IMG/VR virus record: IMGVR_UViG_3300010352_001405 | Location: 64,001-128,000 of that record | Length of the DNA: 64,000 nucleotides | Source of the DNA: a virus | Lineage: Duplodnaviria; Caudoviricetes | Reading direction: 5' to 3' (one strand) | Shown here: positions 1 through 64,000 of the stretch, piece by piece | Layout of the letters: each line of letters starts with the position of its first letter | Numbering within the stretch: position 1 is the stretch's first letter | Made by a program: the position numbers and the translations under genes | The notes under the pieces: generated by a model | Told to the model about the DNA's origin: nothing | What the model saw: the letters and a program-made list of their open reading frames with translations, nothing else | The model's database searches: none

Positions 1-779
1 TACAAAAAGAAAATTCAAGTAAGGTTAAAAATAGATTTAAAAGCACTAATTATAATTTAAAAAAAATAGGATATACAGAAGTTCAGATAAAAAATATGAG
101 AATTGGTCCAAACCAAATAAAATATTGGACAAAAAAAGGATATAATGAAGATGATGCTAAAATTAAAATATCAGAACATCAATCTAAAATAGCTAAAGGT
201 ACCGTTAGAAAAGGAACCGGAAAATATCCAAATCAAATTGAATACTGGATAAAAAAAGGATATAACGAAAATGATGCAATAAAAAAAATTAGTGAAAGAC
301 AATCCACATTCAATTTAAAAAAATGTATAGAAAAATATGGTGAAATTGAAGGTAAACAAAAGTGGTTAGATAGACAAGAAAAATGGATGAAAAACTATAA
401 AAAGAGTAATTTTTCAAAAATTAGTCAAGAACTATTTTGGCAAATATATGATAAAATAAATAAAAATGACGAAATATATTTCGCAACATTAAAAGATAAA
501 ATGAAAGATGATAGCGGGTGTAATAATGAATACAAATTGAAATTGAAAAATAAAGTTTTAAGTCCTGATTTCTTTGTTAAAAATAAAAATAAAATAATAG
601 AATTTGACGGAACTTATTATCATAGAACTATTCCAGAAAATAAAAAAAGAGATATAATAAGAGACATTATTATTAAAGAGAATGGATATGATATACTACA
701 CGTTAATGAAAGTGAATATAAAGAAAATCCAAAGAAAATTATAAATGATTGTTTTAATTTTTTAAATGATTTAATATGA
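1..779 (+). CDS. Vsr-like (PD-(D/E)XK) free-standing homing endonuclease, 5'-partial
   Basis: Frame is open from the window start. YWxKKGY repeats, TFNLKKCIEKYG and C-terminal PDF..IIEFDGTYYH..GY..LHV. Paralogous to 18182..19303 and 27843..28805. Confidence 0.75.
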   Translation, partial: QKENSSKVKNRFKSTNYNLKKIGYTEVQIKNMRIGPNQIKYWTKKGYNEDDAKIKISEHQSKIAKGTVRKGTGKYPNQIEYWIKKGYNENDAIKKISERQSTFNLKKCIEKYGEIEGKQKWLDRQEKWMKNYKKSNFSKISQELFWQIYDKINKNDEIYFATLKDKMKDDSGCNNEYKLKLKNKVLSPDFFVKNKNKIIEFDGTYYHRTIPENKKRDIIRDIIIKENGYDILHVNESEYKENPKKIINDCFNFLNDLI

Positions 780-1120
780 GAAAATATACAGAAACTATAT
801 GTAATTCCGATTATGAAATATTGACAGACGTTGGATTCGTTGATATAAAATCAATATCTATAACCATACCTTATATTACTTGGATATTGAAAACAGAAAA
901 TTTTGAATTAAAATGTGCTGATACTCACATAGTATTTGATGATAATATGAACGAAATCTTCGTCAAGAATTTGAAAATAAATGATTTAATTTTTACTATA
1001 AATGGAATAGAAAAAGTCATATCCATAATAGAAACTGATCATGAAGAAAATATGATTGATATTGAATTATCTGAAAAATCAGAAAAAAGATTTTTTGTCA
1101 ATGGAATATTATCACATAAT
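776..1120 (+). mobile_element. IntC (115 aa) of an atypically split intein
   Basis: Block B-like LKCADTHIVF, block F/G MIDIEL..FFVNGILSHN|S; no N-terminal Cys block A. Confidence 0.85.
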
Positions 1121-1831
1121 AGCACTCTATTAAGATATATTGCAGGATTACAAACTCCAACAAGTGGTGAAATTCTTTTAAATGGAAACCCACTTACTGA
1201 AAAAGAACATATACCTATGGTTTTTCAACAATATTCATCATTTCCTTGGTATTCTGTTTTAGAAAATATTGCTCTTCCTTTGATTTTAAATAAAACTCCA
1301 AAAAAAGAAGCAAGAGAAAGAGCTATGGAAATGATTAAAATTGTTGGTTTAGAAGGACATGAAAATAAATATGCTAAATATCCATTATTATCGGGTGGTC
1401 AATTACAGAGAGTAGCCATAGCGAGAAATCTTGTCGCTAATTCGAGTATTCTTTTAATGGATGAACCATTTGGGGCGTTGGATATAGTAACACGTAGATC
1501 AATGCAGGTTTTTTTAAGAAAAATCTTTCAGGACAATAACAAAATAGATCCCACTGTTATTCTTGTAACACATGATATTAGAGAAGCTATATTTTTATCA
1601 ACAGATATATTTATTCTAGATGCAAATCCAGCCAATGTGAGATGTCATATTGAAGTGGATCTCCCCGATGTGAGAGATATACATCTTAAAAGAGAATCAA
1701 AATTTTTAGAATATGTTAATTTTATTGAGGATTTCATGGAAAAACTAGAAGTTGAAAATGAAGCAAAAAAAACAAAGAAAGTAATAGAACAAAAAAAGAA
1801 AAAAGGTAATTTTTTATTTAAACCAGTATGA
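776..1831 (+). CDS. Split-intein C-fragment fused to the C-extein of an ABC ATPase (TauB/SsuB/NrtD-like)
   Basis: After SHN: STLLRYIAGL (post-Walker A), Q-loop MVFQ, signature LSGGQ, Walker B LLMDEPFGALD, H-loop LVTHD. Walker A GK is absent. Confidence 0.85.
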   Translation: MRKYTETICNSDYEILTDVGFVDIKSISITIPYITWILKTENFELKCADTHIVFDDNMNEIFVKNLKINDLIFTINGIEKVISIIETDHEENMIDIELSEKSEKRFFVNGILSHNSTLLRYIAGLQTPTSGEILLNGNPLTEKEHIPMVFQQYSSFPWYSVLENIALPLILNKTPKKEARERAMEMIKIVGLEGHENKYAKYPLLSGGQLQRVAIARNLVANSSILLMDEPFGALDIVTRRSMQVFLRKIFQDNNKIDPTVILVTHDIREAIFLSTDIFILDANPANVRCHIEVDLPDVRDIHLKRESKFLEYVNFIEDFMEKLEVENEAKKTKKVIEQKKKKGNFLFKPV

Positions 1832-1902
1832 AAAAGATTATAAAAATAGAATTTGACAAACAATTTTTTGGAAAAAATGAAATATAAATAAAAATTAAAA
1901 AA

Positions 1903-2163
1903 ATGAAAATAGGAACATTAGAACACCCAGATATATGTCCAAAATGTGGAAAAAAGGTAATAGAATCTCCTAAATATTTAGAAGAGAAAGAATTCTCGTC
2001 TAAAGTGTATAGTGTATTTACTATCAAATGTTTAGATAATGCGTGTGGATATGAAACTGAACCATATAAAATTTTATGGGAGTCAACTATTAACAAAAAA
2101 CCTATTGATGTTACGCCAAAAAAAGAAAATTTTTTAAAAAGATTATTAAAATTTAAAAAATGA
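1903..2163 (+). CDS. Small zinc-ribbon protein
   Basis: CPKC and CxxxxC motifs. Confidence 0.5.
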   Translation: MKIGTLEHPDICPKCGKKVIESPKYLEEKEFSSKVYSVFTIKCLDNACGYETEPYKILWESTINKKPIDVTPKKENFLKRLLKFKK

Positions 2164-2242
2164 AAATATACTTATTAGAAATATGGTAAATTGAATCAGT
2201 TTTCATCTCTAATATATACAATTAAAAAAAATTAAAAAAAAT

Positions 2243-3040
2243 ATGATTGAAAAAATACGATATATTAAAAAATATAACGAAAGCTTTGATTCTTCCGATA
2301 TTGTAGAAGATGTTAAAAACATAACTAAATGGTTAAAAGAATATTTAAAAATTTCTGGAGCCAAGGGATTTGTAATTGGATTATCTGGGGGAGTAGATTC
2401 TAGTGCTGTTTGTGGTTTAGCTGTTGATGCAGCCGGAAAAGAAAATGTTATCGGTATTCTTTTACCATCTATAGTTGGATATAAAGATGATGTATTGGAT
2501 GGAAAAAGAGTCGCTAAACATTATGGAATAAAATATATTGTGCATCCAATAAAAGAAACTGTTTCCACAATAATAAAAGAAAATAAAGATATGCCGACAA
2601 TGGCTATAGCCAATATTCAAGCCAGGATAAGAATGACTTTGTTAAGAATGTATGCTGAATTGAATGGTTATCTTGTAATTGGAACCACTAATAAATCGGA
2701 AGATATGCTAGGATATTTTACCAAATCCGGTGATGGTGGTTCTGGAGTTGATGTTGAACCATTATCTCAATATTATAAATCAGAAATAAAGAAGTTTGCT
2801 AAATATTATAAATTACCATACGATTTAGTGAATAGAGTCCCGAGTGCAGGATTGTGGGCAAATCAAACGGATGAAGGTGAACTCGGATTCACTTATGATG
2901 ATTTTGAAAACTATTGGAAATGGAAATTATCTAAAAACGGAGATTGTCCTGTTACTGAAGAAGTTGTTAAAAAAATAGAAAAATTATATAGAACAACAGA
3001 ACATAAAAGAAACTTACCACCTTATTATAAGAGAAAATAA
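2243..3040 (+). CDS. nadE: NH3-dependent NAD+ synthetase
   Basis: GLSGGVDS, NIQARIRM, GTTNKSE, GYFTKSGDG, PSAGLW..QTDE, TEHKR. Confidence 0.95.
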   Translation: MIEKIRYIKKYNESFDSSDIVEDVKNITKWLKEYLKISGAKGFVIGLSGGVDSSAVCGLAVDAAGKENVIGILLPSIVGYKDDVLDGKRVAKHYGIKYIVHPIKETVSTIIKENKDMPTMAIANIQARIRMTLLRMYAELNGYLVIGTTNKSEDMLGYFTKSGDGGSGVDVEPLSQYYKSEIKKFAKYYKLPYDLVNRVPSAGLWANQTDEGELGFTYDDFENYWKWKLSKNGDCPVTEEVVKKIEKLYRTTEHKRNLPPYYKRK

Positions 3041-3046
3041 AAAAAT

Positions 3047-3997
3047 TTATTTTAAGACATTTTTCAAATCACATATTAACGAAAAAACATGAAGGGGTGG
3101 ATCCGTGGTGTTTTCGAATTCAGCGTTATATGTTTTATTTAATTCCAATAATTTAAATCCTTTATCTAAAATTATTTCTTTATGATTATTTAATAAATAT
3201 TGATAAAAAGGTCTTCCTAAAATATCAATTAACGTCTTTGGCTGATTTGCCCAATTATCCATAACAAAATAAAAGTTTTCTGAAAAGTTATTATTTTTAT
3301 TTAAAATAAAATCAAATATGTCTTTATAATTTCCTTCTATTGATATATTTTGATCTTCTGTTATATAAATAGTTTGCAAATCCTGAACAGACAATCTAAG
3401 ATCTGGAAAATTTGTATTAATTATTTTTTTTATCGTAATATCATCTACTGTCATTTTAGCATGTTTAACAACGCTCATCAAATATTTATAATAACCATTT
3501 AATAAAAAATTTCTTTCTTCATCATTCATTGGATTAAAACATATCTTATTGAATCTAGATAATAAAGGTCCTATTACTTTAGATATATCATTCATAGATA
3601 TTATAAATCTAATCCTGTGATCATATTTTTCCATAAATCCTTTAAATCCGTCTTGAAATTCAGGACTCGTTTTTTCAAATTCTTCAAGATAAACATATTT
3701 CATTTTATCATCAGTTTTGACAAGCGGAGATGGCATGGAATCACAAAAATCGAGCATTTTTTCTCTTAGTATATTTATACCATTATCTATGTTCGCATTT
3801 ATTTTCATCGAACATTTATCTTTGAGTAGAATATCTACTAATGTAGACTTTCCTGTTCCTTGACATCCATATAATAACCAATTTGCTTGATCTATACCCC
3901 TATTAAAATAATTCTTAATTCTAGGAAGTAAAACCATATTAGACATCGATTTTGGTCTATATTTTTCCCAGAAAAGTTTATTGACAATAGTTGACAT
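3047..3997 (-). CDS. Sliding-clamp loader AAA+ subunit (T4 gp44/RFC-like)
   Basis: WEKYRP, Walker A GCQGTGKS, LEEFE, LLSRF, FPDLR. Confidence 0.85.
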   Translation of the reverse strand: MSTIVNKLFWEKYRPKSMSNMVLLPRIKNYFNRGIDQANWLLYGCQGTGKSTLVDILLKDKCSMKINANIDNGINILREKMLDFCDSMPSPLVKTDDKMKYVYLEEFEKTSPEFQDGFKGFMEKYDHRIRFIISMNDISKVIGPLLSRFNKICFNPMNDEERNFLLNGYYKYLMSVVKHAKMTVDDITIKKIINTNFPDLRLSVQDLQTIYITEDQNISIEGNYKDIFDFILNKNNNFSENFYFVMDNWANQPKTLIDILGRPFYQYLLNNHKEIILDKGFKLLELNKTYNAEFENTTDPPLHVFSLICDLKNVLK

Positions 3998-4052
3998 AAT
4001 ATTCTTTTTTATTTATTTTATGCTGAAAAGAATAAAATGTTTTTTTTAATAA

Positions 4053-5858
4053 TTAAATATCTCGGTAAGTATCATTTACTATGTATTCCCAATGCCATGG
4101 TTCAGCTTGTCTGGCACCTTTTCTAGCCCAACTTGGATTAACAATACCAAAACTTGGAGCATTTTTATCCATCCATTTATATACTTCAGAATCGAATGAA
4201 ATTCCACCACCCCTGGTAGAATCACCGATATCAACAGCTATACCCCAACCATGTAATGATCTACCAGGAGTTGCAGCAAGACTTCCTTTTCTTCTTTTAA
4301 CATCGACTTGAGCTTCATATGTTCTGTAAGAGTCTGTAACGTATATACTTTTGCTGAATTTTTTCATATATTCTATATTTAATTTTATATAATTTAAAGC
4401 AAAATGTTTTTCTAGCTTTGCTGTGTTTTTCAATTCTCCACTTGAATTCCCAACTTGTATTTTTGACATATATTTATCTGGTACTTCTCCATTTAATATT
4501 ATTTGGCCGTTTACGTTCTTTGTCTTTTGACCAGTTTTTGTTGTACCTGTTGCATAATTTTGTAAAGCTCCTCCTCCAGAAGTTGTAGATTTTTCAACAT
4601 ATTGTGATTGATCATCTGTAGTAAAAACCACACTTGGATCGTAATTTTCAGCGATATCTTCGGAAGAATCATCATAAACGTCATCATTATTTTCAAAAGC
4701 CATTCCGGATATAATATCATCGGGATCTGATTGATCTTCATATGTTTCATCACCCGAATTATAATTTAGTGCCCCATTACTTTTTTGTTCTTTCTTTTCT
4801 ATTTCTTTAGCTTCTTCTTCAGTAACATATTTATAAGTTTTTTCCGGTGTTGAAACTGGAACCATGACTTGTACATAATTTTCAATGTTTTTAAAATCGT
4901 AATCAGTGAATGAAGTCTCAGTGCCTTTTTTTTCGTATAGATTTATATCTTCATTGCTGTCTATTCCGAATGGTACTTCAGATAAACCTTCAACTATATT
5001 TCCGGATGAATCTTCGGAAGAGATAGAAGTCTTTTTAATTATTGACGATGGTATAGATTCTTTTAATTCGTTATTGCTTTTTTCAAATTGTTCTATAATT
5101 TTTTCTTTTAAAACTGGATCATTTGTTATATTATTATTTATATTGACCCCGTCGTGCATTTGACTAGAAGATGTTGGTGTTCTTTTAAGTTTTTCTACTT
5201 TTCTATTATCAACAATATTCACGTAATCAGATACAAAATCTTTTCTAAGATTTTCATATTCTGCGATTGATAGTTCTAATTCTGTTTTAAGTACATTTGC
5301 TCCTTTACTATCTAACAATGAAGTCGGTTTCTTTAAAATACTCATGAATTTATCCATCCATTCAAAATATCTTGTCCCTAAAACGGCTTGTTGCGTCGAA
5401 TTTTTTGTACCTATATTTAATTTTTGATTAGCATCCTTTAATTCTAAATTAATGTTTTCATTATCTATTGTTATTTTATTATATTTATAGTCCATAGTTA
5501 GATTTGTATCATCTGCGAAAATTTGTGTTCTATGATCAATCAATATGGCGAAAAAATTAACATATTCTTCGTCTGACATATCTTTTATTTTATTAAATAC
5601 ATTTATATTATAATGATCAGAATACATGTAATAAGGTTCATATAATATGTCATTTGGAAAAAAAACAGAAACTATTTTACCGATGGCAGGTACTTCAAAA
5701 GATCTAGCACTCAAGGACTTAATTGGGGTAGCCCAAGGAATATCTTCAACAGGTATATCATCAAATATACTTTGAACTCTAATTTTAACTCTACCGAGTC
5801 TATCTGGATCAACATTGTCTTCTACTAAACCGACCCATAATTTATCTAAGTCTTTCAC
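4053..5858 (-). CDS. Baseplate hub/spike protein (gp5-like OB fold) with C-terminal M15 peptidase
   Basis: N-terminal GLVEDNVDPDRLGRVKIRV..IPWA; C-terminal SYRTYEAQ..PGRSLHGWGIAVD..EPWHWEY. Confidence 0.8.
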   Translation of the reverse strand: MKDLDKLWVGLVEDNVDPDRLGRVKIRVQSIFDDIPVEDIPWATPIKSLSARSFEVPAIGKIVSVFFPNDILYEPYYMYSDHYNINVFNKIKDMSDEEYVNFFAILIDHRTQIFADDTNLTMDYKYNKITIDNENINLELKDANQKLNIGTKNSTQQAVLGTRYFEWMDKFMSILKKPTSLLDSKGANVLKTELELSIAEYENLRKDFVSDYVNIVDNRKVEKLKRTPTSSSQMHDGVNINNNITNDPVLKEKIIEQFEKSNNELKESIPSSIIKKTSISSEDSSGNIVEGLSEVPFGIDSNEDINLYEKKGTETSFTDYDFKNIENYVQVMVPVSTPEKTYKYVTEEEAKEIEKKEQKSNGALNYNSGDETYEDQSDPDDIISGMAFENNDDVYDDSSEDIAENYDPSVVFTTDDQSQYVEKSTTSGGGALQNYATGTTKTGQKTKNVNGQIILNGEVPDKYMSKIQVGNSSGELKNTAKLEKHFALNYIKLNIEYMKKFSKSIYVTDSYRTYEAQVDVKRRKGSLAATPGRSLHGWGIAVDIGDSTRGGGISFDSEVYKWMDKNAPSFGIVNPSWARKGARQAEPWHWEYIVNDTYRDI

Positions 5859-8800
5859 CTTCTAAATTATCTTTTTTTTCTTCTCTTTTGTTTTTTTCTA
5901 AATCTTCTTCATTAACATTGAAATATTCCATTGGTAATTTATTTATTTTATCTCCTGAAATATTAGAATAGTCTAATTCCTTTCTATCAATTGAAGATTC
6001 ATCATTGACATTCATATTAATAATTTTCTTTTGAATATTCGTATTATTAATAATATCATTTTTTTCTAGGACTTTTTTAGTTATAATTTTTTCTTTATTG
6101 ACATTATAATTATCTAACGTTTTTTTGTCTTTACTGATTTCATCATTAATGTTAGAATATTCGATTGGATTTTTTTGAATAGTTTCAGAACTATTTAAAT
6201 TCAAATCAGGTATTATTTTTTCTACTGATGATTTATCATATTGAATAATTGGAATTTGTTTTTCATTTTTTTCAAATGGAGTTATATTAAACTCATCTAA
6301 TATGTTATTTTTAATTACAATATTATCTCCAATTATATTTCCAAGATTAGCTGTATTATTTGCTTCTATTATATTATTATACAACTTTATTTCATTTAAT
6401 CTATCATTCTCTTCAATTTCATTATCATATAATTTATCAAGATTAATTTTATTTTTTTCTTCAAATTTATATAAATATATTGGATCTAATAATTTTTTAA
6501 TCGAAGATTGTTCATAAACTCTGTCATAAGACATTTCTTCTTTTTGTTTTTTATCCATTGATATAAATCCTAAATTTATTAAATTTCTTTCAGAATTGTT
6601 ATTATATTTATAAATTTTTTCAAAATTTATATTTTGTTCAATTTTATTATATAAATAATTAACATTCATTATTTGACGATAAGACGTGTTAGAATACAAA
6701 TAATTTTGAGTTATTTCTTTTGCTGAAATTGCATTATTATATATTAATATAGTATCAAATGATCTTTTCATTACGGAGTTTTGATATAACGTTTCAAATT
6801 CGATATTATTATTTCTATTAACTTCATTATTATATGCCACTATATTGTCTAAAGTCTTTTTTATATTAACTGAATTTTCATAAGAAAATATTAATTCGAA
6901 TGGACTTATTTTTTTGATATCGTCATTTGCTCTTAAATTATTTAACTCCTTATTTATACTTATCGCGTTGTTGTATATATGATATTCATGCAAATCATTA
7001 AATTTCAATCTCTTAGTGAATAAATATGTTAAAGGCATAATATTAGAATGGTCCACTCCTAAAAACAAAACACCAAGATCCACAATTCTAGGATTATATA
7101 TGTTTTGATATAAATTTCCCATATTTCCAAAAATCTTTGGTTTAATTGATATGGATATTCTATCATTATCTAAAGGTAATTTATTATTAAAAGAATTATC
7201 TATATTTCCAAGTCCGCCTAATTGATGAGGTGTGAAACTAGTGTCTATATTTCCAAGATTGCCAAATACATGTGGGTTAAAATATAAATTTATATATCCC
7301 ATATCAACAGGATTAGATGGAAACGATACGAATGGAATAACACCAAGTCCGCCTAATTGATGAGGAGTGAAACTAGTATCTATATTTCCAAGATTGCCAA
7401 ATGGATGTGGGTTAAAATATAAATTTATATATCCCATATCAACGGGCTTAGGTGGAAAAGAAGCAAATGGAATAACACCGAGTCCGCCTAATTGATGAGG
7501 AGTGAAATATAAATTTATATATCCCATATCAACGGGCTTAGGTGGAAAAGAAGCAAATGGAATAACACCGAGTCCGCCTAATTGATGAGGAGTGAAATAT
7601 AAATTTATATATCCCATATCAACGGGCTTAGGTGCATAAGATACGAATGGAATATATCCAAGATTACCTAATGGACGAGGAGTGAAACTAGTGTCTATAT
7701 TTCCAAGATTTCCTATTAGTCGTGAATAGAAACTAGTATCAATATTACCTAAATCTATGTTTGGACTAGGATTGATTGACAAATCAATGGTTCCCATATC
7801 AACTGGAGTTAACTCTCTATGAGTCGTGTTTATTCTCCAATTTTCTGGATATGGTATAGATTGAGTTGATGTATTTATATAAAGAGGTGGCATCGGAGGG
7901 CCCAATCCATGAATACCTCCTAAGAACATATTAATTATTCTAAATGGTAATTCAAATAAAAAATTTCCGTAAATTTGACCATTTAAACTGTCTAATAAAT
8001 TCATATTATCATTTATAATGTCAGCTGTAGTTTTAGAATATCCATAATTCCATTCGGAATTAGAAACACTTGGTTCATAGGGCCTAGAAACATCAGCTAG
8101 GTCTTGAGAATGCATGAAATAAACGTCCGGATTGGTTGTTACAGTTGAGTCTGAATTTATCTCTGAGTTTATTATTGCTGGTTCATATATTCTTCCAATA
8201 TCTTCAAGATCGGATGTCCTATCTGTGTTTTCCGTATCTGACGACACTTTATTATAAAATTTATCATGATCATAATACGTTGAATCAGCTATACCATTAG
8301 TTCTTCCGGTGGATGTTTGTAAGTCATTATCATTATTATATTTTGATAAATTTGATAATTTTTCATTAAATGATTCAGGGGAAGAAGCATTATTTAAAAA
8401 TACCGTATTTAGACCATCTTTGAAACTTTCTACATTTTTATCCTTATTATTTAATTTTAGAGTGCTAGAACCATTTTCGAAAGAATCCATTATTAATGGA
8501 TTTTCTGTTTCAATTTCAATAGATTTATAATAAATATCAAATTTCAAACTAGCTGGTTTATCAATTTTTCCGGCATCAAATCCACCAACAGTTAACGAAT
8601 CATCAAAATTTTTAGAATCAAAGAAATTAAATGAACAATCTCTTAAAACGTATATGATATAAGATTTATCGAATTTTGTAGTAGTTCCTGTATCACCTTC
8701 GGGTATATAATATGACATGTTTCTAACATCAGATATTTTTATGTACATATTAAACCTCAATAAATTAGCCGGAATCATATATCTTTGTTCTTTATATGAA

Positions 8801-9381
8801 TATGCCAAATTTTTGTATAAATTAGATAAATATGATGAAATCATTGATAAATCTTCATTTAAAGTTATTGTTATTTTATCTTTTTCAAAATCTACCATTT
8901 TTTTAGTTAAAAGATTCAAGCCTTCTATACTGTTGATATAATAGGATTTATTTCTTTCTAATTGATTGAAATTAGTGTTAAATAAAAAATATAATGTTTT
9001 TAGAAATTCAGAATGTAATTTTTTTCTTGCGTTAATTGCTGGAATATTACCATAATCATCTAAAAATTTAGATAAACCATATTTATATGTTGTTCCTGAT
9101 TCAACTATAAATAAAGGAGAATATCGAGTATCCAATACTATATCAAAAATAGGAAATAAAGGATCTTGAAAAAAGAACATAGGGTCTGAATATTTCCCAC
9201 TCAAATCAGCATAATCTAAACCGTATTTAAAATTAGTTGAATCATAATCGACTGTGGTCTGCACATCAACAAAAGATGGTTCTATAACTTGTTTATAATC
9301 ACTATCGTAACCACTACCGTCCTTACCGTCTGGTATTTTTGGAATGTATTTATTAACTGACATTATGTTTATATCATCCAT
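5842..9381 (-). CDS. Large repeat-containing putative baseplate/tail protein
   Basis: 1179 aa within the baseplate operon; 15/30-aa internal repeats. Confidence 0.45.
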   Translation of the reverse strand: MDDINIMSVNKYIPKIPDGKDGSGYDSDYKQVIEPSFVDVQTTVDYDSTNFKYGLDYADLSGKYSDPMFFFQDPLFPIFDIVLDTRYSPLFIVESGTTYKYGLSKFLDDYGNIPAINARKKLHSEFLKTLYFLFNTNFNQLERNKSYYINSIEGLNLLTKKMVDFEKDKITITLNEDLSMISSYLSNLYKNLAYSYKEQRYMIPANLLRFNMYIKISDVRNMSYYIPEGDTGTTTKFDKSYIIYVLRDCSFNFFDSKNFDDSLTVGGFDAGKIDKPASLKFDIYYKSIEIETENPLIMDSFENGSSTLKLNNKDKNVESFKDGLNTVFLNNASSPESFNEKLSNLSKYNNDNDLQTSTGRTNGIADSTYYDHDKFYNKVSSDTENTDRTSDLEDIGRIYEPAIINSEINSDSTVTTNPDVYFMHSQDLADVSRPYEPSVSNSEWNYGYSKTTADIINDNMNLLDSLNGQIYGNFLFELPFRIINMFLGGIHGLGPPMPPLYINTSTQSIPYPENWRINTTHRELTPVDMGTIDLSINPSPNIDLGNIDTSFYSRLIGNLGNIDTSFTPRPLGNLGYIPFVSYAPKPVDMGYINLYFTPHQLGGLGVIPFASFPPKPVDMGYINLYFTPHQLGGLGVIPFASFPPKPVDMGYINLYFNPHPFGNLGNIDTSFTPHQLGGLGVIPFVSFPSNPVDMGYINLYFNPHVFGNLGNIDTSFTPHQLGGLGNIDNSFNNKLPLDNDRISISIKPKIFGNMGNLYQNIYNPRIVDLGVLFLGVDHSNIMPLTYLFTKRLKFNDLHEYHIYNNAISINKELNNLRANDDIKKISPFELIFSYENSVNIKKTLDNIVAYNNEVNRNNNIEFETLYQNSVMKRSFDTILIYNNAISAKEITQNYLYSNTSYRQIMNVNYLYNKIEQNINFEKIYKYNNNSERNLINLGFISMDKKQKEEMSYDRVYEQSSIKKLLDPIYLYKFEEKNKINLDKLYDNEIEENDRLNEIKLYNNIIEANNTANLGNIIGDNIVIKNNILDEFNITPFEKNEKQIPIIQYDKSSVEKIIPDLNLNSSETIQKNPIEYSNINDEISKDKKTLDNYNVNKEKIITKKVLEKNDIINNTNIQKKIINMNVNDESSIDRKELDYSNISGDKINKLPMEYFNVNEEDLEKNKREEKKDNLEGERLR
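7200..7760 (-). repeat. Coding tandem repeats (45/90-bp units)
   Basis: Near-identical PFASFPPKPVDMGYINLYFTPHQLGGLGVI and GNLGNIDTSFTP units. Confidence 0.85.
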
Positions 9382-9386
9382 TTTAT

Positions 9387-10787
9387 TTATTTATTTTCAG
9401 TTCCTTTACTATCTCTCTCACCAAGGGCTGTTAATTCCCTTTTAACCACAGTTATTTCTTGAACCATTTTGCCTCGTTTTTTCCCTCTTTTTGTATATGT
9501 GAAATTTATACCTATAATTAACCAATCACCACTTAATCTTTCGTTTAATTTATATTTGTCTTGATTTTTAGCTTTTTCAACATCAGATTTAGTAACTGGA
9601 TTTAAATCAGAATCAAGTTCACGTAATTTATATATTTCAATATTCACTGGTTGAAATCTATATAATTGAAAATTAATATTTTTAAGAATTATATTCATTC
9701 TTATTTTTTGTAAAAATTCCAAATTATGTTCGTTTAATTTATCAGCGTATAAATAATTCTTATGAGCATTATTTTGATCTAATTTTCCTAAAAAATAATT
9801 TTTTCTTTGATTTATTCCATAATTATTATCTTTTGGTTGTCCTTTCATAACTATCAAATTATTCTTATCGCTTTTCGAAGAAATGGTATCTAATTTGACA
9901 ATTGAAAAATTCTTATCTTTTAAATCATAATAATAAATATATGGATTATATCCTAATGTGAAATTAACATCGGTCGAATTGTTTATTAAATTATATTTAT
10001 CAATATATAGATTAGTGGAATTCTTATCTGGGTGATTTGATAAAATTAATGGAAGAGTAGTTTGTTCTCCTGTTAAACTTTCTGTACTAGCCATTGTTTT
10101 ACTATTAGTGTTTTCCTTTAATTGTTTTTCAATGTCAATATAATTTAAATTATAAAAGAAATCAACATAAGCCCAAGTGAATGTATCATCACTTATGTAT
10201 GATTTTTTGACAATTTCAGGTATTTGTTCTCTCACAAAATCAACACCACAGTTTATCCACACCATTTCATCATTAGTCTTTTCTATATTTGAAGCAAATC
10301 CCAAATCTGTCTTTTCGGCAATTGTTTTTAAAACATCATAACTCGTTCCTTTATTACTACTGTTTTGAATATAATATGGTACATTTAACTCTCCAAATAA
10401 CTCATATATTTTGTCTTCTACATCCCCTCCTTTATTTTTTACAGCACCGAATTTTGTAATATAAAAATCCATTCTAATTGACATCAATAATTCGGAGTTA
10501 GATCTTATTAAGATACTTACTATTTGTTGATCTAATGGATATTTGGAATCAAATATTTTATTTGTTGGATCTCTAAATGTCATTTCAATCATAGGTAGAA
10601 ATCTATCATTATAAAGCCTAAAATATATAACATCATTATTTTCAACAGTAACCCCATTAATAACAATGTATGGTAATTTTCCAATACTATCACTATAATC
10701 TTTAGCATCTTTATCCTTAACCCCCTCTTTATATTCCATTTGGATGGTTAATAATTTTTTATTTGATCTATTTATAACCTCTATCAT
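9387..10787 (-). CDS. Putative baseplate hub/tail protein
   Basis: Lies between the gp53-like and gp5-like genes; C-terminal LSGDWLIIGINF strand typical of hub proteins. Confidence 0.45.
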   Translation of the reverse strand: MIEVINRSNKKLLTIQMEYKEGVKDKDAKDYSDSIGKLPYIVINGVTVENNDVIYFRLYNDRFLPMIEMTFRDPTNKIFDSKYPLDQQIVSILIRSNSELLMSIRMDFYITKFGAVKNKGGDVEDKIYELFGELNVPYYIQNSSNKGTSYDVLKTIAEKTDLGFASNIEKTNDEMVWINCGVDFVREQIPEIVKKSYISDDTFTWAYVDFFYNLNYIDIEKQLKENTNSKTMASTESLTGEQTTLPLILSNHPDKNSTNLYIDKYNLINNSTDVNFTLGYNPYIYYYDLKDKNFSIVKLDTISSKSDKNNLIVMKGQPKDNNYGINQRKNYFLGKLDQNNAHKNYLYADKLNEHNLEFLQKIRMNIILKNINFQLYRFQPVNIEIYKLRELDSDLNPVTKSDVEKAKNQDKYKLNERLSGDWLIIGINFTYTKRGKKRGKMVQEITVVKRELTALGERDSKGTENK

Positions 10788-11254
10788 TTAAATCTATCTA
10801 TTATTTTTATAGTCTTATTATCATAATCAATATCAACATCTTTTAAATTACTAGGTTTTATTGTCGGTGGTAGTCCGATTCCAGTATCTCTATTCGGATC
10901 TTTTTTAGTATCTTTATTTGGATTAACTAATTCATTAATAATTTCTTCTTGATCAGTTTTTGGTTGAACTTTTAAACCATTTAAATCGTCTTCATCTAAG
11001 AAATAAATAATACTTCCACCTTTTATTGACCAAGGATTTAATATGTTATTTATTGTCAATAATTCATCAATATAAGCAAAATTACCGTATATACTATAAC
11101 ATATTAAATCAATTCTCATAGCCTCTTCTTCTGAAACTATATATGGATAATAATTCAAAGTATCATCTATTACCAAAATAGGATCAACTATATCGGTTAG
11201 ATTATCTTGATTTTTCATTTTATCTGCTGTTTCTAAAGTATATAAATAACTCAT
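10784..11254 (-). CDS. Baseplate wedge protein (gp53/LysM-like)
   Basis: RIDLICYSIYGN..LLTINNILNPWSI; likely start MSYLYT at 11254. Confidence 0.6.
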   Translation of the reverse strand: MSYLYTLETADKMKNQDNLTDIVDPILVIDDTLNYYPYIVSEEEAMRIDLICYSIYGNFAYIDELLTINNILNPWSIKGGSIIYFLDEDDLNGLKVQPKTDQEEIINELVNPNKDTKKDPNRDTGIGLPPTIKPSNLKDVDIDYDNKTIKIIDRFK

Positions 11255-11300
11255 TAAATTAATTTTTATTTTATTTAAAACCAAAAGGGCTCCGCTTCTT

Positions 11301-12977
11301 TTATCCTGCACCACCACCACCAACTGTATCAACGTTTATGTAAGATCTAGCATCACTCGGTTGTGATTGATCTTGAGATACTCCGACCGTAGAATTAATA
11401 CCAGATGCCGTTGAATTATTGCTAGGTTCAGTCCCCCCATTCAACGAATTAATAGAATAAACTCTTTTATAACCATTATTAAACATTTTTTCCAATTCAC
11501 TCCTGCCTAAAGGTCTTCCTAATTCACAATCTATTTTAACGTCAATTCTGGCTGACATATCATTAAATCCTAAATCGTCACTCATTTTCACATCTACATT
11601 CTTAACAACTATATTTCCAATATTTATAATTGGGGAATACGGATTTCCTATAGTTAGATGCCATGGCGTAGTGTTTATACCGCACATTAAAGCTATTGAA
11701 CCTTTTAATGGCCATCTGAATTTAAAAACTGTACCAGCCAATAAAGTAGTAGAAATATTGTTTATGGCATCTCCAACACTTGCACTCGGGTCCGGCATTT
11801 TAAATCCTCCCGCTAATTTAGATTTCCCATCATTGTCAGTACCCCCTTTTTGTTTTCCATTAGTGTCAGCTTTAACTCCACCGCCTAAATCGTTCACAAA
11901 TTGGGTAACACCTTGAACAAAAGCATCTACCATGGCCTTTAAAAAATTAACAAAATTGTCTTTGCCATCAGAAGAAGATCCATTTACTGCACCGATTAAT
12001 TTTTGAAGAGCAGGACTATTGCCCAACATAAATCTTTGTTCTGATGTTCCCATTTTAAATAAATTACTGAGTATATCTAACATAGCCATACCAGGATCTA
12101 TTCCATTGATATATTTTTGTTCATATGATGTTTCTAAATTTAAATTTAAAGTTGATGATAAAGATTGTTGACCGCTAGTGTCTCTCATTTTTGCTGTTCT
12201 TAATACGTTTGGATCACCAGTCGGCACAAATGTCGCACTATAGTCATCAGTTAATCCCATAGCATTTAACATTCCCCATAATAGACCTTGAGACCAACCA
12301 GGAACGCTCATTATATTTTCGGCTCCTTTTATACCCATGTCCTTTAATATATTATTAATCACTTTATCTAATGTTTCTGTTTGATCTGTCCACACTTCAT
12401 TAAAACTAAAACTCAATAATTCTGAATCATCTTTTGGTTTTATCCAACCAATAACAGTAGATATCGGTTCGACTGCTTTTCCCCATGCTAATAAATTATT
12501 AGGTACTATTGCATTATCTGAAAATCTTCTAAGTATCCATAGTCTATTTATTGGATATACACCCAAATCCTTCAAATAAGCGAAATCGCCTGCTTTCAAT
12601 TTTAAAGCTTTTGTTTGTTGTGTAGTAAAATAATTTATTAAAGAAATATATGGATCCTCATTAGAATCATCGAACATATATACGTTATTCTTTAAATAAT
12701 TTATTATTTCTACAGTCCCTGATGTTTTTGGATTTTTATAAACCAAAATTGCACTTTCAGTGGCTGGATCTGTTTTATCTGTATTTTGTCCACTTTTAAC
12801 AAATTGACTTCCTTTTAAATCTAAATTAGTTGTATTTTTTTTTCTTGGTTTTATTTTTGATATTCTATTATAAATATCACCTTTGTTCATATCTCCGAGA
12901 CTACCATCCTCTTTAACGTTTCTATTATTGAAATTTTCCAAACCCGGGCTAAAAATAAATCCAATTTCTGAATGCAC
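11301..12977 (-). CDS. Putative tail/baseplate structural protein
   Basis: First gene of the structural operon behind a TAATATATA motif; GTG start; PWHLTIGNPYSP motif. Confidence 0.4.
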   Translation of the reverse strand: MHSEIGFIFSPGLENFNNRNVKEDGSLGDMNKGDIYNRISKIKPRKKNTTNLDLKGSQFVKSGQNTDKTDPATESAILVYKNPKTSGTVEIINYLKNNVYMFDDSNEDPYISLINYFTTQQTKALKLKAGDFAYLKDLGVYPINRLWILRRFSDNAIVPNNLLAWGKAVEPISTVIGWIKPKDDSELLSFSFNEVWTDQTETLDKVINNILKDMGIKGAENIMSVPGWSQGLLWGMLNAMGLTDDYSATFVPTGDPNVLRTAKMRDTSGQQSLSSTLNLNLETSYEQKYINGIDPGMAMLDILSNLFKMGTSEQRFMLGNSPALQKLIGAVNGSSSDGKDNFVNFLKAMVDAFVQGVTQFVNDLGGGVKADTNGKQKGGTDNDGKSKLAGGFKMPDPSASVGDAINNISTTLLAGTVFKFRWPLKGSIALMCGINTTPWHLTIGNPYSPIINIGNIVVKNVDVKMSDDLGFNDMSARIDVKIDCELGRPLGRSELEKMFNNGYKRVYSINSLNGGTEPSNNSTASGINSTVGVSQDQSQPSDARSYINVDTVGGGGAG

Positions 12978-13048
12978 TTTATTAAACTCTTTTTTCTTTA
13001 TATATTAAAAATAACGTTTGCTAAATTAAAATTTTAATATATAAACAC

Positions 13049-13570
13049 ATGATAAAAATATTTGAAAATTTTTTTAATGATATTATTGATTTAGATTTTG
13101 GTGATATTGTCACATATAGAGGAATAAGGAAGCATCATAAAAGAGATGAAAAAGCAATGGTAATGGGCATAAAGTATGATGAAAAAAACGGTCATGCTTA
13201 TTATAGAATTGAATTTTCGGACGGCGGTCAAAAAATATGTAGAGAACAACTTATACAAAAAAGAATTAAAAAAACATATGATGATATAAGGTTCGAATCC
13301 AAAATGAAAAAGAAACCGAGCTATTTATATTACAAAAATATAAATGATGAAACTGGAGGATTTTTATTCGTCAAAGAAAAACAGAAAAAGGAAATAGCTA
13401 GAAAAGAGAAAAAAAGAAAAGAAAGAGAAAAAAAGAGAGAAGAAATTAGATTAAAAATGTTAGATATAGATCCATATGGTGAAGAAGATTGGGGAATGGA
13501 TGATTATGATCCTGAATTAGATGGGCCTAGATGGATGATGAATTGGAGATTAAATTATCATTTGGATTAA
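13049..13570 (+). CDS. Hypothetical protein with CTS-like leader, SH3/KOW-like segment and DPYGEEDW motif
   Basis: MIKIFENF; FGDIV; DIDPYGEEDW. Confidence 0.6.
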   Translation: MIKIFENFFNDIIDLDFGDIVTYRGIRKHHKRDEKAMVMGIKYDEKNGHAYYRIEFSDGGQKICREQLIQKRIKKTYDDIRFESKMKKKPSYLYYKNINDETGGFLFVKEKQKKEIARKEKKRKEREKKREEIRLKMLDIDPYGEEDWGMDDYDPELDGPRWMMNWRLNYHLD

Positions 13571-13962
13571 TAATCTTTTAAAATTTGTGAATTATCAAAC
13601 ATATTTATATTAGTAAATATATCATTTTGAATTCTAATATCATCTTTAAATTCATCGAAAAACATCAATATATTAAAATTAGTGTCTGTTTTCAATATTT
13701 TTTTAATTTTTAATATTTCATTTACATCTAATTTTTCGTTTTGAAAGTTTGGAATATAATATATGTCTTTTCCTTTATTTAATGATTGTACTATTCTTGT
13801 ATAAATCATCAAATTAAAATAATCATTATATTTGTTGTCAAAAATTTCATTTTCTTCTAATGCGCTTTTTATATCTATTATAACTTTATTTTTTAAACGA
13901 TTCACTTTACAATATTTGTCCAATTTTTTTCTATTTTTACACATAACTATATAAAAATCCAT
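13567..13962 (-). CDS. Hypothetical protein
   Basis: 131-aa ORF with normal composition. Confidence 0.55.
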   Translation of the reverse strand: MDFYIVMCKNRKKLDKYCKVNRLKNKVIIDIKSALEENEIFDNKYNDYFNLMIYTRIVQSLNKGKDIYYIPNFQNEKLDVNEILKIKKILKTDTNFNILMFFDEFKDDIRIQNDIFTNINMFDNSQILKDY

Positions 13963-14051
13963 ACAACAAAATTATTTTACTTTATATATATTTAATAAAG
14001 AGTCCAAAGAAAAATAAATTTTTTTATTTAATAAAAAAGAATTGAATAGAA

Positions 14052-15674
14052 ATGTTAATAACGAAAGAAATTGAAGTAAAAATAACAAGACAAAATATCA
14101 ATCATTATAGAAAAATCGGAAAAAATGTTAATTTGAAAGATAATATTATGGTTAAACCAGAAGAGTTGCCAAAAAATTCTCATAAGATTTTAAAAGTTGT
14201 TTGTGATGTATGTGGTAAGGAATTGGATATGAAATGTCAAACTTATAATAAAAGATTATCTTGTTTAAATTATATTACGTGTAAAAAATGCAGCATTGAA
14301 AAAATTAAAAAATTAAATCTTATAAAATATGGAGTTGATAATTTTTTAATCACAGATGAATTTAAAAATAAATCAAATAAAACAAAAATAGAAAAATATA
14401 ACGATATAAATTATAACAACCCTGAAGAAAATAAAAAGACATGTTTATCGAAATATGGAAAAGAATATCCACTACAAGTTGAAGAATTTAAAGAGAAATT
14501 AAAAAAAACCAATTTTATAAAATATGGTAAAGAGTATTATTATAATATTGAAAAATTAAAAAAAACTTGTTTGGAAAGATACGGTGATACAAGCGCTATG
14601 AAAAATGAAAATATTAAAAAAAAGGCTATTAATATTAAAATGAAAAAAAGAATACCGTTATTATCGAAATATGGTATCGTCAATATAAATGAAAATAATG
14701 AATATGTTTGTAATAAAAATCACGTTTTTAATATGAATAAAGGAACCATATCTAGCAGATTGAATTACAAAACAATTTTGTGCCCGATTTGTAATCCATT
14801 GTACTCTAGTAATAGTAGCGGGTATCAAATTCAATTATCGAATTTCATTAAAGAAAATTATAATGACGAAATTTTAATAAATAACAAAAATATAATAGAT
14901 AAAGAAATAGACATTTATTTGCCAAAATTGAAATTGGGATTTGAATTCAATGGTCTTTTCTGGCATAATGAAATTGGAAAAGAAAAAAATTATCATTTAA
15001 ACAAAACAAATTTAGCGGAACAAAAAGGAATTAAACTCATCCAAATATACGAGGACGATTGGTTATATAAACAAAATATCATTAAATCCAGAATACTGAA
15101 TCTTTTAAATAAAACTCCAAATAAAATTTATGCTAGAAAATGTACAATAGAAGAAATCGAAAACAATAAATTAATTAGAGATTTTCTACAAAATAATCAT
15201 TTACAAGGATACATTGGTTCCAAAATAAAAATTGGACTTTTTTATAATAACGAACTCATTTCTTTAATGACTTTCGGTAATTTTAGAAAAGCTATGGGTC
15301 AAAAATCACTAGAACATTCATATGAAATGTTAAGATTTTGTAATAAACTAAATACTAATATTATAGGTGGAGCAAGTCGTTTATTTAAATATTTTGTAAA
15401 AAAATATAAACCAATTGAAGTAATTAGCTATGCTGATCGTAGTTGGTCTTCGGGTGATCTATACAAGAAATTAGAATTTATTCTAGTTAACAAAACCCAA
15501 CCTAATTATTATTATATTATTGACGGTATTAGAAAACATAGATTTGGTTTTAGAAAAGACATCCTTGTGAAAAACGGTGCAGATCCAAATAAAACAGAAC
15601 ACGAAATAATGTTGGATCGAAAAATATATAGAATATATGATAGTGGAAATTTGAAATTTATTTTTAAACAATGA
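14052..15674 (+). CDS. Putative homing endonuclease (KYG repeats, PD-(D/E)XK domain, Hef-like C-terminus)
   Basis: TCLxKYG repeats, EIDIYLP..GFEFNGLFWH, KIYARKC, SYADRSWS, RIYDSG. Confidence 0.7.
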   Translation: MLITKEIEVKITRQNINHYRKIGKNVNLKDNIMVKPEELPKNSHKILKVVCDVCGKELDMKCQTYNKRLSCLNYITCKKCSIEKIKKLNLIKYGVDNFLITDEFKNKSNKTKIEKYNDINYNNPEENKKTCLSKYGKEYPLQVEEFKEKLKKTNFIKYGKEYYYNIEKLKKTCLERYGDTSAMKNENIKKKAINIKMKKRIPLLSKYGIVNINENNEYVCNKNHVFNMNKGTISSRLNYKTILCPICNPLYSSNSSGYQIQLSNFIKENYNDEILINNKNIIDKEIDIYLPKLKLGFEFNGLFWHNEIGKEKNYHLNKTNLAEQKGIKLIQIYEDDWLYKQNIIKSRILNLLNKTPNKIYARKCTIEEIENNKLIRDFLQNNHLQGYIGSKIKIGLFYNNELISLMTFGNFRKAMGQKSLEHSYEMLRFCNKLNTNIIGGASRLFKYFVKKYKPIEVISYADRSWSSGDLYKKLEFILVNKTQPNYYYIIDGIRKHRFGFRKDILVKNGADPNKTEHEIMLDRKIYRIYDSGNLKFIFKQ

Positions 15675-15714
15675 TCAATTTAATCAATATATTTATAAAA
15701 ATAATCATTTTAAT

Positions 15715-16944
15715 ATGGCAAAACAAATGAAAAAAGATGATGGATTCAATTTTTCGAAAATATCTAATGTTATAGATAACTTATCAAAAAAATCAATGAT
15801 AACTATAGATAATTTAAAAAAAGAAAGATCTTATATAAACACTGGAATTTATATTCTTAATGCTCTTTTATCAAAAAGTATTTTAAAAGGAGGACTTAGT
15901 AAAAATAGATTTACTATACTCGTAGGACCTACTCAAACAGGTAAATCTTATATATGTTTAAATATAGTTAGAAACGCTCAAAAAGAAGGATATAACGTCA
16001 TTTATATAGATACAGAATTTTCTATTGAAAACAGCGATTTTGATATGTTTGGAATTGATGTATCAGATCAAAATAAATTTATGTTAATTAGAAGTAATAA
16101 AGTAGAAAATCTTAAAATATTCTTAGCCCAATTATTAGACGAATTAAAGAAACAAAAAGAAAAAGGCGAAGACGTTTCCAAAACTATTTTTGTCATTGAT
16201 AGCCTAGGAGCACTAGCATCAAAAAAAGAAGTAGACGACGCCATAAAAGGCAATGATAAACAGGATATGAGTAGAGCCAAACAGATTAAGTCATTGATGA
16301 GAATAATCATTGATGATTTGGGATATCTAGGTGTGCCTTTATTAGCGACTAATCATCAATACTTGAGTCAAGATTTATTTCCTGTAGCTATCCAAACTGG
16401 TGGAGAGGGTTTAAATTACTTGGCTTCTACTATAGTTTTCTTATCAAAAGCAAAACTTGAAGATAAGGATAGGGATGAATTATCGACAGGTTCAACCGGT
16501 TCCATAATCACAGCTTTATCTAGAAAAAATAGATTGGCAAAACCAAAAAAAGTAAAATTTGAAATTGATCACTCAAAGGGGTGTAATTCATATAAAGGAC
16601 TTGAATTCTTCTGTACACCAGAGAATTTTGAAAAAGTTGGCATAGCTAAATTAAAACCAGTCGTTGATAAAAAAACTGGAGAAATTACTTATGTGAGCGG
16701 TTCAAAATGGTATGTCAAACATTTAGATAAAACACTATTTGATAGTCAACTTTATAATGGTAAAGTATTTACTAAAGAAGTATTAGAATCATTAGAACCA
16801 ATTATATATGAGTATTTCAGATATGCATCATATGAGGAATATCAAAAAGAAATGGAAGCTTTAGATGATCAATATGCGGAATTTGAACAAGATGTGGATT
16901 TTGATATCGATGCCGACAATATGGATGATAAATTATTTACATAA
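15715..16944 (+). CDS. uvsX: RecA/UvsX-like recombinase
   Basis: Walker A GPTQTGKS, YIDTE, VIDSLG, DMSRAK, TNH, GGEG. Confidence 0.85.
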   Translation: MAKQMKKDDGFNFSKISNVIDNLSKKSMITIDNLKKERSYINTGIYILNALLSKSILKGGLSKNRFTILVGPTQTGKSYICLNIVRNAQKEGYNVIYIDTEFSIENSDFDMFGIDVSDQNKFMLIRSNKVENLKIFLAQLLDELKKQKEKGEDVSKTIFVIDSLGALASKKEVDDAIKGNDKQDMSRAKQIKSLMRIIIDDLGYLGVPLLATNHQYLSQDLFPVAIQTGGEGLNYLASTIVFLSKAKLEDKDRDELSTGSTGSIITALSRKNRLAKPKKVKFEIDHSKGCNSYKGLEFFCTPENFEKVGIAKLKPVVDKKTGEITYVSGSKWYVKHLDKTLFDSQLYNGKVFTKEVLESLEPIIYEYFRYASYEEYQKEMEALDDQYAEFEQDVDFDIDADNMDDKLFT

Positions 16945-16972
16945 AAAAAGAGGATTTTAAAGTCCTCTTTTT
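16943..16972. terminator. Bidirectional intrinsic terminator
   Basis: aaaaagaggat-tttaa-agtcctcttttt between convergent genes. Confidence 0.7.
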
Positions 16973-17022
16973 GTTTTTTGGTACAAAATGAAAATGAAAT
17001 AGATTAATAATAAGTTATTTAA

Positions 17023-17317
17023 TTAAAAAATTATTATATCATCATCATTTTTTTTAGATAATTCTATTAATCCCTTTTCTATAATATTGAAAAATTTTAT
17101 TATATTATCTGGTTCTCCTATAATATTGACATTATAATTAATTTTAATAACTCCGGATATTTTATTTATTTCGATGTTTACGTTACAATTTCTAGCTGCA
17201 TCATACAAATAATGTTTAAACGTATTTTTTATAGCGAAACCGACTGAAATGCGAAAACTGGTTGTTGTTAATTTCATTCAAATTATTAAAATCTTTGAAT
17301 TCTTTTAAATTATTCAT
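17023..17317 (-). CDS. Small hypothetical protein, apparently frameshifted from a CTS-like leader
   Basis: ATG at 17317 gives MNNLKEFKDFNNLNE; the 84-aa body 17023..17277 is in another frame. Confidence 0.45.
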
Positions 17318-17425
17318 ATATTTTTATTATTATATATTAAAGTAAAAAAATCAGTTTTTAAAACTTCGACGAATAAATTTGATAAAATAATTAATTATAG
17401 ACACTAAAAAAATAAGAGAAAATAT

Positions 17426-18163
17426 ATGAATGAAAATGAAGTAATGAATGCACAAACGGAGAAATTTTTCTTCACTTACATTTTAGACAATCCTACTCAA
17501 TTCTATAAAGTAGAACCTGGATTTTTTAAGAATGAAGATATACAATTTATTTATACTGTTGTAAGAGATGAATTTTTAGTAAGCAAAAATAAAAAAACAC
17601 CATCCCCACAACAAATTGTGGCAATGATAAAACTTCGAGATCCAGAAGAAAAAGTATCCAACAATGTTATCAAATCTATTCTTAAAAATGACAATTCTGT
17701 ACACGATCCAGAATGGTTAGAAAAAAGATTTAAGGCTTGGCGTATGTCAAATTTAATAAAAAACGCCACGTATCAAGGTATTGAAATGATTAGAAATTTA
17801 AAAGACATAGATTATGATAATGTATCTGATGTAGCAGCACAACTCAAATCTGTTTATGCTAATTTATCTTTACTTGAAGATGACGATGAAGATCTGGGAG
17901 CTGATTTCGATGACGCCGAAATGCATAAACAAGAAACATCTAAAAATAAAATATCATCTGGATGGGGAAATGTTGATGTTTTATTACAAGGAGGATGGGA
18001 CAAAGGAACTTTTAACGTATTAATGGGGGAGACAAACGTGGGTAAGTGTTGTATGGGAAAGACAATGGTTTCCATAAAAAATAAAAAAACTGGTGAAATA
18101 AAACAAATTAAAATTGGAGAATTTTATAATTTATTAAAACCAACATTTGTTTCACGTATATAA
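17426..18163 (+). CDS. Replicative helicase (DnaB/T4 gp41-like) N-extein plus 38-aa IntN
   Basis: ISSGW..VDVLLQGG..MGETNVGK|CCMGKTMV...stop. IntN is 18047..18160. Confidence 0.85.
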   Translation: MNENEVMNAQTEKFFFTYILDNPTQFYKVEPGFFKNEDIQFIYTVVRDEFLVSKNKKTPSPQQIVAMIKLRDPEEKVSNNVIKSILKNDNSVHDPEWLEKRFKAWRMSNLIKNATYQGIEMIRNLKDIDYDNVSDVAAQLKSVYANLSLLEDDDEDLGADFDDAEMHKQETSKNKISSGWGNVDVLLQGGWDKGTFNVLMGETNVGKCCMGKTMVSIKNKKTGEIKQIKIGEFYNLLKPTFVSRI

Positions 18164-18181
18164 TAATAAAAAAACTTAATT

Positions 18182-19303
18182 ATGGAATGTAAAATTTGTA
18201 ATAAAAAAGTTAATGGAACGAAAGGTTTATCGATACACTTAATCTTATCTCACGAAGTAAATATAAAAGAATATTATGATAAATATTTAAAAAAAGAAAA
18301 TGAAGGTAATTGTTATTTTTGTGGGAAACCGTCTATTTTTTTCAATATGACCAAAGGATATCATAGGATATGTGATTCTAAGGAATGTCTAGGAAAAACT
18401 AGGGCTACTGGAACATACGAATTTTTAATGTACAAATATAATTTATCTAAAGACGAATCTATAAAATTAATGAATGAAAGAGCTTTAGATAGAGGTAAAA
18501 AAATAAAAAGTGGTTTATGGAAATCTTTTGAAAAAAATGAAAACTTTTTTAAAGAAAAATCTAGACAAAGTATTAATTTTTGGTTAAAAAGAGGATATTC
18601 TGAAGAAGAATCTAATAAAATATCAAATGAAATACAAAAAAATATAATTGAAAAAACATCAAAAAAAAGACACGAAAATAAACATTTATATTTAGATGTT
18701 AATCCAACACAATTGGCATATTGGTTAAAAAGAGGATATAGCGATGAAGAATCCAAGAAGAAAATTTCAGATAGACAAAAAACATTTACTTTAGAAAAAT
18801 GTATAGAAAAACATGGTGAAATAGAGGGATTAAAAATATGGAACGAGAGACAAAGAAAATGGAGTGAAAAAATTGAAGAAAAATATAAAAATGGAGATTT
18901 TGTAAAATTTAGAAAAGATATGACTTCATCACCTGAAAATGAATTATTTAAATCTTTGGTAGAAAAATTAAATATTAAAGATAGATCATATTATGGGAAT
19001 AATCAATATTTTAGATATTTTAAAGAGATAGGAAGAACATTTTCTTATGATTTTGTTCATGATAGAAAAATAATAGAATTTAATGGTGATTATTGGCACT
19101 GTAATCCAAAATTTTATAATAAAAATTATTATCATAAATATTTACAAATGACAGCAGAAGAAATATGGGATAATAATAAAATAAAAAATGATATTATTAT
19201 AAAAGAAGGATACGAAGTTTTATCCATATGGGAAAATGATTATAAAAACAATAAAGAAAAAGTAATTCAAGAATGTATAGATTTCTTGAATAAAAAAGAA
19301 TAA
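18182..19303 (+). CDS. Vsr-like free-standing homing endonuclease inside the split helicase gene
   Basis: C2H2-like N-terminus, WLKRGYS repeats, YDF..IIEFNGDYWHCNP..GYEVLSIWE. Confidence 0.8.
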   Translation: MECKICNKKVNGTKGLSIHLILSHEVNIKEYYDKYLKKENEGNCYFCGKPSIFFNMTKGYHRICDSKECLGKTRATGTYEFLMYKYNLSKDESIKLMNERALDRGKKIKSGLWKSFEKNENFFKEKSRQSINFWLKRGYSEEESNKISNEIQKNIIEKTSKKRHENKHLYLDVNPTQLAYWLKRGYSDEESKKKISDRQKTFTLEKCIEKHGEIEGLKIWNERQRKWSEKIEEKYKNGDFVKFRKDMTSSPENELFKSLVEKLNIKDRSYYGNNQYFRYFKEIGRTFSYDFVHDRKIIEFNGDYWHCNPKFYNKNYYHKYLQMTAEEIWDNNKIKNDIIIKEGYEVLSIWENDYKNNKEKVIQECIDFLNKKE

Positions 19304-19311
19304 ATATAAAA

Positions 19312-20391
19312 ATGTTAAATAATTTTGAAAGAAAATTTATAGATACAATAGAAATAGAAGATTGGCAAGTAGAAACTGATACTGGTTGGTCTGATATAAA
19401 ATCAATTGGGAAAACAATAGAATATGATGAATGGACATTAAAAACTGATATGGGATTAGAATTAACTTGTGCAGACACTCATATAGTTTTTGATGAAAAT
19501 GGATATGAGACTTTTGTTAAAGATTTATATTCTGGTTGTATTATAAAAACTAAATCTGGTTTACAAAAAATCTTGTCTGTTAAAAAAACTGATAAAAAAT
19601 CGAATATGTTTGATTTGCAGTTAAATGATAAAAATCACAGATTTTATACAAACGACATATTAAGTCATAATTCAATGTGGCTCTACAATATCGCTTGTAA
19701 TGCTGCAAATCAAGGAAGAAACGTGGCTGTTATAACTGTTGAAATGTCTCAACGCAAAGTCATGAAACGTCTAGGCGCTATGAGATTGAAAATTGATGTT
19801 GACCAATATGATGATATTAGTAAAGATTCTGTATTTATTAAAAACAAAATAAATCAACTCAAAAATACAAATAATGGTTTATTCAATACTGAATCCCCTG
19901 GCAAAATATTTGTTAAAAAGTTTAATACTGGGGATTGCACAATAGTAGACATAGACAATTATTTAACTAAACTCGAAGAAATGAAGGGAATTGATTTAGA
20001 TTTGGTAGTAATAGATTATATCAACTTAATGTCAGTGAGTAAATTAAATAAAGACATATCTAATAATTTATATATGAAAGGAAAACATTTGGCTGAAGGA
20101 CTCAGGTATATTGCCGATAAATTCAACTTAGCGCTCATAACAGCGACGCAAGTAGATAGGGCCGTATGGGGAGCAAATGACATTAAATTACAGGATGTTC
20201 CTGAGTCTAAAGCTGTAGCCGAAACTGCAGATACTTTTTGGGCAATAATCCGTAATCAAGAAATGAAAAAACATAATAAATATAGATTAAAAATATTAAA
20301 ATTGAGGGATGGCGATCACAAAGAAGAAACAATTTTATTTGATTTTCATCCTAAATTTTTAGTAATTGAAAATGATATAATGGAAGCATAA
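19312..20391 (+). CDS. 120-aa IntC plus helicase C-extein
   Basis: LTCADTHIVF...FYTNDILSHN|SMWLYNIA; ITVEM, VVIDYINL, TATQ, ESKAVAETAD, KLRDG. IntC is 19312..19671. Confidence 0.9.
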   Translation: MLNNFERKFIDTIEIEDWQVETDTGWSDIKSIGKTIEYDEWTLKTDMGLELTCADTHIVFDENGYETFVKDLYSGCIIKTKSGLQKILSVKKTDKKSNMFDLQLNDKNHRFYTNDILSHNSMWLYNIACNAANQGRNVAVITVEMSQRKVMKRLGAMRLKIDVDQYDDISKDSVFIKNKINQLKNTNNGLFNTESPGKIFVKKFNTGDCTIVDIDNYLTKLEEMKGIDLDLVVIDYINLMSVSKLNKDISNNLYMKGKHLAEGLRYIADKFNLALITATQVDRAVWGANDIKLQDVPESKAVAETADTFWAIIRNQEMKKHNKYRLKILKLRDGDHKEETILFDFHPKFLVIENDIMEA

Positions 20392-20417
20392 AAAAGAGAT
20401 GTTTAAAACCTCTCTTT

Positions 20418-21245
20418 TTAGTATTTATTAAATTGTTCTATTTTACTAGCATCTATAAATTTTAATAAATCTATAAATCCGCAATAAATAAAAACTTCTT
20501 TTTCTTTTTCGTTTAATTTTGAATATATTTCCCCGGAAATTAAATCATAAATCACTTTATTTGATAATTTATCATATGGGGTTTTTATAAATTTATTTTT
20601 AAATAAATAAAATTTTAATTGATTAAGTCTGGCATATATTTCAGTTGGTTCACTTAAATATTTTATATATGATGTATCTTTTATAGCTGGAATATTCCAA
20701 TCATTACCTGTTATTTTTCTTATGATATATTCTTGTTTTTCTGGTGAATTTGTAAAATTAAATAATTTTACAAAATTTTCTTTGTTATTTGACATATCAT
20801 ATACTACGTGCATTAATTCATGATACATATTATCGGCGTTTGCTAGAGGATCCAATATCATAATATTATGATTAATTATAGCTGCCATTGTTTGAGTATT
20901 AGATATTTCTCTATCTATTGATCTAAAAAGATTATTACAAAATTCGTCGTTTTTTTTATAAAAAACTATTACGGAATCTAATTTTTTAATTATTTCATTT
21001 TTGTTATTTATCCAAGGATCATTAGATACTTTTCTTTTTGCTTCTTCTAGAACTCTTTTATATACGTAATTGTCATTGGCGATATTCAATGTTTTGGCAT
21101 AATTTTGAAAATAATTCATATCATATCTTTTTGGATTATCTCCTTTAATACTATTGAAAATTAAAGCAATATTTAACGCTAAAGTGGCAGCTTTATTCAG
21201 TGTCCCTTCATTTAAATTATTATAATCTTCAAAATTTTTTATCAT
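20418..21245 (-). CDS. Zincin-like metalloprotease with CTS-like leader
   Basis: HELMH and downstream YLSEPTEIYAR; MIKNFEDYNNLNE. Confidence 0.55.
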   Translation of the reverse strand: MIKNFEDYNNLNEGTLNKAATLALNIALIFNSIKGDNPKRYDMNYFQNYAKTLNIANDNYVYKRVLEEAKRKVSNDPWINNKNEIIKKLDSVIVFYKKNDEFCNNLFRSIDREISNTQTMAAIINHNIMILDPLANADNMYHELMHVVYDMSNNKENFVKLFNFTNSPEKQEYIIRKITGNDWNIPAIKDTSYIKYLSEPTEIYARLNQLKFYLFKNKFIKTPYDKLSNKVIYDLISGEIYSKLNEKEKEVFIYCGFIDLLKFIDASKIEQFNKY

Positions 21246-21295
21246 ATTATTATATATAATTTTTTTAATTATATATTTTTTTGAAAATGTTAAAT

Positions 21296-21325
21296 AAAAA
21301 AACCCTCTAATTAAAGGGTTTTTTT
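21296..21325 (-). terminator. Intrinsic terminator downstream of nrdJ
   Basis: aaaaaaaccct-ctaattaa-agggttttttt. Confidence 0.65.
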
Positions 21326-21329
21326 ATTT

Positions 21330-24300
21330 TTATTCACATTTACTCCAATGACAATCTAAACAAGAAATACAACTTTCTTTATATACAAGATTGGTTGAAC
21401 CGCAATTTGGACAAATATTTTTGCCATTTCCCTTATCGTCTTTTATATATTTCTTCAACATTCTGATTATACCTTTTTTCCAAGTTCCCATAGTATCACC
21501 GTCCAAATTTAGAGATTCTATGATACCTACAACAGAAGGAAGATGAATATGATGTCTGAGTAAAGCACTAGTCATTTTACCAATATTCCAATATTCTCTA
21601 GCGAAAGATCTATTTAAACCTGTCATTATAACTTCGTATCCTTCTTTATCAATATAAATAAAGTCATATCTAGATACTAAAATTCCTTCTTTGTTTTTTA
21701 TTTTTTCCTTTCTTATTTGGCCTTTTTCTATCCACGCTGGAATGACAAATGATTCTGCTAGACCAGTGAAAATTTCATAGGGAGAATCTTTTAATATACC
21801 AATAAACCCAATCCATTTTTCACCCTTATTAGTGAATCTAATAACATCACATTCTAAAATTCTTGGTCTTTTTGGTGCATTATTTTCTTCAAATTCAGTT
21901 TTCTTTTCTTCTTTTTTAACAATAACGCCTTGTCTGGATCCATCTCTATATATTGTTATTCCTTTACATCCACTTTTCCATCCAGTTTCATATACTTTTG
22001 AAACTAATTCCTCAGTAATATTATGTGGTAAATTCACCGTAACTGAAATAGAATGATCTATCCATTTTTGAATTTGACCTTGCATATTCACTTTTTCTAC
22101 CCAATCAATATCATTTGATGTTGAATTGAAATAAGGTGATTGTTTAATTATTTCATTTAATTTTTCATCATTCATTTTAGAAACTTCATCAACATCAAAT
22201 CCTTTAATTTTTAACCATTCAACAAATTTGTGATGAAAAACCACATATTCTTCCCAATCAATACCTTCAGCATCGGTAAAATCTATTTTAACTTTATTAT
22301 CATTTTGATTTATTTTTCTACGTCTTTTATAAGCAATTAAATAAGCTGGTTCTATTCCCGATGTTGTTTGAGTTAATGTGCTTACAGATCCTGTTGGTGC
22401 TAAAGTCAATAATGATATATTTCTTCTACCATAATTTTTCAACATTTCAGATAATTCTTTATCTGCATCTTTTAATCTATTAATAAAAGGATTATTAATT
22501 TCTCTATTATAATCATATATTGGAAAAGTTCCTCTTTCTTTAGCAAGGTTACAAGACGATTTATAAGCATTTATAGACATAAATTTATGAATTTCTACAG
22601 AAATTTCTGTAGCTGATTTAGTGCCATAATGTTTATTTAAAGCAGCTAACATATCTCCCTCTCCAGTAGTACCAAATCCAGTTCTCCTACCTTGAATAGT
22701 TTTTTCTTTTATATCTAACCACAATTGTTTTTCCCTACCTTTAATATAATCTTCCTCGGGATCAGAATTAATTTTTTCTATTATTTTATATATTTTTTCG
22801 ATTTCTAAATCTATCATATCATCCATTAATCTTTGACCTATCCAAACATGTTTCTTAAATAAATCAAAATCAAAATAAGCTTTATCAGTAAATGGATTAA
22901 TAACATAAGAATATAAATTGAGAGCCAATAACCTACAGGAATCCTTGCTACAAAGGGGAATTTCTCCGCAATTTTCAGTTAAAACGTTGATTTTAAAGTA
23001 TTTATCCGTGATAAAATAAGTGTGAAAGTCGTCCACAGTTCCGTTATATACGTTTTCTATTCCATCTAATTCTACAGATAATACTTTATGATTAAAAAAT
23101 ACAGATTCTTCTTTAAGTTCATTATAAGAACTAAAACCATATTTAGTTTTTAATCTAAATGGAATTTCGTTTTCTTTGCATTCTTTTTCCCATTCTTTCA
23201 ATAATGGGATTCTTTTTAAGTTAAATTCTAAATCATTGTATATTTTTAATTGTTTTTGTTTAGTTTCATTTCCTTTTGCGTTATATGTATCATTTATTGT
23301 GTTTTTTCTTTTATTTCTTATATTATTATTTGTATTAATATAATTTAGAGAACAACCATGTGAACAGAAACTTATTTCTCTTTTTATATAATTAACCCAA
23401 AAATATTTACCGCAATTTTCACATGTTTTTTCTATCATCACACAATTTTCTCTAATTTCGGCATTATATCCATTATTTAAAGCTTTTTTATATGTTTCAA
23501 CTAATCTTGGATCATTGTTGATAAAATCAATTTCTAATTCAATAGCTACTAATTTGGCTAAAGATGTTACACTTTCAAAATTTCTAAATTTTGTAAAATA
23601 TTGTGGTAAATTATTTTTTCTAGCATAATTTATCCAATCTTTTTTGGAAAATCGTTTACCTAATTGTTTAGTTAAAATTATAGCATGATTTTTAATTTCT
23701 TCATCTAATATTCCACTATAATTCGGATTATTCTCTCCTGGATGAGATGCGAAATCCAATTTCCATTTATTTGACATACTATGATAAGAATTCAATTTTC
23801 CTAATTTATCAATTGTATGTAATTTATCATGTTTTTCTTTTGACATGATAACTAAATTTTCAGGATTATTATTCATGCCATTATAATCTTTATGATGAAC
23901 AACCAAATTTTCATTTAAATCAACATTTTTATTATAATATTGAGCGATCAATCTATGTTCTCCGATCGATTCACTACCATTCCTAAGTGTATAATAAGTA
24001 TTAGATTTTTTATATTTATTTTCATATTTAGTCATAATCTTCAAACTATCACCATATTTTAAATTTTTAGCCTCTACTCTATCATTATCTCTTAATACAA
24101 ATACATGATTTCCAGTAACTCTGTATGAAATACCTCCTTCGATTGTAACTTTATAAATTTGTTGATCATATCCAGTTATGCGAGGATTTCTCATTTTTCT
24201 AATAACTAATTTTCCTTCATTATCCATTGAGTAAACTGGAACATCTTTACCTTCTTCCGCTAATTGTTTTATACTGACAGCATTGCGTCCATCAGCTACA

Positions 24301-25235
24301 GCTATTAAAGTATCTCCAACAACACATGGATTTGTTGAAATAGTCTTAAAACCTTGATCAGCATAACAATCCGGAACTGATTCACCTATAACTGTGTCCC
24401 AAAATAAAACACCTGGCTCAGCCGATTTCCAAGCGTTGTGTATTATTTTTTTCCATAATTCACTGGGATTAATTTCTTTAGATACTCTTGGATTTTCAGA
24501 ATAAATAGGATATTTTTGAATATAATTTTTCTTATTTTCAATAGCCTTCATAAATTCATCATCTATTCTGACAGATATATTTGATCCAGTTATTTTACCA
24601 TCAATCATTTTAGCGTCAATAAAATCTTCACTATCAGGATGATTTATACTAATAGATAACATTAAAGCTCCTCTCCTACCATTTTGAGCCACTTCTTTAG
24701 TAGAATTAGAATATCTTTCCATAAAAGAAACTATACCAGTTGACGTTATAGCGGAATTTTTAACTGGAGATCCTTTAGGTCTTATATGAGATAAATCATG
24801 ACCTACTCCACCCCTTCTCTTCATTAATTGTATCTGTTGTTCGTCAGTTAAACAAATAGCACCATAACTATCAGATTCATTTCCAACAACATAACAATTA
24901 GATAAACTAACTATTTGTTTATTATTTCCTATTCCTGACATAGGACTTCCTTGTGGTATTATGTATTTAAATTTATCTAATGTTTCGAATATCTCTTTTT
25001 CTGTTAATGGATTTTCATATTTATTTTCAATTCTAGCAAATTCTGATGCTAATCTATTGTGCATATCTGTTGGATCTTTCTCATAATATATAATATTATC
25101 ATCTATAATATCTTTCAAACAATATTTATTAATCCAAACATCTGTTGATAATTTATCACCATCAAAATATTTTATAGTAGATTCATAAACTTCATTTTTA
25201 GAATATAATTTCTTAGTAAATTGATCGCTTCCCAT
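21330..25235 (-). CDS. nrdJ: Class II (B12-dependent) ribonucleotide reductase with intein
   Basis: SLSNC, RRGGVG, VAQNGRRGALM, NP|C..|CGEIPL, APTGSVS, GCKGITIYRDGSR, C-terminal Zn ribbon. Confidence 0.95.
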   Translation of the reverse strand: MGSDQFTKKLYSKNEVYESTIKYFDGDKLSTDVWINKYCLKDIIDDNIIYYEKDPTDMHNRLASEFARIENKYENPLTEKEIFETLDKFKYIIPQGSPMSGIGNNKQIVSLSNCYVVGNESDSYGAICLTDEQQIQLMKRRGGVGHDLSHIRPKGSPVKNSAITSTGIVSFMERYSNSTKEVAQNGRRGALMLSISINHPDSEDFIDAKMIDGKITGSNISVRIDDEFMKAIENKKNYIQKYPIYSENPRVSKEINPSELWKKIIHNAWKSAEPGVLFWDTVIGESVPDCYADQGFKTISTNPCVVGDTLIAVADGRNAVSIKQLAEEGKDVPVYSMDNEGKLVIRKMRNPRITGYDQQIYKVTIEGGISYRVTGNHVFVLRDNDRVEAKNLKYGDSLKIMTKYENKYKKSNTYYTLRNGSESIGEHRLIAQYYNKNVDLNENLVVHHKDYNGMNNNPENLVIMSKEKHDKLHTIDKLGKLNSYHSMSNKWKLDFASHPGENNPNYSGILDEEIKNHAIILTKQLGKRFSKKDWINYARKNNLPQYFTKFRNFESVTSLAKLVAIELEIDFINNDPRLVETYKKALNNGYNAEIRENCVMIEKTCENCGKYFWVNYIKREISFCSHGCSLNYINTNNNIRNKRKNTINDTYNAKGNETKQKQLKIYNDLEFNLKRIPLLKEWEKECKENEIPFRLKTKYGFSSYNELKEESVFFNHKVLSVELDGIENVYNGTVDDFHTYFITDKYFKINVLTENCGEIPLCSKDSCRLLALNLYSYVINPFTDKAYFDFDLFKKHVWIGQRLMDDMIDLEIEKIYKIIEKINSDPEEDYIKGREKQLWLDIKEKTIQGRRTGFGTTGEGDMLAALNKHYGTKSATEISVEIHKFMSINAYKSSCNLAKERGTFPIYDYNREINNPFINRLKDADKELSEMLKNYGRRNISLLTLAPTGSVSTLTQTTSGIEPAYLIAYKRRRKINQNDNKVKIDFTDAEGIDWEEYVVFHHKFVEWLKIKGFDVDEVSKMNDEKLNEIIKQSPYFNSTSNDIDWVEKVNMQGQIQKWIDHSISVTVNLPHNITEELVSKVYETGWKSGCKGITIYRDGSRQGVIVKKEEKKTEFEENNAPKRPRILECDVIRFTNKGEKWIGFIGILKDSPYEIFTGLAESFVIPAWIEKGQIRKEKIKNKEGILVSRYDFIYIDKEGYEVIMTGLNRSFAREYWNIGKMTSALLRHHIHLPSVVGIIESLNLDGDTMGTWKKGIIRMLKKYIKDDKGNGKNICPNCGSTNLVYKESCISCLDCHWSKCE
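22971..24326 (-). mobile_element. Contiguous 452-aa intein with HNH-type endonuclease
   Basis: STNP|CVVGDT...VTGNH...VHHKDYNGMNN.PENL...VYNGTVDDFHTY...TEN|CGE. Confidence 0.9.
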
Positions 25236-25287
25236 ATTGTTAATTTATTTTTTATTTTTATTGATTAAATGACATATAGTTTAAAAA

Positions 25288-26370
25288 TTATTTAAAATTC
25301 ATGTCATTAATATACTTATTTAATTTATTTATAACATCATCTTTATAATTAATTCTTAATAATTTTAATGAATTTTTTTCACAAAATTCATTTTTTATAA
25401 TATCATGTTTTTTTATAATATCGAATTGTTTTTCACCACCCCATCTATCAACTGATTCAAAGTGTTGTATACCATCATATTCTATGCAAATATTATAATC
25501 CGATAAATAAAAGTCAAATGGTAATTTTTTAGTGTCCTTACAATCATCAAATTTTTTTTGTCTAATAAAATTAATATTTTTATTTCTTAAATATTCAACT
25601 ATTTTTTTCTCCCCGCTACTTTCATTACAAAAAATACATCCATGACCATCTAAATGATTATTTAAAGTCTGAAAAAATTCACCATGCTTATTACATATAA
25701 CTCTTATTTTATTAGATGTTCTATCAAAATTTTCAGTATCATATTCGTATTTATTATCATGCAAATTATTTAATTTTTCAATAATATCGAAATAATTTTT
25801 TTTACTATTCGGAGAACATTTATAACATCCCTTACCTTGTAAATGATTAACTGGTGTCTGCTCGAAAATACCATGAACTGGACATACTATTTTTACTTTA
25901 GTATGCATACTAATATATTCAACCAAATCATAATTATATAAATCATTATGAACCATTTTAAATTTATTAATTATAACTTCTTTATCATTCCTCTTCTTAT
26001 CAAAAAAACATTTCTTACAACCATGCCTAATATGATTATGTGGAGTTTGCTCGAAAACACCATGAATTGGACATATTATTTTTATCTTAGTGTGCATATT
26101 AATATATTCAACTAAAGAATAATCATAATAATTATCATGAATATTATTAAATCTTTTTATAAAATCATCAATTGACATATTTTTATTAGCACATTTAGGA
26201 CACCCACTTTTTAAATGAATATGATTAGCAGGTTGTTGTTCAAAAATTCCATGAACTGGACATATTATCTTTACCTTAGTCTTATTGTTAATATAATTTA
26301 CTAAAGAATAATCATATCTATCTTTATGAATTAAAATAGATTTATTTATGAAATTTTCATTTTTATCCAT
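25288..26370 (-). CDS. Putative homing endonuclease (Zn-binding repeats plus PD-(D/E)XK domain)
   Basis: YDYSLVxY..KIICPxHG..GCxxC repeats; LPFDFY..CIEYDGIQH. Confidence 0.75.
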   Translation of the reverse strand: MDKNENFINKSILIHKDRYDYSLVNYINNKTKVKIICPVHGIFEQQPANHIHLKSGCPKCANKNMSIDDFIKRFNNIHDNYYDYSLVEYINMHTKIKIICPIHGVFEQTPHNHIRHGCKKCFFDKKRNDKEVIINKFKMVHNDLYNYDLVEYISMHTKVKIVCPVHGIFEQTPVNHLQGKGCYKCSPNSKKNYFDIIEKLNNLHDNKYEYDTENFDRTSNKIRVICNKHGEFFQTLNNHLDGHGCIFCNESSGEKKIVEYLRNKNINFIRQKKFDDCKDTKKLPFDFYLSDYNICIEYDGIQHFESVDRWGGEKQFDIIKKHDIIKNEFCEKNSLKLLRINYKDDVINKLNKYINDMNFK

Positions 26371-26374
26371 ATAT

Positions 26375-27094
26375 TTATTTAAAATCCATGTCATCTAAAA
26401 TATTTAAATACCCCTTATCTTTTAATTCTCTAAGTATAGACGTGGCATATTTTTTATCTAATAGTTTAAACATATTAAAAATATTGTCGGTGAAATAATA
26501 GCTGAGTTCAACAAATATTTCAGACTTGGAATATTGTTTATCCATATTTATCAATAACATTTTGTAATAATTATTGAATATGGCTTTATTTGGTTTTCTT
26601 CTATTGACGCTAAAATCTAAATCTGTATTATTTTTTAATAAATTATATATATCTTCAGATAATTTTCTTCTGCTAGCGATTTCATCACCTCTTCTACTTT
26701 CTTCATCGAAAATACTTCCTTTTTCTATTGGAATATCACCCGAATCATAAGCATCTAATTCATTTATTCCATAATTGATATAATAAGAATTATCTTCTAA
26801 TTCTACTTTGTTTAATTTTCCATTAAAAATTGTGTCTCTTTTTAAACTATGTTTTCCTTCTAACTTATGATTGTTTGTATTATATTTAAAATAAACATCC
26901 AAATCACTTTCTGATTCATCATTATTGACAGTATTATCTATTGTAATATCTGTATCTTCTATAATATCTGTATCTTCTATAATATCTTTGGCAAAATCGT
27001 CATTTAATTCTTCTTGTATTAATAAATCTTCTTCTAATATTTCAATTTTTATTTCATCTTCTTCATTTATATTATCAGATTCTATTTCAATCAT
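26375..27094 (-). CDS. Hypothetical protein with acidic N-terminus
   Basis: 239-aa ORF. Confidence 0.55.
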   Translation of the reverse strand: MIEIESDNINEEDEIKIEILEEDLLIQEELNDDFAKDIIEDTDIIEDTDITIDNTVNNDESESDLDVYFKYNTNNHKLEGKHSLKRDTIFNGKLNKVELEDNSYYINYGINELDAYDSGDIPIEKGSIFDEESRRGDEIASRRKLSEDIYNLLKNNTDLDFSVNRRKPNKAIFNNYYKMLLINMDKQYSKSEIFVELSYYFTDNIFNMFKLLDKKYATSILRELKDKGYLNILDDMDFK

Positions 27095-27240
27095 ATTTAA
27101 AATATTATTTTTTACATCGCAAGATATATCTATTGTGGATATATATGCTAATCCGCATTATAGGTTTAAATAATTTTTTGTAATTTATAGGAAGGTCATA
27201 ATCTTTTTTATATATAAATAATAAAATACAAAAATTTATT

Positions 27241-27765
27241 ATGTCATCAAAAGATAAAAAAATAGAAACTAATATAATAACAACAGAAAAAGTCAATCAA
27301 ATAATGGAAAAAGAGAAACACGCTCTTCCATTAAAATTACACGAAAGACTTTGGTTTAGAGGTAAAGATAATTTTGGTATAAGAAAGCAGGGTATTAAAT
27401 TCGCATCAACTCAAGAAGAAATAGAAGAATATATTAAATGTAAATTATCAGTTTATTATTTTGCTGAAAAATATTGTAAAATTAAATTAGAAGACGGTTC
27501 TGTTGGTCAAATGAAACTCAGAGATTATCAAAAAGATATTATTAAACTATATACCGAAAATCGATTCAGTATATTAATGGCTAGCCGGCAAGTAGGTAAA
27601 TGTATTGATTTTAATACCAGAATATTATGCAAGGACGAACTAACGGAAAATACATTTTATATTTCTATTGGAAGACTTTATTATGATATATTATCAGAAA
27701 AACGTAAATTAAACATCTACGAAAAAATTAAACTTTTTCTATATAAAATTTTAGAAAAAATTTAA
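27241..27765 (+). CDS. terL: Terminase large subunit (T4 gp17-like) N-extein plus 54-aa IntN
   Basis: EYIKC..YFAEKY, LRDYQ, ASRQVGK|CIDFNT...stop. IntN is 27601..27762. Confidence 0.85.
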   Translation: MSSKDKKIETNIITTEKVNQIMEKEKHALPLKLHERLWFRGKDNFGIRKQGIKFASTQEEIEEYIKCKLSVYYFAEKYCKIKLEDGSVGQMKLRDYQKDIIKLYTENRFSILMASRQVGKCIDFNTRILCKDELTENTFYISIGRLYYDILSEKRKLNIYEKIKLFLYKILEKI

Positions 27766-27842
27766 ATACATTTACATTTATGTCATAAAGCCGTTTAAAC
27801 TTTTTCATATAATTTGTATATAAATAATAAAAAATACGAATT

Positions 27843-28805
27843 ATGGAAAATTTAATTACATGTAAAGTTTGTGGCAAACAATCGACGAGAATCTATGGAG
27901 CTCATTTAAAAAAACACGGTTTAACGTCTGAAGAATATTTAAAATTGTATCCTGGCTCTCCTCTTTACACTGAATCAGATAATAAACAAACCACGAAAAA
28001 TTCGGGAAAACATATGAAACAAGAAAAATATAGAAAGATGTTTTCTGAAAAAATCAGAGGCGAAAATAATCCAAATAGCAAAGCAAAAACCACAGAAGAA
28101 GAAAGAAAAAGTAGAAGTCCTTTCTCAAAAAATTTTATAAAATATAAAAATGAAAATGAAGTTTTGAATTTTTCGATGAAAGTTCAAAAAGAAATTACAC
28201 CAGAAAAAAGACCAAATAGAATAGAATATTGGTTAAATAAAGGATATTCTTATGTAGAAGCTGAAAAACAATTAACAAATAGACAAAAAACATTTTCATT
28301 GAAAAAATGTATAGAAAAATACGGAGAAGAAAAAGGTAGAGAAATATTCAGTGATAGACAAAAAAAATGGCAAAAAAGCTTAAATGAAAATGGTAATTTA
28401 AAACATGGATTTTCAAGATCTTCTCAAATCTTATTTTACGATATTTTAGAAAAATATGATTTGAAAGATCATAGACATATATTTTTTGCTACTAAAAATA
28501 AAGAATTCAATTTACCAAAAAAAGAAGGCGGAATATGGATTTATGATTATACAGATATTAAAAATAAAAAAATGATAGAATATAATGGAGATGAATATCA
28601 CGCAAATCCAAAATATTTTGAAAAAAATGATATATCACATCCGTTCAGAAAACAATATACAGCTGAACAAATATGGGAAAAAGATAAAAGGAAATTAAAT
28701 GTAGCTGAGGAAAATGGATATTCTATGCATGTAGTATGGGATTCTGAATATCGCAGTCATCCAGATAAAATTCTTCAAGAATGTCTTGATTTTCTAAATG
28801 TTTAG
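27843..28805 (+). CDS. Vsr-like free-standing homing endonuclease
   Basis: CKVC..H, YWLNKGYS, TFSLKKCIEKYG, YDY..MIEYNGDEYHANP..GY...VWD. Confidence 0.8.
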   Translation: MENLITCKVCGKQSTRIYGAHLKKHGLTSEEYLKLYPGSPLYTESDNKQTTKNSGKHMKQEKYRKMFSEKIRGENNPNSKAKTTEEERKSRSPFSKNFIKYKNENEVLNFSMKVQKEITPEKRPNRIEYWLNKGYSYVEAEKQLTNRQKTFSLKKCIEKYGEEKGREIFSDRQKKWQKSLNENGNLKHGFSRSSQILFYDILEKYDLKDHRHIFFATKNKEFNLPKKEGGIWIYDYTDIKNKKMIEYNGDEYHANPKYFEKNDISHPFRKQYTAEQIWEKDKRKLNVAEENGYSMHVVWDSEYRSHPDKILQECLDFLNV

Positions 28806-28853
28806 ATATTGTAAAACGATAGAATTTATTAGATCACAGTGACAATACCAAAC

Positions 28854-29204
28854 TCAACGCGGTATAGAAATTTTTAAGTAGCCACAGAATCCACTTTCGG
28901 AACGATAATGATCAAATCCCTTTTTTTCATAATAATATTTAATCATATCGATTAGATGTACATTATGTCCGCCTCGAGTATTAAAATCATCGGCATATAA
29001 TGTAACACTATCTGATGATTCAAATTTTTTATTTATTTTTCTTATCAATTTCGGTAATCTCTCCTTAGCTTCTTTTAATAATTTTTCTTCTCTCATTTTA
29101 GATTCAGATTCTTTTCTATTCTTTAATTCATCAAGATCGATATCATTATATTGTCTTTTTTTAACGAAATTCAGCCATTCGTTCATGCTTTTTAAATTTT
29201 CCAT
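28854..29204 (-). CDS. Hypothetical protein with CTS-like leader
   Basis: MENLKSMNEW. Confidence 0.55.
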   Translation of the reverse strand: MENLKSMNEWLNFVKKRQYNDIDLDELKNRKESESKMREEKLLKEAKERLPKLIRKINKKFESSDSVTLYADDFNTRGGHNVHLIDMIKYYYEKKGFDHYRSESGFCGYLKISIPR

Positions 29205-29255
29205 GTTTTCTTTTTTTTTTTAATATATACAATAAAAAAAAAGAAAATACAGATT

Positions 29256-29633
29256 ATGAAACACGTCAAACTATATGAAGAATATGGGTTAGTTAATAAA
29301 ATTAAAAGAAAATTATTCCCAGAAGAAATTAATGATGTTATCGATGAAATTGAAAATGATCCAAAAATTTCTAAATTGATTTATGGTCCTACTAAAGAAG
29401 ATAAATACGGAATATCTGAAGTGTGTATTGGTTATAAAATCGGAAACGATAAAGCAATAACTCTATCTGGATTTTCTAGTAATTGTCACATTAAACTATG
29501 GAAATTACCTATAGGATCTGATGGAAAAATTTTAGGGATATATTATATAGATGAAGATACAAATAGAAGGATTGGAAATTCTTTACGTGAATTAGTTAGA
29601 AAATTTAAAAGTGGAACAAGATATCAAAATTAA
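29256..29633 (+). CDS. Hypothetical protein with CTS-like leader
   Basis: MKHVKLYEEY; TAATATATA upstream. Confidence 0.6.
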   Translation: MKHVKLYEEYGLVNKIKRKLFPEEINDVIDEIENDPKISKLIYGPTKEDKYGISEVCIGYKIGNDKAITLSGFSSNCHIKLWKLPIGSDGKILGIYYIDEDTNRRIGNSLRELVRKFKSGTRYQN

Positions 29634-29649
29634 ATAAAAAAATTTTCAT

Positions 29650-29688
29650 CGTAAAAAAAACCTACCCGATGAGTAGGTTTTTTTTACG
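29650..29688. terminator. Bidirectional terminator
   Basis: cgtaaaaaaaacctac...gtaggttttttttacg. Confidence 0.7.
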
Positions 29689-29736
29689 ATCAAGACAAGA
29701 GTTCCAGAAAAACCCTCTTCCGAGGGGTGAAAAAAT

Positions 29737-30750
29737 TTATTTATCATCATCAAAATCGAAAAAATCATCGATTGATTCGTCTTCGATGACATCGTTTGAT
29801 GGAAGTTTAGTACTAGCCTTTTTAATTGAATCTTCAGCGTAATTAAATGGTTTGTTACCATTAAGTAACTGGATGATTTTATCAACATTACTTCTTTTTT
29901 CATCAGACCATCCTTCCATAGATGGAGCGTGATCTTCCAAATTAACATTAGCTGGTCGAGATGTAACAACTTCTTTAATTTTATTTTGCCATTTTTTATC
30001 TACAATAGAAAATTTACCGTTTTCTTCAACAACAGGAGGTGTAATAAATTTATTAGTTTTATCATTCCAAATTTTAATTGGAGAATTTGTTAAGAATTGA
30101 CTGGTATCATAATTTGGCATTTCAACTGTTCCTCTACCGTCGGGTGATGGAGTTTTTACCAATTTTATAATCAATCTAAAATCTTTTCCATTCACGAAAT
30201 CGAAAATGTTACATTTTTCTCCAACATCTCCATTAATCTCAGCATTAATTTTCTGTTTAATCTTTGGACCATAAGGATAAACTAAAATTTTACCGACCAA
30301 TTCAGGATGTTGTTCATCTTCAATAATCATCACATAAGAATAAAATTTAGTACTTCTTTTTATTCTCTTTGAATTTTCAACATCTGCTTGATTATTAGAT
30401 TTGTAAAGTTTCCAAAAAGTTGCACATAAAGGACATGGTGTTTGTTGTGAAATATTCTTTTCACAATCATAATATCCAGCTAATTCAGGATAATCTTTAA
30501 AATCTGCATAATGTACATGTTTTTGAATAGCTGCTGGGCCTGTTCCCGAACCATCACGGTTAACATTTCTAATAAATCTAATAGTTGATCTGTAACCAAC
30601 GCCCTTTGGATCTGCTGCGTCTTCTAATTTTGGACGATATATACCGTCTTGGTTTTTGCTTTCTTTATTTAAAAAAGCCAATTCTTCATTTTGAACTTCA
30701 TCATTCGATTCAAATAAGAAATTTTCATCTTTGTCTTTGTATTCTGCCAT
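29737..30750 (-). CDS. Single-stranded DNA-binding protein (T4 gp32-like)
   Basis: IRFI, H..C..CPLC zinc site, YSYVMIIED..PELVGKILVY, GKDFRL, NYDTS.F, acidic C-tail. Confidence 0.8.
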   Translation of the reverse strand: MAEYKDKDENFLFESNDEVQNEELAFLNKESKNQDGIYRPKLEDAADPKGVGYRSTIRFIRNVNRDGSGTGPAAIQKHVHYADFKDYPELAGYYDCEKNISQQTPCPLCATFWKLYKSNNQADVENSKRIKRSTKFYSYVMIIEDEQHPELVGKILVYPYGPKIKQKINAEINGDVGEKCNIFDFVNGKDFRLIIKLVKTPSPDGRGTVEMPNYDTSQFLTNSPIKIWNDKTNKFITPPVVEENGKFSIVDKKWQNKIKEVVTSRPANVNLEDHAPSMEGWSDEKRSNVDKIIQLLNGNKPFNYAEDSIKKASTKLPSNDVIEDESIDDFFDFDDDK

Positions 30751-30890
30751 AAAGCCTACGATTTTTTTTTGATGATAGCTATTGCCGTCATTTTCATTTA
30801 ATTGCCTAAAAAGCCTTTTAATATATAATATATATTATTAATTAAAAATAGTTTTAAAAAATAACATATTTAATTATATTAAAATTTAAT

Positions 30891-31208
30891 TTATATTTTC
30901 AATCCTTCATTCATCATTAATTGTTTAAAATTTTCTATTTTTTCATTATCATCAATTTCTTCATATGATACTTTCAATATAGCATTAAATAATCTTTTAA
31001 TATATTCTTCTTTTGTTAATTCTTTTTGACCGTCAATTCCGTCAAAATTATTTAAAATTTTAATATAAAATTCATCGAATGATAATCTATCATTATAATT
31101 TTCATTTAAAGATTTAATAAGAATATTAAAATCTTGATATAATTTTTTATATAATTCAAAATCATCTACTATATTTTCACTTAATATTTCCCTGATTGTT
31201 TTGTTCAT
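30891..31208 (-). CDS. Hypothetical protein
   Basis: ORF in an operon with overlapping start and stop codons. Confidence 0.55.
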   Translation of the reverse strand: MNKTIREILSENIVDDFELYKKLYQDFNILIKSLNENYNDRLSFDEFYIKILNNFDGIDGQKELTKEEYIKRLFNAILKVSYEEIDDNEKIENFKQLMMNEGLKI

Positions 31209-31777
31209 TAATTTTCACTCCAATCTTCTTCGCCATATGGATCCATTTCACTGTATACTCTTTTAATTTCTTTCTTTTTTGAAATTGATGAACAATCTTG
31301 TCCAACAGATCCTCGTATACCGTAATTACCGTGTATTCCACTTGTACCGTCAGATCCTCGTATACCGTAATTACCGTGTATTCCACTTGTACCGTAATTA
31401 CCATGAAAACCATAATATGATTCTTTACCTAATTGTTCAGCTATATATTCTGAATATTGTATAGATTTATCTAATTTCTCAGCTATATATTCTGAAAAAT
31501 TAATAGATTCGTTCAATGTATTTGCAATATAATTTGCATATTGAATAGAGTTATTTAATTTTTTTTTAACATCATCATCATTTTTAAATCCATATGTTAA
31601 ACCAGAATATTTAACATCATATAATGGACTAACACCTAATTTTTTATTTGGTGTAACACTTAATGTTTTAGACCGATAAACTTTTTGTTTTATTATTGGA
31701 GATTCTTCCAATAATCTTTGTTTTTCTAATTTTTTTTGATATCTTTTATTAAAAAAATTCACTATAAAATTAACCAT
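31208..31777 (-). CDS. Mosaic repeat protein ending in DPYGEEDW
   Basis: SIQYSEYIAExL repeats, Gly-X-Y repeats, C-terminal motif. Confidence 0.6.
   Translation of the reverse strand: MVNFIVNFFNKRYQKKLEKQRLLEESPIIKQKVYRSKTLSVTPNKKLGVSPLYDVKYSGLTYGFKNDDDVKKKLNNSIQYANYIANTLNESINFSEYIAEKLDKSIQYSEYIAEQLGKESYYGFHGNYGTSGIHGNYGIRGSDGTSGIHGNYGIRGSVGQDCSSISKKKEIKRVYSEMDPYGEEDWSEN
31306..31395. repeat. Exact 45-bp tandem repeat, two copies
   Basis: cagatcctcgtataccgtaattaccgtgtattccacttgtaccgt twice. Confidence 0.9.
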
Positions 31778-32087
31778 TTTTAAATCCGTGATTATTTTTT
31801 GCTTTATCTATAATGGATATTATTATAGGTAAAGTATAGAAATATAATTGTTTAGCATCCATCATGTCCACATTTGGATGTTTATCCATGTAATCTATAC
31901 ATTCATCGATATAATCAGAACAAAACTGATCATATGTATATTGATAATTTATATTATAATTAGATAATGCTAGATTAATTAATGAAATCGATTCTTTAAA
32001 AGAATCGTATCTTTCAACAAAAAGTTCATTTGTGATTCTTTCTTTAAATTCCTTTTTTCTTTCTTCTATATTATTATCAGTTTTCAT
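31770..32087 (-). CDS. Hypothetical protein
   Basis: 105-aa ORF. Confidence 0.55.
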   Translation of the reverse strand: MKTDNNIEERKKEFKERITNELFVERYDSFKESISLINLALSNYNINYQYTYDQFCSDYIDECIDYMDKHPNVDMMDAKQLYFYTLPIIISIIDKAKNNHGFKNG

Positions 32088-32170
32088 TAAAAAACCTTTT
32101 TTGTATTTTATATTATTTTTTTTCTATTTAGTTTTTAAAAATTAATATATAGTTTAAAATAAAACATATT

Positions 32171-34192
32171 ATGTCAGAACAAAATAATAGCATTTTACAA
32201 GATGAACTGAATTCTAATAATGATACAGATTATATAAAATCTTCAAATGCTGTTAAATTATTACCAATAATAACTAATAATCAAGGTAAAATAAAATTAT
32301 ATACTGAAACTAATTCCAATATAAAAATCGGCGATAAGGTTTTTATAATGTATGATGATACTCACATATTTTTTTCAGAAATAATACTGGATAATTATTT
32401 AGAATTTTCGGATTGTGACAATTGGATATTCCTTAAGCAATTCCAAGGTTATGAAGTAATAGATGTAAATGAAAATAATAACGAAATAACAATTAATAGA
32501 TATTATGATCCCAAATTCATTGGTAAGAGTTTTTTTGATCATTATATATCCAAAATTTATATAAGAAATTTAAAATCCACTGGCGGTGAAATAGACGGCG
32601 CCACAATAAGAAATTGTGATCTTAATATGTCAAATGAGAATTTAACACAGGCTATAATTCTAGAAGGAGTTTCCAATAACATATGTTCGAAAAATAAATA
32701 TGATGATGATTATATATCAATAAATTCTTTTGTTTCTACTGCTACGACAATTAGTACATATAAACCATATTTATATAACAATAAAAATACACCGACAATA
32801 TATGAAAATCTAATATCTTCTTATTATAGTAAAAATAATAATAATTATGGATATACTATTATGAATAATGTGAGTATCCAGAATTCAAAAATAGATAACG
32901 GTTATTATTATAATTGTGAATTTAATAATTGTGAATTAAACGGTGGACATTATTCAATGTGTGATTTAAAATCATGTACAGTAAACAATGGTAATTTCGA
33001 AGAATGTGACATTGATAATAATTCAATTTGGTTTTATGGTCAATGGAGTGGTTCTACTGATTTTTTGCCTAATGTTTGGTATGATGGGATTTGGGACTAT
33101 GGAAATTTTTTAGGAAGAGAATGGAAAAATGGTATATTCAATGATGGAAATTTTTCTGGTTCTACATGGAAAGATGGCATATTTAACGGCGGTTCTATGT
33201 ATTATTCCACTTGGTCTAATGGCAGTTTCAATAATGGACTTATAAACTGGACTTATTGGGAAAATGGAATTTTTAACGATGGTGAAATGATAAATTGTAC
33301 TTGGATTGATGGCGTTTGTAATGGTGGTGATTTATTGAACACTTCATGGACAGGAGGTATTTTCAATGATGGTGTTTTTCAAAGAGGAATATGGTATAAT
33401 GGCACATTTAATAATGGACTAATGTATAAAACACATTGGTATAATGGTACATTCAATAATGGCATATTTAATTCAGAAAATAGCGTAACTGATTTAGATG
33501 ATGGTTATATTAAATTAAATAATTTTACATCTACTGACAGTTATTGGGAATATGGTTATTTTATGAATGGAAATTTCAAAAACAGTATATGGCAGGACGG
33601 AATATTTTATAATGGATTTTTTGAGGAAAATAGTTTTTGGTTCGACGGCACCTTCAAGTACGGTGAATTTAAAAATAGTTTTTGGGCCGGTGGTACAAAT
33701 TTAAATACTAGTGTTTTTGAGAACGGTAATGTGACATCATCATATTTTCACAATGTTAACTGGATATCTGGGAATTGGAATAGCGGTCAACTAGGTATGC
33801 CATTGGCGACAATACCGTGTATAGTGTACTGGAGCGGAGGCACTTTCAATAATGGTATTTTTGGAAGCGGCAATCAAAATATGTCCAGTGATACTGATGT
33901 TCGATGGTATAACGGTAATTTTTATAATGGAACATTTTATAGTTATTATATAAATGAAGAATCAGATTCACCCAATTCTTCATGTATAGAATACACAGGA
34001 GAATGTGGTTTTCATGATGGGATTTTTTACAATGGCAATTTTTATGGAACTTTCTGGGGAGGAGTGTGGATGACTGGAAACTTTGATGGTTGCAATAAAT
34101 CAGGTAAGCTTATATCTAATTATTATTTACAAAATAATCTTCAATATGGAGTTATAATAAAAAGATATGGTGACGGTAAAATTAATGATTGA
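32171..34192 (+). CDS. Pentapeptide-like (W/F)xxGx repeat beta-helix protein, probably virion-associated
   Basis: Many WxxGxFxxGxF repeats; TAATATATA upstream. Confidence 0.6.
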   Translation: MSEQNNSILQDELNSNNDTDYIKSSNAVKLLPIITNNQGKIKLYTETNSNIKIGDKVFIMYDDTHIFFSEIILDNYLEFSDCDNWIFLKQFQGYEVIDVNENNNEITINRYYDPKFIGKSFFDHYISKIYIRNLKSTGGEIDGATIRNCDLNMSNENLTQAIILEGVSNNICSKNKYDDDYISINSFVSTATTISTYKPYLYNNKNTPTIYENLISSYYSKNNNNYGYTIMNNVSIQNSKIDNGYYYNCEFNNCELNGGHYSMCDLKSCTVNNGNFEECDIDNNSIWFYGQWSGSTDFLPNVWYDGIWDYGNFLGREWKNGIFNDGNFSGSTWKDGIFNGGSMYYSTWSNGSFNNGLINWTYWENGIFNDGEMINCTWIDGVCNGGDLLNTSWTGGIFNDGVFQRGIWYNGTFNNGLMYKTHWYNGTFNNGIFNSENSVTDLDDGYIKLNNFTSTDSYWEYGYFMNGNFKNSIWQDGIFYNGFFEENSFWFDGTFKYGEFKNSFWAGGTNLNTSVFENGNVTSSYFHNVNWISGNWNSGQLGMPLATIPCIVYWSGGTFNNGIFGSGNQNMSSDTDVRWYNGNFYNGTFYSYYINEESDSPNSSCIEYTGECGFHDGIFYNGNFYGTFWGGVWMTGNFDGCNKSGKLISNYYLQNNLQYGVIIKRYGDGKIND

Positions 34193-34242
34193 TTCTTTAA
34201 GAACAGACCATTATCTATTTATATATAATAATAAAAAAAATT

Positions 34243-35070
34243 ATGGATACTTTAAAAAAGATATGGGAATTTATTAAAAAATTCTCGCCTTTTATATTTT
34301 TCATAACAACTGTCTTGTTAATGGTATTTCTTTTTCAAACATGTAACACATTAAAAAATGAAAGAGCTCAAAGAGAATATGAAAACAAGCTTAATGAACA
34401 AAATTTTAAAGCAAAAACAAACGATATCACAGTTGGATTTAATAAAAAATTAAAAGCGTGGGAATTTGAAAAAGCCAGTTATATTTTAAAATTGGAAGAT
34501 TTAGAAAAATATGATAAAGGATTATCTGATACTATAAAGAAATTGAAAGGTAAAATAGCAATATTAATATCTACTAATAGTACAATAGATATAGGTAAAA
34601 CTACAATAGGTAACGATTTAATAAAATTGAATGAAGAACATTACGGTTTAAATTTCACTTCCAGATATAGTGATCCAGGTCTATTTCAAGTTATATCTGG
34701 TCAAAGTAGATTTTATGCTATTCAAGAAAAAATAGTAGAAGGAAATAATACTACGGTTAATTGGCATATAAAATCTGATAGTACTATAATAGATACTAAT
34801 TACATGAAAATAAAGATCATATATGGACTTAGAGAAAGTGACAAGTATTATAATGTATTTGCTTCAACATCATCCCCTAAAGTAATCTTTACTGATTTGA
34901 CAGGAGGATATTTCATAGATAAACAACCCCCATTACCATCACAAAAACCAAAGAGATGGGGAATTGGTCCTTATGTTGGAGCGGGATTAAATTTAGATTT
35001 AAATGGAGCTAATCCAAGATTTGGATGGAGTGTCGGGGTTTCTATTAATTACGATATATGGCAATGGTAA
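34243..35070 (+). CDS. Membrane-anchored protein (N-terminal TM, coiled coil, C-terminal beta hairpin); possibly lysis-related
   Basis: FIFFITTVLLMVFLF; KRWGIGPYVG..VGVSINYDIWQW. Confidence 0.45.
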   Translation: MDTLKKIWEFIKKFSPFIFFITTVLLMVFLFQTCNTLKNERAQREYENKLNEQNFKAKTNDITVGFNKKLKAWEFEKASYILKLEDLEKYDKGLSDTIKKLKGKIAILISTNSTIDIGKTTIGNDLIKLNEEHYGLNFTSRYSDPGLFQVISGQSRFYAIQEKIVEGNNTTVNWHIKSDSTIIDTNYMKIKIIYGLRESDKYYNVFASTSSPKVIFTDLTGGYFIDKQPPLPSQKPKRWGIGPYVGAGLNLDLNGANPRFGWSVGVSINYDIWQW

Positions 35071-35172
35071 GAAATAAAATGATTTTTTAATTTAATATAT
35101 AAATATGGATAAAATTTAATAAAAAAATCAATTTTTGATTTTAATATATAAATAAAAAATAAAAATAAAATT

Positions 35173-35652
35173 ATGAATAAAAATTTATTTGAATTTGGCG
35201 AATTTCAAGGAAGAAGAAAAAATCCACACATTCTCAACGAAAATGTTCAAGCTGTTGATGATGTTTATAGAGTACGTAAACGTATTGATATTCCTATGTC
35301 TCTTGTTAATGCTTTCAAAAAGAAAGTAAAAGATGAAAGTGGTAAAAATATTAGTCAATTCTATTCAGACGTTGAATTATCTGAAGAAATTGCCGATTAT
35401 ATTATTACATCATATGTTAGCATAGAAAATCTTCCAGTTAATTTAATTCTTGGTGATCAATATTCTAAATCACAAGGACAAGCTCAAGCTCAAGCACAAG
35501 TACCTGGTACTGAAGATCTTGACGAAACACAGACTATACAAGGTCAACCACAAGGACAACCACAACCACAAGGACAACCACAGGCTCAGACACCACCAGC
35601 ACAAAAAACGGCTGCTCAAATTCCACCGGCACAAGGAGGTCAATCAATATAA
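35173..35652 (+). CDS. Hypothetical protein with Q/P-rich tail
   Basis: LFEFGEF leader, ILNE, QGQPQ repeats. Confidence 0.6.
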   Translation: MNKNLFEFGEFQGRRKNPHILNENVQAVDDVYRVRKRIDIPMSLVNAFKKKVKDESGKNISQFYSDVELSEEIADYIITSYVSIENLPVNLILGDQYSKSQGQAQAQAQVPGTEDLDETQTIQGQPQGQPQPQGQPQAQTPPAQKTAAQIPPAQGGQSI

Positions 35653-35660
35653 AAATTTGA

Positions 35661-36461
35661 ATGATGAATGATTTAAATGACTTGTATAAAATTTATGAAG
35701 CCAATATAAAGGTAGATGATACTCCGCGCAGTACGGACAACAATCCTATAAAAGTCGGAGACATTCTTGTTGCCTTATATAATGGAAAAGAAATAAGAGG
35801 TGAAGTATTGGCTGTTTATGAAAGTTATTATCATTTGAAAGGAAAAAATGGTACGTTGAAGGTGACTATGGATGATATAACTGAACATTATCCAAAAAAT
35901 AGGACTTTTGAAAATAAAGTAAATAAAAAATTTAGTGAAATTGAATCATCTATCAAAAAAGTTAACGAAAATGTGCCAGATCAAAATCAAAAAGAAGAAC
36001 AAAAACCTTTATTAAAAAAGAAAAAAATAATAAAGGATTTTGAGAAAGAAGAAATCAAGAACAATCCTGATAATCAAGTAGATTTAACAGTGGAAAATAA
36101 CATCATGGATAATGTTAGAACTATTGGTAAAGTCGTTTATTATAAAGAAATTAAATTTAGTCAAATAAACGACATGTTCGAAAAAAAATTATTATCTAGA
36201 GAAATATATTGGTATCTTTTAACTGAAAAACAAAATGAAATTCATGTAATTAGAAATAATGATAAGGGAGTTGAAATCCAGCCTTTTGTTAGTACACTAG
36301 TTGGTCATCTTTTGAAAAAAGATAATAAATTAAATGAATCTTTTAATCAAATAAGAATTAAAGGAAATAATGGATTTTCTGTTATATCAAATATTCCACA
36401 AAATGTGCATAAACAATTATTAAATAGTTTAATTGGATTATTAAGTGAAATTAAAAAATAA
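35661..36461 (+). CDS. Hypothetical protein with SH3/KOW-like N-domain
   Basis: IKVGDIL..GEVL. Confidence 0.5.
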   Translation: MMNDLNDLYKIYEANIKVDDTPRSTDNNPIKVGDILVALYNGKEIRGEVLAVYESYYHLKGKNGTLKVTMDDITEHYPKNRTFENKVNKKFSEIESSIKKVNENVPDQNQKEEQKPLLKKKKIIKDFEKEEIKNNPDNQVDLTVENNIMDNVRTIGKVVYYKEIKFSQINDMFEKKLLSREIYWYLLTEKQNEIHVIRNNDKGVEIQPFVSTLVGHLLKKDNKLNESFNQIRIKGNNGFSVISNIPQNVHKQLLNSLIGLLSEIKK

Positions 36462-36535
36462 TTATGTGATAATAAAAAAACAAAACCGACTTCTTCTACA
36501 AACCAGCATGAATCAACATCAAGAGATTTAAAAAC

Positions 36536-37285
36536 ATGATAAAGAATTTTAAAATATTTGAACAATTAAATATATCAGATATTGATCCTTATGGTGAAGA
36601 AGACTGGAACGATGATAATGATACTCCGATAATAACTATCGCTAAAAAACAAAATATACCATTAGATAAAATAACATATTTAGATTGTTGTAATAATAGA
36701 TTAACGAATTTAGAAGGAATTGAACATTTAACGAATTTAGAGATATTATATTGTTCTAATAATCAATTAACTAATTTAGATGGAATTGAACATTTAACTG
36801 ATTTAAAAACATTATATTGTTCTTATAATTCATTAACTAGTTTAGAAGGCATTGAAAGTTTAACGAATTTAAGATATTTACATTGTTCTAATAATCAATT
36901 AACTAGTTTAGAAGGAATTGAACAATTAACGAATTTAGAGATATTATATTGTTATAATAATGAATTAACCAGTTTAGAAGGAATTGAACATTTAACTGAT
37001 TTAAAAACATTATATTGTTCTTATAATTCATTAACTATTTTGGAAGGTATTGAACATTTAACTAATTTAAGAGAATTATATTGTCATAATAATCAATTAA
37101 CTAATTTAAATGGTATTGAACATTTGACTAATTTACAAGTATTATCTTGTTATAGTAATCGATTAACTAGTTTAGAAGGAATTGAACATTTAACTAATTT
37201 AAGATATTTACATTGTTCTAATAATAGATTCACCCAAGAATATAAAAATTATTTAAAATTAAAATTAAAAATACGTATAGAGTAA
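36536..37285 (+). CDS. Leucine-rich repeat protein (22-aa repeats)
   Basis: About 9 copies of LxxLYCxxNxLTxLEGIEHLTN; MIKNFKIFE leader and DPYGEEDW. Confidence 0.9.
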   Translation: MIKNFKIFEQLNISDIDPYGEEDWNDDNDTPIITIAKKQNIPLDKITYLDCCNNRLTNLEGIEHLTNLEILYCSNNQLTNLDGIEHLTDLKTLYCSYNSLTSLEGIESLTNLRYLHCSNNQLTSLEGIEQLTNLEILYCYNNELTSLEGIEHLTDLKTLYCSYNSLTILEGIEHLTNLRELYCHNNQLTNLNGIEHLTNLQVLSCYSNRLTSLEGIEHLTNLRYLHCSNNRFTQEYKNYLKLKLKIRIE

Positions 37286-37395
37286 TAAATATACTATTAG
37301 ATCAAATAAGTAGATATAATATTATTTTTTTGTTTTAATATATAGTTTTATAATATAACATTTAAAGATGTTTATTAAAAAAAAATAAAAAAACC

Positions 37396-37803
37396 ATGAA
37401 TAATTTAAAGACATACACACAGTACAACGAAGGAATATTAATTCCTAAAAAAAATGACGATGTTGCAAAGAAAATTTTAAATTACATAACAGAACATATT
37501 GATGATCGATATTATGTTAATTTTTCTAAAAAAGAACAAATTTATATTGCCGACATTAATTTATCAGAAATGCCTGATGATCCTCTTGGATATACAGATT
37601 GGAATAGTGATGATATTTTCACATTATACAGTTCTATATCATATGTGAAAATTGATGATAAACAATTAGATGTTTCTGATTATTTGATAAAAAAAATATA
37701 CAGAACATTTGAAAATATAGATAATGTTAAAAAACAAAAAGAAAGAAAAGGAAATGTTAATACAAATAAAAAATTAAATATGGATGATATTAGGAGAATT
37801 TAA
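37396..37803 (+). CDS. Paralog array member 1
   Basis: MNNLKTYTQYNE; degenerate DPLGYTDW. Confidence 0.65.
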   Translation: MNNLKTYTQYNEGILIPKKNDDVAKKILNYITEHIDDRYYVNFSKKEQIYIADINLSEMPDDPLGYTDWNSDDIFTLYSSISYVKIDDKQLDVSDYLIKKIYRTFENIDNVKKQKERKGNVNTNKKLNMDDIRRI

Positions 37804-37819
37804 AAAAAATAAAAAAATC

Positions 37820-38245
37820 ATGAATAATTTGAAGACATATACACAATACAACGAATCATTGTTTTTTAATAAAGATAATAAAAGACTCGATAAACTTATA
37901 GAAATTATAAAGAAAAATTTTGATAAAAGATATCTAACGGGGATTTATTATGATGATGATGGTCATGAGTTTACTTATACATTAAGATGTAATAAAGAAA
38001 ATAAACATCTAGTGGTTGATCCATACGATGAAGAAAATTGGGAAGAAAATTCCGATTTGTTAATAAAAGTTGAACACGGTTTTGATGATAGTTATAGAGT
38101 AATAGTAAATGGAGTAAAATTAAATACATCGAATTCAAAAGCTAAAAAATTATATAATTTTTTTTGTAACCCAGATAAAGATAAAATAAAAAAGGAAGAA
38201 TTGATTAAAAAAAAGAATATTAGAAATTTCATAGATGAAATGTAA
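37820..38245 (+). CDS. Paralog array member 2
   Basis: MNNLKTYTQYNE (start 37820); DPYDEENW. Confidence 0.65.
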   Translation: MNNLKTYTQYNESLFFNKDNKRLDKLIEIIKKNFDKRYLTGIYYDDDGHEFTYTLRCNKENKHLVVDPYDEENWEENSDLLIKVEHGFDDSYRVIVNGVKLNTSNSKAKKLYNFFCNPDKDKIKKEELIKKKNIRNFIDEM

Positions 38246-38260
38246 AAAAATAAAAAATCC

Positions 38261-38677
38261 ATGAACAATATAAAGACATACATACAATACAATGAAGGAA
38301 GATTGATATCAAAAAAACACGATAATGTTGCAAAGAAAATTTTAAAATATATCAATAAATATGATGTGGATTATAATTTTAGTATGACATTAAATGGTTA
38401 CTATTTTCATATAGATTCTTCAAAAATAAAAAGATTAAATGATCCTTACAACGAAGAAGATTGGGGAACTGAAAGGATTAACATGTCTATTAAGAAAGAA
38501 AATGGTGAGTTATCGACATTCTATATTCTGTCTATTGAATACGAAGAAATGGAAGTTTCTAATTATTTAGCCAAAAAAATATATAGATCATTTGAAAATA
38601 TGGATAATATTAAGAAAGAAAGAAAGAGAAATGCCGAAGCAAATAAAGCATTAGATTTATTAAATAAAATAAATTAA
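38261..38677 (+). CDS. Paralog array member 3
   Basis: MNNIKTYIQYNE; DPYNEEDW. Confidence 0.65.
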   Translation: MNNIKTYIQYNEGRLISKKHDNVAKKILKYINKYDVDYNFSMTLNGYYFHIDSSKIKRLNDPYNEEDWGTERINMSIKKENGELSTFYILSIEYEEMEVSNYLAKKIYRSFENMDNIKKERKRNAEANKALDLLNKIN

Positions 38678-38681
38678 AAAT

Positions 38682-39077
38682 ATGAATAATGTTCAATCAT
38701 ATATTCAATACAATGAGGAATTATTTTTCGGTTCTAAATATAGAAATTTAGTTAATAAATTATACTATTATATATCTAAGATGAGCATAAATGATATTGT
38801 AGTATACGATAATATTTGTCGTATTCACATTATTGCTAATAATAATAAAGAAGTCGATCCATATGGTGAAGAAAATTGGGGTGAAGATTTGATTGTAGAA
38901 GTATTTTTAGAAGAACATTATCCTTATTTAAGGATAAACGGTGATATGGTAGATATTAAATTAAGAGAGGCTAGAAATTTAAGTAATTTGATAAAAAAAA
39001 GATTAGTTAAAAAAGAAAAAGATGAAAGAGATGAAAGAATAAATAGAGCAACTAGAGGATTTTTATCAAAAAAATAG
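38682..39077 (+). CDS. Paralog array member 4
   Basis: MNNVQSYIQYNE; DPYGEENW. Confidence 0.65.
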   Translation: MNNVQSYIQYNEELFFGSKYRNLVNKLYYYISKMSINDIVVYDNICRIHIIANNNKEVDPYGEENWGEDLIVEVFLEEHYPYLRINGDMVDIKLREARNLSNLIKKRLVKKEKDERDERINRATRGFLSKK

Positions 39078-39123
39078 AATATAAATATTTATATATAATA
39101 TAAAAAAAATAATCATAAACAAA

Positions 39124-39540
39124 ATGGCAAAAGAAAAAATAAACAATTTGTTGAAATTTGAAGAATATGATCATCTTCAACCACATCAAAAACCAACAAA
39201 GAAAACAGAAATTGGCGGATTTGCTGTTTTAGAAGGACTATCCGTCAAAGAATTGATCAAAATGGCCGCTGAAAAATCAGGCAAATCAAAAAAAGAATTG
39301 AAAAATCTTTCTCCTAAAAAATTGAAAAAAATTATTGGTGAAAATAAAATTAAAATCGGAAAACCAAAAGAAAAAAAAGTTGAAAAACCCGAAGTTCAAG
39401 AAGAAGAAAAGGAAAAAGAAGAAGTAAAAGAAAATTTATTAATAGAAAAGAAAAAAGCTTCAGCCAAACAACTAGCCGCTAGAAAAAGATTTATAGAAAT
39501 GATCAAAAAGAATAAAAAAGAAAAAGAAAAGGAAGATTAA
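39124..39540 (+). CDS. Lys/Glu-rich protein, possible internal DNA-binding protein
   Basis: LLKFEEY; ASAKQLAARKRF. Confidence 0.55.
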   Translation: MAKEKINNLLKFEEYDHLQPHQKPTKKTEIGGFAVLEGLSVKELIKMAAEKSGKSKKELKNLSPKKLKKIIGENKIKIGKPKEKKVEKPEVQEEEKEKEEVKENLLIEKKKASAKQLAARKRFIEMIKKNKKEKEKED

Positions 39541-39564
39541 TTAAAAAAAAATAAATAAAAACAC

Positions 39565-39891
39565 ATGAAAAAATTCACTAAAAAAATTGGTTCTATAAAT
39601 GAACGTAAATTCATTGATAAAACTAAAAACACTATATATTCATTTATTAAAGAAAATATTACAATTAAAATAGATGGTAATAAAGGTTATATTGATGGTA
39701 ACGTCGATATATCATTGGATGGAATTGAGGATCTTACAGAAGTTCTTTACAATTATGTTCAACAAGAAAAGGCCAAACAAGAAGTTTTGACATTAGAAAA
39801 AATTAAGATCAATGCATCAATCGGTTCTTTTAATATTAAAGAAATTAATGAACATATCGAAAATTTGAATGAAAAATTAAAAATCAAATGA
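39565..39891 (+). CDS. Hypothetical protein
   Basis: MKKFTKKIGSINE. Confidence 0.55.
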   Translation: MKKFTKKIGSINERKFIDKTKNTIYSFIKENITIKIDGNKGYIDGNVDISLDGIEDLTEVLYNYVQQEKAKQEVLTLEKIKINASIGSFNIKEINEHIENLNEKLKIK

Positions 39892-39898
39892 TAATATT

Positions 39899-40051
39899 AT
39901 GAAAAAGATTAAAAAACTAGAGAATTGGTTATCTGAAGAATTCGGTTCAGGAGATGTTCCTGCTTGTTCATGTGGTAAAAAGAAAAAAAAGAAAAATAAA
40001 AAAAGTAAATTGACTCCAAATAAATGGACAAAATGGGAAGAAATTAAATAA
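39899..40051 (+). CDS. 50-aa basic protein not in the ORF track
   Basis: MKKIKKLENWLSEEFGSGDVPACSCGKKKKKK...; terminator directly after. Confidence 0.55.
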   Translation: MKKIKKLENWLSEEFGSGDVPACSCGKKKKKKNKKSKLTPNKWTKWEEIK

Positions 40052-40082
40052 AAAAAACCACTCGATCAGAGTGGTTTTTTTT
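40052..40082. terminator. Bidirectional terminator
   Basis: aaaaaaaccactc-gatca-gagtggttttttt. Confidence 0.75.
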
Positions 40083-40103
40083 ATTTAATTCAACATAAAC
40101 ATT

Positions 40104-40835
40104 TTATTTTTCACCGTAGATATCTTTTTTAATCTCCTCCATTACCCACACCACTGCATCGTAAGTTCCATCAATAACATAATCATATAAACTTTCAACT
40201 TCTGGTGGATCATCATAATATTTATTATCCAAAAGAATTTGATCTATATCACTTTGATATTTAAGATAAAAATCCATTAAATCTGCATCCTCAACAAAAC
40301 CTTCCAAGATTTCTTCTGAATTTGATTCTATATAATCATCTATAAATTTTTGAACTTTAGTTACATCACCTTTTAAAGTTTTATCAAGTAAATCTAAGAC
40401 CCCCATTTTTAATGATAAATATTCATTTGATAATTTTTCTTTCAACTCATCATCAAATCCTTCGTTTAATGGAAAGATTTCTTTAAATGTTTTTAATTTT
40501 TCATCCATTTGTTTAATATTAATTTGTACTTCATAATTCTTCAATATATTATAAAGATTTTCTATATCTTCATAAACGTTATCGATTAATTGTTCATCCC
40601 CCTTTTCGTCTTTAACGACTTTATTTTTAATGTCTATGAAATAGTTTTTCTTTCCGCTTCTATTAAATAATAATTCAAATCCGTTTTTTGTCTCGTTAAA
40701 TGAATCAAAATAATTACTTTTTATAACATCATGATTGTAAATATAATCACTAACTTCTTTGGATAAATTTAGCAAATCTGTGAATGAATGGTGATTTTCA
40801 TATTGTTCGAAATATTTAGAAAAATTTAATGTCAT
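40104..40835 (-). CDS. Hypothetical acidic protein
   Basis: 243 aa; internal LKTFKEIFPLNE leader-like segment. Confidence 0.55.
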   Translation of the reverse strand: MTLNFSKYFEQYENHHSFTDLLNLSKEVSDYIYNHDVIKSNYFDSFNETKNGFELLFNRSGKKNYFIDIKNKVVKDEKGDEQLIDNVYEDIENLYNILKNYEVQINIKQMDEKLKTFKEIFPLNEGFDDELKEKLSNEYLSLKMGVLDLLDKTLKGDVTKVQKFIDDYIESNSEEILEGFVEDADLMDFYLKYQSDIDQILLDNKYYDDPPEVESLYDYVIDGTYDAVVWVMEEIKKDIYGEK

Positions 40836-40923
40836 GTTTTTTTATTTTTTTTTTATCTTAAACATATATATTAAAATAAAAAAATAATATTATATCTACT
40901 TATTTGATCTAATAGTATATTTA

Positions 40924-41297
40924 TTACTCTATACGTATTTTTAATTTTAATTTTAAATAATTTTTATATTCTTGGGTGAATCTATTATTAGAACATTTTA
41001 AATATCTTAAATTCGTTAAACTTTCAATCCCTTCTAAATTGGTTAATTGATTATTAAAACAAATTAATTGTCTTAAATTCGTTAAATTTTCAATTCCGTA
41101 TAGATCTGTTAATTGATTATTATAGCAATATAACACTTTTAAATCCGTTAAATGTTCAATTCCTTCTAAACTAAACTAGTTAATTGATTATTACAACAAT
41201 CTAAATATGTTATTTTATCTAATGGTATATTTTGTTTTTTAGCTATCCGTATTATCGGGGCATCATTGTACTGTGTGTATGTCTTTAAATTATTCAT
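40924..41297 (-). pseudogene. Frameshifted chimeric LRR gene copy
   Basis: MNNLKTYTQYN fused to the LRR body. A 5-bp duplication (tttag) near 41170 causes a stop. 3' end nearly identical to 36536..37285. Confidence 0.8.
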
Positions 41298-41450
41298 GGT
41301 TTTTTTATTTTTTTTTAATAAACATCTTTAAATGTTATATTATAAAACTATATATTAAAACAAAAAAACCAAAATTTTAAAACTTTAAATAGAAAAGAAA
41401 ATATAATTTCATAAGATAAATATTTTACTAACTTTTAAACTAAAAAGAAC

Positions 41451-41753
41451 ATGAATGAAAAATCAGTTAAAAAATTAATGATGGATCTTGTTGAAAGATT
41501 CGGTGAAGAAACACAACTGGACATGATAGCCAATAGAAGCCTTCAGTTGGCATTGTCCATTCAGGAATACAAGAAGGTTAATATAAAAGAAGATTACTCA
41601 CGATACGTAAAATCATATAACGACGTATGTGAAAAATTAGGTTATATGAAATTAATGATGAAACAAGCCGAATTTTTATTCAATGGAAATTCTATTGAAC
41701 AAAGTTTTGAAACAGAATCTGAAAATCTCTCAAAATCATTAAATCATTATTAA
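41451..41753 (+). CDS. Degenerate MazG-like helical protein
   Basis: FGEETQLDM... pattern of phage MazG-like proteins but without the catalytic acidic residues. Confidence 0.35.
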   Translation: MNEKSVKKLMMDLVERFGEETQLDMIANRSLQLALSIQEYKKVNIKEDYSRYVKSYNDVCEKLGYMKLMMKQAEFLFNGNSIEQSFETESENLSKSLNHY

Positions 41754-41754
41754 A

Positions 41755-41807
41755 AATTGTTTTATAGAGGAGTTAGTGAAATTCACTAACTCCTCTATAA
41801 AACAATT
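41755..41807. repeat. 53-bp perfect palindrome
   Basis: aattgttttatagaggagttagtgaa-a-ttcactaactcctctataaaacaatt. Confidence 0.9.
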
Positions 41808-41884
41808 ATACAACATTTTATGAATGACGGCACAAAAATAAAATGTGGTGAATTTTGTATAGTAGATAAAATAATAAAAATAAT

Positions 41885-42409
41885 ATGATAAATATAAGTA
41901 TAATTGTATCGATAGCAAATAATAATTGTATAGGAGGTAATAATACATTATTGTGGAAACAATCAGATGATTTAAAAAGATTTAAACAATTAACTACCAA
42001 TCACATAGTCATAATGGGACAAAAGACTTTTGAATCAATTGGTATAGCTCTCCCAAATCGTTGTAATATAGTTATAAGTAATGATGAAAATTTCAATCCA
42101 CATGGATGTTTTGTGGTTAGATCTATTAATGAAGCTATTGACGAAGCCATATTAAAAGTTTGTGATAAGTGGAACGGCATTGATGATGAAATATTTGTTA
42201 TTGGTGGTGGATCCATTTATAAACAAATGTTGCCATATTCGAATAAATTGTATATAACTAGAATTGATTGCGATATACAAGGCGACACGTATTTTCAGAA
42301 TATAGGTGAAGATGACTGGAAAATAATATCAAAAATAAAACACAACAAGGATGATAAAAATCAGTATAATTATACGTATGAGATCTATGAAAGAAAAGAA
42401 TTGAATTAA
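41885..42409 (+). CDS. folA: Dihydrofolate reductase
   Basis: LLWKQSDDLKRFK, IMGQKTFESI, LPNR, VIGGGSIY, GDTYF. Confidence 0.95.
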   Translation: MINISIIVSIANNNCIGGNNTLLWKQSDDLKRFKQLTTNHIVIMGQKTFESIGIALPNRCNIVISNDENFNPHGCFVVRSINEAIDEAILKVCDKWNGIDDEIFVIGGGSIYKQMLPYSNKLYITRIDCDIQGDTYFQNIGEDDWKIISKIKHNKDDKNQYNYTYEIYERKELN

Positions 42410-42432
42410 AAAAAATAAAAAAAATTAAATTT

Positions 42433-42615
42433 ATGAAAGATAAAGAAAGTGATCCATCTTTATGGATATGGTCGAGTGAATCTGGAATTATAGATTGGAA
42501 TACTTTGTCTATGGATGAACTTGTTGAATTTTTAGAAGAAAAACGCAAATATAGTAGTAGTGGAGAATCTTTAGCTATTTATAAATTAATAGATTTTTAC
42601 AAAAAACACAAATGA
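42433..42615 (+). CDS. Hypothetical protein
   Basis: 60 aa, ATGA-coupled to the next gene. Confidence 0.5.
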   Translation: MKDKESDPSLWIWSSESGIIDWNTLSMDELVEFLEEKRKYSSSGESLAIYKLIDFYKKHK

Positions 42616-43379
42616 ATCCATATATAATATCAGCTAGTCGTAGAGAAGATATTCCGGCTTTTAGAACTCAATGGTTATTGGATAGAATAAAAGATGGTTA
42701 TGTCGATATATCAGGTTTTTATCAAGATTATAGAATAAATTTTGATAAAACTAAATTAATTGTGTTTTGGACTAAAAATCCACAACCACTAATAGAACAC
42801 CTAGATAAAATACCATTTAAATATTATTTTCAATATACTTTAAACGATTATCCCGAGTACGAACTTAAAGTTCCTCCTTTACAAGATAGAATTAATACGT
42901 TTATCAATCTTTCTAAAAAAATAGGAAAACAAAAAGTTATATGGAGATTTGATCCCATAATAATAAATGATAAAATAAAAGAAAAGGATTTATTATCAAG
43001 AATAGAAAATATTGGTAATCAATTATTTCCATATACTGAAAAATTAATATTCAGTTTCATTGATCCATATAAAAAATTAAAAGGTAAATTTATCGCCTTG
43101 ACAAACGAACAAATTATCAATATTGGAAAAAATTTAATTGAATTGAATAAAAAATGGGGATTAGAATTATCAACTTGTTCTGAAGCCAAAGATTTAGATG
43201 GAATATCACATAATAGTTGTATAGATCCAGTACTAATAGAAAAAATATGTGGTAAACAAAGATGGATCAATAATAAAAAAGATAAAAATCAACGCGAAAA
43301 TTGTGGTTGTATTAATAGTGGTGATATAGGCGAATTTAAAATGTGCAGACATTTTTGCCAATATTGTTATAGTCAATAA
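42612..43379 (+). CDS. DUF1848-family protein
   Basis: IISASRREDIPAF, VFWTKNP, WRFDPI, CGC..S.DIG...C.H.C.YCY. Confidence 0.8.
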   Translation: MNPYIISASRREDIPAFRTQWLLDRIKDGYVDISGFYQDYRINFDKTKLIVFWTKNPQPLIEHLDKIPFKYYFQYTLNDYPEYELKVPPLQDRINTFINLSKKIGKQKVIWRFDPIIINDKIKEKDLLSRIENIGNQLFPYTEKLIFSFIDPYKKLKGKFIALTNEQIINIGKNLIELNKKWGLELSTCSEAKDLDGISHNSCIDPVLIEKICGKQRWINNKKDKNQRENCGCINSGDIGEFKMCRHFCQYCYSQ

Positions 43380-43407
43380 TTTTTGATTATATGAAATAAA
43401 TTCAAAT

Positions 43408-43830
43408 ATGAAAACTTTAAATAAAAAATTTAAATATGGAGAAAAAATGGATAATAAATGTATTGATATTTGCAATGCAATGAATTCTCTAAATGGTATT
43501 GAAACGACTGAAAGTTGTTGCGGTCATGGAAATACTGAATATGTTATTTTTTTTAAAGTGACAGACGCAAAAGGACTTTTCTTTTTAACTAGATGTGTTG
43601 ATAGAAGATATTGGAAATATGGTGGAAATTGGAGAATTGAATTATCTATTGGCGATTCTTTTGAAAATAACTATTTACCAATTGTTTATTTATTAACTAG
43701 TGTTGGTGTAAAAGGTGAACAAGCGTATGATCAAATAAAGGATCTAATTGAAAACATGAATATTCATTTAAATCATAAAGCTTTCTTGAATGGATATAAT
43801 TTGAGTTATGAAAAATTGGTTAAATCCTAA
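43408..43830 (+). CDS. Hypothetical protein
   Basis: GIETTESCCGH motif. Confidence 0.55.
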   Translation: MKTLNKKFKYGEKMDNKCIDICNAMNSLNGIETTESCCGHGNTEYVIFFKVTDAKGLFFLTRCVDRRYWKYGGNWRIELSIGDSFENNYLPIVYLLTSVGVKGEQAYDQIKDLIENMNIHLNHKAFLNGYNLSYEKLVKS

Positions 43831-43851
43831 ATTGTCATTCTAGTTAAAAAA

Positions 43852-44070
43852 TTAATTATCCCAATCTTCTTCACCATAAGGATCTAATTCTCTATTTATT
43901 TTTTTCCTTATATATGTTTTTTTAAATTCAGAAAATTTTCTTAATTCTTCTAATATTAAAATTCTTTCATATTCTTCAAGATTGTACCATTCTTCTTTAT
44001 TCATTCTAAGAGATTTGAAAACTTCAATTGAATCTAAATATTCTTTTTTTGTCATGCTCAATCCTCCCAA
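43852..44070 (-). CDS. Small protein with C-terminal DPYGEEDW
   Basis: ELDPYGEEDWDN*. Confidence 0.6.
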   Translation of the reverse strand: MGGLSMTKKEYLDSIEVFKSLRMNKEEWYNLEEYERILILEELRKFSEFKKTYIRKKINRELDPYGEEDWDN

Positions 44071-44510
44071 TTTTCTTCCCCATATGGATCTACTTCACTA
44101 TAAACTCTTTTATCAATATATTCAAGAGATGGTATGAATTCTAATTTCATTTTATTATCTATAAATAAAGGATTATCCGAACCATTTATATTTAAGATTG
44201 ATAATCCATCTTCTCTTATAAAATTTATAAATTCATCGACGTCTCCAAAAAAACAATCGTCCGGAATGAAAAATATTGGGCAATTGTCAATTTTTGAAAA
44301 TCCTAAAAATCTAATCCAATTTTTAGGATCAAAATTCATATAATTTTCTTTATGGTGCATATTTATATGTTCCGATATATCAACACATCCTATATGTATC
44401 CAACATTCTTTTATTTCACCACATGAAGTATTAATGAAATCGATTTGATTTCTCAACATTTTTGAAAATTTTAATGCTTTTACCGATTGTAATCTTATTA
44501 TTGATGGCAT
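44058..44510 (-). CDS. Protein with C-terminal DPYGEENW
   Basis: KRVYSEVDPYGEENWED*. Confidence 0.6.
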   Translation of the reverse strand: MPSIIRLQSVKALKFSKMLRNQIDFINTSCGEIKECWIHIGCVDISEHINMHHKENYMNFDPKNWIRFLGFSKIDNCPIFFIPDDCFFGDVDEFINFIREDGLSILNINGSDNPLFIDNKMKLEFIPSLEYIDKRVYSEVDPYGEENWED

Positions 44511-44513
44511 TTA

Positions 44514-44696
44514 TTATTCCTCCCAATTTTCTTCTCCATAAGGATCTCTATCACTAAATTCTTGGTTTTTTGGTTTTGACATATATTTTCTATTTTCTAC
44601 TGTAAAATTAATAAAATTACGCATTACCCATTTGTACCATGAATCATAAGAATGTTCGTTGGCAAAAGTTTTCAATATTTCCTCTGGTTTTCTCAT
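44514..44696 (-). CDS. Small protein with C-terminal DPYGEENW
   Basis: DRDPYGEENWEE*. Confidence 0.6.
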   Translation of the reverse strand: MRKPEEILKTFANEHSYDSWYKWVMRNFINFTVENRKYMSKPKNQEFSDRDPYGEENWEE

Positions 44697-44697
44697 A

Positions 44698-45366
44698 TTA
44701 CCAATTTATTTCATCAATGTTATTATCTCTTAAATATATGTTCGTTTTACTAAAATGTTTGCAACCCGAAAATGGTTTATATGTATTTAATGGAGATGGA
44801 TGACCAGCAAACAATATTAAATTATTTTCAGCATCCATATATTGAGCAAAATTCTGAGCAAAATTTCCCCACAACAAATAAACTAATTTATTCCTTTTTT
44901 TCAAAATTTCAATAACATTATACATAAAGGGTTTCCATCTATCTGTATGACTTCCTGGTTTACCTTTTACAACACTTAGTCCTGTATTAATTAAAAAAAC
45001 TCCTTGTTTGGCCCAATCTATTAAATCATATTTTATTTCTCCATTAACGTCCGATTTTACTTCTTTCATTATATTTATAAGAGAAGGACTAAATTTATTA
45101 GTTTTATTACCATTACTAAAAGCCAAACCGTCGAAACTTCCATCGTGATATAAATCTTGGCCAATAATAACCACTTTAATTTTATCCAACGGTGTTTCTC
45201 TAAACGCACGAAAAGCTAAACTCATTTTATCCGGATAAATGAGTTTAGTTTTTCGTTCCTCGTTTAAAAATTTTCTTAAATCGATGAAGTACTTCGAATT
45301 AAAGAAATCCTTTAATTCGAAATACCACTTTTCGCCGAAAGATTCTATTAAATATTTTTCTGTCAT
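44698..45366 (-). CDS. ung: Uracil-DNA glycosylase family 1
   Basis: GQDLYH, GLAFS, SPSL.NI, WAKQGV, HPSPL. Confidence 0.95.
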   Translation of the reverse strand: MTEKYLIESFGEKWYFELKDFFNSKYFIDLRKFLNEERKTKLIYPDKMSLAFRAFRETPLDKIKVVIIGQDLYHDGSFDGLAFSNGNKTNKFSPSLINIMKEVKSDVNGEIKYDLIDWAKQGVFLINTGLSVVKGKPGSHTDRWKPFMYNVIEILKKRNKLVYLLWGNFAQNFAQYMDAENNLILFAGHPSPLNTYKPFSGCKHFSKTNIYLRDNNIDEINW

Positions 45367-45653
45367 TTTTTAAATTTTTCAAACCAATCTTCTAATGTGT
45401 AAACAGAGGAATTTGATTCAATTATATATTCTAAATCTCCAACATTTATATCAATTCCAAGTATTTCAATATAACCATTTCTATAAAATTTATCATCGCC
45501 ATATTTTTCGATGTAATTTTTCCTATATTCTTCTGTTTTTTGAAGAATCATAAATATAAAATCATCTATTGAAGAATATTCAAATGGAATGGTTGCTGTT
45601 CCTGAACAAATACAATCATCGCTCCAATAATATTGGAATACTAACTTTTTCAT
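45363..45653 (-). CDS. Hypothetical protein
   Basis: First gene after a host-type promoter. Confidence 0.55.
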   Translation of the reverse strand: MKKLVFQYYWSDDCICSGTATIPFEYSSIDDFIFMILQKTEEYRKNYIEKYGDDKFYRNGYIEILGIDINVGDLEYIIESNSSVYTLEDWFEKFKK

Positions 45654-45680
45654 GTCATTTTAAAAATTTTTTATATCATA

Positions 45681-45710
45681 CAAATATACAAAATAAATTT
45701 AAAACAAAAA
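45681..45710 (-). promoter_or_regulatory. Bacteroidota-type housekeeping promoter (TTTG...TATATTTG)
   Basis: Matches the -7 consensus TAnnTTTG. Similar sites near 46470 (-), 47332 (-), 54375 (+) and 63276 (+). Confidence 0.6.
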
Positions 45711-45743
45711 AAAATAACCAATCGAAATCGACTGGTTATTTTT
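45711..45743 (-). terminator. Terminator downstream of tmRNA
   Basis: aaaataacca..tggttatttt inverted repeat. Confidence 0.6.
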
Positions 45744-45763
45744 AAGAAAGGGTTAATGATATG

Positions 45764-46160
45764 TGGAGATGCCGGGAATTGAACCCGGGTCTTTTAATGA
45801 TTTTAAAAATTATCTACAAGTTTAGTTGATATTTTCTGTGTCAACACATATACGATTTATAATCTAGAAAATCGTAAATCCATCAATTATTTTCTTATTT
45901 TTTCTTCCGTTAAAATTTTCAAAATGTCGGAATATCTGATTTTTTCTTGTTATGCTAAAGCCAATTCGACTTCTTCTTTTGGAAAAAAGGTTCCAGAAAC
46001 CTTATTTGTAACAAAAGTGAGAATATTCATCATACTCTCAGGCACTATTTTTGATGTTTTTGCATTTATTTGCTATCAACCAATTTATTAAACGCGTCAT
46101 CGAAAGTGCGTTACTTGCAAATTTATTATTTCGCATTAAAGTCTATACCTGTTCATCCCC
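45764..46160 (-). ncRNA. ssrA: tmRNA
   Basis: 5' GGGGATG pairs with 3' CATCTCC-A (G3-U alanine identity). T-arm CCGGG-TTCAATT-CCCGG. ATAAAT-GCA resume context. Tag ORF 46063..45950 ends in ELALA*. Confidence 0.9.
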
Positions 46161-46240
46161 ATATTTTTCAAAGAACTATAATTATATATTATCTTAATAT
46201 ATTCTATTTTTTCCAAATTGTTTATAAAAAAACAGAACAA

Positions 46241-46447
46241 TTAAATATCAGCGTAACTAACCAACCTAATTACATCTTTTGCTGTTTTATCTGATGATAT
46301 GATTAAATTGGAATCAGTTAACATTCGTTCTAAAACTTCAGTCAATTCAGATATTCCTGTACCATCCTTTTCTAAAGCGTTTTCCCAAAATTCATCACCA
46401 TCCAAATCTGATTCGTCTAATGTTATTTCAAATTTAAATTTTTTCAT
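46241..46447 (-). CDS. Hypothetical acidic protein
   Basis: 68 aa behind TATATTTG. Confidence 0.55.
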   Translation of the reverse strand: MKKFKFEITLDESDLDGDEFWENALEKDGTGISELTEVLERMLTDSNLIISSDKTAKDVIRLVSYADI

Positions 46448-46517
46448 AAATAATATTCTAAATATTTTACAAATATAAAAAAATTATTTGAAATAAAAAA
46501 AAATAATATATAGTTAT

Positions 46518-47165
46518 ATGATATTAGAATATAATAGTTTCTCTCAGCAATTAAGGAATAATATAATTATAGAGGTTATAAACGATGGTCGTTATTTAGA
46601 TTTTATTTTAAATGAGGAATTCCATTATAATTATTATGATTTTTATCACAGATTAAAAATAAATAAAGAACATAAATCTAAATTAAAAGAAATAGAAAAA
46701 GAAGTAGAATCTTATTTAAAAACAAATATAAATCCATTTAAAGGCAAATTTGTTAGTAAAGTAAACGGACAATCCAGTGAAATAACTTACAATATTGTAA
46801 CTACTGAACATTTTTATTTGAAATTTTTTAGACAAGATTTTGAAGATCGTAAAAAAACAATTGGATTCGTTAAACCTAATCTACATGAAGGAATAGATTT
46901 AATATACAATAACGCGGATGAAATAACTAGATTAATATGTCTACAATCTATATCAGATGGAAATCATGTTTTAATAAGAACAAAAGATAGATCCATTTAT
47001 AGTATAATAATCATTTTTGAAAAAATAAATCCAAAAGAATGGAGATTGAAATTAAAAACCCAAATGAAGGGAGTTGAATATAAAGATGATAGACAATATG
47101 ATGTTGTTAGAAAACTCCACCCTAATGGGCCTTTAATAAAAAAACCCCCAATAATGGGGGTTTAA
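46518..47165 (+). CDS. Hypothetical protein
   Basis: MILEYNSF; TAATATATA 5 nt upstream of the ATG. Confidence 0.55.
   Translation: MILEYNSFSQQLRNNIIIEVINDGRYLDFILNEEFHYNYYDFYHRLKINKEHKSKLKEIEKEVESYLKTNINPFKGKFVSKVNGQSSEITYNIVTTEHFYLKFFRQDFEDRKKTIGFVKPNLHEGIDLIYNNADEITRLICLQSISDGNHVLIRTKDRSIYSIIIIFEKINPKEWRLKLKTQMKGVEYKDDRQYDVVRKLHPNGPLIKKPPIMGV
47141..47163. terminator. Bidirectional terminator
   Basis: aaaaccccca-ataa-tgggggttt. Confidence 0.7.
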
Positions 47166-47430
47166 TGCTTTTCGTTCATCACACGCCGGCTAAAAGGCAT
47201 TTCCGGAAACCTCTCAACCACCAGTTTTCACCGTAATCCTTCCCAATAATCATATAGCTATTGGTCTATCATTTTCGGTTGATTTCAATTTTCAATATTT
47301 TTATGAACTAATTTGATAAGACAAAGATACAAAAAGTTTTTGAATCTGCAAAATTATATATTAATTTTTTTTAAAGATTTTTAATTAATTAACGATTGTC
47401 CATAGAATTGTAATACAAAAATTATCACCC

Positions 47431-47928
47431 CTAAAAATCCCATCTTTGAGCAGAAACAAGTTCAGAGTTTATCAAAATAGGTTTTACACCCAATATTTCA
47501 GAAATAATATTTTGATGTTCTGCTTTCATTTTTACATTTTCAAGCATCCAGTATTTAGGTTGTGTTTCGTTTTTTAGCCTCACAAATTCAAAAAACAGTT
47601 TGCTTCGTGGGTCTTCAAAATTCAATCCTTTGCCAGCAAAACTAAAACCTTGGCAAGGGCTTCCGCCTATAAGTAAGTCAATTTTAGGCAAATCACTACC
47701 TTTTACTTTCGTTACATCACCCAATTGTATTGTGTTCGGATAGTTTGTTTGCGTTACTTTAATTGCGTGTTTGTCAATTTCCGAAGCAAAGTAGTTATCA
47801 TACTTAATACCCACTCTATTAAGTGCTATCTGTCCGCAACTCATACCGTCAAAAAGAGATAAGACGGAAGAAAAACGGGGCATAACACCGTGTATAGGTA
47901 ATGTGGGGTTTTGTGGTTGTTCAATCAT
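47431..47928 (-). pseudogene. 3'-truncated C5 cytosine DNA methyltransferase (cassette cargo)
   Basis: VLSLFDGMSCG, GGSPCQGFS, LENV; stops at SAQR before the target-recognition region. Confidence 0.8.
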
Positions 47929-48082
47929 TTGTTCTCGTATTTAAGTTTTTAGTAATTTGACAGGGTAGTGCTTCGTAATCCCACACTGCCCATACATTTG
48001 TTCGTTATAGCCAATCAAGGTCTGTGGTTTATATCAAGCGTTGTGCGTGGCTACGTTTCATACACGCAACCGTTATGTGCCA

Positions 48083-48337
48083 TTAACCGATAACATCGTG
48101 AATTGACGTCACTCTTGGCAACAGCTTCCGCATCAATGAGAAAAAACTTTGGTATTCCTCAATCTGCTTTTTCTGTTGTTCAAGTGTGTTTTCCAAATCA
48201 ACTATGTGTTCGTGTGCCAAAAACCACTCATTCAATTTTCCACTTTCGTCTTTTGATGTAATGTGTTTTTTCAATTCATCATACTTGTCGGCACACTCTT
48301 TTTTTCTCATTGCTGCTCCGTGGTCGTAATAAGCCAT
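48083..48337 (-). CDS. Cassette-borne hypothetical protein
   Basis: Stop codon immediately before TGGCACATAAC. Confidence 0.6.
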   Translation of the reverse strand: MAYYDHGAAMRKKECADKYDELKKHITSKDESGKLNEWFLAHEHIVDLENTLEQQKKQIEEYQSFFSLMRKLLPRVTSIHDVIG

Positions 48338-48446
48338 ATCGTTTTAAATTTAACGGCACATAACACGGTATATATGTTATACGCCAAATTAGCGTTGTAC
48401 TATTATTTAAGTTTGTGGTCAGGCGTACAACACATATACCCAACCG

Positions 48447-48665
48447 TTATGCCTCATTTAGAGAAGCGACAATAAAAGCGTTTGGATGCTTACCATCCCA
48501 TCTGTTTTTATATGCTTTTGCTTCTTCGTATGTGCATAATCCTATTGTAATTTGTTCCCAAACACCTTCTTCTACTTCTTCAACAACAAAGAATAAACGA
48601 GGCATAACAGCACCCTTATTCAATGCGGGAGTTTCATCTTCGTTGGATAATTTTTCATTACACAT
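48447..48665 (-). CDS. Cassette-borne hypothetical protein
   Basis: Stop TAA lies within GGCATAAC; alternative start at GTT-ATG near 48605. Confidence 0.55.
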   Translation of the reverse strand: MCNEKLSNEDETPALNKGAVMPRLFFVVEEVEEGVWEQITIGLCTYEEAKAYKNRWDGKHPNAFIVASLNEA

Positions 48666-48736
48666 AATTTATACTTTTAATGTGGTTCAGTGCAATTAAG
48701 CCCGCACTAAATAAGGCTGCGAAGCGTTAGTGCCAA

Positions 48737-49105
48737 TTATAAAGACAGTCCGTGCATCTTTCTACACCAATCGTTAAAAACATTGATTATGTATGGTTTA
48801 AAATCCTCATAATCGTTCTTTTCTTCAATAAATTTTCTATCATCCATTTCAGAGTTCCAAAGCATATTATCTCCAAATCCAAATATATCAACATATCCAT
48901 CAGTCGAATAATAGAATTTATTTTCAATTTCCCCGTATTTGTCATATATTTCTTGGTTTAAGTCGTTTGCCACTTCAATAAATTCTGAACCTTTGTGATA
49001 ATACCATTTTGCAGGAGTTGAATCGGATAAATAAAAATTTGAATAATCTCTATCTGAATACATTATAAAATATGGTAATATTTTATCTAATTCATCTTTT
49101 TTCAT
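48737..49105 (-). CDS. Hypothetical protein; 3' part cassette-derived
   Basis: Stop followed by TTGGCACTAAC. Confidence 0.55.
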   Translation of the reverse strand: MKKDELDKILPYFIMYSDRDYSNFYLSDSTPAKWYYHKGSEFIEVANDLNQEIYDKYGEIENKFYYSTDGYVDIFGFGDNMLWNSEMDDRKFIEEKNDYEDFKPYIINVFNDWCRKMHGLSL

Positions 49106-49127
49106 ATTTTTCTAATTTTTAATATTT

Positions 49128-50531
49128 TTAAAAATAACTACTACCGTCCCAGCAATGTGTACACAATTGACATTTTGGAAGACCTATAGCTTCTACTAAA
49201 TCATTTAATTCTTGATATTTTAAAGTAGTACATTCCATACTTTCGCCAATTTTTTCTATCATTTTATTATATCTATCCGTTCCAGGTGTTGCATATTCAT
49301 CTAAATGTGAATCTTCTTTTCCTTCTAATTCTTTAATAACTCTTCTACCAATTAAATCCAATGAAGTTCTAGAAATAGAAAAATTTAAAAATTCACATGG
49401 ATATATCAAGGCGGGGCATGATGGTCTAATATGAACTTCCTTTGCGCCATAACTAAATAGAGATTTTGCGTTGTTTTTTAATTGCGTTCCTCTTACTATA
49501 CTATCATCACAAATTACTATTTTCTTATCTTTAATAATATCCTTGATTGGAATCAATTTCATTTTAGCCACTAATTCCCTATCCCTTTGTTTTTGTGGCA
49601 TGAAACTCCTGGGCCAAGTTGGAGTATATTTATTATGTGCTCTTTTATATGGGATCTTTCTTTCATTAGAATAACCTATCGCTGAACCGACGCCAGAATC
49701 CGGAATTCCACTAACAAAATCGACATTCACGTTATCTTTTTTAGCTATGGATCTACCTAATCTATATCGAGTTTCTTCTACATTAATTTTTTCATAATAA
49801 CTAGCTGGAAAACCATAATAAATCCAAAGAAATGAACATATTTGCATTTTATTACCAGCTCCCCTTCTTTTTTCATATCCATCGGATGTTATAAATAATA
49901 TTTCACCGGGACCAATATATTTCTCAATTTCATATCCCAAATTGACAAAAGAACTTGTTTCTGAAGCTATAGCATAAGAACCTTCTTTTTTACCTAAAAT
50001 AATTGGTGTTCTACCGAGTTTATCTCGTGCAGCTATTATTTTATTTTTAGTGAGTATAAGCATCGTGCAGGAACCTTTGATAAGATCAAATACGTTTTCT
50101 ATTCCTGATTCAAAACTGTCACATTCATTTATAAGTGTTGCGATAATTTCAGTGGGATTGATACCACTACCAGACATTTCTAGAAAATGAAGATTTTTCT
50201 TCATCGTTCTTTCGATAAGTTCGTTTATATTTGCGATTTTATTAACTGTAGTTATTGCATATTCTCCGAGATGTGATCTCACTAAGATTGGTTGAGATTC
50301 ATTATCACTAATAGCTCCAATTCCGCTATTACCTTTAAAATTTCTCAAATCATCTTCAAATTTCGTTCTGAAATAAGAATTTTCTATACTATGAATAGAT
50401 CTATCAAATTTAATGCCATCGAAAACGACCATTCCTGCTCTACTTGTACCTAAATGTGAATGATAGTCAGTACCATAGTATAAATCATTAACACAATCAT
50501 CTTTTGATATTACTCCGAATATTCCTCCCAT
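49128..50531 (-). CDS. purF: Amidophosphoribosyltransferase
   Basis: RDKLGRTP, CSFLWIYY, IPDSG, PRPP motif ICDDSIVRGT, LCTHCWDG. Confidence 0.9.
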   Translation of the reverse strand: MGGIFGVISKDDCVNDLYYGTDYHSHLGTSRAGMVVFDGIKFDRSIHSIENSYFRTKFEDDLRNFKGNSGIGAISDNESQPILVRSHLGEYAITTVNKIANINELIERTMKKNLHFLEMSGSGINPTEIIATLINECDSFESGIENVFDLIKGSCTMLILTKNKIIAARDKLGRTPIILGKKEGSYAIASETSSFVNLGYEIEKYIGPGEILFITSDGYEKRRGAGNKMQICSFLWIYYGFPASYYEKINVEETRYRLGRSIAKKDNVNVDFVSGIPDSGVGSAIGYSNERKIPYKRAHNKYTPTWPRSFMPQKQRDRELVAKMKLIPIKDIIKDKKIVICDDSIVRGTQLKNNAKSLFSYGAKEVHIRPSCPALIYPCEFLNFSISRTSLDLIGRRVIKELEGKEDSHLDEYATPGTDRYNKMIEKIGESMECTTLKYQELNDLVEAIGLPKCQLCTHCWDGSSYF

Positions 50532-50539
50532 AAGTAGTT

Positions 50540-50755
50540 TTAATTTTTTGATATATTATCAATATTTGTTAATTCGTATTTAATGTCATTCTTAGCTAAT
50601 AGAATTTTCATGGTAGCAAATTCTTGTATGTTTCTAGTCTTAATAACAATTGGTGGATTCACACTATTAATGGTTAAACAATGAATGATATTATCATCTT
50701 TATCTTTAAACCATCTAGATATTGTTCTAGCTCCGTTGTCATCTATAATTCCCAT
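50540..50755 (-). CDS. Hypothetical protein
   Basis: 71-aa ORF in operon. Confidence 0.5.
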   Translation of the reverse strand: MGIIDDNGARTISRWFKDKDDNIIHCLTINSVNPPIVIKTRNIQEFATMKILLAKNDIKYELTNIDNISKN

Positions 50756-50761
50756 AATTTT

Positions 50762-51205
50762 TTAATTTAATAAATTTTTAACTATTTTACTTACTAATTT
50801 CGTATCAGCTTTTCCTGAGAAAGTTTGATTTGCTTTCATCATAACTCTTCCCATATCTTTCATTGAATTTGCACCGATTTCTGTTATTATATCTTTTACT
50901 ACGGAAAATATTTCTTCTTCTGATAGTTGTTCCGGTAAATAATTCTTGAAGATATCTATAAGTACTTTTTCGTGATCGGCTAGATCAGATCTTCCACCGA
51001 TCGTATATTGATTTGCTGATTCTGTTCTTTGATTTACTAATTTTTGTATGAGTTTTAGGACTTGTTCATCCGATAGTTCTTTACCATCCTTCGATTTTTC
51101 TATTTGAATGGCTGTTTTGATTGTTCTGAGTGCTTCAGTTCTCTCTTCGAATTTACCAATCATAGATTTTCTAATGTCTTGGTCTATAATTTGTTCAATT
51201 TTCAT
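50762..51205 (-). CDS. GatB/YqeY domain protein
   Basis: ALRTIKTAI, QRTESANQY..GR.DLA, YLPEQLS, SMKDMGRVM, GKAD. Confidence 0.9.
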   Translation of the reverse strand: MKIEQIIDQDIRKSMIGKFEERTEALRTIKTAIQIEKSKDGKELSDEQVLKLIQKLVNQRTESANQYTIGGRSDLADHEKVLIDIFKNYLPEQLSEEEIFSVVKDIITEIGANSMKDMGRVMMKANQTFSGKADTKLVSKIVKNLLN

Positions 51206-51208
51206 AAT

Positions 51209-51394
51209 TTAATCTTTTATTAAAAATGTTAATTTATTAGTAATATTATCAATATAAACTAATCCCTGTTCGTGATTCAGAAATTCTTCTTGAGTTAATA
51301 CTTTTGGTCCTTCTCGTTCTGAATTCCCTTCGATTTTGATTTTTGAATAATATTTAGGATTAATCCTTTTTTTAGAATAATCTATTTTTTTCAT
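51209..51394 (-). CDS. Hypothetical protein
   Basis: 61-aa ORF in operon. Confidence 0.45.
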   Translation of the reverse strand: MKKIDYSKKRINPKYYSKIKIEGNSEREGPKVLTQEEFLNHEQGLVYIDNITNKLTFLIKD

Positions 51395-51544
51395 TTTTTT
51401 TCATATTTTTTGTTTTACTTCTATGAATTCTTTTAAATAAATTTGAAAAATTTCATCACATCTAACCATTACAGAGCGGCATAAAACTTTTTATATATCT
51501 TAATTTTTTACAAAATTAATAATAATTATTATAAAAACAAAATA

Positions 51545-51880
51545 TTAAAAATTAACAAATAATTCGTATTCTTTATCTCTATTTTCAGTATGAAAAATTA
51601 TTTTATCTTCTTTTAGATTAGGATCTAAAAAAACTTGAAGATTTAATAAATTTCCAACTTTTTTATATTCTTTAATTTCATCAATAATACCAACGTCAGA
51701 AACGAAAACAAAGTTAATTTCTCTAATATAATCTAATAATTTAAAATTTGTAGATATTAACTTATATTCAATGGGATTGTCTTCGTTATCAATCATTTTA
51801 TTATGAATTTCATATATTTTTTTTATTAAATAATATGATTTCATAGTATTTTTGGTTGTTGTAAGATCAATATTTTCCAT
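51545..51880 (-). CDS. Hypothetical protein
   Basis: 111 aa. Confidence 0.55.
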   Translation of the reverse strand: MENIDLTTTKNTMKSYYLIKKIYEIHNKMIDNEDNPIEYKLISTNFKLLDYIREINFVFVSDVGIIDEIKEYKKVGNLLNLQVFLDPNLKEDKIIFHTENRDKEYELFVNF

Positions 51881-52233
51881 TAAAATTTTATTTCTTTTAG
51901 ATGAGGAATGAGTTCATTTTGAATATCAATTATTGTGTAATTTGGATATTTTTCTTTTATATTTTCAAATAATGTATCAGCTTCTTTTTCTAATCTCTTC
52001 ACCTTTTTTCTAAATGGTTCCATTATATTTTCAATATATTTGAGATTTTTTTCAATATCCATTATTTTAGTTTTTAGAATATCTTCTTCGATATTAGATA
52101 ATAAATTTTCTTGAATTCCTGTTAATTCTTTTTTATATATGTTTATTTTTTCCTCACATTTAATGACATCATTTAAATTTTTGACATATTCGCGTCTTAT
52201 ATTTTTTGCTTGTTCTATAAATTTCTTATCCAT
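51880..52233 (-). CDS. Coiled-coil hypothetical protein
   Basis: 117 aa, heptad pattern. Confidence 0.55.
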   Translation of the reverse strand: MDKKFIEQAKNIRREYVKNLNDVIKCEEKINIYKKELTGIQENLLSNIEEDILKTKIMDIEKNLKYIENIMEPFRKKVKRLEKEADTLFENIKEKYPNYTIIDIQNELIPHLKEIKF

Positions 52234-52235
52234 AT

Positions 52236-53156
52236 TTATTTAATTTCTTCATCTTTTTTTGATTTAGATGTGTTTTTCTTTTTTGTTTCTTTTGAAGTTC
52301 TTGGGGTCCTTGGTTTCGTTTGTTTTTTTAAATCAGTAATTTTTTCATCTTCTTCGAAAATAATATTTTTTAATTTTTCATAAATTTTATTTTCCAAATA
52401 ACCAGGATCATTATAAACTCTATCCATGATTTGTTTAGTGTAGAATTTAATAATATCTCCTTCATAATTATTGATCATCATTTTTATGAATCCGGGTTCG
52501 GCTATTCTTTCATCAAAATCAACAGACAATTTTATTGGATACATTCTCTTAAAGGATTTAAAAAATCTAAATGATTCTTCATCAGCATCTACAAAGGATG
52601 GAACATTATGTTGTTGCTGTACATTAGATTCTTGACGTTCATTTGTTGTTGGTATATAATTTTCTTGAACTTGGGATTGTGATGAATCTATCATCTGATG
52701 TCTTAAAGATTTAACTGGTCTCTGTTGTTGAAGTTGTTTTTGTTTTCTTTCAAATTCAGCAGCCGCTTCATCTTCGTTTTCATATACTTTATATTGAGAT
52801 AAATCTTTATGGGCTTGTTCTTCTTGAAATTTTCTAAGTAACATTTCTTTATATTCCGGTGGAGCCGGTATTTGTTCTGATATTGCGTCTTGTAAATATT
52901 TAACGATTGGTTCGGCATTACCATCTATTGCGTTTCTAGAATCAATATTTTTAAATTGATCAACTAGATTAGCCAATCCAGCAGCAGATTGTTGTTGAAA
53001 AAAACTGCTGGTATCAACCATTTCTGAAAATTTTTGGAAAAAAATATCCTTTTTTATATTTGCGCCGTTACTCAAATTATAAAAAACACCATTGTCACTA
53101 TTTATAGTGACAATTTCTTGTGTTTCATTACTCTGAAATTTTTTATTTTGAAGCAT
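52236..53156 (-). CDS. Hypothetical protein
   Basis: 306 aa with Q-rich linker and basic tail. Confidence 0.6.
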   Translation of the reverse strand: MLQNKKFQSNETQEIVTINSDNGVFYNLSNGANIKKDIFFQKFSEMVDTSSFFQQQSAAGLANLVDQFKNIDSRNAIDGNAEPIVKYLQDAISEQIPAPPEYKEMLLRKFQEEQAHKDLSQYKVYENEDEAAAEFERKQKQLQQQRPVKSLRHQMIDSSQSQVQENYIPTTNERQESNVQQQHNVPSFVDADEESFRFFKSFKRMYPIKLSVDFDERIAEPGFIKMMINNYEGDIIKFYTKQIMDRVYNDPGYLENKIYEKLKNIIFEEDEKITDLKKQTKPRTPRTSKETKKKNTSKSKKDEEIK

Positions 53157-53380
53157 ATTACAAACTTTTATTTTCTTGTTTATATATATATTATAAGTTA
53201 TGAAGTTTAAATCTATTTTTCATTTTTAATTTTTTATATATAATGATGAAAATGTAAAAGTAGCAGATTTCCATCAAAATATGTGTTTAATGGTAGGATG
53301 GGATATAAGATTTAGATAAAATCAATAAAATAAACAATAAAATGAAACGTTAAATTTGAACAGAAAAAGAAACATAAAAT

Positions 53381-53878
53381 ATGAAAAGATACAAAGAATT
53401 AAAATATAGAGATAAAATAATTACAGAACAATCAGAAATTGATAGAATATTAATAGATAATAAATTTGATTGGTTTCTAGATTGTGAAGTTGAAAACTGT
53501 AGATTAGAGATATTAAAGAATCATCTAATATTTAATTCTGGTGTCTTCTTTAACGGAACATGGGTTTATGGTGTTTTTAGAGACGGTCAATGGAAATATG
53601 GAACATGGGAAGGTGGTGTGTGGTATAATGGGACTTGGTATAACGGAATATTTAAAAATGGTTTAATATTTGATGGGAGATTTCTTAACGGCAAAATTGA
53701 AGGTGGTGAAATAAGAGGAGGTGAATTCTTCGATATAAAAATAAGTAAAAACGTTATTAATACAATGATTAAAAAAGTAGAACAAAAACCAAAACAACAA
53801 AATACGGAAAAAAGTGAAATTGTACAACCAGAAAAAATAGAAGAAAAATATAAAATTAAAAGATTTGAAGACATATGA
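53381..53878 (+). CDS. (W/F)xxGx repeat protein
   Basis: GTWEGGVWYNGTWYNGIF; related to 32171..34192. Confidence 0.6.
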   Translation: MKRYKELKYRDKIITEQSEIDRILIDNKFDWFLDCEVENCRLEILKNHLIFNSGVFFNGTWVYGVFRDGQWKYGTWEGGVWYNGTWYNGIFKNGLIFDGRFLNGKIEGGEIRGGEFFDIKISKNVINTMIKKVEQKPKQQNTEKSEIVQPEKIEEKYKIKRFEDI

Positions 53879-54357
53879 AAACATTAGTAATATCTGCCTT
53901 TCCTGGTTGTGGCAAAACACATTTTTTCAATAATAATAAAGATAAAATTATATTGGATTCAGATTCTTCATTATTTTCTTGGATTGAAAAGGGAGTTCGA
54001 AATCCGGATTTTCCTGAAAACTATATTAAACATATTAAAAATAATATTGGGAAAGTTGATATTATTTTAGTATCATCACATAAAGTAGTAAGAGATGCTC
54101 TGGTCGAGAATGGAATAGAATTTACTTTGGTTTATCCGTCAAGAGATATAAAAAAGTCTTATATTCAAAGATATATAGACAGAGGAAGTGACGAAAATTT
54201 CATTAAATTATTAACTAATAAATGGGATGAATTTTTGGATGAACTTGAGAATCAACAACACTGTAAAAAAATAGAATTACAAAAAGGACAATATTTATCC
54301 GATATTATAGATAAATTGAATGAAAAATTCAAAATTAAAAAGTTTAAAGATTTTTAA
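53875..54357 (+). CDS. Small P-loop NTPase/kinase-like protein
   Basis: AFPGCGKT, DSDSS.FSW, RY..RG. Confidence 0.7.
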   Translation: MKTLVISAFPGCGKTHFFNNNKDKIILDSDSSLFSWIEKGVRNPDFPENYIKHIKNNIGKVDIILVSSHKVVRDALVENGIEFTLVYPSRDIKKSYIQRYIDRGSDENFIKLLTNKWDEFLDELENQQHCKKIELQKGQYLSDIIDKLNEKFKIKKFKDF

Positions 54358-54522
54358 TTCTCGCAAATTTTTTGTATCTTTGTTCATCTAAAAAACGAAC
54401 AATATGAAAAAGATAAAATATGATAGAACAAATTATTATCCCAGTTTAGGTGGGCACAATCTATTTTGTTGAAAATATAAAATACTCTAAAAACAAAAAT
54501 ATATTTTTATCATATATGTTTT

Positions 54523-56145
54523 ATGATTTCCATAGAAGAAAACTTAAATATATACTTTCCATTAGATTTAAAACCAAGGCAGCAACAAATTGAAATGCTC
54601 AATTTCACCAAAAATGCTATAAATAATAATAAACGCTTTATAATGTTAAACGCACCATTGGGTTCTGGTAAAAGTTATTTCAGTATAATGTTTATGAATT
54701 GGTACAGAAATTATTTGGACAATAATGCTAAATTTGACATAATAACCAACAGTAAAATACTTCAAGATCAATACAGAAACGATTTTGATTTCATTAATGA
54801 TCTCAGAGGTCAATCTAATTACAGATGTGATAGACATAGAACAGACTGCAGAACAGGAAAAGAGTTGAACAAATCACTCAAACAAATACCATGTACAAAT
54901 TGTCAATATGATATTGATAGACAAAAATGGATGACTGGTGATGTGTCTTTAACCAATTTTCATTTATATAACAGTTTTGCATTCTACGTTAGTGAAATTT
55001 TAGATTCTAGAAAAGCTAATGTTCTCATAATAGACGAAGCACATTTGTTCGAAGAAACTTTTTGTTCTTATATTTCCATTAAATTGAGTCCAAAATTATT
55101 AAAAAACTACGGTATTGAAAATTCAATAATAGAAAAATATGAAAAGAAATTCAATAATATAAAATCCGTTGGTCAATTTATAAATTTTCTAAATAATGAT
55201 TTTATACCATATATTGCTCAATTAAGAGAAAATTTTGAATTATCATTAAGTGATATTACAGAATCTAAAATTAAAGAGATATACGCTAAATTTATAGAAT
55301 ATATTGAAAATGCCGAAGAAAGATTCGACAATTTTTTGACATACTATGAAAAAAACGAGAATAATTGGATACTTGACTTTACAAAAGACAAAAATGGTGA
55401 AGTTGAACTTTTGATGCAACCAATTTGGGGAAATGTTTATTTGAATGATATTATTTTTTCCAGATATGATCATGTTATATTTATGAGTGGAACTTTATTG
55501 GATAAAGAAACATTTTCAAATATAAATGGAATAGATGTAAATTTATCAGATTATCAAGAAATAGATTCAGATTTTCCTATCGAAAACAGACAAATCTATT
55601 ATATAGATTGTGGTAAAATGAATTATGATAAAAAAAGAGAAACTTTTCAAAAACAAATACCGATAATAAAAAAAATATTGAAAAAATATGAAAACGAAAA
55701 AGGTATCATACACACAACAAATTACGAAATAAGTAATTGGATAAAAGAAAATATTAAAGACAAAAGATTAATTTTTCATGATTCAAATGATAGGGAAGAA
55801 ATGTTAGAAAAACATTTAAAAAACAAAAAATCATCGGTAATAGTAAGTCCAAGTATGTCTTCTGGGTTAGATTTAAATGAAGAATTATCGAGATTTCAGA
55901 TAATATTAAAAATTCCATTTCCAAATTTAGGATCCAATAAAATAAAAGCTAGAAAAGAATCCAACCCTGAATCTTATCGCATTAAAACCTGTCAAGATCT
56001 TATTCAGTCTTATGGTCGTAGTGTAAGATCAAATACAGATCATGCAGATACATTTATTTTGGATTCAAATTTCAACGATTTATTAAGATATAGTAGAAAA
56101 TATTTACCTAGATATTTTATCGATGCTGTGAAAAATCTCAGATAA
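54523..56145 (+). CDS. DinG/XPD-like SF2 helicase
   Basis: APLGSGKS, Cys cluster, IDEAH, MSGTL, GLDL, KIPFP, QSYGRSVR. Confidence 0.85.
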   Translation: MISIEENLNIYFPLDLKPRQQQIEMLNFTKNAINNNKRFIMLNAPLGSGKSYFSIMFMNWYRNYLDNNAKFDIITNSKILQDQYRNDFDFINDLRGQSNYRCDRHRTDCRTGKELNKSLKQIPCTNCQYDIDRQKWMTGDVSLTNFHLYNSFAFYVSEILDSRKANVLIIDEAHLFEETFCSYISIKLSPKLLKNYGIENSIIEKYEKKFNNIKSVGQFINFLNNDFIPYIAQLRENFELSLSDITESKIKEIYAKFIEYIENAEERFDNFLTYYEKNENNWILDFTKDKNGEVELLMQPIWGNVYLNDIIFSRYDHVIFMSGTLLDKETFSNINGIDVNLSDYQEIDSDFPIENRQIYYIDCGKMNYDKKRETFQKQIPIIKKILKKYENEKGIIHTTNYEISNWIKENIKDKRLIFHDSNDREEMLEKHLKNKKSSVIVSPSMSSGLDLNEELSRFQIILKIPFPNLGSNKIKARKESNPESYRIKTCQDLIQSYGRSVRSNTDHADTFILDSNFNDLLRYSRKYLPRYFIDAVKNLR

Positions 56146-57189
56146 TTTCTCTTCAATATTTTCATTGTATTTTACTCTAATTAATTTAATTTCATTATTT
56201 TTACAATATTCGTTTTTAATATTGTCTCTTATTTTATTTTCCATTAAAGCTTTTTCTCCACCGAAGTGTTTTATGATACAAAAGTGTTGTTGTCCATCAA
56301 ATTCTATACAGACATTATATTTCGATAAATAAAAATCAAATGACAATTTTTTAATGTATTTACAATCATCGAATGTTTTTTGTCTAATATATTCTATATT
56401 ATTTTGTTTTAAAAAATTGCGAATATTTCTTTCTCCATAACTTTCATTACAAATCGGACATCCTTTACCTCTCTGATGATTATCTGGAGTTTGTAAAAAA
56501 GAACCATGTTTTTTACAAACTATTTCAACTTTCTTTCCACCATCTATTTCAACTTTTGAATAATCGTATATTTCGCCGTGTTTCTGTATAGATTTTGTTA
56601 TAAAATCCATTTTCTTCAATCTTGATTTGTCGATGGAACATGAAGGACAACAACAATTCAAATGAATGCCTGGTTTTTGATAAAATTCACCATGCACCTT
56701 ACAAATAATTATGACTGGAGTTTTACTGTCTTTGTAATCGACCATTGAATAGTCATATTTATCTCCATGAAAGATTTTTGCCTTTTTTATAAAGTTTTCT
56801 GTGTTCGAATATTTTGCGCATTTAGGACATCCTTGTTTATAATGATTTGTTGGTCTTTGATAGAAAATGCCATGAACTTTACAAATTATTTTAATTTTAG
56901 TTTTGCTATCTTTTATTTTTGCTTCCGAATAATCATATACGTTGTTGTGTTTTTCAATAGACTTTTCAAAAAATTTTTGAAAAGTCATTTTTTTAGAGAT
57001 TATTCCACACAATTCACATCCTCTACCACTCAAATGTCCATTCGGAGATTGTTCAAACATTCCATGAATTTTACAAATTATTTTAATTTTAGTTTTTGTG
57101 TTTTTGTAATCGACTATTGAATAATCATATTTATCCCCATGAATTTTTATTGATTTTTCTATAAACTCTTCTTTATTTAATTTTCTCAT
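56104..57189 (-). CDS. Putative homing endonuclease (paralog of 25288..26370)
   Basis: YDYS..IICKxHG..GCxxC repeats; FDFY..CIEFDGQQH. Confidence 0.75.
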   Translation of the reverse strand: MRKLNKEEFIEKSIKIHGDKYDYSIVDYKNTKTKIKIICKIHGMFEQSPNGHLSGRGCELCGIISKKMTFQKFFEKSIEKHNNVYDYSEAKIKDSKTKIKIICKVHGIFYQRPTNHYKQGCPKCAKYSNTENFIKKAKIFHGDKYDYSMVDYKDSKTPVIIICKVHGEFYQKPGIHLNCCCPSCSIDKSRLKKMDFITKSIQKHGEIYDYSKVEIDGGKKVEIVCKKHGSFLQTPDNHQRGKGCPICNESYGERNIRNFLKQNNIEYIRQKTFDDCKYIKKLSFDFYLSKYNVCIEFDGQQHFCIIKHFGGEKALMENKIRDNIKNEYCKNNEIKLIRVKYNENIEEKLSEIFHSIDKISR

Positions 57190-57284
57190 GATTCTTTATT
57201 ATTGTAATTTAATCATATGACATATATTATATATTCTATTTTTTGTTTTTTTGAATTTTATATATAAATAAAAAACCTTTTTTA

Positions 57285-58112
57285 ATGATTAAAAAATTCG
57301 ATAATTTCGAAGAATGGAAGCCAAAATATAAAATAGGTGATATATTTTACTGGATATGGAATCCGGATTGGTGTATCCCCGATCGTTATGCAAATTCTCA
57401 ATGTAAATTGATAGAAATAAAACAAAGTAGTACTAGAAAACTTTTGATGAAAGTAAAATTTTTGAAAGATGATCGTCATATTAATTGGTGGTGTGATATA
57501 AAAGATTTAAAAACAGAAGATGAAATGTTAGATTTTTATATTAAACAAGAAGAAAATAGAGAAAAATATCAAGACATAGATCCTTATGGTGAAGAAATTT
57601 GGGAGAAACATAAAAGTAAAAAAATTTTTGAAAATTTCGAAATAGACAATAGTAAAATTTGGATAATAGGTGTCCCGAGTGGTGAAGCGTTATTAGTAGA
57701 TAGGGATAAACTCAATGAGTTGTATAATAATAAATTAATTAAATATTCCACTCAGTATTCTGAAACCGGTTTTTTTGTTTTTAACGATAATAATAAAGAT
57801 GAGATAATGAATTATATATCCCCAAAAATTGAGAACGATTATATTATATACGAAAATCAATTTGGAGATCAACTCATTAAAATGATTAAAATAATTCTCG
57901 ATAAATATCCATTTTATATAGAACTTTATGTAAACGAAGGATATATGACAATAAGTTATGAAAAATGTCATATAATGATTAAGAAAAACGTAATCGGACC
58001 AAAATATAAATTCGAAAAAAGAAATGAAAATATACTAATAGACGTTTATAACATACAAACTGATAAACTTTTAATGAAAAGAATTGAAATCGATTTAAAT
58101 ATAGAACTTTAA
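57285..58112 (+). CDS. Two-module hypothetical protein
   Basis: MIKKFDNFEE, KYKIGD, DPYGEEIW, internal KKIFENFE, GVPSGE. Confidence 0.6.
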   Translation: MIKKFDNFEEWKPKYKIGDIFYWIWNPDWCIPDRYANSQCKLIEIKQSSTRKLLMKVKFLKDDRHINWWCDIKDLKTEDEMLDFYIKQEENREKYQDIDPYGEEIWEKHKSKKIFENFEIDNSKIWIIGVPSGEALLVDRDKLNELYNNKLIKYSTQYSETGFFVFNDNNKDEIMNYISPKIENDYIIYENQFGDQLIKMIKIILDKYPFYIELYVNEGYMTISYEKCHIMIKKNVIGPKYKFEKRNENILIDVYNIQTDKLLMKRIEIDLNIEL

Positions 58113-58612
58113 TTACCTCGAGGCATTCTAATACCCATTTTATCCATGTCTTCAGACAATTCTTTGCGTTTTTCTACAAATTCCCTCTGTGATAAATTTT
58201 TATCTAATTTAAATTCTATATTTTCCTCCATGTTCATATCCAATTTAATTGGTTCTATTTCTTCATTGAGTATTTTATCCAGTATATCTGACAAATAAGT
58301 TCTTATTTCTATCTTATCATTATAAATAAATTTATATTCTTTATCCTGATCATAGATTCTAAATTCATTATTCCCCATACCATTATCAATATAAAATGAT
58401 AGAGATCCTATATTACCTGATTTGACAATATAATAATCATTTTTAAGTTGATATCTTTTTATAAATGGATCTTTGATCTTTATTATTACTTGACCAGGAC
58501 CCCTATTACCTTCTTTAGCAACTTGATTTGTTTTAGATGTGCCCAAATCTAAAGCGAATTCCTTAATAGCTCTAAATTTGCGAATCATATAGCTAGATGT
58601 AACTATTTCCAT
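58109..58612 (-). CDS. Hypothetical protein
   Basis: Likely start MEIVTSS at 58612. Confidence 0.55.
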   Translation of the reverse strand: MEIVTSSYMIRKFRAIKEFALDLGTSKTNQVAKEGNRGPGQVIIKIKDPFIKRYQLKNDYYIVKSGNIGSLSFYIDNGMGNNEFRIYDQDKEYKFIYNDKIEIRTYLSDILDKILNEEIEPIKLDMNMEENIEFKLDKNLSQREFVEKRKELSEDMDKMGIRMPRGN

Positions 58613-58637
58613 AATATATTTTTTATAGTATATATTA

Positions 58638-59213
58638 TTATAAAGAAGGTTGCTCTTCTTCGAGGGGAGTACCTTGTGGCGATGGAGGAGTACCTTGTGG
58701 TGTGGGTGTTTCTTGACCATTTGGCAACTGTGGTGGTGGCGTCGTTGTAGATTGTGATTGAGATGGTTCTTTTTCTTTTGGAACCTCTATTTTATTTTCG
58801 TCTGGATTTTCTTTTTTATCGTTCATTTTATCTATTTGTTGAATAACAAAATCTTCTTTTACATCATCTATTTTAACCTGTTTATCGTTTGTCAAATCTA
58901 TTTGAGCAATTGGTTTACCTCCACCAATTTGATCCATGTTATTTGGATCGTATTTTTTAATAATTAAATCACAATTTTCTAAATCTTCAATAAAGAATCT
59001 GATAATCATTTGATAATAGAATTCTGCGTCAGCAAAATTGACCATGATCGACCTTTTTGATGCATTTGGTGTTGTGCTTTTTGTCATTTCAACTGGAGTA
59101 GCACTTAGAGAAAAAGAACCATCTTGAAACCAATATGTTATTCTTTCTATTATTTTATTGATTATTTGATCCATTTCATAATCAGCTTGCATAAATTCCT
59201 CAAACATTTTCAT
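58638..59213 (-). CDS. Hypothetical protein with CTS-like leader and P/Q/T tail
   Basis: MKMFEEF; TPQGTPP. Confidence 0.6.
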   Translation of the reverse strand: MKMFEEFMQADYEMDQIINKIIERITYWFQDGSFSLSATPVEMTKSTTPNASKRSIMVNFADAEFYYQMIIRFFIEDLENCDLIIKKYDPNNMDQIGGGKPIAQIDLTNDKQVKIDDVKEDFVIQQIDKMNDKKENPDENKIEVPKEKEPSQSQSTTTPPPQLPNGQETPTPQGTPPSPQGTPLEEEQPSL

Positions 59214-59264
59214 ATTTATTGTAAAATTATTTTAATATATATATTAAAAAATTATATCATTAAA

Positions 59265-59480
59265 ATGATCAAAAAATTTTATCTTTTCGAAAAATATGAA
59301 GATGAACCTTACGATGAAGAAGATGAAGATATTTTCGAAATAGGTGATAGAGTGATAAAGAATGAAAGAATAAAACCTCCATTTGAATTAGATGGAAATG
59401 CAGTTGACGTACAATGACCTGCTGGTAGATGTTTTGAAACAATAGATCAATTAAAAAAAATAAAAGAAAATGAATAATTT
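59265..59480 (+). pseudogene. Small CTS-leader gene with premature TGA
   Basis: MIKKFYLFEKYEDEPYDEEDEDIFEIGDRV..VDVQ*PAGRCFET..ENE*. Confidence 0.4.
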
Positions 59481-59754
59481 ATTAAGTTATTTAGAATACA
59501 TTAGAGAAAATGACGGTGGAGGAGTGGCTTTTGCAACACCGAACGGGAATGGCATGGGAAATGTTGTATCTCCTACTGTTGGATCAACTCCTGGATCTGT
59601 ATGGCAATCAGGTTCTGGTCAAATTGGTAGTGGTGATATTGCATCAATGGGAAAGAAAATTGGTTCTTTTACAAATAAGCAAAAGAAATCCAAAAAAAAT
59701 AAAAGAACCAAAAGACAAAAACCGTTATATTATATGAAACAAAACATATTATGA
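59470..59754 (+). CDS. Gly-rich/basic small protein
   Basis: MNNLLSYLEYIRE; GMGNVV, GSGD, Lys-rich tail. Confidence 0.6.
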   Translation: MNNLLSYLEYIRENDGGGVAFATPNGNGMGNVVSPTVGSTPGSVWQSGSGQIGSGDIASMGKKIGSFTNKQKKSKKNKRTKRQKPLYYMKQNIL

Positions 59755-60047
59755 TAAAGAAATTTAACGAAAATTGGAATACTTTTTATGATTATATAAA
59801 AGGTGAATCCGAAAACAAAGTCAATTTTGATAAAAACATAGAAATAATTGGGCTTCCTACAGGTCAAATAATTTATATGACACCAAATCAGATTAAATAT
59901 TTTAAAAGTAGAGATTTCATAAGATTTATGAATACTTGGAAAAAACCAATATCTGGTGGTTTTATTCCAATAAAAGTAGAAAGATATTGTTTTGAAGATG
60001 TAAATTACAAAACAATAATAGATTTAATAGAAGCTATAACATGGTAA
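59751..60047 (+). CDS. Hypothetical protein (GxP(S/T)G family)
   Basis: MIKKFNE; IIGLPTGQ. Confidence 0.6.
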   Translation: MIKKFNENWNTFYDYIKGESENKVNFDKNIEIIGLPTGQIIYMTPNQIKYFKSRDFIRFMNTWKKPISGGFIPIKVERYCFEDVNYKTIIDLIEAITW

Positions 60048-60544
60048 AAAAATATAATTTATTTTTAGAATCTAACCAATATATATCAGAGTATATATTG
60101 GGAATACCCAGTGGTGAAATAATTTATATTAAAAATAGAGAAGACTTAAATATTTTAATAAGAAAAGACATAATAAGATTCGAAAATAGAGTCAATGATC
60201 AATCTGTTAATTGTTATTGTTTTAATGACGATAAGAAACATTTAGTAATCAATTATCTCAACATGGATAGTGAAATACCACATGATAAAATAAATATATG
60301 CAGTGATTTTCAAAAAGAAATTTCACGTATTATAGGAAAAAGAGTCGCCATTGGATACATGTCCCTTTTTGGATATTCTTATTATTACGCAATCATTCCC
60401 GATTTAAATATAAACAAAAGATTTTACGAACTAAAAAAAGAAGAATTGGATCATACGACAAATAGAATGCAAAGAAAATATCTATTTTCTCATTTTTATT
60501 ATAAAGAAAAAATGATAAATGATAAAATGAAATATCTCATGTAA
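60041..60544 (+). CDS. Hypothetical protein (GxP(S/T)G family)
   Basis: MVKKYNLFLE; ILGIPSGE. Confidence 0.6.
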   Translation: MVKKYNLFLESNQYISEYILGIPSGEIIYIKNREDLNILIRKDIIRFENRVNDQSVNCYCFNDDKKHLVINYLNMDSEIPHDKINICSDFQKEISRIIGKRVAIGYMSLFGYSYYYAIIPDLNINKRFYELKKEELDHTTNRMQRKYLFSHFYYKEKMINDKMKYLM

Positions 60545-60547
60545 AAT

Positions 60548-61246
60548 TTAATCATTTGTTTTAAGCAATTTATTAACTAAAGTGGGGTCATTTTTAAAGT
60601 CGTCTATTATCTTATTCCATTTTTTCTGATCAAAAATGACAACATCATCATCAGTTATTTGCTCTTGCGCTTTTTGATCTTCCATTTTTTGTTGTTCAAT
60701 AATTTCTTTGTGAATATATTCATCTCTTAATTCCTTATAAAAGGCTTTCATTTTTGTTAAAAGATCATTTATCATTTTAGAACTTTCTCTTATTTCTTTT
60801 TGATAAGAATTGACAGCAACATGCATATTTGGATCATTCGCACCAGCATCCAATTGTTTCATGCAATTAACTAATCCTAATTTAGCACAAGATAAAGAGA
60901 ATTTTATATTACTTATTTGTTCGGCATCATTCTTAATGATGCTTTTAACATTCTTTTTTTTCATGTGATCATCATCTAAATATAAACTAGAAATACAATC
61001 CAATGTTTCTTTAGCTTCTTCTTTAATAAGTTCAATATCTTTATCGTAATCATGATTGATATATTCAAAATCAATTCCAGGTAATAAATCTTTTGGTGGA
61101 ACTAAATCTTTAGATAGATTATCCATCTCACTTATCATTGAATTTATTTCGTTTTGCAGATTTCCTATATTAGATAATTTTTTATTCATATAATCTTTAT
61201 CTTCTTCTTGATCCTTATATTTTTTTGGACGTCCTCTAGTGGTCAT
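60548..61246 (-). CDS. Helical hypothetical protein with AT-hook-like RGRPKK
   Basis: Likely start MTTRGRP at 61246. Confidence 0.5.
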   Translation of the reverse strand: MTTRGRPKKYKDQEEDKDYMNKKLSNIGNLQNEINSMISEMDNLSKDLVPPKDLLPGIDFEYINHDYDKDIELIKEEAKETLDCISSLYLDDDHMKKKNVKSIIKNDAEQISNIKFSLSCAKLGLVNCMKQLDAGANDPNMHVAVNSYQKEIRESSKMINDLLTKMKAFYKELRDEYIHKEIIEQQKMEDQKAQEQITDDDVVIFDQKKWNKIIDDFKNDPTLVNKLLKTND

Positions 61247-61300
61247 TTTTATTGATTTATTTTTTAATATATATGGATATATATAAAATAACAAGGGTCA

Positions 61301-61669
61301 ATGAGTAATATTTTAAAATTTAACGAATTCGCTGATAAAAAATCAGAATTATGTATAAAAACAAATAATATATCCGAATTTTACAACTTGATGAAAATTT
61401 TAGAAGAAAATGGATATAATTGGCGAAATGGGTCAAAACCGACTAGTTTATGTTTTGAAATAACAATTATCGTGTGGATAAATAATATTAAAAAAACAAT
61501 TCGTTATTCGTCTATAGAATATTACATAGGATTAACACACAAACCTGAATTAATTGATATGTCTGATCATGATCAATATTTTCCTTGTAAATTAAAAAAA
61601 ATAAGTAATCCTGAATTAGATCCGTATAATGAAGAAGATTGGGGGTGGGAAGAGGTTCCCAACAAATAA
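61301..61669 (+). CDS. Hypothetical protein with CTS-like leader and DPYNEEDW
   Basis: MSNILKFNEF; LEENGYNW; ELDPYNEEDW. Confidence 0.6.
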   Translation: MSNILKFNEFADKKSELCIKTNNISEFYNLMKILEENGYNWRNGSKPTSLCFEITIIVWINNIKKTIRYSSIEYYIGLTHKPELIDMSDHDQYFPCKLKKISNPELDPYNEEDWGWEEVPNK

Positions 61670-61678
61670 ATATAACTT

Positions 61679-62281
61679 ATGAAATATATTAAAAAATATA
61701 AATTGTTCGAGAACGTAGTTACAGAATTATATTTATCCGGTAGAAATTTAACTGAATTACCTGGATTGCCGGATACATTAAAAATATTATATTGTTATAA
61801 TAATAGATTAACTGAATTACCTGATTTACCAGATACGTTAGAAAGATTATGGTGTGATAATAATAAATTAACTGAACTACCTGATTTACCAGATACATTA
61901 GAAAGATTATGGTGCGGGGATAATAATTTAACTAAATTGCCTGAATTACCAGATACATTAGAAATATTATATTGTTATAATAATAAACTAACTGAATTAC
62001 CAGAATTTTCAGAAACATTACAATATTTAAATTGTTATAATAATAACTTAACTGAATTACCTGAATTACCAAAAACATTAATATATTTAGATTGTAGTAA
62101 CAATAAATTAACAGAATTACCTGAATTACCAGAAACATTAAAATATTTATATTGTATTGGTAATAAATTACCTTATAATAATTTAAAATCTTATTGGAAA
62201 TGGTATTATAATAAATATCCAAGTATAACTTATGAAATATTTGATATAACGATTTATTTCAAGATGTCAATGCTTCAATAA
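61679..62281 (+). CDS. Leucine-rich repeat protein (20-aa, YopM/IpaH-type repeats)
   Basis: About 7 copies of LTELPxLPxTLxxLxCxNN; MKYIKKYKLFE. Confidence 0.9.
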   Translation: MKYIKKYKLFENVVTELYLSGRNLTELPGLPDTLKILYCYNNRLTELPDLPDTLERLWCDNNKLTELPDLPDTLERLWCGDNNLTKLPELPDTLEILYCYNNKLTELPEFSETLQYLNCYNNNLTELPELPKTLIYLDCSNNKLTELPELPETLKYLYCIGNKLPYNNLKSYWKWYYNKYPSITYEIFDITIYFKMSMLQ

Positions 62282-62346
62282 AATTGCAAAGATCTTTTGA
62301 TAAATACGGAGAAAATAATTTCTTATTTGAAATTATTGAAAAATGT
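62281..62346 (+). pseudogene. GIY-YIG endonuclease remnant
   Basis: KLQRSFDKYGENNFLFEIIEKC with no start codon. Confidence 0.45.
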
Positions 62347-62354
62347 ATGAAAAC

Positions 62355-62383
62355 AAAAAACCCAGATTATTTCTGGGTTTTTT
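62355..62383. terminator. Bidirectional terminator
   Basis: aaaaaacccaga-ttatt-tctgggtttttt. Confidence 0.7.
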
Positions 62384-62403
62384 AGAAAAATGTATTATAT
62401 TGA

Positions 62404-62595
62404 TTAATCTATTAATTTCACATTAATAGCCATTGGTCCTTTTCTACCTTCAGCTAAATCAAATTCTACTTCATCATTTTCTGTTATTTTGTCCATTAAA
62501 TTTGTAGCGTGAGCAAAATACTCTTTTCCTGTTCCTTTTTCCGAAATAAAGCCAAATCCTTTACTGTCAGAAAAAAATTTTACAATTCCATTCAT
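62404..62595 (-). CDS. csp: Cold-shock protein
   Basis: GIVKFF..KGFGFI..YFAH..V.F....KG..A.NV. Confidence 0.9.
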   Translation of the reverse strand: MNGIVKFFSDSKGFGFISEKGTGKEYFAHATNLMDKITENDEVEFDLAEGRKGPMAINVKLID

Positions 62596-62793
62596 ATTAT
62601 TTATTTTATTATTTTTTATTGTAGAAAATTCTACAATTCGTATATTATATATAAATAGAAAAGTTTCATTTATTTCTAATTTTAAATAATCTTGTTAGAC
62701 TGCAGATAAATGAGAAAATCTAATTTAGTATTACTATCATGATTTTTCATAGAATTTATTTTTTATGTTCATATCAAAAATTGACATATACGC

Positions 62794-62931
62794 CAGAATG
62801 AAACAGGAAATGAATATTTTGTGCACGCTACCGGTTTAGTTGACAAAATAACAGAAAATGATCAAGTTGATTTTGAATTAACACAAGGAAAAAAAGGATT
62901 GAATGCTATCGACGTTAAACTAGTAGATTGA
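62794..62931 (+). pseudogene. 5'-truncated second cold-shock gene
   Basis: ETGNEYFVHATGLVDKITENDQVDFELTQGKKGLNAIDVKLVD*; in-frame stop upstream and RNP1 missing. Confidence 0.75.
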
Positions 62932-62954
62932 TATACATATACATTTTTTTCAAT

Positions 62955-62982
62955 AAACCTCGCTTGTTGGCGAGGTTTTTTT
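62955..62982 (+). terminator. Intrinsic terminator
   Basis: aaacctcgc-ttgttg-gcgaggttttttt. Confidence 0.7.
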
Positions 62983-63297
62983 GTTTTTTTAAATAATCTA
63001 AAATCAAAGCAGTATCTTTTTGATTAAGATAAAAAATCAGTGAAGAGTCTATAACATTCTTAAATAGAACGAAAAAAATATAGAAAAAAGACTTTATGTG
63101 GTGAAGAGTAAATTGGGATTAATTAAAAAAAAATCCAAGAACTGAACTCAAGATGAAGATAAATTTATATTAAAAAATACGATAGATGAAAGTGTTAAAA
63201 AATTAAATAGGAGTAGACAAAGTATTTATATAAGAAAATCTAGATTAAGGAATTTTTTATCTCAATGAAATTTTGTAATTTTGTAAAAAATAAATAT

Positions 63298-64000
63298 ATG
63301 TTAGAAATTAAGGGAAAATATACGACCGCAAAAATTATGATTGATGATGTAGAGGAAACAGCATTAAATCAAGTATATAATTTGGTTTCGAATCCAGCTT
63401 TTACAGAACCAATTGTAATGCAAATAGATATACATGCTGGGGCCACAGCTCCAGTTGGGTTTACTATGCCTTTGTGTGAAAAAATTGTGCCTAATGTTGT
63501 TTCAGTTGATATTGGATGCTCAGTTCTTTCTGTTAATATCGGTAAAAACTTTACAACCAATAAAGATAGACTATTAAAATATGATGAAAAAATTAGAAAT
63601 GTTATACCTATGGGTAATAATATTCAAAATCGTTCATCAGTTCCGTCGAAATATTTTGAAAAGAATTTTTCATGGGATGAAGTAAATGATTTGGCTAAAA
63701 AGTTTATCATATCTTATAATAGAAAATTTAATACTAATTACTCATCTATTGAATTCACCTATGATTGGTTTTTGAAAAAACAAAAACAAATAGGAATGAA
63801 ACAGGATGCTGAAATGGGTATAGGAACACTTGGAAGTGGAAATCATTATTGTGAGATAGGATTATCAAACATTTCAAATGATTTTTGGATTACAGTTCAT
63901 ACTGGATCTAGAAATTTTGGTAAGATGGTTTGTGATTATCACATGGGTGTATCTAGAAAAATTTTATCTGATAAAAGAAATGTTTTATTGAAAAATAAGA
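63298..64000 (+). CDS. rtcB: RtcB RNA ligase, 3'-partial (not in ORF track)
   Basis: DIHAG..PVGFT, VSVDIGC, GTLGSGNHY.E, VHTGSRNFG. Confidence 0.9.
   Translation, partial: MLEIKGKYTTAKIMIDDVEETALNQVYNLVSNPAFTEPIVMQIDIHAGATAPVGFTMPLCEKIVPNVVSVDIGCSVLSVNIGKNFTTNKDRLLKYDEKIRNVIPMGNNIQNRSSVPSKYFEKNFSWDEVNDLAKKFIISYNRKFNTNYSSIEFTYDWFLKKQKQIGMKQDAEMGIGTLGSGNHYCEIGLSNISNDFWITVHTGSRNFGKMVCDYHMGVSRKILSDKRNVLLKNK

Follow-up and report, generated by a model that had tools for sequence, protein, structure and literature searches.

A short N-terminal leader on many proteins of a huge-phage clade resembles the T4 capsid targeting sequence and a prohead scaffold repeat

Capsid targeting in T4 and other large phages

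The internal proteins IPI, IPII and IPIII of bacteriophage T4 begin with a capsid targeting sequence (CTS) of about ten residues that is carried by otherwise unrelated proteins and, like the propeptide of Alt, is removed by the protease gp21. Mutagenesis of IPIII by Mullaney and Black, as summarized in a review, assigned targeting to residues 4 and 7 and processing to residues 8 and 10 (PMC9026906); these are the Y, F, I and E of MKTYQEFIAE. According to the same review, T4 propeptides 'have affinity' for the core, and the internal proteins and gp22 purify together (PMC9026906). In gp23, the related sequence FGSFLTE occupies residues 59-65, the end of a 65-residue propeptide. How the prohead core recognizes a CTS has been an open question since 1996.

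The phiKZ-like giants also have many internal head proteins with N-terminal propeptides, which are trimmed after Glu by gp21-related proteases (phiKZ gp175, SPN3US gp245). As described in one account of these phages, the propeptides are mostly at least 100 residues long with no single short peptide in common, the cleavage motif is S/A/G-X-E, and a counterpart of the scaffold is not given as confirmed (PMC5694885). The variable small genes of T4-type phages have a further feature in common. Arbiol, Comeau and Krisch are said to have reported in 2010 that mobile promoter cassettes (PeSL) shuffle such genes. PeSLs are defined by stem-loops.

The genome fragment and its relatives

The window, the whole stretch of 64,000 nucleotides analysed here, is part of a 163-kb fragment (a contig of 163,324 bases, 25.6% GC) of an uncultured huge phage. 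The 735-kb LR756501 is the closest complete relative; by UvsX, the contig and its relatives are at most 84% identical. Genes were called crudely, as the first ATG of the longest ORFs taken greedily, giving 229 in the contig; regular-expression counts used the 219 of at least 50 aa, and the matrix count used the 224 of at least 45 aa. Neither head genes nor a Peptidase_S77 match were found in the fragment, which is 23% complete according to CheckV, and the head module was therefore taken from relatives, that is, at 84% UvsX identity or less.

A leader common to many N-termini

Many predicted proteins of the fragment begin with about ten residues of the pattern M-(I/V)-K-x-[FY]-x-x-[FY]-(I/L/V)-x-E, with the core [FY]-x-x-[FY]-[ILV]-x-E. 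The expression ^M.{0,4}K.[FY]..[FY] is found in 30 of 219 contig genes, where 1.5 are expected from internal windows; it occurs at 3 of 702 internal Met residues and in 9 of 354 shadow ORFs, and 500 shuffles within the N-termini gave a mean of 2.0 and a maximum of 7. With a trailing Glu added, 26 of 219 genes match (1.1 expected) and none of the 354 shadow ORFs. An iterated N-terminal position matrix, with its threshold at the 99.5th percentile of internal windows (5.5), passes 42 of 224 contig genes against 1.1 expected, a count that is somewhat circular as the matrix was trained on the same N-termini that it selects. Carriers make up roughly one gene in six of the fragment. In LR756501 the matrix passes 80 of 1012 genes (0.9 expected). 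The core, an expression settled only after the scaffold sequence described below had been seen, begins within the first 12 residues of 52 of 1012 LR756501 proteins (3.5 expected) and lies at 21 N-termini in the first 400 kb of LR756504 (2.6 expected).

The initial annotation of the window had proposed about 20 genes with a common leader. The matrix selects 12 of the 83 genes wholly inside the window, and a looser reading gives about 20, so the claim holds. Genes and related elements in the window are as follows.

2243..3040, + strand: NadE (NAD_synthase, E 3.6e-65) with an 18-residue N-terminal extension, MIEKIRYIKKYNESFDSS
13034-13044: promoter-like TT[TA]ATATATA, 4 nt ahead of the ATG of the gene at 13049
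13049..13570, + strand: leader gene, 173 aa, MIKIFENFFND..., with DPYGEEDW at residue 141
20418..21245, - strand: leader gene, 275 aa, MIKNFEDYNNLNE..., with HELMH at residue 142
29220-29230: promoter-like motif upstream of the gene at 29256
29256..29633, + strand: leader gene, 125 aa, MKHVKLYEEYG..., with a weaker matrix score of 11.1
31208..31777, - strand: 189-aa protein without an N-terminal leader, with three scaffold-type 14-residue repeats
36536..37285, + strand: leader gene, 249 aa, MIKNFKIFEQ, then DPYGEEDW at residue 17 and an LRR domain (LRR_4, E 4.5e-54)
37396..39077, + strand: four small tandem paralogs (37396-37803; 37784-38245, from Met13; 38261-38677; 38682-39077) that start MNN(L/I/V)(K/Q)(T/S)Y(T/I)QYNE, three of the four with an internal DPY(G/N/D)EE-W
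40104..40835, - strand: leader gene, 243 aa, MTLNFSKYFEQYEN...; the LR756501 ortholog is 68% identical and begins MPLTFQKFFEEY
41166..41297, - strand: 43-aa remnant beginning MNNLKTYTQYND
43852..44696, - strand: three consecutive small genes (67, 150 and 60 aa) without leader, each ending in DPYGEE(D/N)W plus 2 residues
57285..58112, + strand: leader gene, 275 aa, of two cassettes, MIKKFDNFEE with a small domain and DPYGEEIW (residue 99), then an internal leader-like KKIFENFEI with an IGVPSGE domain
58638..59213, - strand: leader gene, 191 aa, MKMFEEFMQAD...; its first 18 residues are identical in the LR756501 ortholog (75% identity overall)
59265..59417, + strand: leader gene, 50 aa, MIKKFYLFEKY..., with a divergent promoter-like region (59232-59247) in common with 58638-59213
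59470-59754, + strand: small gene with a looser leader, MNNLLSYLEYIRE, that matches the core expression and scores 0.1 by matrix
59751-60047, + strand: small gene with a looser leader, MIKKFNENWNTFYDY, that fails the matrix
60041..60544, + strand: leader gene, 167 aa, MVKKYNLFLESNQ...
61301..61669, + strand: 122 aa, MSNILKFNEFADKK, just below threshold (matrix 5.1), with DPYNEEDW 8 residues from the C-terminus
61679..62281, + strand: leader gene, 200 aa, MKYIKKYKLFEN..., an LRR protein (LRR_4, E 8.3e-25)

All eleven N-termini quoted in the initial annotation lie where it had placed them: on the + strand at 13049, 29256, 36536, the four paralogs (37396, 37784 from Met13, 38261 and 38682), 57285, 59751, 60041, 61301 and 61679, and on the - strand at 21245 (gene 20418-21245) and 59213 (gene 58638-59213). 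It had also named LRR proteins, a metalloprotease and NadE as the payload. The LRR proteins do carry the leader. The supposed metalloprotease (20418..21245) carries it too, but its identity as a protease comes down to a single HELMH, with no Pfam or PHROG family matched. The N-terminal extension of NadE is absent from the LR756501 ortholog, but it has an aromatic spacing of 4, not 3, and fails the matrix; the extension is leader-like only, and NadE is no canonical member.

The first aromatic residue falls at residue 4-10 in all 42 contig carriers, and of the 80 LR756501 leaders, 79 have F or Y at position 0 and 78 at +3, positions that were themselves used for selection. Of 85 colinear ortholog pairs of the contig and LR756501, 11 have the leader in both members and 68 lack it altogether; it is confined to the contig member in 4 and to the LR756501 member in 2. 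Exact leader residues drift between these orthologs, F and Y replace one another, and synonymous codons occur at genome-typical rates; in homologs of the 60041..60544 protein with 43-46% overall identity, the leader is almost unchanged. Selection, as read from these substitutions, is acting on the leader at the protein level.

That AT-rich composition, or codon preferences at initiation (A-rich, unstructured, partly leaderless mRNAs), produced the pattern incidentally is scarcely credible and largely refuted. AT-rich genomes often have Lys at codons two to four, the contig has a GC content of only 25.6%, and many leader genes may be transcribed with little or no 5' leader. However, the enrichment is borne out against both comparisons named in the initial annotation, shuffled controls and an AT-rich null, with shuffles, internal Met residues and shadow ORFs giving 0-9 against the 26-30 observed, and mixed codons encode the aromatic pair, the I/L/V and the Glu, which are thus features of the amino-acid sequence. 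The AT-rich Tenacibaculum phage PTm1 (29.7% GC, same caller) shows no excess: 2 of its 303 N-termini have the 7-residue core, where 0.7 are expected, and these N-termini have no other motif in common. Hardly more tenable is the idea that all carriers are diverged paralogs of one family whose conserved first helix is taken for a leader. Nine carriers are indeed LRR paralogs, and several others have small domains in common (IGxPSGE, K-I-G-D-x-V), but BLAST sorts the 42 carriers without their leaders into 30 families, 27 of which have a single member, so that paralogy is not the cause of the excess. Carriers span LRR, RNaseH-like and unknown folds, one LR756501 paralog begins exactly after the leader, and an AF2 model of the 60041..60544 protein, with low confidence (pLDDT below 50) for residues 1-15, places these outside a fold that starts at residue 17.

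The leader Glu and the T4 cleavage motif

With the first Glu of a leader at +6, 47 of 52 leaders have I/L/V/M at +4, and in all other cases 11 of 65 do (p 2e-16); with the first Glu at +4, 21 of 29 have I/L/V/M at +2, and in all other cases 6 of 88 do (p 1e-11). The first Glu ends an [ILVM]-x-E in 75 of 104 Glu-bearing leaders, or 87 of 104 if F/Y is allowed at P3, and 13 of 117 leaders have no Glu at +4 to +8. A position-independent matrix cannot create such coupling. The position of Glu in the predicted leaders is tied to I/L/V/M two residues earlier, as in the gp21 motif L/I-X-E. By contrast, the S/A/G-X-E of the phiKZ-like phages has a small residue at P3 (PMC5694885).

The leader is N-terminal, short and on unrelated proteins, as is the T4 CTS, and its four conserved positions are the T4 targeting (Y4, F7) and processing (I8, E10) positions: aromatics three apart, then I/L, x and Glu. 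The likeness to the T4 CTS that the initial annotation had drawn thus extends to all four relevant positions and to the L/I-X-E-type end, and relatives in the clade carry a T4-type head module with a putative protease of the gp21 family. Applied to 260 T4 N-termini, the huge-phage matrix ranks ipII 5th, ipIII 6th and ipI 11th, with scores (5.4, 3.6 and 1.9) below the 5.5 threshold. Unlike the CTS, the leader is shifted in register by one residue (M-I-K-K-F... versus M-K-T-Y...) and comes in two length classes, with Glu at +4 or +6. It is found on 10-19% of genes, whose products it would mark as cargo, rather than on the 3-4 of T4.

The core recurs in a protease-fused scaffold

The relatives have a T4-type portal/protease/capsid module, represented in LR756501 by matches to Portal_T4 (236 bits) and Gp23 (83 bits). 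These flank an ORF of 807 aa that matches Peptidase_S77 weakly (24.1 bits, Pfam cut-off 27); the LR756504 match is 24.7 bits, and the T4 positive control 372 bits. By tblastn the ORF matches proteins annotated as 'prohead core scaffolding protein and protease', including that of PTm1 (27% identity, E 2e-18), and both PTm1 and the gp21 + gp22 pairs of Rak2-like jumbo phages are homologous and have the same order of portal, protease/scaffold and capsid.

Of the 63 internal core matches in all 1012 LR756501 proteins, 14 are in the 807-aa ORF, and 13 of these 14 form a run at 14-residue spacing, tandem copies rather than independent events. The LR756502 and LR756504 homologs have 11 cores each; the scaffold of the relatives consists of 10-13 tandem 14-residue repeats, each with a leader core, fused to the protease. 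Such a tandem array was not found in T4 gp22, and the PTm1 scaffold has other repeats (...FTKELSEGIEKWI...) and 0 cores, in a phage whose proteins have no common leader.

Within the window, the protein at 31208..31777 (LR756501 ortholog at 619760-620383) has the repeats YANYIAN, FSEYIAE and YSEYIAE at residues about 80-115, together with a Gly-rich, collagen-like stretch and a C-terminal DPYGEEDWSEN. Its 65-residue repeat stretch retrieves 278 cluster representatives. An N-terminal Peptidase_S77 at E<=0.01 is present in 22 of the best 30 of the 278, with 16 above the curated cut-off, and at least 3 cores are present in 109 of 149 among the matches listed. The consensus of 756 units is ...I-x-Y-S-E-Y-(L/I)-A-E-N-L-D-K..., with which the N-terminal leaders agree, by eye, at 8 of 9 positions; by matrix the scaffold repeats rank no higher than the 99.7-99.9th percentile among internal 9-mers.

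A capsid-targeting propeptide on a large scale

These comparisons point to a reading to which we give a probability of about 0.6 as a whole: the leader would be a capsid-targeting propeptide of the T4 kind, its core would be one unit of the 14-residue repeat of the protease-fused scaffold, and the clade that uses it on this unusually large scale would be that of the 0.6-0.7-Mb Bacteroidota-type huge phages. A protein bearing the leader would co-assemble with the prohead scaffold core by imitating the scaffold repeat, the protease would then cut after the leader Glu as it would the scaffold repeats themselves, and the rest of the protein would stay inside the head as unattached cargo that perhaps leaves together with the DNA at ejection. 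From sequence we infer each of these steps: the binding, the cleavage, the packaging and the ejection. A bolder version is more tentative and perhaps doubtful, namely that the T4-type CTS is one copy of the scaffold's own repeat, that in these phages any protein with one N-terminal unit is polymerised into the core together with the scaffold and afterwards released by cleavage, and that two terminal signals forming one code, the N-terminal leader and the DPYGEExW tail, direct 10-20% of the proteome to the head.

It is less likely, if conceivable, that the leader serves as a portable tag for docking or oligomerisation at another destination, such as a compartment built by the phage, a hub protein, or its AAA/Lon-like proteases or chaperonin, and that its likeness to the scaffold reflects a common short amphipathic-helix design. 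Leaders on enzymes and on many early-looking small genes scattered across the genome would suit such a tag, as would the GroEL/GroES and the two Lon/Clp-like ATPases encoded by the contig, and the leader-associated DPYGEExW, absent from the head proteins examined, suggests a wider system of tags and readers. The same idea leaves unexplained the coupling of Glu to I/L/V/M, the match to four functional T4 positions, and the presence of the core in the protease-fused scaffold of three deep-branching relatives and of the 109 of 149 matches listed. Quite improbable is the view that gene starts (promoter-like motif, ATG and leader) and gene ends (DPYGEExW and stop) are cassette borders that provide microhomology for shuffling small genes, with the peptides as by-products. 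As with PeSLs, many small, variable genes have a promoter-like element immediately upstream, often 4-5 nt ahead of the ATG. The gene at 57285 is a fusion of two cassettes, the second half of which is a stand-alone leader gene in LR756501; a 36-nt promoter-like context is identical, in inverted orientation, in gene 37396 and the 41166 remnant; and CCT and TAC are over-used in the DPY codons. Against cassette borders, synonymous codons are frequent in both motifs, as are F/Y swaps; orthologs preserve the pattern rather than the residues or the DNA; some leaders are far from any promoter motif; and the internal scaffold repeats are hard to see as borders. The conserved unit, unlike a PeSL, reaches into the coding region as a peptide under selection.

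On the bolder version, the scaffold repeat would provide the missing physical explanation for how the T4 CTS acts, and the virion cargo would be much larger and more modular than that of any phage studied so far. A scaffold that is plainly an array of leader motifs makes CTS recognition directly testable with peptides and one recombinant protein. If the capsid-targeting reading is true, the largest known phages would ship dozens of proteins (LRR proteins, small unknown domains and some enzymes) with their DNA, and much of their huge gene content would be pre-made cargo for host takeover or anti-defence. The leader would also offer an easy way to predict virion cargo in phages that have not been cultured and to put foreign proteins into capsids. 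No published description of such tags in huge phages was found.

Atypical carriers, the C-terminal tag and the promoter-like motif

Against the capsid-targeting reading, leader genes are dispersed over the whole 735 kb of LR756501; no concentration near the head genes was seen there, the head-module bin having 5 leader genes among 58, like other bins. Carriers that would be odd as cargo include an ABC permease, a radical-SAM protein and an 826-aa AAA protein with a LAGLIDADG insert. The matrix matches of the ABC permease and of a methyltransferase are probably false positives, as perhaps is that of the radical-SAM protein.

The second tag, DPYGEExW, co-occurs with the leader, and as a tail it belongs to the LR756501 sublineage. 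The promoter-like motif is also associated with the leader: ATATATAG lies upstream of 20 of 80 leader genes in LR756501 versus 63 of 932 others, and TT[TA]ATATATA upstream of 16 of 42 in the contig versus 27 of 182 others. The same motif precedes tail-fibre genes, head-tail adaptor genes and a terminase fragment. A reading as a late promoter would depend on 5 structural genes among the 16 motif-bearing genes that could be named; 48 of the 64 searched are without a family.

A short leader at the N-terminus of many contig genes

Many genes of the contig begin with an approximately ten-residue peptide of the form M-(I/V)-K-x-[FY]-x-x-[FY]-(I/L/V)-x-E, referred to here as the leader, the central portion of which, [FY]-x-x-[FY]-[ILV]-x-E, is referred to as its core. 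All of the N-termini quoted in the initial annotation as examples of such starts were found in place. Genes were called crudely, as the longest non-overlapping ORFs each read from its first ATG. With these calls, 30 of 219 contig genes begin with M-x(0-4)-K-x-[FY]-x-x-[FY], where 1.5 would be expected from internal windows; as controls, internal methionines gave 3 matches in 702 and shadow ORFs 9 in 354. Shuffling each N-terminus 500 times gave a mean of 2.0 and a maximum of 7 matches. When a trailing Glu is added to the pattern, 26 contig genes match (1.1 expected) and none of the 354 shadow ORFs does. A position matrix iterated on contig N-termini, with a threshold at the 99.5th percentile of internal windows (score 5.5), selects 42 of 224 contig genes against an expectation of 1.1. 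Twelve of these are among the 83 genes lying wholly within the window, and the earlier figure of about 20 leader genes is recovered by a looser reading of the window. The fixed patterns are given more weight than the matrix count because the matrix was trained on the same set that it scored. An ABC permease and a methyltransferase (ortholog without the leader stretch) are surely false positives of the matrix, and a radical-SAM enzyme is perhaps another.

With their leaders removed, the 42 carriers fall into 30 BLAST families. Base composition is unlikely to account for the excess, to judge from an AT-rich null provided by PTm1, a Tenacibaculum phage (29.7% GC) with a flavobacterial host and a T4-type head, in which the core is found at 2 of 303 N-termini (0.7 expected) and no other motif is common to these N-termini. 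NadE (2243-3040, + strand), listed in the initial annotation among the encapsidated proteins, is not a canonical leader carrier: the protein has a leader-like N-terminal extension of 18 residues, in which the spacing of the aromatic residues is wrong. This extension is missing in the ortholog of the relative LR756501.

Source genome, relatives and conservation of the leader

The contig, an IMG/VR virus record, is a single sequence of 163,324 b, of which the window covers bases 64001-128000; it has a GC content of 25.6% and a CheckV completeness of 23%. Pfam and PHROG scans identified a T4-like replication set (gp32, UvsX, clamp loader, fused topoisomerase II), GroEL/GroES, numerous homing endonucleases and split genes, and found no capsid, portal or protease gene on this 23% of a genome. 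The contig UvsX shares 84% identity with that of a 735,411-b phage genome (LR756501.1/LR756503.1) and 46-49% with those of the 634-642-kb genomes LR756504, LR756502 and LR745206, all of which are assigned in the main text of Al-Shayeb et al. 2020 to the 'Mahaphage' clade with predicted Bacteroidetes hosts. The window is part of a genome of perhaps 0.7 Mb, and since it is a fragment without head genes, these were examined in the relatives. By megablast, 20 kb of window sequence gave a single match (544 b) among phage records. Window genes at 17426-20391, 21330-25235 and 27241-28805 are interrupted by mobile elements, and the broken genes of the window include a DnaB-like helicase split in two around an endonuclease-like ORF, a ribonucleotide reductase with an intein and HNH, and an N-terminal fragment of the terminase large subunit followed by an endonuclease-like ORF.

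The leader is also frequent in the relatives. The leader patterns start 61-62 of the 1012 genes of LR756501 (4-5 expected), the contig-derived matrix selects 80 of its genes (0.9 expected), and 21 N-termini in the first 400 kb of LR756504 have the seven-residue core (2.6 expected). Of 85 colinear ortholog pairs that link the contig with LR756501, 68 have no leader on either side and 11 have one on both; the leader is confined to the contig member in 4 pairs and to the LR756501 member in 2. On inspection by eye, two or more of the 4 contig-restricted pairs retain the leader pattern below threshold. Leader residues drift between orthologs (for example, MIKKFNLFEE versus MPKMKKFNSFINE), either aromatic position may hold Phe or Tyr, and synonymous codons within the leader are used at roughly genome-wide rates. 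These comparisons show selection on the leader peptide.

Database homologs of two leader proteins are scarce (three relatives and one relative), too few for good alignments. Two database homologs of the protein encoded at 60041-60544 share 43-46% identity with it overall and retain MVK(K/N)YNLFLESNQ. A weak AF2 model of this protein (five-sequence alignment, mean pLDDT 64) has residues 1-15 unstructured and a fold from residue 17, and a Foldseek search of that model against the PDB gave no match at E <= 0.001. One window gene carries two leaders:

57285-58112, + strand, two-cassette leader fusion with a second, internal leader KKIFENFEI after DPYGEEIWEKHKS

In LR756501 the second half of this gene stands alone as a leader gene (727415-727936).

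Comparison with the T4 capsid targeting sequence

Variable internal proteins with leaders of the capsid targeting sequence (CTS) type are already known in T-even phages (PMC9026906), as are long propeptides of head proteins in phiKZ-like phages. The T4 sequences start with MKTYQEFIAE (ipII and ipIII) and MKTFKEFTST (ipI). According to PMC9026906, the first ten residues of IPIII are enough for packaging, residues 4 and 7 are the main determinants of targeting and residues 8 and 10 those of processing, and the T4 prohead protease gp21 cleaves after L/I-X-E. Residues 4, 7, 8 and 10 of IPIII are Y, F, I and E, an exact match to the conserved core of the huge-phage leaders. Only three T4 N-termini bear the seven-residue core, those of ipII, ipIII and gp61.1 (54 aa), and an internal match, FGSFLTE at residues 59-65 of gp23, coincides with the end of its 65-residue propeptide (PMC9026906). 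When the huge-phage matrix was applied to 260 T4 N-termini, ipII ranked 5th, ipIII 6th and ipI 11th, and because all of these scores are at or below threshold, the likeness to T4 internal proteins is by itself suggestive, not decisive. The top T4 match to the matrix, above the internal proteins, is the hypothetical gp61.1 (NC_000866 18966-19130), which starts with MKTFKEFIKED.

The contig and LR756501 together provide 117 distinct leader cores, in which the placement of Glu was analyzed. Of 52 leaders with the first Glu at +6, 47 have I, L, V or M at +4, compared with 11 of the 65 in which Glu is elsewhere (p 2e-16); where the first Glu is at +4, the same residues occupy +2 in 21 of 29 leaders against 6 of 88 (p 1e-11). 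Glu is out of range in 13 of the 117 cores, and [ILVM]-x-E is present in 75 of the 104 Glu-bearing leaders, or 87 if F and Y are allowed. The hydrophobic residue thus tracks Glu at the spacing of the gp21 site, and this coupling is a signal that selection by the matrix cannot produce.

A prohead scaffold built of leader-like repeats

The head genes of LR756501 are of T4 type and in T4 order: gp4, portal (Portal_T4, 236 bits) and capsid protein (Gp23, 83 bits). Between portal and capsid genes lies a single ORF of 807 aa (73913-76336), the N-terminus of which matches Peptidase_S77, the gp21 family, at 24.1 bits, below the cut-off of 27 (372 bits for the T4 control). This ORF is predicted to be a prohead protease fused to a scaffold, because tblastn matches it to the 'prohead core scaffolding protein and protease' of PTm1 and, in other jumbo phages, to a protease gene and a scaffold gene side by side. 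In the single protease-scaffold polypeptide of the clade, the repeats are followed by an acidic/Gln-rich linker and then by a C-terminal domain that is conserved.

Residues 319-479 of the ORF contain 12 units at an exact spacing of 14 residues, of the type Y-S-E-Y-I-A-E-N-L-D-K-S-I-D; an additional core precedes this run at residue 263 and a further match follows at residue 662. Each unit contains the leader core and ends in I/L/V-A-E (V-G-E in one). Among the 1012 LR756501 proteins there are 63 internal core matches, and 14 of these fall within this ORF, as counted with a seven-residue regular expression that was set after the scaffold sequence had been seen, and on tandem copies that are non-independent events. 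The repeats stand out with this simpler expression only: by the matrix they are not the top internal matches, at the 99.7-99.9th percentile of internal 9-mers. Homologs of the ORF contain 11 cores in LR756502, 11 in LR756504, 2 (degenerate) in LR756500 and none in PTm1.

Scaffold units are also present in one window gene:

31208-31777, - strand, 189 aa, three scaffold units, then a collagen-like Gly-rich stretch and a DPYGEEDW tail

The 65-residue repeat region of its product, searched against 1.84 billion representatives, gave 278 matches at E <= 1e-3. Among the top 30 (the window's own protein excluded), 22 have an N-terminal Peptidase_S77 match at E <= 0.01, 16 of them above the curated cut-off, and 109 of the 149 matches listed contain at least three cores. 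The consensus of 756 scaffold units, K-S-I-x-Y-S-E-Y-L-A-E-N-L-D-K, agrees by eye with the leader consensus (I-K-K-F-N-x-F-I-N-E-x-V/L) at 8 of 9 positions. The gene is conserved in LR756501 at 619760-620383, and its product may be a fibre or spacer associated with the core.

A possible route into the head, and the alternative

The simplest reading of these sequences is that the leader represents one scaffold unit. A carrier protein would then enter the growing core in the manner of a scaffold subunit, the protease, itself fused to the scaffold, would cleave both repeats and leaders after Glu, and the body of the carrier would remain packaged within the head, perhaps to be ejected. The T4 model has propeptides that 'have affinity' for the core and internal proteins that co-purify with the scaffold gp22 (PMC9026906); mimicry of a scaffold unit would extend that model.

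Less probably, the leader addresses its carriers to a destination other than the capsid. The share of genes tagged, 10-19%, is without precedent for capsid targeting, the leader genes of LR756501 are evenly scattered across the 735-kb genome with no clustering near head genes, certain carriers resemble ordinary enzymes, and the contig (23% complete) is itself missing the head genes. The coupling of Glu to a hydrophobic residue at gp21-site spacing and the recurrence of the core in the putative scaffold are the observations to be set beside these points, and they favor the scaffold-unit reading. No published description of leaders or of a repeat scaffold in huge phages was found in a search of titles and abstracts that also covered the main text of Al-Shayeb et al. 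2020, which has no mention of leader, prohead or internal protein, and the Jug-phage paper, which has none of capsid targeting, leader or N-terminal.

A second recurrent motif, DPYGEExW

The motif D-P-Y-G-E-E-x-W is found in 27 of 229 contig proteins and 91 of 1012 LR756501 proteins; it is absent from the proteins of T4, PTm1 and the first 400 kb of LR756504. Window genes with the motif are:

13049-13570
31208-31777
36536-37285
37784-39077
43852-44696
57285-58112
61301-61669

There are 106 copies in LR756501, 40 of which end 2-4 residues short of the C-terminus, usually preceded by (K/R)-(V/I)-(F/Y)-(S/T)-x-x, while 21 follow an N-terminal leader and 45 are interdomain copies in larger proteins. 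Leader and motif co-occur in the contig (both 16, leader only 26, motif only 11, neither 171; p 5e-7) and in LR756501 (26, 54, 65 and 867, respectively; p 3e-10). Every synonymous form of the motif codons is seen, with CCT and TAC over-used, and the DNA pattern is present in at least 166 IMG/VR contig stretches, with many copies per contig. No description of DPYGEExW was found in the literature; our guess would be a second docking motif.

A promoter-like motif upstream of leader genes

In LR756501, 20 of 80 leader genes and 63 of 932 others have ATATATAG in the 100 nt upstream (p 1.4e-6, uncorrected). The longer form T(T/A)(T/A)ATATATAG occurs in 78 copies, 69 of them correctly oriented and within 150 nt upstream of a start, with a gap of about 5 nt or of 20-25 nt between its end and the ATG. 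A PHROG scan of 64 of the 67 genes downstream of the longer form (three that cross locus borders were omitted) assigned families to 16, including four tail fibres, one head-tail adaptor and no replication gene. The contig variant, TT(T/A)ATATATA, precedes 16 of 42 leader genes and 27 of 182 others (p 0.001), and the terminase fragment at 27241 as well. This distribution fits late expression, on thin evidence. No enrichment of the T4 late promoter TATAAATA was seen ahead of leader genes.

The window has 27 copies of TT(T/A)ATATATA(G), 20 of which lie within 90 nt upstream of a same-strand start. Copies include, among others:

13034-13044
29220-29230
32142-32152
37335-37345
40864-40874
57257-57267
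59232-59247

The motif is often just 4-5 nt, or else 20-25 nt, before the ATG; could the shorter gap reflect leaderless mRNAs? An identical 36-nt promoter-like context with a MNNLKTYTQYN start is found at 37335-37400 and, in opposite orientation, at 41297-41360, where it precedes merely a 43-aa remnant (41166-41297). The two copies look like a duplicated promoter-plus-leader cassette.

Follow-up and report, generated by a model that had tools for sequence, protein, structure and literature searches.

A megaphage large-terminase gene putatively broken at the Walker A P-loop by a split intein, with no C-terminal half on the same 163-kb contig

Natural split inteins with truly unlinked halves are rarities, and those of phages are known from "fractured genes" whose parts adjoin. 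Among the 26 fractured loci described by Dassa et al. 2009 (PMC2677866) is a gp17-like terminase, and the Vsr-like endonuclease family found at the locus presented here is the one that these authors described in their fractured genes. Atypically split inteins are also known from phage large terminases (TerL), where AceL-TerL (IntN of 25 aa) and GOS-TerL (IntN of 37 aa, IntC of about 104 aa) serve as protein-engineering tools (PMC11766414). Split-intein genes at unlinked loci have been described for cyanobacterial dnaE and for polB of Nanoarchaeum equitans (PMC2677866). Split TerL inteins and fractured genes are known already, and what appears to be new in the clade analyzed here is the dispersed layout in a phage.

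The window analyzed is a stretch of 64,000 nt, corresponding to bases 64,001-128,000 of a linear 163,324-bp IMG/VR contig without N runs, with about 25% G+C and a CheckV completeness of 23%. Full-length relatives of the terminase N-extein lie on contigs of 600-736 kb, and we therefore take this contig to be a megaphage fragment, about 23% of a genome of roughly 700 kb. Positions are those of the window unless given as contig positions. The terL locus and its downstream neighborhood comprise:

27241..27600, + strand: TerL N-extein, residues 1-120, ending in the Walker A sequence ASRQVGK
27601..27765, + strand: putative IntN of 54 aa plus stop codon, N-fragment of an atypically split class-1 intein (Cys1)
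27843..28805, + strand: free-standing Vsr-like homing endonuclease, 320 aa, with an N-terminal zinc-finger-like CxxC...H motif
28798..28842, + strand: 14-codon ORF starting in an alternate frame of the endonuclease 3' end, not counted as a feature
28854..29633: variable slot with two small ORFs of 116 aa (- strand) and 125 aa (+ strand), without homologs in relatives
29737..30750, - strand: gp32-like single-stranded DNA-binding protein (phrog_224, E 2.9e-24), first downstream synteny anchor
35661..36461, + strand: 266-aa gene, the last one colinear with relatives, with orthologs 58-65% identical in G001, G002, G006, and LR756501.1
36462..39564, + strand: synteny breakpoint and about 3 kb of genes without a counterpart in LR756501.1, from a tblastn map of the contig's own ORFs

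The ORF at 27241-27765 (+ strand, 174 aa) has no match in a Pfam search, and its match to large terminases is confined to residues 46-121 (phrog_5989, E 2.3e-19). Its N-extein is 74% identical to residues 4-125 of a full-length 778-aa TerL (P0001), aligns from the N-terminus to residue ~125 with full-length TerLs of 770-778 aa at 66-74% identity, and shares 56-76% identity with the N-termini of TerLs of 690-780 aa that carry PF03237 (Terminase_6N), so that both the N-terminal region and the Walker A P-loop homology of a T4-type large terminase are present. Walker B, the coupling motif, and the C-terminal nuclease domain are absent from this ORF and from the whole contig, and tblastn with the 770-778-aa full-length TerLs gave no further alignment over the rest of the contig. 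The homology to TerL breaks off at the Walker A lysine (SRQVGK), where the next residue is T in full-length relatives and Cys here. Directly following the Walker A Lys, C121 takes the place of the nucleophile that is the first residue after the N-extein in class-1 inteins, and judging by its sequence we interpret the 54-aa tail opened by this Cys as an intein N-fragment.

This architecture is widespread and maintained. A family of 404 N-half proteins of 95-305 aa was retrieved from a 5.8-billion-protein collection (E <= 0.001); among the matches listed, most N-half homologs are 166-189 aa long and have the architecture in common, the 54-aa tail opened by Cys being kept in 118 of the 120 listed homologs of about 170-180 aa. 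IntN has Cys1 in all 118 homologs parsed and is 52-57 aa long in them, and the residues invariant in an alignment of 35 homologs are the Cys after GK and, near the very end of the protein, E161, K164, and Y168. An AlphaFold2 model of IntN computed from this alignment predicts a beta-hairpin (strands 127-131 and 138-142) followed by helices at 143-154 and 159-173, with pLDDT 83-96. Both the extein and IntN are under purifying selection (omega about 0.13-0.18) against G001, the nearest ortholog with DNA in hand, with Nei-Gojobori dN/dS of 0.171/1.365 for the N-extein and 0.158/0.881 for IntN, and an N-half protein of identical sequence is recorded on 24 contigs. Scanning around the locus for promoters and terminators gave promoter-like counts equal to those of shuffles and no terminator.

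The endonuclease ORF starts 77 nt downstream of the N-half ORF. It matches phrog_22677 (E 6.6e-23) and, weakly, Pfam MTES_1575, is 84% identical to its G001 ortholog, and is paralogous to the endonucleases of the other three breaks, among them that of the helicase locus (18182-19303); its orthologs adjoin terL breaks in 23 relatives. In Foldseek, its AlphaFold2 model (mean pLDDT 77, above 90 in the C-terminal domain) is matched best by E. coli Vsr (1vsr) and by the I-Bth0305I catalytic domain (3r3p, prob 0.99, TM 0.63 on target). Its stop codon is followed by 48 nt and then by the stop of the convergent 116-aa gene (28854-29204), and the succession reported in the initial annotation, a terminase N-half (27241-27765), an endonuclease gene (27843-28805), and then a convergent unrelated gene with no adjacent C-half, is what we find. 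The ORFs of the variable slot belong to no family in Pfam and PHROG searches, and G001, G002, and LR756501.1 carry different ORFs in this slot with conserved flanks on either side. Downstream, the gp32-like protein has orthologs of 72-75% identity at the same relative position in G001, G002, G006, and LR756501.1. Since the order of TerL-N, endonuclease, variable slot, single-stranded DNA-binding protein gene, and, farther on, the 266-aa gene recurs in four independent assemblies, we consider the junction at 28.8 kb to be sound.

The 14-codon ORF at this junction had been said to resemble, faintly, the starts of IntC domains. The ORF exists; the likeness does not hold up, and we rejected it as an IntC remnant because it is unlike the conserved TerL-type IntC head, M(K/R)K.L.NIIYFLI.LIEK.EY. 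Nothing similar to this head follows the contig's own endonuclease stop in any frame, the place where relatives whose halves adjoin have an IntC ATG overlapping this stop (ATGA), and we regard the 14-codon ORF as chance.

To establish where related phages keep the second half, we examined 80 IMG/VR loci found with the N-half alignment. terL is contiguous in about 15 of them, one of which has a large intein at the same site, and split in about 44, with both halves on the same strand and 41-2606 nt apart, either abutting (41-42 nt) or flanking one or two endonuclease genes (0.85-2.6 kb). The remaining loci have no C-half within 4 kb or a flank too short to tell. Searches of whole records located halves farther apart, on the same strand at 12.6 kb (G001 and G005), 12.9 kb (G002), 9.6 kb (G006), 5 kb (G007), and 2.8 kb (G009), and on opposite strands at 3.5 kb (G004) and 22 kb (G008); G003, a 118-kb contig, has the N-half only. 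The halves occupy separate loci and transcription units in LR756501.1 and seven other contigs. The partner ORFs of relatives are 725-760 aa long and open with an IntC of about 147 aa, which has block B as CAD.H and ends in S(H/L)N (HN in 78, LN in 34) with Thr as the next residue. The C-extein then resumes TerL at residue 121 with T(V/I)SAA, restoring GKT. Compared with the sequences of solved structures (PDB), the IntC of relatives weakly matches the gp41-1 intein (E 0.016) and nothing else.

As a control we used the complete genome of an uncultured phage from GenBank (LR756501.1, 735,411 bp), which carries both halves:

LR756501.1, 623,865-624,410, - strand: N-half
LR756501.1, 609,226-611,493, - strand: IntC-TerL-C ORF, 755 aa

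A distance of 12.9 kb separates the two, and the interval contains 13 ORFs of at least 90 aa, of which several are on the + strand. The sole other TerL-like sequence in this genome is a 390-aa ORF that ends before the nuclease domain and has SRQMGIT for SRQSGKT. An intact second terL, which the initial annotation had named as evidence that would speak against a broken gene, is not seen in this finished genome, which has only the truncated paralog without the Walker A lysine. As far as sequence tells, no terminase other than the split pair is catalytically plausible there, and trans-splicing would therefore be the route by which these phages obtain TerL. The separate encoding of IntC-TerL-C at a distance (12.9 kb in LR756501.1, 2.8-22 kb elsewhere), which had been proposed from the N-half locus, is the normal state in this clade.

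On our contig, an ORF with the IntC signature followed by the rest of TerL, the target proposed in the initial annotation and present in relatives, was not found anywhere in the 163 kb. With 21 TerL or IntC-TerL-C proteins as queries, tblastn detected no TerL C-extein in the 163,324 bp. Eleven IntC-TerL-C proteins were also combined into a profile HMM, which, run with --max, all filters off, on the six-frame translation of the contig, gave none better than E 0.2. The profile matched only the IntC domains (profile positions 30-149) of three other fractured genes:

17426..20391, + strand: complete fractured DnaB-type helicase gene, with N-extein and IntN, Vsr-like endonuclease, and 120-aa IntC with C-extein
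776..1831, + strand: IntC and C-extein of a fractured ABC-type ATPase gene, its IntN lying just upstream of the window
contig 155-157 kb: fractured ClpB-like AAA+ gene, a set of IntN, endonuclease, and IntC

Searches with IntN and IntC sequences recovered these three IntN-endonuclease-IntC sets and left the TerL IntN as the sole unpartnered fragment; no orphan IntC was found on the contig with the IntC sequences. The ABC-type ATPase set occupies contig 63.5-65.8 kb (IntC match at contig 64815-65123, IntN match at contig 63528-63626), and the IntC of the helicase is 41% identical to the TerL-type IntC. Two candidates for a terminase C-half were rejected. A "terminase" match to phrog_36964 at contig 157820-158956 is the ClpB-like AAA+ gene matched via its inteins, and weak, repeated tblastn matches at contig 40917-41063 (E 0.65-6.5) span only some 20-45 residues after the P-loop. 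A pattern search for HN[CST] near ORF starts was uninformative. IMG/VR loci that bear the C-half have at most 80% DNA identity to the contig, no cluster of the C-half family has the contig count of the N-half (24), and the contig has no homologs of the terL-flanking genes of more distant relatives, which hence give no positional clue. A partner on the same molecule would have to be at least 71.6 kb downstream or at least 91.2 kb upstream of the N-half. The further proposal, that this phage's own terL is fully unlinked and trans-spliced, gains from the dispersed halves of relatives; its own C-half is not on the contig, so full unlinking within these bounds is something we infer.

Synteny points to how the C-half may have left the neighborhood. 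Contig 44-100.5 kb is colinear, in inverted orientation, with 681-614.5 kb of LR756501.1, and contig 67-100.5 kb is colinear with G001 and G006. In these relatives IntC-TerL-C follows the 266-aa gene, directly in G006 and one to four ORFs later in G001, G002, and LR756501.1, with a second endonuclease gene among the intervening ORFs in G001 and G002. On our contig colinearity is lost where the relatives carry the C-half, suggesting a putative rearrangement breakpoint at about 36.46-36.54 kb that took the C-half away. Once the ~3 kb of unique genes end, similarity to LR756501.1 resumes at 713-733 kb, not at 609-614 kb, and then moves to 196-235 kb; in LR756501.1 the first of these blocks is separated by about 100 kb from the region matched before the breakpoint. 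For the genes that lie past the C-half in G001, the contig contains no homologs.

The observed anatomy and conservation of the N-half, the lack of a C-half on the contig, and the scattered arrangement seen in relatives are probably best explained by a terL that is broken by a split intein, has an unlinked partner gene, and is rebuilt at the protein level by trans-splicing. The locus would then represent the 5' portion of a gene for the large terminase, interrupted by an atypically split intein at the Walker A P-loop, between GK and T, and its product would consist of TerL residues 1-120 and the 54-aa IntN, with the Vsr-like homing endonuclease gene as the usual companion of such breaks. Genome rearrangement would have separated the N-half from its partner, for which an IntC of about 147 aa is predicted, continued by Thr+1 and some 610 aa of TerL (the rest of the ATPase and the nuclease), and which would lie outside the 163-kb fragment. 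Once translated, the two proteins would associate via their intein fragments, and protein trans-splicing would link GK to T, rebuilding the P-loop and giving an active terminase of about 730 aa. For this phage, we infer both that a C-half exists and that the pair is active in splicing.

Two other accounts take the missing C-half at face value or dispute it. Had the rearrangement after the 266-aa gene eliminated the C-half, the N-half would be a relic, its 174-aa ORF non-functional or reused, and another terminase would reside in the unsequenced ~77% of the genome. A contig that is only about 23% complete, has no C-half over 163 kb, and comes from a group in which related megaphages carry a second TerL-like paralog is compatible with such a history; yet we hold it to be improbable, given that the ORF is intact, that Cys1, Walker A, and the entire IntN tail are conserved at an omega of about 0.13-0.18, and that the identical protein recurs across the 24 contigs on which it is recorded. 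Nor could the paralog stand in for TerL, as in the complete relative it is truncated and without the Walker A lysine, and relatives with both halves on record have no extra intact terL. The contig could instead be chimeric or collapsed after the endonuclease or near 36.5 kb, the true C-half being about 9-13 kb downstream as in G001, G002, G006, and LR756501.1. Assembly from metagenomes is error-prone for AT-rich megaphages with many paralogous endonuclease genes, and the synteny break sits exactly at the position of the C-half in relatives. Against an artefact, which we judge quite improbable, stand the gene order across the 28.8-kb junction in four independent assemblies and, at the 36.5-kb break, the ~3 kb of unique genes and the lack of a shared repeat; even in that case, some 9-13 kb would separate the halves, and each would be transcribed on its own.

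The presence of three further split inteins on the contig raises another alternative, in which the TerL IntN is served in trans by the IntC of the helicase, the ABC ATPase, or the ClpB-like protein, giving hybrid proteins or a regulator and no rebuilding of TerL. The four inteins are related, the TerL-type IntC being 33-44% identical to the three resident IntCs. The TerL IntN, in contrast, shows hardly any similarity to the other IntNs (E 3.8); its 24-aa helical tail is absent from them and matches only the TerL-type IntC head, and the N-half to which it belongs is always paired with TerL-C in relatives. Hybrid P-loop proteins would be non-functional, and such cross-splicing appears extremely improbable to us. 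We therefore retain an unlinked, trans-spliced terL as the preferred explanation.

The ends of the two TerL intein fragments resemble each other. The last 18 residues of the IntN consensus (TFLEKIKLFLYKILEKIE) have their best match at positions 4-21 of the IntC consensus (NFLKNIIYFLIQLIEKYE), with 8 identities, a score reached by 2 of 3000 composition-preserving shuffles, and the three other split inteins on the contig have neither the IntN tail nor the IntC head. This likeness may reflect a duplication from the intein-splitting event that was kept on both sides. A fuller scenario, tentative and in our view rather unlikely, is that the helical hairpin of IntN and the ~20-aa IntC head form a duplicated affinity/specificity module by which halves from unlinked genes find each other, orthogonally to the three split inteins made in the same cell, with dispersal either tolerated or gating packaging on two transcription units. 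We regard it as speculative that the tail and head help the fragments associate or keep four co-expressed split inteins orthogonal.

Within this clade, terL is found intact, with an intein, as abutting halves, as halves flanking one or two endonuclease genes, as halves dispersed by 3-22 kb on either strand, and without a partner within 72-91 kb, a series that reads as a natural progression toward permanent dependence of an essential gene on trans-splicing. For huge phages, annotation and phylogeny pipelines that use TerL as a marker would encounter here only a 120-aa stub, or else a 750-aa protein with an odd N-terminus. With its 54-aa IntN and helical extensions, the intein may also serve as an orthogonal tool beside AceL-TerL and GOS-TerL. 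A full-text search of a limited literature found no description of dispersed phage split-intein halves, or of inteins in papers on huge phages.

Compared with the fractured genes of Dassa et al. 2009 (PMC2677866), three other genes on the contig and most relatives of this terL fit the published scheme exactly. At the terL break itself a free-standing homing endonuclease gene with a predicted Vsr/I-Bth0305I-like fold is present as in that scheme, whereas the C-half that should come right after it is replaced by a convergent unrelated gene and is found nowhere on the contig; the endonuclease is not flanked by a C-half, and the halves are dispersed, by 2.8-22 kb in relatives, sometimes on opposite strands, and by what would be at least 71.6 kb here. 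The split is also atypical, with a short IntN and a long IntC, unlike that of the fractured-gene inteins reported in 2009, which have IntNs of 88-105 aa (PMC2677866). The endonuclease shares with the I-Bth0305I and Vsr-like (EDxHD) homing endonucleases the fold of its C-terminal domain, as predicted by the model, and a free-standing gene at an intein break, while its N-terminal two thirds, with the zinc-finger-like motif and helical repeats, are without a solved counterpart. By published description (PMC11766414), AceL-TerL, GOS-TerL, and Cat-TerL are likewise natural split inteins in phage TerL with an IntN far shorter than IntC; the fragments here differ in size (IntN 54 aa, IntC about 147 aa) and in the additional C-terminal helical hairpin of IntN and the IntC head of about 30 aa, which are similar to each other. 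[quoted passage not shown] DnaE and PolB, however, are replicative polymerases of cells, split at canonical sites and lacking an associated endonuclease, whereas the gene broken here encodes a phage packaging ATPase-nuclease, and this phage lineage displays all stages from contiguous to dispersed genes side by side.

The C-terminal end of IntN, the N-fragment of the split intein in TerL, resembles the start of IntC, the C-fragment that precedes TerL-C in relatives, and these segments were compared:

Window 27706-27765, (+): IntN tail
L034 (a relative's locus) 1551-1620: one of the IntC heads

The last ~18 residues of IntN resemble the first ~20 residues of the TerL-type IntC, with the two consensuses identical at 8 of 18 positions and a match score equalled in 2 of 3,000 shuffles. 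Both the IntN tail and the IntC head are conserved, and an AF2 model predicts the tail to be a confident helix.

Several endonuclease and intein genes lie elsewhere on the contig:

Window 14052-15674, (+): 540-aa free-standing endonuclease-like gene
Window 21330-25235, (-): 1301-aa ribonucleotide reductase with a contiguous intein
Window 25288-26394: 368-aa free-standing HNH/DUF723 endonuclease gene (phrog_559, E 4.6e-89)
Contig 156,716-159,196 (L003:397-2877), (-), beyond the window: N-part of a ClpB/ClpC-like AAA+ ATPase

Because 483-aa relatives of the first of these (50% identity) stand immediately 5' of IntC-TerL-C in the relatives' contigs G001 and G002, the C-half locus there is marked by a different endonuclease family. 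The ribonucleotide reductase intein bears an HNH-like insert (..HHKDYNGMNNNPENLV..), and its gene adjoins the HNH/DUF723 gene. The ClpB/ClpC-like gene hosts two different inteins, one contiguous and LAGLIDADG-type with Ala as first residue, in the first Walker A (GVGK/A...THN/T), and one split at the second P-loop (GVGK/C), with its IntC ~1.2 kb downstream.

Compared over its whole length with the complete 735-kb relative LR756501.1, the 163-kb contig resolves into five or more blocks arranged as a mosaic; their scatter across that genome (165-276 kb, 683-685 kb, 614-681 kb, 713-733 kb and 196-235 kb) indicates extensive rearrangement among related megaphages, often beside endonuclease genes. 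LR756501.1 also carries a TerL paralog:

LR756501.1 ~699.9-701.0 kb (L128:1447-2619), (-): 390-aa paralog, sharing 47% identity with residues 16-408 of TerL

This paralog lacks a nuclease domain and has another residue in place of the Walker A lysine (SRQMGIT). G011 and G012 have comparable TerL-like ORFs limited to the ATPase, of 302 and 256 aa respectively; the 163-kb contig has none of this kind.

In two relatives, the intein-split terL halves abut, 41-42 nt apart:

L066:3974-6730: abutting terL halves
L093:3992-6720: abutting terL halves

No endonuclease gene lies between the halves at either locus. The terL of these relatives is a "fractured" gene whose endonuclease was lost or never present.

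Follow-up and report, generated by a model that had tools for sequence, protein, structure and literature searches.

The array of small genes on the minus strand of the 64-kb window (the whole stretch of viral DNA analysed, 64,000 nucleotides) is very probably a decayed, recombinase-less fragment of a type of integron-like array that is common in Bacteroidota phages. The evidence comprises the membership of its hairpin sites in a defined site family, the boundaries of its cassettes, the exchange of the same cassettes between viral contigs, and relatives in which such arrays end at an attI-like junction beside a recombinase gene.

Layout of the array

The minus strand between positions 47431 and 49105 contains four small cassettes, three complete hairpin sites, and one half site, listed here in minus-strand order together with the adjoining stretch.

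48737-49105, minus strand: ORF122, a cassette body at the distal array end whose own 5′ boundary is missing
48599-48735, minus strand: site A, a complete hairpin resembling attC (137-nt class); its 5′ side carries GGCACTAAC and its 3′ side GTTATGCCTC
48447-48665, minus strand: gene of cassette 2 (ORF52/ORF72), 72 aa if the start lies in the loop of site A, with a 52-aa body from 48605
48355-48455, minus strand: site B, a complete hairpin resembling attC (100-nt class)
48083-48337, minus strand: ORF84 (84 aa), gene of cassette 3, with exact inverted ends at 48355-48364 and 48072-48081
48014-48081, minus strand: half site, what is left of a 100-nt-class hairpin (left arm, loop, and 6 nt at the start of the right arm), fused to the next site
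47877-48013, minus strand: site C, a complete hairpin resembling attC (137-nt class), with the ATG (47928) of the dcm leader in its loop
47431-47883, or 47431-47928 with a start in the hairpin loop, minus strand: N-terminal half of dcm, 3′ end cut
47166-47430, no strand assigned: AT-rich stretch, the expected place of the remainder of dcm, further cassettes, attI, and the recombinase gene

The preliminary description of this DNA had proposed three full hairpins and a half site within a GC-richer island, exact 10-bp inverted pairs at the cassette ends, and stop codons in or next to the TAAC box, all of which are borne out. A covariance model of the site family recovers all three hairpins, and the half site aligns to intact relatives. 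On the plus strand, ORF84 is flanked by gttatgtgcc (48072-48081) and ggcacataac (48355-48364), and ORF52 by gttatgcctc (48446-48455) and gaggcataac (48599-48608); read along the minus strand, the exact inverted ends of ORF52 are GTTATGCCTC ... GAGGCATAAC. Both genes thereby meet the integron criterion that each cassette has complementary ends of its own. The GC content of the island is 0.37 to 0.40, compared with 0.256 for the 163-kb record, and that of ORF122 is 0.27. The stop codon of ORF52 is a TAA inside GAGGCATAAC, whereas the TAA codons of ORF84 and ORF122 lie 1 nt before GGCACATAAC and 2 nt before GGCACTAAC, respectively. Searches of Pfam and PHROGs suggested no function for ORF84, ORF72, or ORF122.

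The hairpins belong to a family of attC-like sites

The covariance model, termed R1, was trained on 51 sites from other contigs, none of them from the window. Scanning of the 64 kb with R1 returned exactly three sites, all on the minus strand, at 48355-48455 (80 bits, E = 2.2e-15), 47877-48013 (35 bits, E = 3.5e-5), and 48599-48735 (31.8 bits, E = 1.8e-4), while the next match had an E value of 5.8. All three carry the G·T wobble of the family (AGT opposite ATT), and the window sites are members of this phage integron-like site family. A family site measures 60 to 140 nt; its TAAC ... GTTA core is invariant, its stem of approximately 20 bp covaries freely, one strand carries an invariant G·T wobble, and the spacer is unequal (4 to 5 nt versus 1 to 2 nt). 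Specifically, compensatory changes were found in 18 of 24 pairs among the 51 phage sites, with the G·T kept in 50 of them; in 44 bacterial sites it was kept throughout, and the covariation score reached 0.66, compared with 0.17 when sites were shuffled and about 0.1 when partners were slid. Measured by the criteria for attC, the AAC/GTT is invariant and R-box pairing, L-stem pairing, and the unpaired spacer are present; the box, however, reads GTTA(T/G)nn, and there are no bulged bases, their place being taken by the G·T wobble and the unequal spacer.

Folding of both strands, which had been suggested as a check, favoured the minus strand for sites A and B, plus-strand folding being weaker in both cases (for site A as DNA, -20.8 kcal/mol on the minus strand versus -15.8 kcal/mol on the plus strand). 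In a shuffle test of the minus strand, z scores of -2.8 and -2.6 were obtained for sites A and B, with 2 and 3 of 200 shuffles, respectively, folding equally well. On the minus strand, site B forms a 19-bp stem that includes two G·T pairs; of the 6 outer positions of its two boxes, only 3 pair with each other. No relevant family was found for the hairpins in Rfam at E values up to 10, and the hairpin region had no DNA match among GenBank phages. With E values up to 1, R1 did not reach the sites of the Freya phages described below, which a simple stem finder did detect. A degenerate DNA pattern scan of IMG/VR gave 62 matches, about the number estimated to occur by chance, and was not used as evidence; two of the contigs concerned, L036 and L017 (the contig of L075), later turned out to carry real arrays.

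Cassette ends and cassette exchange

The preliminary description had regarded ends specific to each cassette, together with a poorer match between the two ends of a single hairpin, as the signature of recombination within the core. This pattern holds across the family: in 129 cassettes from elsewhere, the outer 6 nt of the two cassette ends paired at 4.66 of 6 positions on average (perfectly in 58 cases), compared with 2.25 of 6 within one hairpin and 2.14 of 6 for random pairs. Among 5,000 random R-box pairs, 49 (1%) match exactly at 10/10, whereas both pairs in the window are exact. Such inverted ends, individual to each cassette, fit a crossover inside AAC/GTT.

The genes of the window recur as cassettes elsewhere. 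A homologue of ORF52 (66% amino acid identity) forms the cassette adjoining the recombinase in L074/L076, where its ends are GTTACCCCTC ... GAGGGGTAAC, i.e., both ends differ from those in the window by a compensatory change. ORF84 has 81 homologues of up to 92% identity, one of which adjoins the recombinase in L067, but none in GenBank phages. In eight distinct viral contexts, the 3′ homology of ORF84 ends directly after GGCACATAAC and the neighbours differ; its 5′ homology ends at GTTATGTGCC or at the TAAC ahead of the upstream hairpin. The last 81 aa of ORF122 and the box TTGGCACTAAC recur with 75% amino acid identity in a 324-kb viral contig (L265), in which a different, likewise broken, hairpin follows directly after the TAAC. 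Copies of dcm with the hairpin of site C were found in four contigs (L269 to L272), and in three of these (L269, L270, and L271) this hairpin, including the leader MIEQPQNPTLPIHGV, precedes dcm next to differing upstream neighbours. Overall, the neighbours of ORF84, ORF52, dcm, and the ORF122 tail change from one viral contig to another, and where identity is high, the homology usually stops immediately behind TAAC.

Permutation was also observed. A 960-nt cassette that is 99.9% identical between contigs lies beside attI in L102/L103 and is internal in L109; the arrays are otherwise nearly identical. An order that is never permuted in relatives, which had been named as an outcome that would refute the integron-like reading, is thus not what is found. 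A minority of exchanges break at GTTA rather than at TAAC, namely, those joining ORF84 to three upstream hairpins and the ORF52 body to two, and such exchanges are not predicted by a strict mechanism with one strand and one cut. Across the family, the GC content of the arrays is approximately 0.30, with backbones ranging from 0.24 to 0.47, so that array composition is independent of the backbone.

Recombinase, attI-like junction, and polarity

A recombinase of one family is encoded in 238 viral contigs. In 80 loci that were retrieved, arrays of 2 to 16 sites lie directly upstream of its gene on the same strand, and almost none lie downstream. The protein, of 266 aa, is an Xer-type tyrosine recombinase without the IntI insertion: it scored 153 bits in two stretches against TIGR02249 (cut-off, 265), and its alignment to IntI4 (2a3v) is split, covering positions 14 to 177 and 215 to 261 with about 48 residues missing in between, whereas that to XerA (4a8e) is continuous. 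The best match in GenBank phages is only 39% identical. The arrays end at an attI-like junction of TAAC with TATnATATAT, located 45 to 55 nt before the ATG of the recombinase and conserved in about 50 distinct IMG/VR arrays. The suggestion that a cassette-shuffling system operates in Bacteroidota phages has therefore been substantiated, as the system exists with its own recombinase and attI-like site. The integron-like reading of the window stands as far as the array is concerned, but this is not a canonical integron, since the recombinase is of the Xer type without the IntI-specific insertion and the hairpin lies 5′ of its gene. Note that the enzyme is linked to the sites by adjacency only, and its action on them is inferred; no experiment shows an Xer-type enzyme acting on these sites.

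In the phage arrays and in the window, each gene follows its site and is directed towards attI and the recombinase. The canonical polarity, in which a hairpin belongs to the gene upstream of it, was considered for the phage arrays and rejected: the last cassette of about 50 distinct loci joins attI directly at TAAC, with no hairpin, and the hairpin downstream of ORF84, like that downstream of dcm, changes with every context. Bacteroidota chromosomal arrays do have the canonical polarity, and in them the strand with the G·T wobble is the antisense strand, in contrast to the coding strand in phage arrays; the bacterial recombinases measure 376 to 380 aa, compared with 266 aa in phages. Consequently, the wobble follows the geometry of recombinase and attI, not transcription.

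Insertion at attI was observed in cultured Polaribacter phages. Freya_10 corresponds to Freya_1 with a 4.9-kb cassette block added exactly between ...ACAAC and ACCCC, 47 nt before the ATG of the integrase, so that the two phages represent the filled and the empty attI site. Polaribacter phage P12002L contains five R1 family sites, one of which is P12002L_attC1 of Qi et al., in a cluster without a family recombinase (the contig is incomplete). Likewise, five of six distinct ORF84-bearing contigs that were checked carry site clusters but no family recombinase, these contigs also being incomplete; L070 was counted as a duplicate of L069, and L071 and L072 were left out.

Decay of the window copy

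The DNA methylase noted earlier among the cargo was identified by a PF00145 match (9e-35), which, however, covers only profile positions 3 to 119 of 324. Homology to full-length cassette copies, which comprise 302 to 341 aa and end with a TAA inside GGGGCATAAC, stops at residue 161, after the SAQ of motif VIII. As the target-recognition part is missing, the dcm product of the window is, judging from its sequence, most likely inactive. The half site matches intact sites in other contigs (L131:4090 and L098:3704) from TAAC to GGCTAT and then diverges; it is a scar left by an aberrant deletion in which one cassette body or more was lost. At the other end, ORF122 has kept its 3′ box, and no matching GTTAGTGCC box was found upstream of it in the window. 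With dcm cut at motif VIII and ORF122 lacking a matching 5′ box, the array is truncated at both ends, as had been proposed.

Matches to the attI-like TAAC-TATnATATAT within the window were at chance level only, none of them near the array or in 47166-47430. The reported lack of an integrase in the window was confirmed and extends to the 163-kb record, in which neither PF00589 nor the family profile A2 detected a tyrosine recombinase. Since the record is only about 23% complete, an enzyme could lie elsewhere in the genome. By the family model, three sites lie within 860 nt and no recombinase occurs in 163 kb, an arrangement that would qualify as a CALIN if the sites count as attC. A search of IMG/VR via the neighbouring purF-like gene yielded no relative with an empty site, and among 31 metagenome loci considered for this purpose, only L154 was syntenic, being cut before the island.

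Alternative explanations

The sites could instead be true attC sites that originate from a bacterial chromosomal integron and are served by the IntI of the host, a reading that we consider unlikely. The attC-like geometry, the AAC/GTT core, the inverted ends specific to each cassette, and the stops in the box would all be expected from it, and Qi et al. (2023; PMC9892861) named such phage clusters CALINs, P12002L included. The recombinase linked to arrays in about 60 contigs, however, lacks the IntI insertion, and a single complete integron in Bacteroidetes is listed by IntegronFinder 2.0 (PMC9024848). Qi et al. tested six sites, of which only P12002L_attC1 is of the family type; it was also the sole site that yielded no verified IntI1 junction. 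In addition, the polarity of the window, in which the sites are sense to the genes, is that of phages and not that of bacteria, and homologues of its cassettes were found in viral contigs.

Hairpins functioning at the RNA level, as terminators, processing sites, or translation signals, would account for the intergenic position of the sites, for the more stable fold on the coding strand in phages, and for the many loops with a start codon whose leader is read across the 3′ arm; shuffling would then be due to homologous recombination between similar intergenic repeats, as proposed for PeSLs. This reading appears very unlikely, because in bacterial arrays the invariant G·T is found on the antisense strand, no T-run follows the stems, and the arrays are tied to a single recombinase family; moreover, hairpins beside the same cassette are wholly different in sequence, and yet the breaks fall within 1 to 4 nt of TAAC. 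Least credible of all is that each gene is a miniature transposon with 10-nt terminal inverted repeats and that the hairpins are incidental. The exact inverted 10-mers around ORF52 and ORF84 are what such elements would show, but the 10-mers vary by cassette with only GTTA/TAAC in common, neither a linked transposase nor target-site duplications were found, and insertion always occurs at one fixed junction beside the recombinase.

Proposed mechanism and implications

In a complete system of the integron-like type to which we assign the window array, small genes are stored as cassettes between hairpin sites, the array ending at an attI-like junction about 45 nt upstream of the recombinase. The recombinase would cut one folded DNA strand between AA and C, as IntI does on the bottom strand of attC; both the folding of a single strand and the exact cut are inferred. 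A unit of hairpin plus gene would be excised and then re-inserted at attI, which would explain why each cassette has complementary ends of its own. In phages, the folded strand is the one that encodes the genes; each hairpin is therefore situated 5′ of its gene, for which it often provides a start codon and a short leader peptide. Having lost attI and the recombinase, with dcm halved and one site half deleted, the window copy is probably inert cargo: two small intact genes of unknown function and a dead methylase. Mobilization of the array by a related recombinase provided in trans is still conceivable, given that all three complete sites (A, B, and C) are intact.

A broader proposal is offered only tentatively, as its parts taken jointly fall a little short of an even chance of being correct. 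The array would be the remnant of a second, undescribed kind of integron, with an Xer-type enzyme lacking the IntI insertion, one folded strand, and sites marked by G·T, common to Bacteroidota chromosomes and phages with opposite gene polarity. Its site would double as translation start and leader, with the rarer exchanges on the GTTA side building new N-termini, and recombinase-less clusters, here in a phage of roughly 700 kb, would be cassette reserves open to mobilization in trans when phages co-infect.

One-by-one gene capture in bacteria is the textbook role of integrons, whose chemistry is believed to require the IntI-specific insertion. Here, integron architecture is paired with a plain Xer-type enzyme, both in cultured flavobacterial phages and in uncultured phage contigs by the hundred, and in mirror image on Bacteroidota chromosomes. 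If this enzyme acts on the sites, the I2 insertion is not needed for recombination of folded sites, phages have a cassette economy of their own that covers accessory genes such as methyltransferases and numerous genes of unknown function, and surveys based on IntI miss a large class of cassette systems. The window represents an end state, i.e., the decay of an array once the enzyme is lost, while the Freya phages and their Polaribacter host open the system to direct testing.

Comparison with known systems

In the literature searched, the site family was found described only as "CALINs" in phages, which were interpreted as parts of integrons usable by bacterial IntI; no phage-encoded recombinase, attI-like site, or site family was reported (Qi et al. 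2023; PMC9892861). Like those CALINs, the window contains a recombinase-less site cluster in a phage, with DNA methyltransferase cargo.

With integrons, in particular sedentary chromosomal ones, the array shares single-gene cassettes, imperfect hairpins with an AAC/GTT core, complementary ends individual to each cassette, and a cassette composition independent of the backbone. Further features that the family shares with them are one insertion site beside a tyrosine recombinase gene, reordering of cassettes, and strand-specific structural marks. In contrast to integrons, the enzyme of the family is an Xer-like protein of 266 aa without the IntI I2 insertion, the sites are marked by an invariant G·T and an unequal spacer instead of extrahelical bases, and the box is GTTAnnn and not GTTRRRY. 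The phage genes are coded on the folding strand, with the hairpin before the gene and the genes directed towards the recombinase, and the window copy has neither attI nor recombinase.

The PeSLs of T4-type phages are repeats of a promoter and a stem-loop that are thought to recombine by homology. These "mobile regulatory cassettes" resemble the present arrays in that small accessory phage genes are flanked by stem-loops and shuffled as modules in plastic regions; to our knowledge, no dedicated recombinase, fixed insertion site, or cassette-specific inverted ends have been described for them. The attP of CTXphi is used by XerCD at dif, Xer enzymes without the IntI insertion thus acting on a folded single-stranded hairpin. 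There, a whole phage genome is integrated at the chromosomal dif, and no cassettes, arrays, or phage-encoded enzyme are involved, but CTXphi provides a precedent for an Xer-type enzyme on a folded hairpin substrate.

Layout of the array

Four ORFs lie on the minus strand of positions 47431 to 49105, in an island with a GC content of 0.37 to 0.40 versus 0.256 in the entire 163-kb IMG/VR record, of which the window forms positions 64001-128000 and which is approximately 23% complete according to CheckV. The array is listed in the order of the coding (minus) strand; R1 denotes a covariance model of the hairpin sites that includes no window sequence.

ORF122, minus strand, first in coding-strand order; 3′ end TTGGCACTAAC
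48735-48599, minus strand, site A, complete hairpin (R1, 31.8 bits, E = 1.8e-4); then GTTATGCCTC, ORF52 body, GAGGCATAAC
48455-48355, minus strand, site B, complete hairpin (R1, 80 bits, E = 2e-15); then GTTATGTGCC, ORF84, GGCACATAAC
48081-48014, minus strand, half site between the ORF84 cassette and site C
48013-47877, minus strand, site C, complete hairpin (R1, 35 bits, E = 3.5e-5); then GTTATGCCCC and dcm
dcm N-terminal half, minus strand, cut at 47431 (PF00145, 9e-35, profile positions 3-119 of 324)

The dcm ORF is the N-terminal half of a cytosine-5 DNA methyltransferase, and the ORFs of 84, 52/72, and 122 aa have no match in Pfam or PHROG. The exact inverted 10-mers of the preliminary description were found where it had placed them. 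On the minus strand, the folds of sites A and B are more stable than those of shuffled sequence (z = -2.8 and -2.6); their plus-strand folds are poorer, since the stem includes several G.T pairs that exist in the minus strand alone.

On the minus strand, at 48599-48665 and 47877-47928, the hairpin loops contain start codons whose reading frames cross the 3′ arm and GTTA box and continue in the cassette gene. The ORF72 start likewise lies in a hairpin loop, the ORF52 body in locus L074 has a different 55-aa leader encoded by an enlarged loop, and the dcm leader, MIEQPQNPTLPIHGV, is conserved in loci L269 to L271. A 22-bp near-perfect hairpin with AAAC ... GTTT ends (45202-45265), at the 5′ end of a UDG-like ORF (44698-45366), is not matched by R1. 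The array is adjoined by a glutamine amidotransferase and phosphoribosyltransferase (purF-like) gene (49128-50531) with 31 metagenomic relatives (53 to 89% identity) and synteny in L154 only. Between the convergent ORF215 and the island, a GC-rich stem (47139-47169, CCCCCAnnnnnnGGGGG) flanked on either side by T/A runs resembles a bidirectional terminator; weak Rfam leader/sRNA matches are ascribed to it.

A Xer-type recombinase linked to a family of hairpin sites

In contig L067, the gene for a 266-aa tyrosine recombinase (PF00589 and PF13495) begins 53 nt past the ORF84 cassette. Its top NCBIfam match is XerA_Arch (171 bits); the integron integrase model TIGR02249 gives 153 bits in two stretches, below the cut-off of 265. 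Among solved structures, archaeal XerA is the best match (4a8e, 2e-36), with a continuous alignment, and that with the integron integrase IntI4 (2a3v) falls into two segments, residues 14-177 and 215-261. Between these segments IntI4 has 85 residues but the phage protein only 37; therefore, the I2 insertion is absent from the phage recombinase. Across 32 family members, the catalytic R, K, HxxR, H, and Y never vary. Used as a query, the recombinase has relatives in 238 IMG/VR contigs, and the 80 loci fetched carry 2 to 16 hairpin sites directly upstream of it on the same strand and almost none downstream.

From such recombinase-linked arrays, 51 non-redundant sites of the 100-nt class were aligned. 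RNAalifold gives a consensus structure of 24 pairs, with compensatory changes at 18; TAAC and GTTA are the same in every site, and 50 of the 51 sequences share one G.T wobble. R1, built from this alignment, finds three sites in the 64-kb window, all on the minus strand and all with the wobble, the fourth-ranking match having an E value of 5.8. On 36 other loci it gives 133 matches; all sites lie on the recombinase strand, the rare reverse-strand matches being the same sites read backwards at approximately 60 bits less. Mini-hairpins of 60 nt whose loop is TCGTTTTAA form a further class (L100:1459-1518, L079:3697-3756, L103:5358-5417, and L153:30002-30062), and apparently empty cassettes (GTTATAAAAT-CGTTTTAATG-TTTTATAAC) were also observed, some directly adjoining the attI-like junction (attI) beside the recombinase gene.

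The mobile unit and its boundaries

For ORF84, metagenomes contain 81 close homologues, and the nine viral loci recovered comprise eight distinct ones, L070 being a duplicate of L069. Homology ends on the 3′ side directly after GGCACATAAC and on the 5′ side at GTTATGTGCC or at the TAAC ahead of the upstream hairpin, with differing hairpins, genes, or backbone beyond both limits. High-identity matches between arrays mostly start at the TAAC preceding a hairpin and stop at the following TAAC. The dcm cassette of L269 to L271 keeps its upstream hairpin and leader constant, while its upstream neighbours and the hairpin after each copy differ; in the more distant copy of L272, hairpin and leader have diverged. 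The alternative that the hairpin belongs to the gene upstream of it is ruled out by approximately 50 distinct loci in which the last cassette ends in nnnnnnTAAC, immediately followed, without any hairpin, by the conserved TAT(T/C/A)ATATAT, the recombinase ATG lying 40 to 50 nt further on. The mobile unit consists of a hairpin and the gene that follows it; the cut, whose exact position is inferred, falls at or beside AA|C of the coding strand, corresponding on the opposite strand to the G|TT crossover proposed from the sequence earlier.

In 129 cassettes of other arrays, the two cassette ends pair at a mean of 4.66 of the six positions beyond GTTA/TAAC (at all six in 58 cassettes and at five in 34), versus 2.25 between the two boxes of one hairpin and 2.14 for random pairs. 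In the ORF52 homologue of L074/L076, both ends have changed together (GTTACCCCTC and GAGGGGTAAC versus GTTATGCCTC and GAGGCATAAC in the window). Such joint changes are the pattern expected if crossover takes place inside the core and the cassette ends pair in the excised form. In a smaller number of exchanges, the break lies at GTTA instead: three types of hairpin accompany ORF84 and two accompany the ORF52 body, which a single-cut model cannot explain.

Rearrangement in relatives

Block X (960 nt, 99.9% identical) adjoins attI in L102/L103 but is internal in L109, where it precedes block Y (100% identical); near-identical arrays therefore differ in cassette order, and the possibility that order never changes, which would have refuted the preliminary description, does not hold. 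The cultured Polaribacter phages Freya_1 (L266/L267) and Freya_10 (L152/L268) have two flanks that are 100% and 99.9% identical, between which Freya_10 carries an extra 4.9 kb with approximately 12 small ORFs and hairpins. The insert lies exactly between ...TTGTTTACAAC and ACCCCTATAAC..., at AAC, 47 nt ahead of the integrase ATG, and terminates in ...TTGCTAAC; Freya_1 looks like the empty platform. The phage paper (PMC8776804) took the Freya integrase, 34.5% identical to the L067 enzyme, as no more than an indication that these phages are temperate.

Decay and origin of the window copy

In other contigs, complete dcm cassettes encode 302 to 341 aa, with the TAA within GGGGCATAAC, the exact complement of their own GTTATGCCCC. 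The window dcm ends after SAQ of motif VIII and continues into AT-rich DNA. At the other end, ORF122 retains its 3′ box, and L265 has a homologous tail with this box, followed by another hairpin, but no 5′ box of ORF122 is present in the window. Internally, one site is half deleted: the remnant corresponds to the intact L131:4090 and L098:3704 from TAAC through GGCTAT and then passes into the TAAC of site C. The array is thus truncated at both ends, as noted before, and scarred internally. No attI-like motif was found near it, and the absence of an integrase from the window extends to any recombinase in the 163-kb record, incomplete as this is. The window holds a decayed copy without recombinase. 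A recombinase is likewise missing from five of the six distinct contigs with ORF84 that were checked; these contigs are incomplete.

Array GC is approximately 0.30 regardless of backbone GC (0.24 to 0.47); the GC island is therefore a property of the cassette pool and no evidence of block capture. The orientation of the sites, sense to the genes, and the cassette homologues in viral contigs point to a phage rather than a bacterial array as the source. No relative with an empty site was found in IMG/VR or among 31 metagenome loci.

Bacterial relatives and comparison with integrons

Scanning a single genome of each prokaryote species with a profile retrieved recombinase relatives with 40 to 47% identity, mostly from Bacteroidota, where they have 376 to 380 aa and pass NF040815. 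Carriers include Seonamhaeicola, Arundinibacter, Maribacter, Winogradskyella, Flavobacterium psychrophilum, and others (L199-L263; e.g., L221:7695-14800, L209, and L255). On these chromosomes, arrays of R1 sites follow downstream of the recombinase gene and lie antisense to the cassette ORFs, and the G.T wobble is present in 44 of 44 sites (in an alignment fitted to the model). Thus, the marked strand tracks the geometry of site and recombinase, not the direction of transcription; this favours folded DNA as the substrate over an mRNA element.

CALINs with methyltransferase cargo have been described in 17 phages, including Polaribacter phage P12002L (Qi et al. 2023, PMC9892861), on which R1 finds five family sites flanking the methyltransferases. 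One of these (30002-30062) is P12002L_attC1, the only one of six sites without a verified IntI1 junction in that study (Qi et al. 2023, PMC9892861); the active attC2 has no R1 match. For Bacteroidetes, one complete integron is recorded by IntegronFinder 2.0 (PMC9024848). In full-text searches, limited to open-access papers and bioRxiv, no paper was found to describe cassette arrays together with an attI-like site and a Xer-type recombinase encoded by the phage.

As to the integron-like array of the preliminary description, the observation was confirmed and its interpretation supported, but membership fails: the window element works like an integron array, yet is not an integron by defining enzyme and cassette polarity. 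IntI carries the I2 insertion, which the phage recombinase of this family lacks; and the Bacteroidota chromosomal arrays share the polarity of the canonical integron, whereas the phage arrays have the opposite gene polarity.
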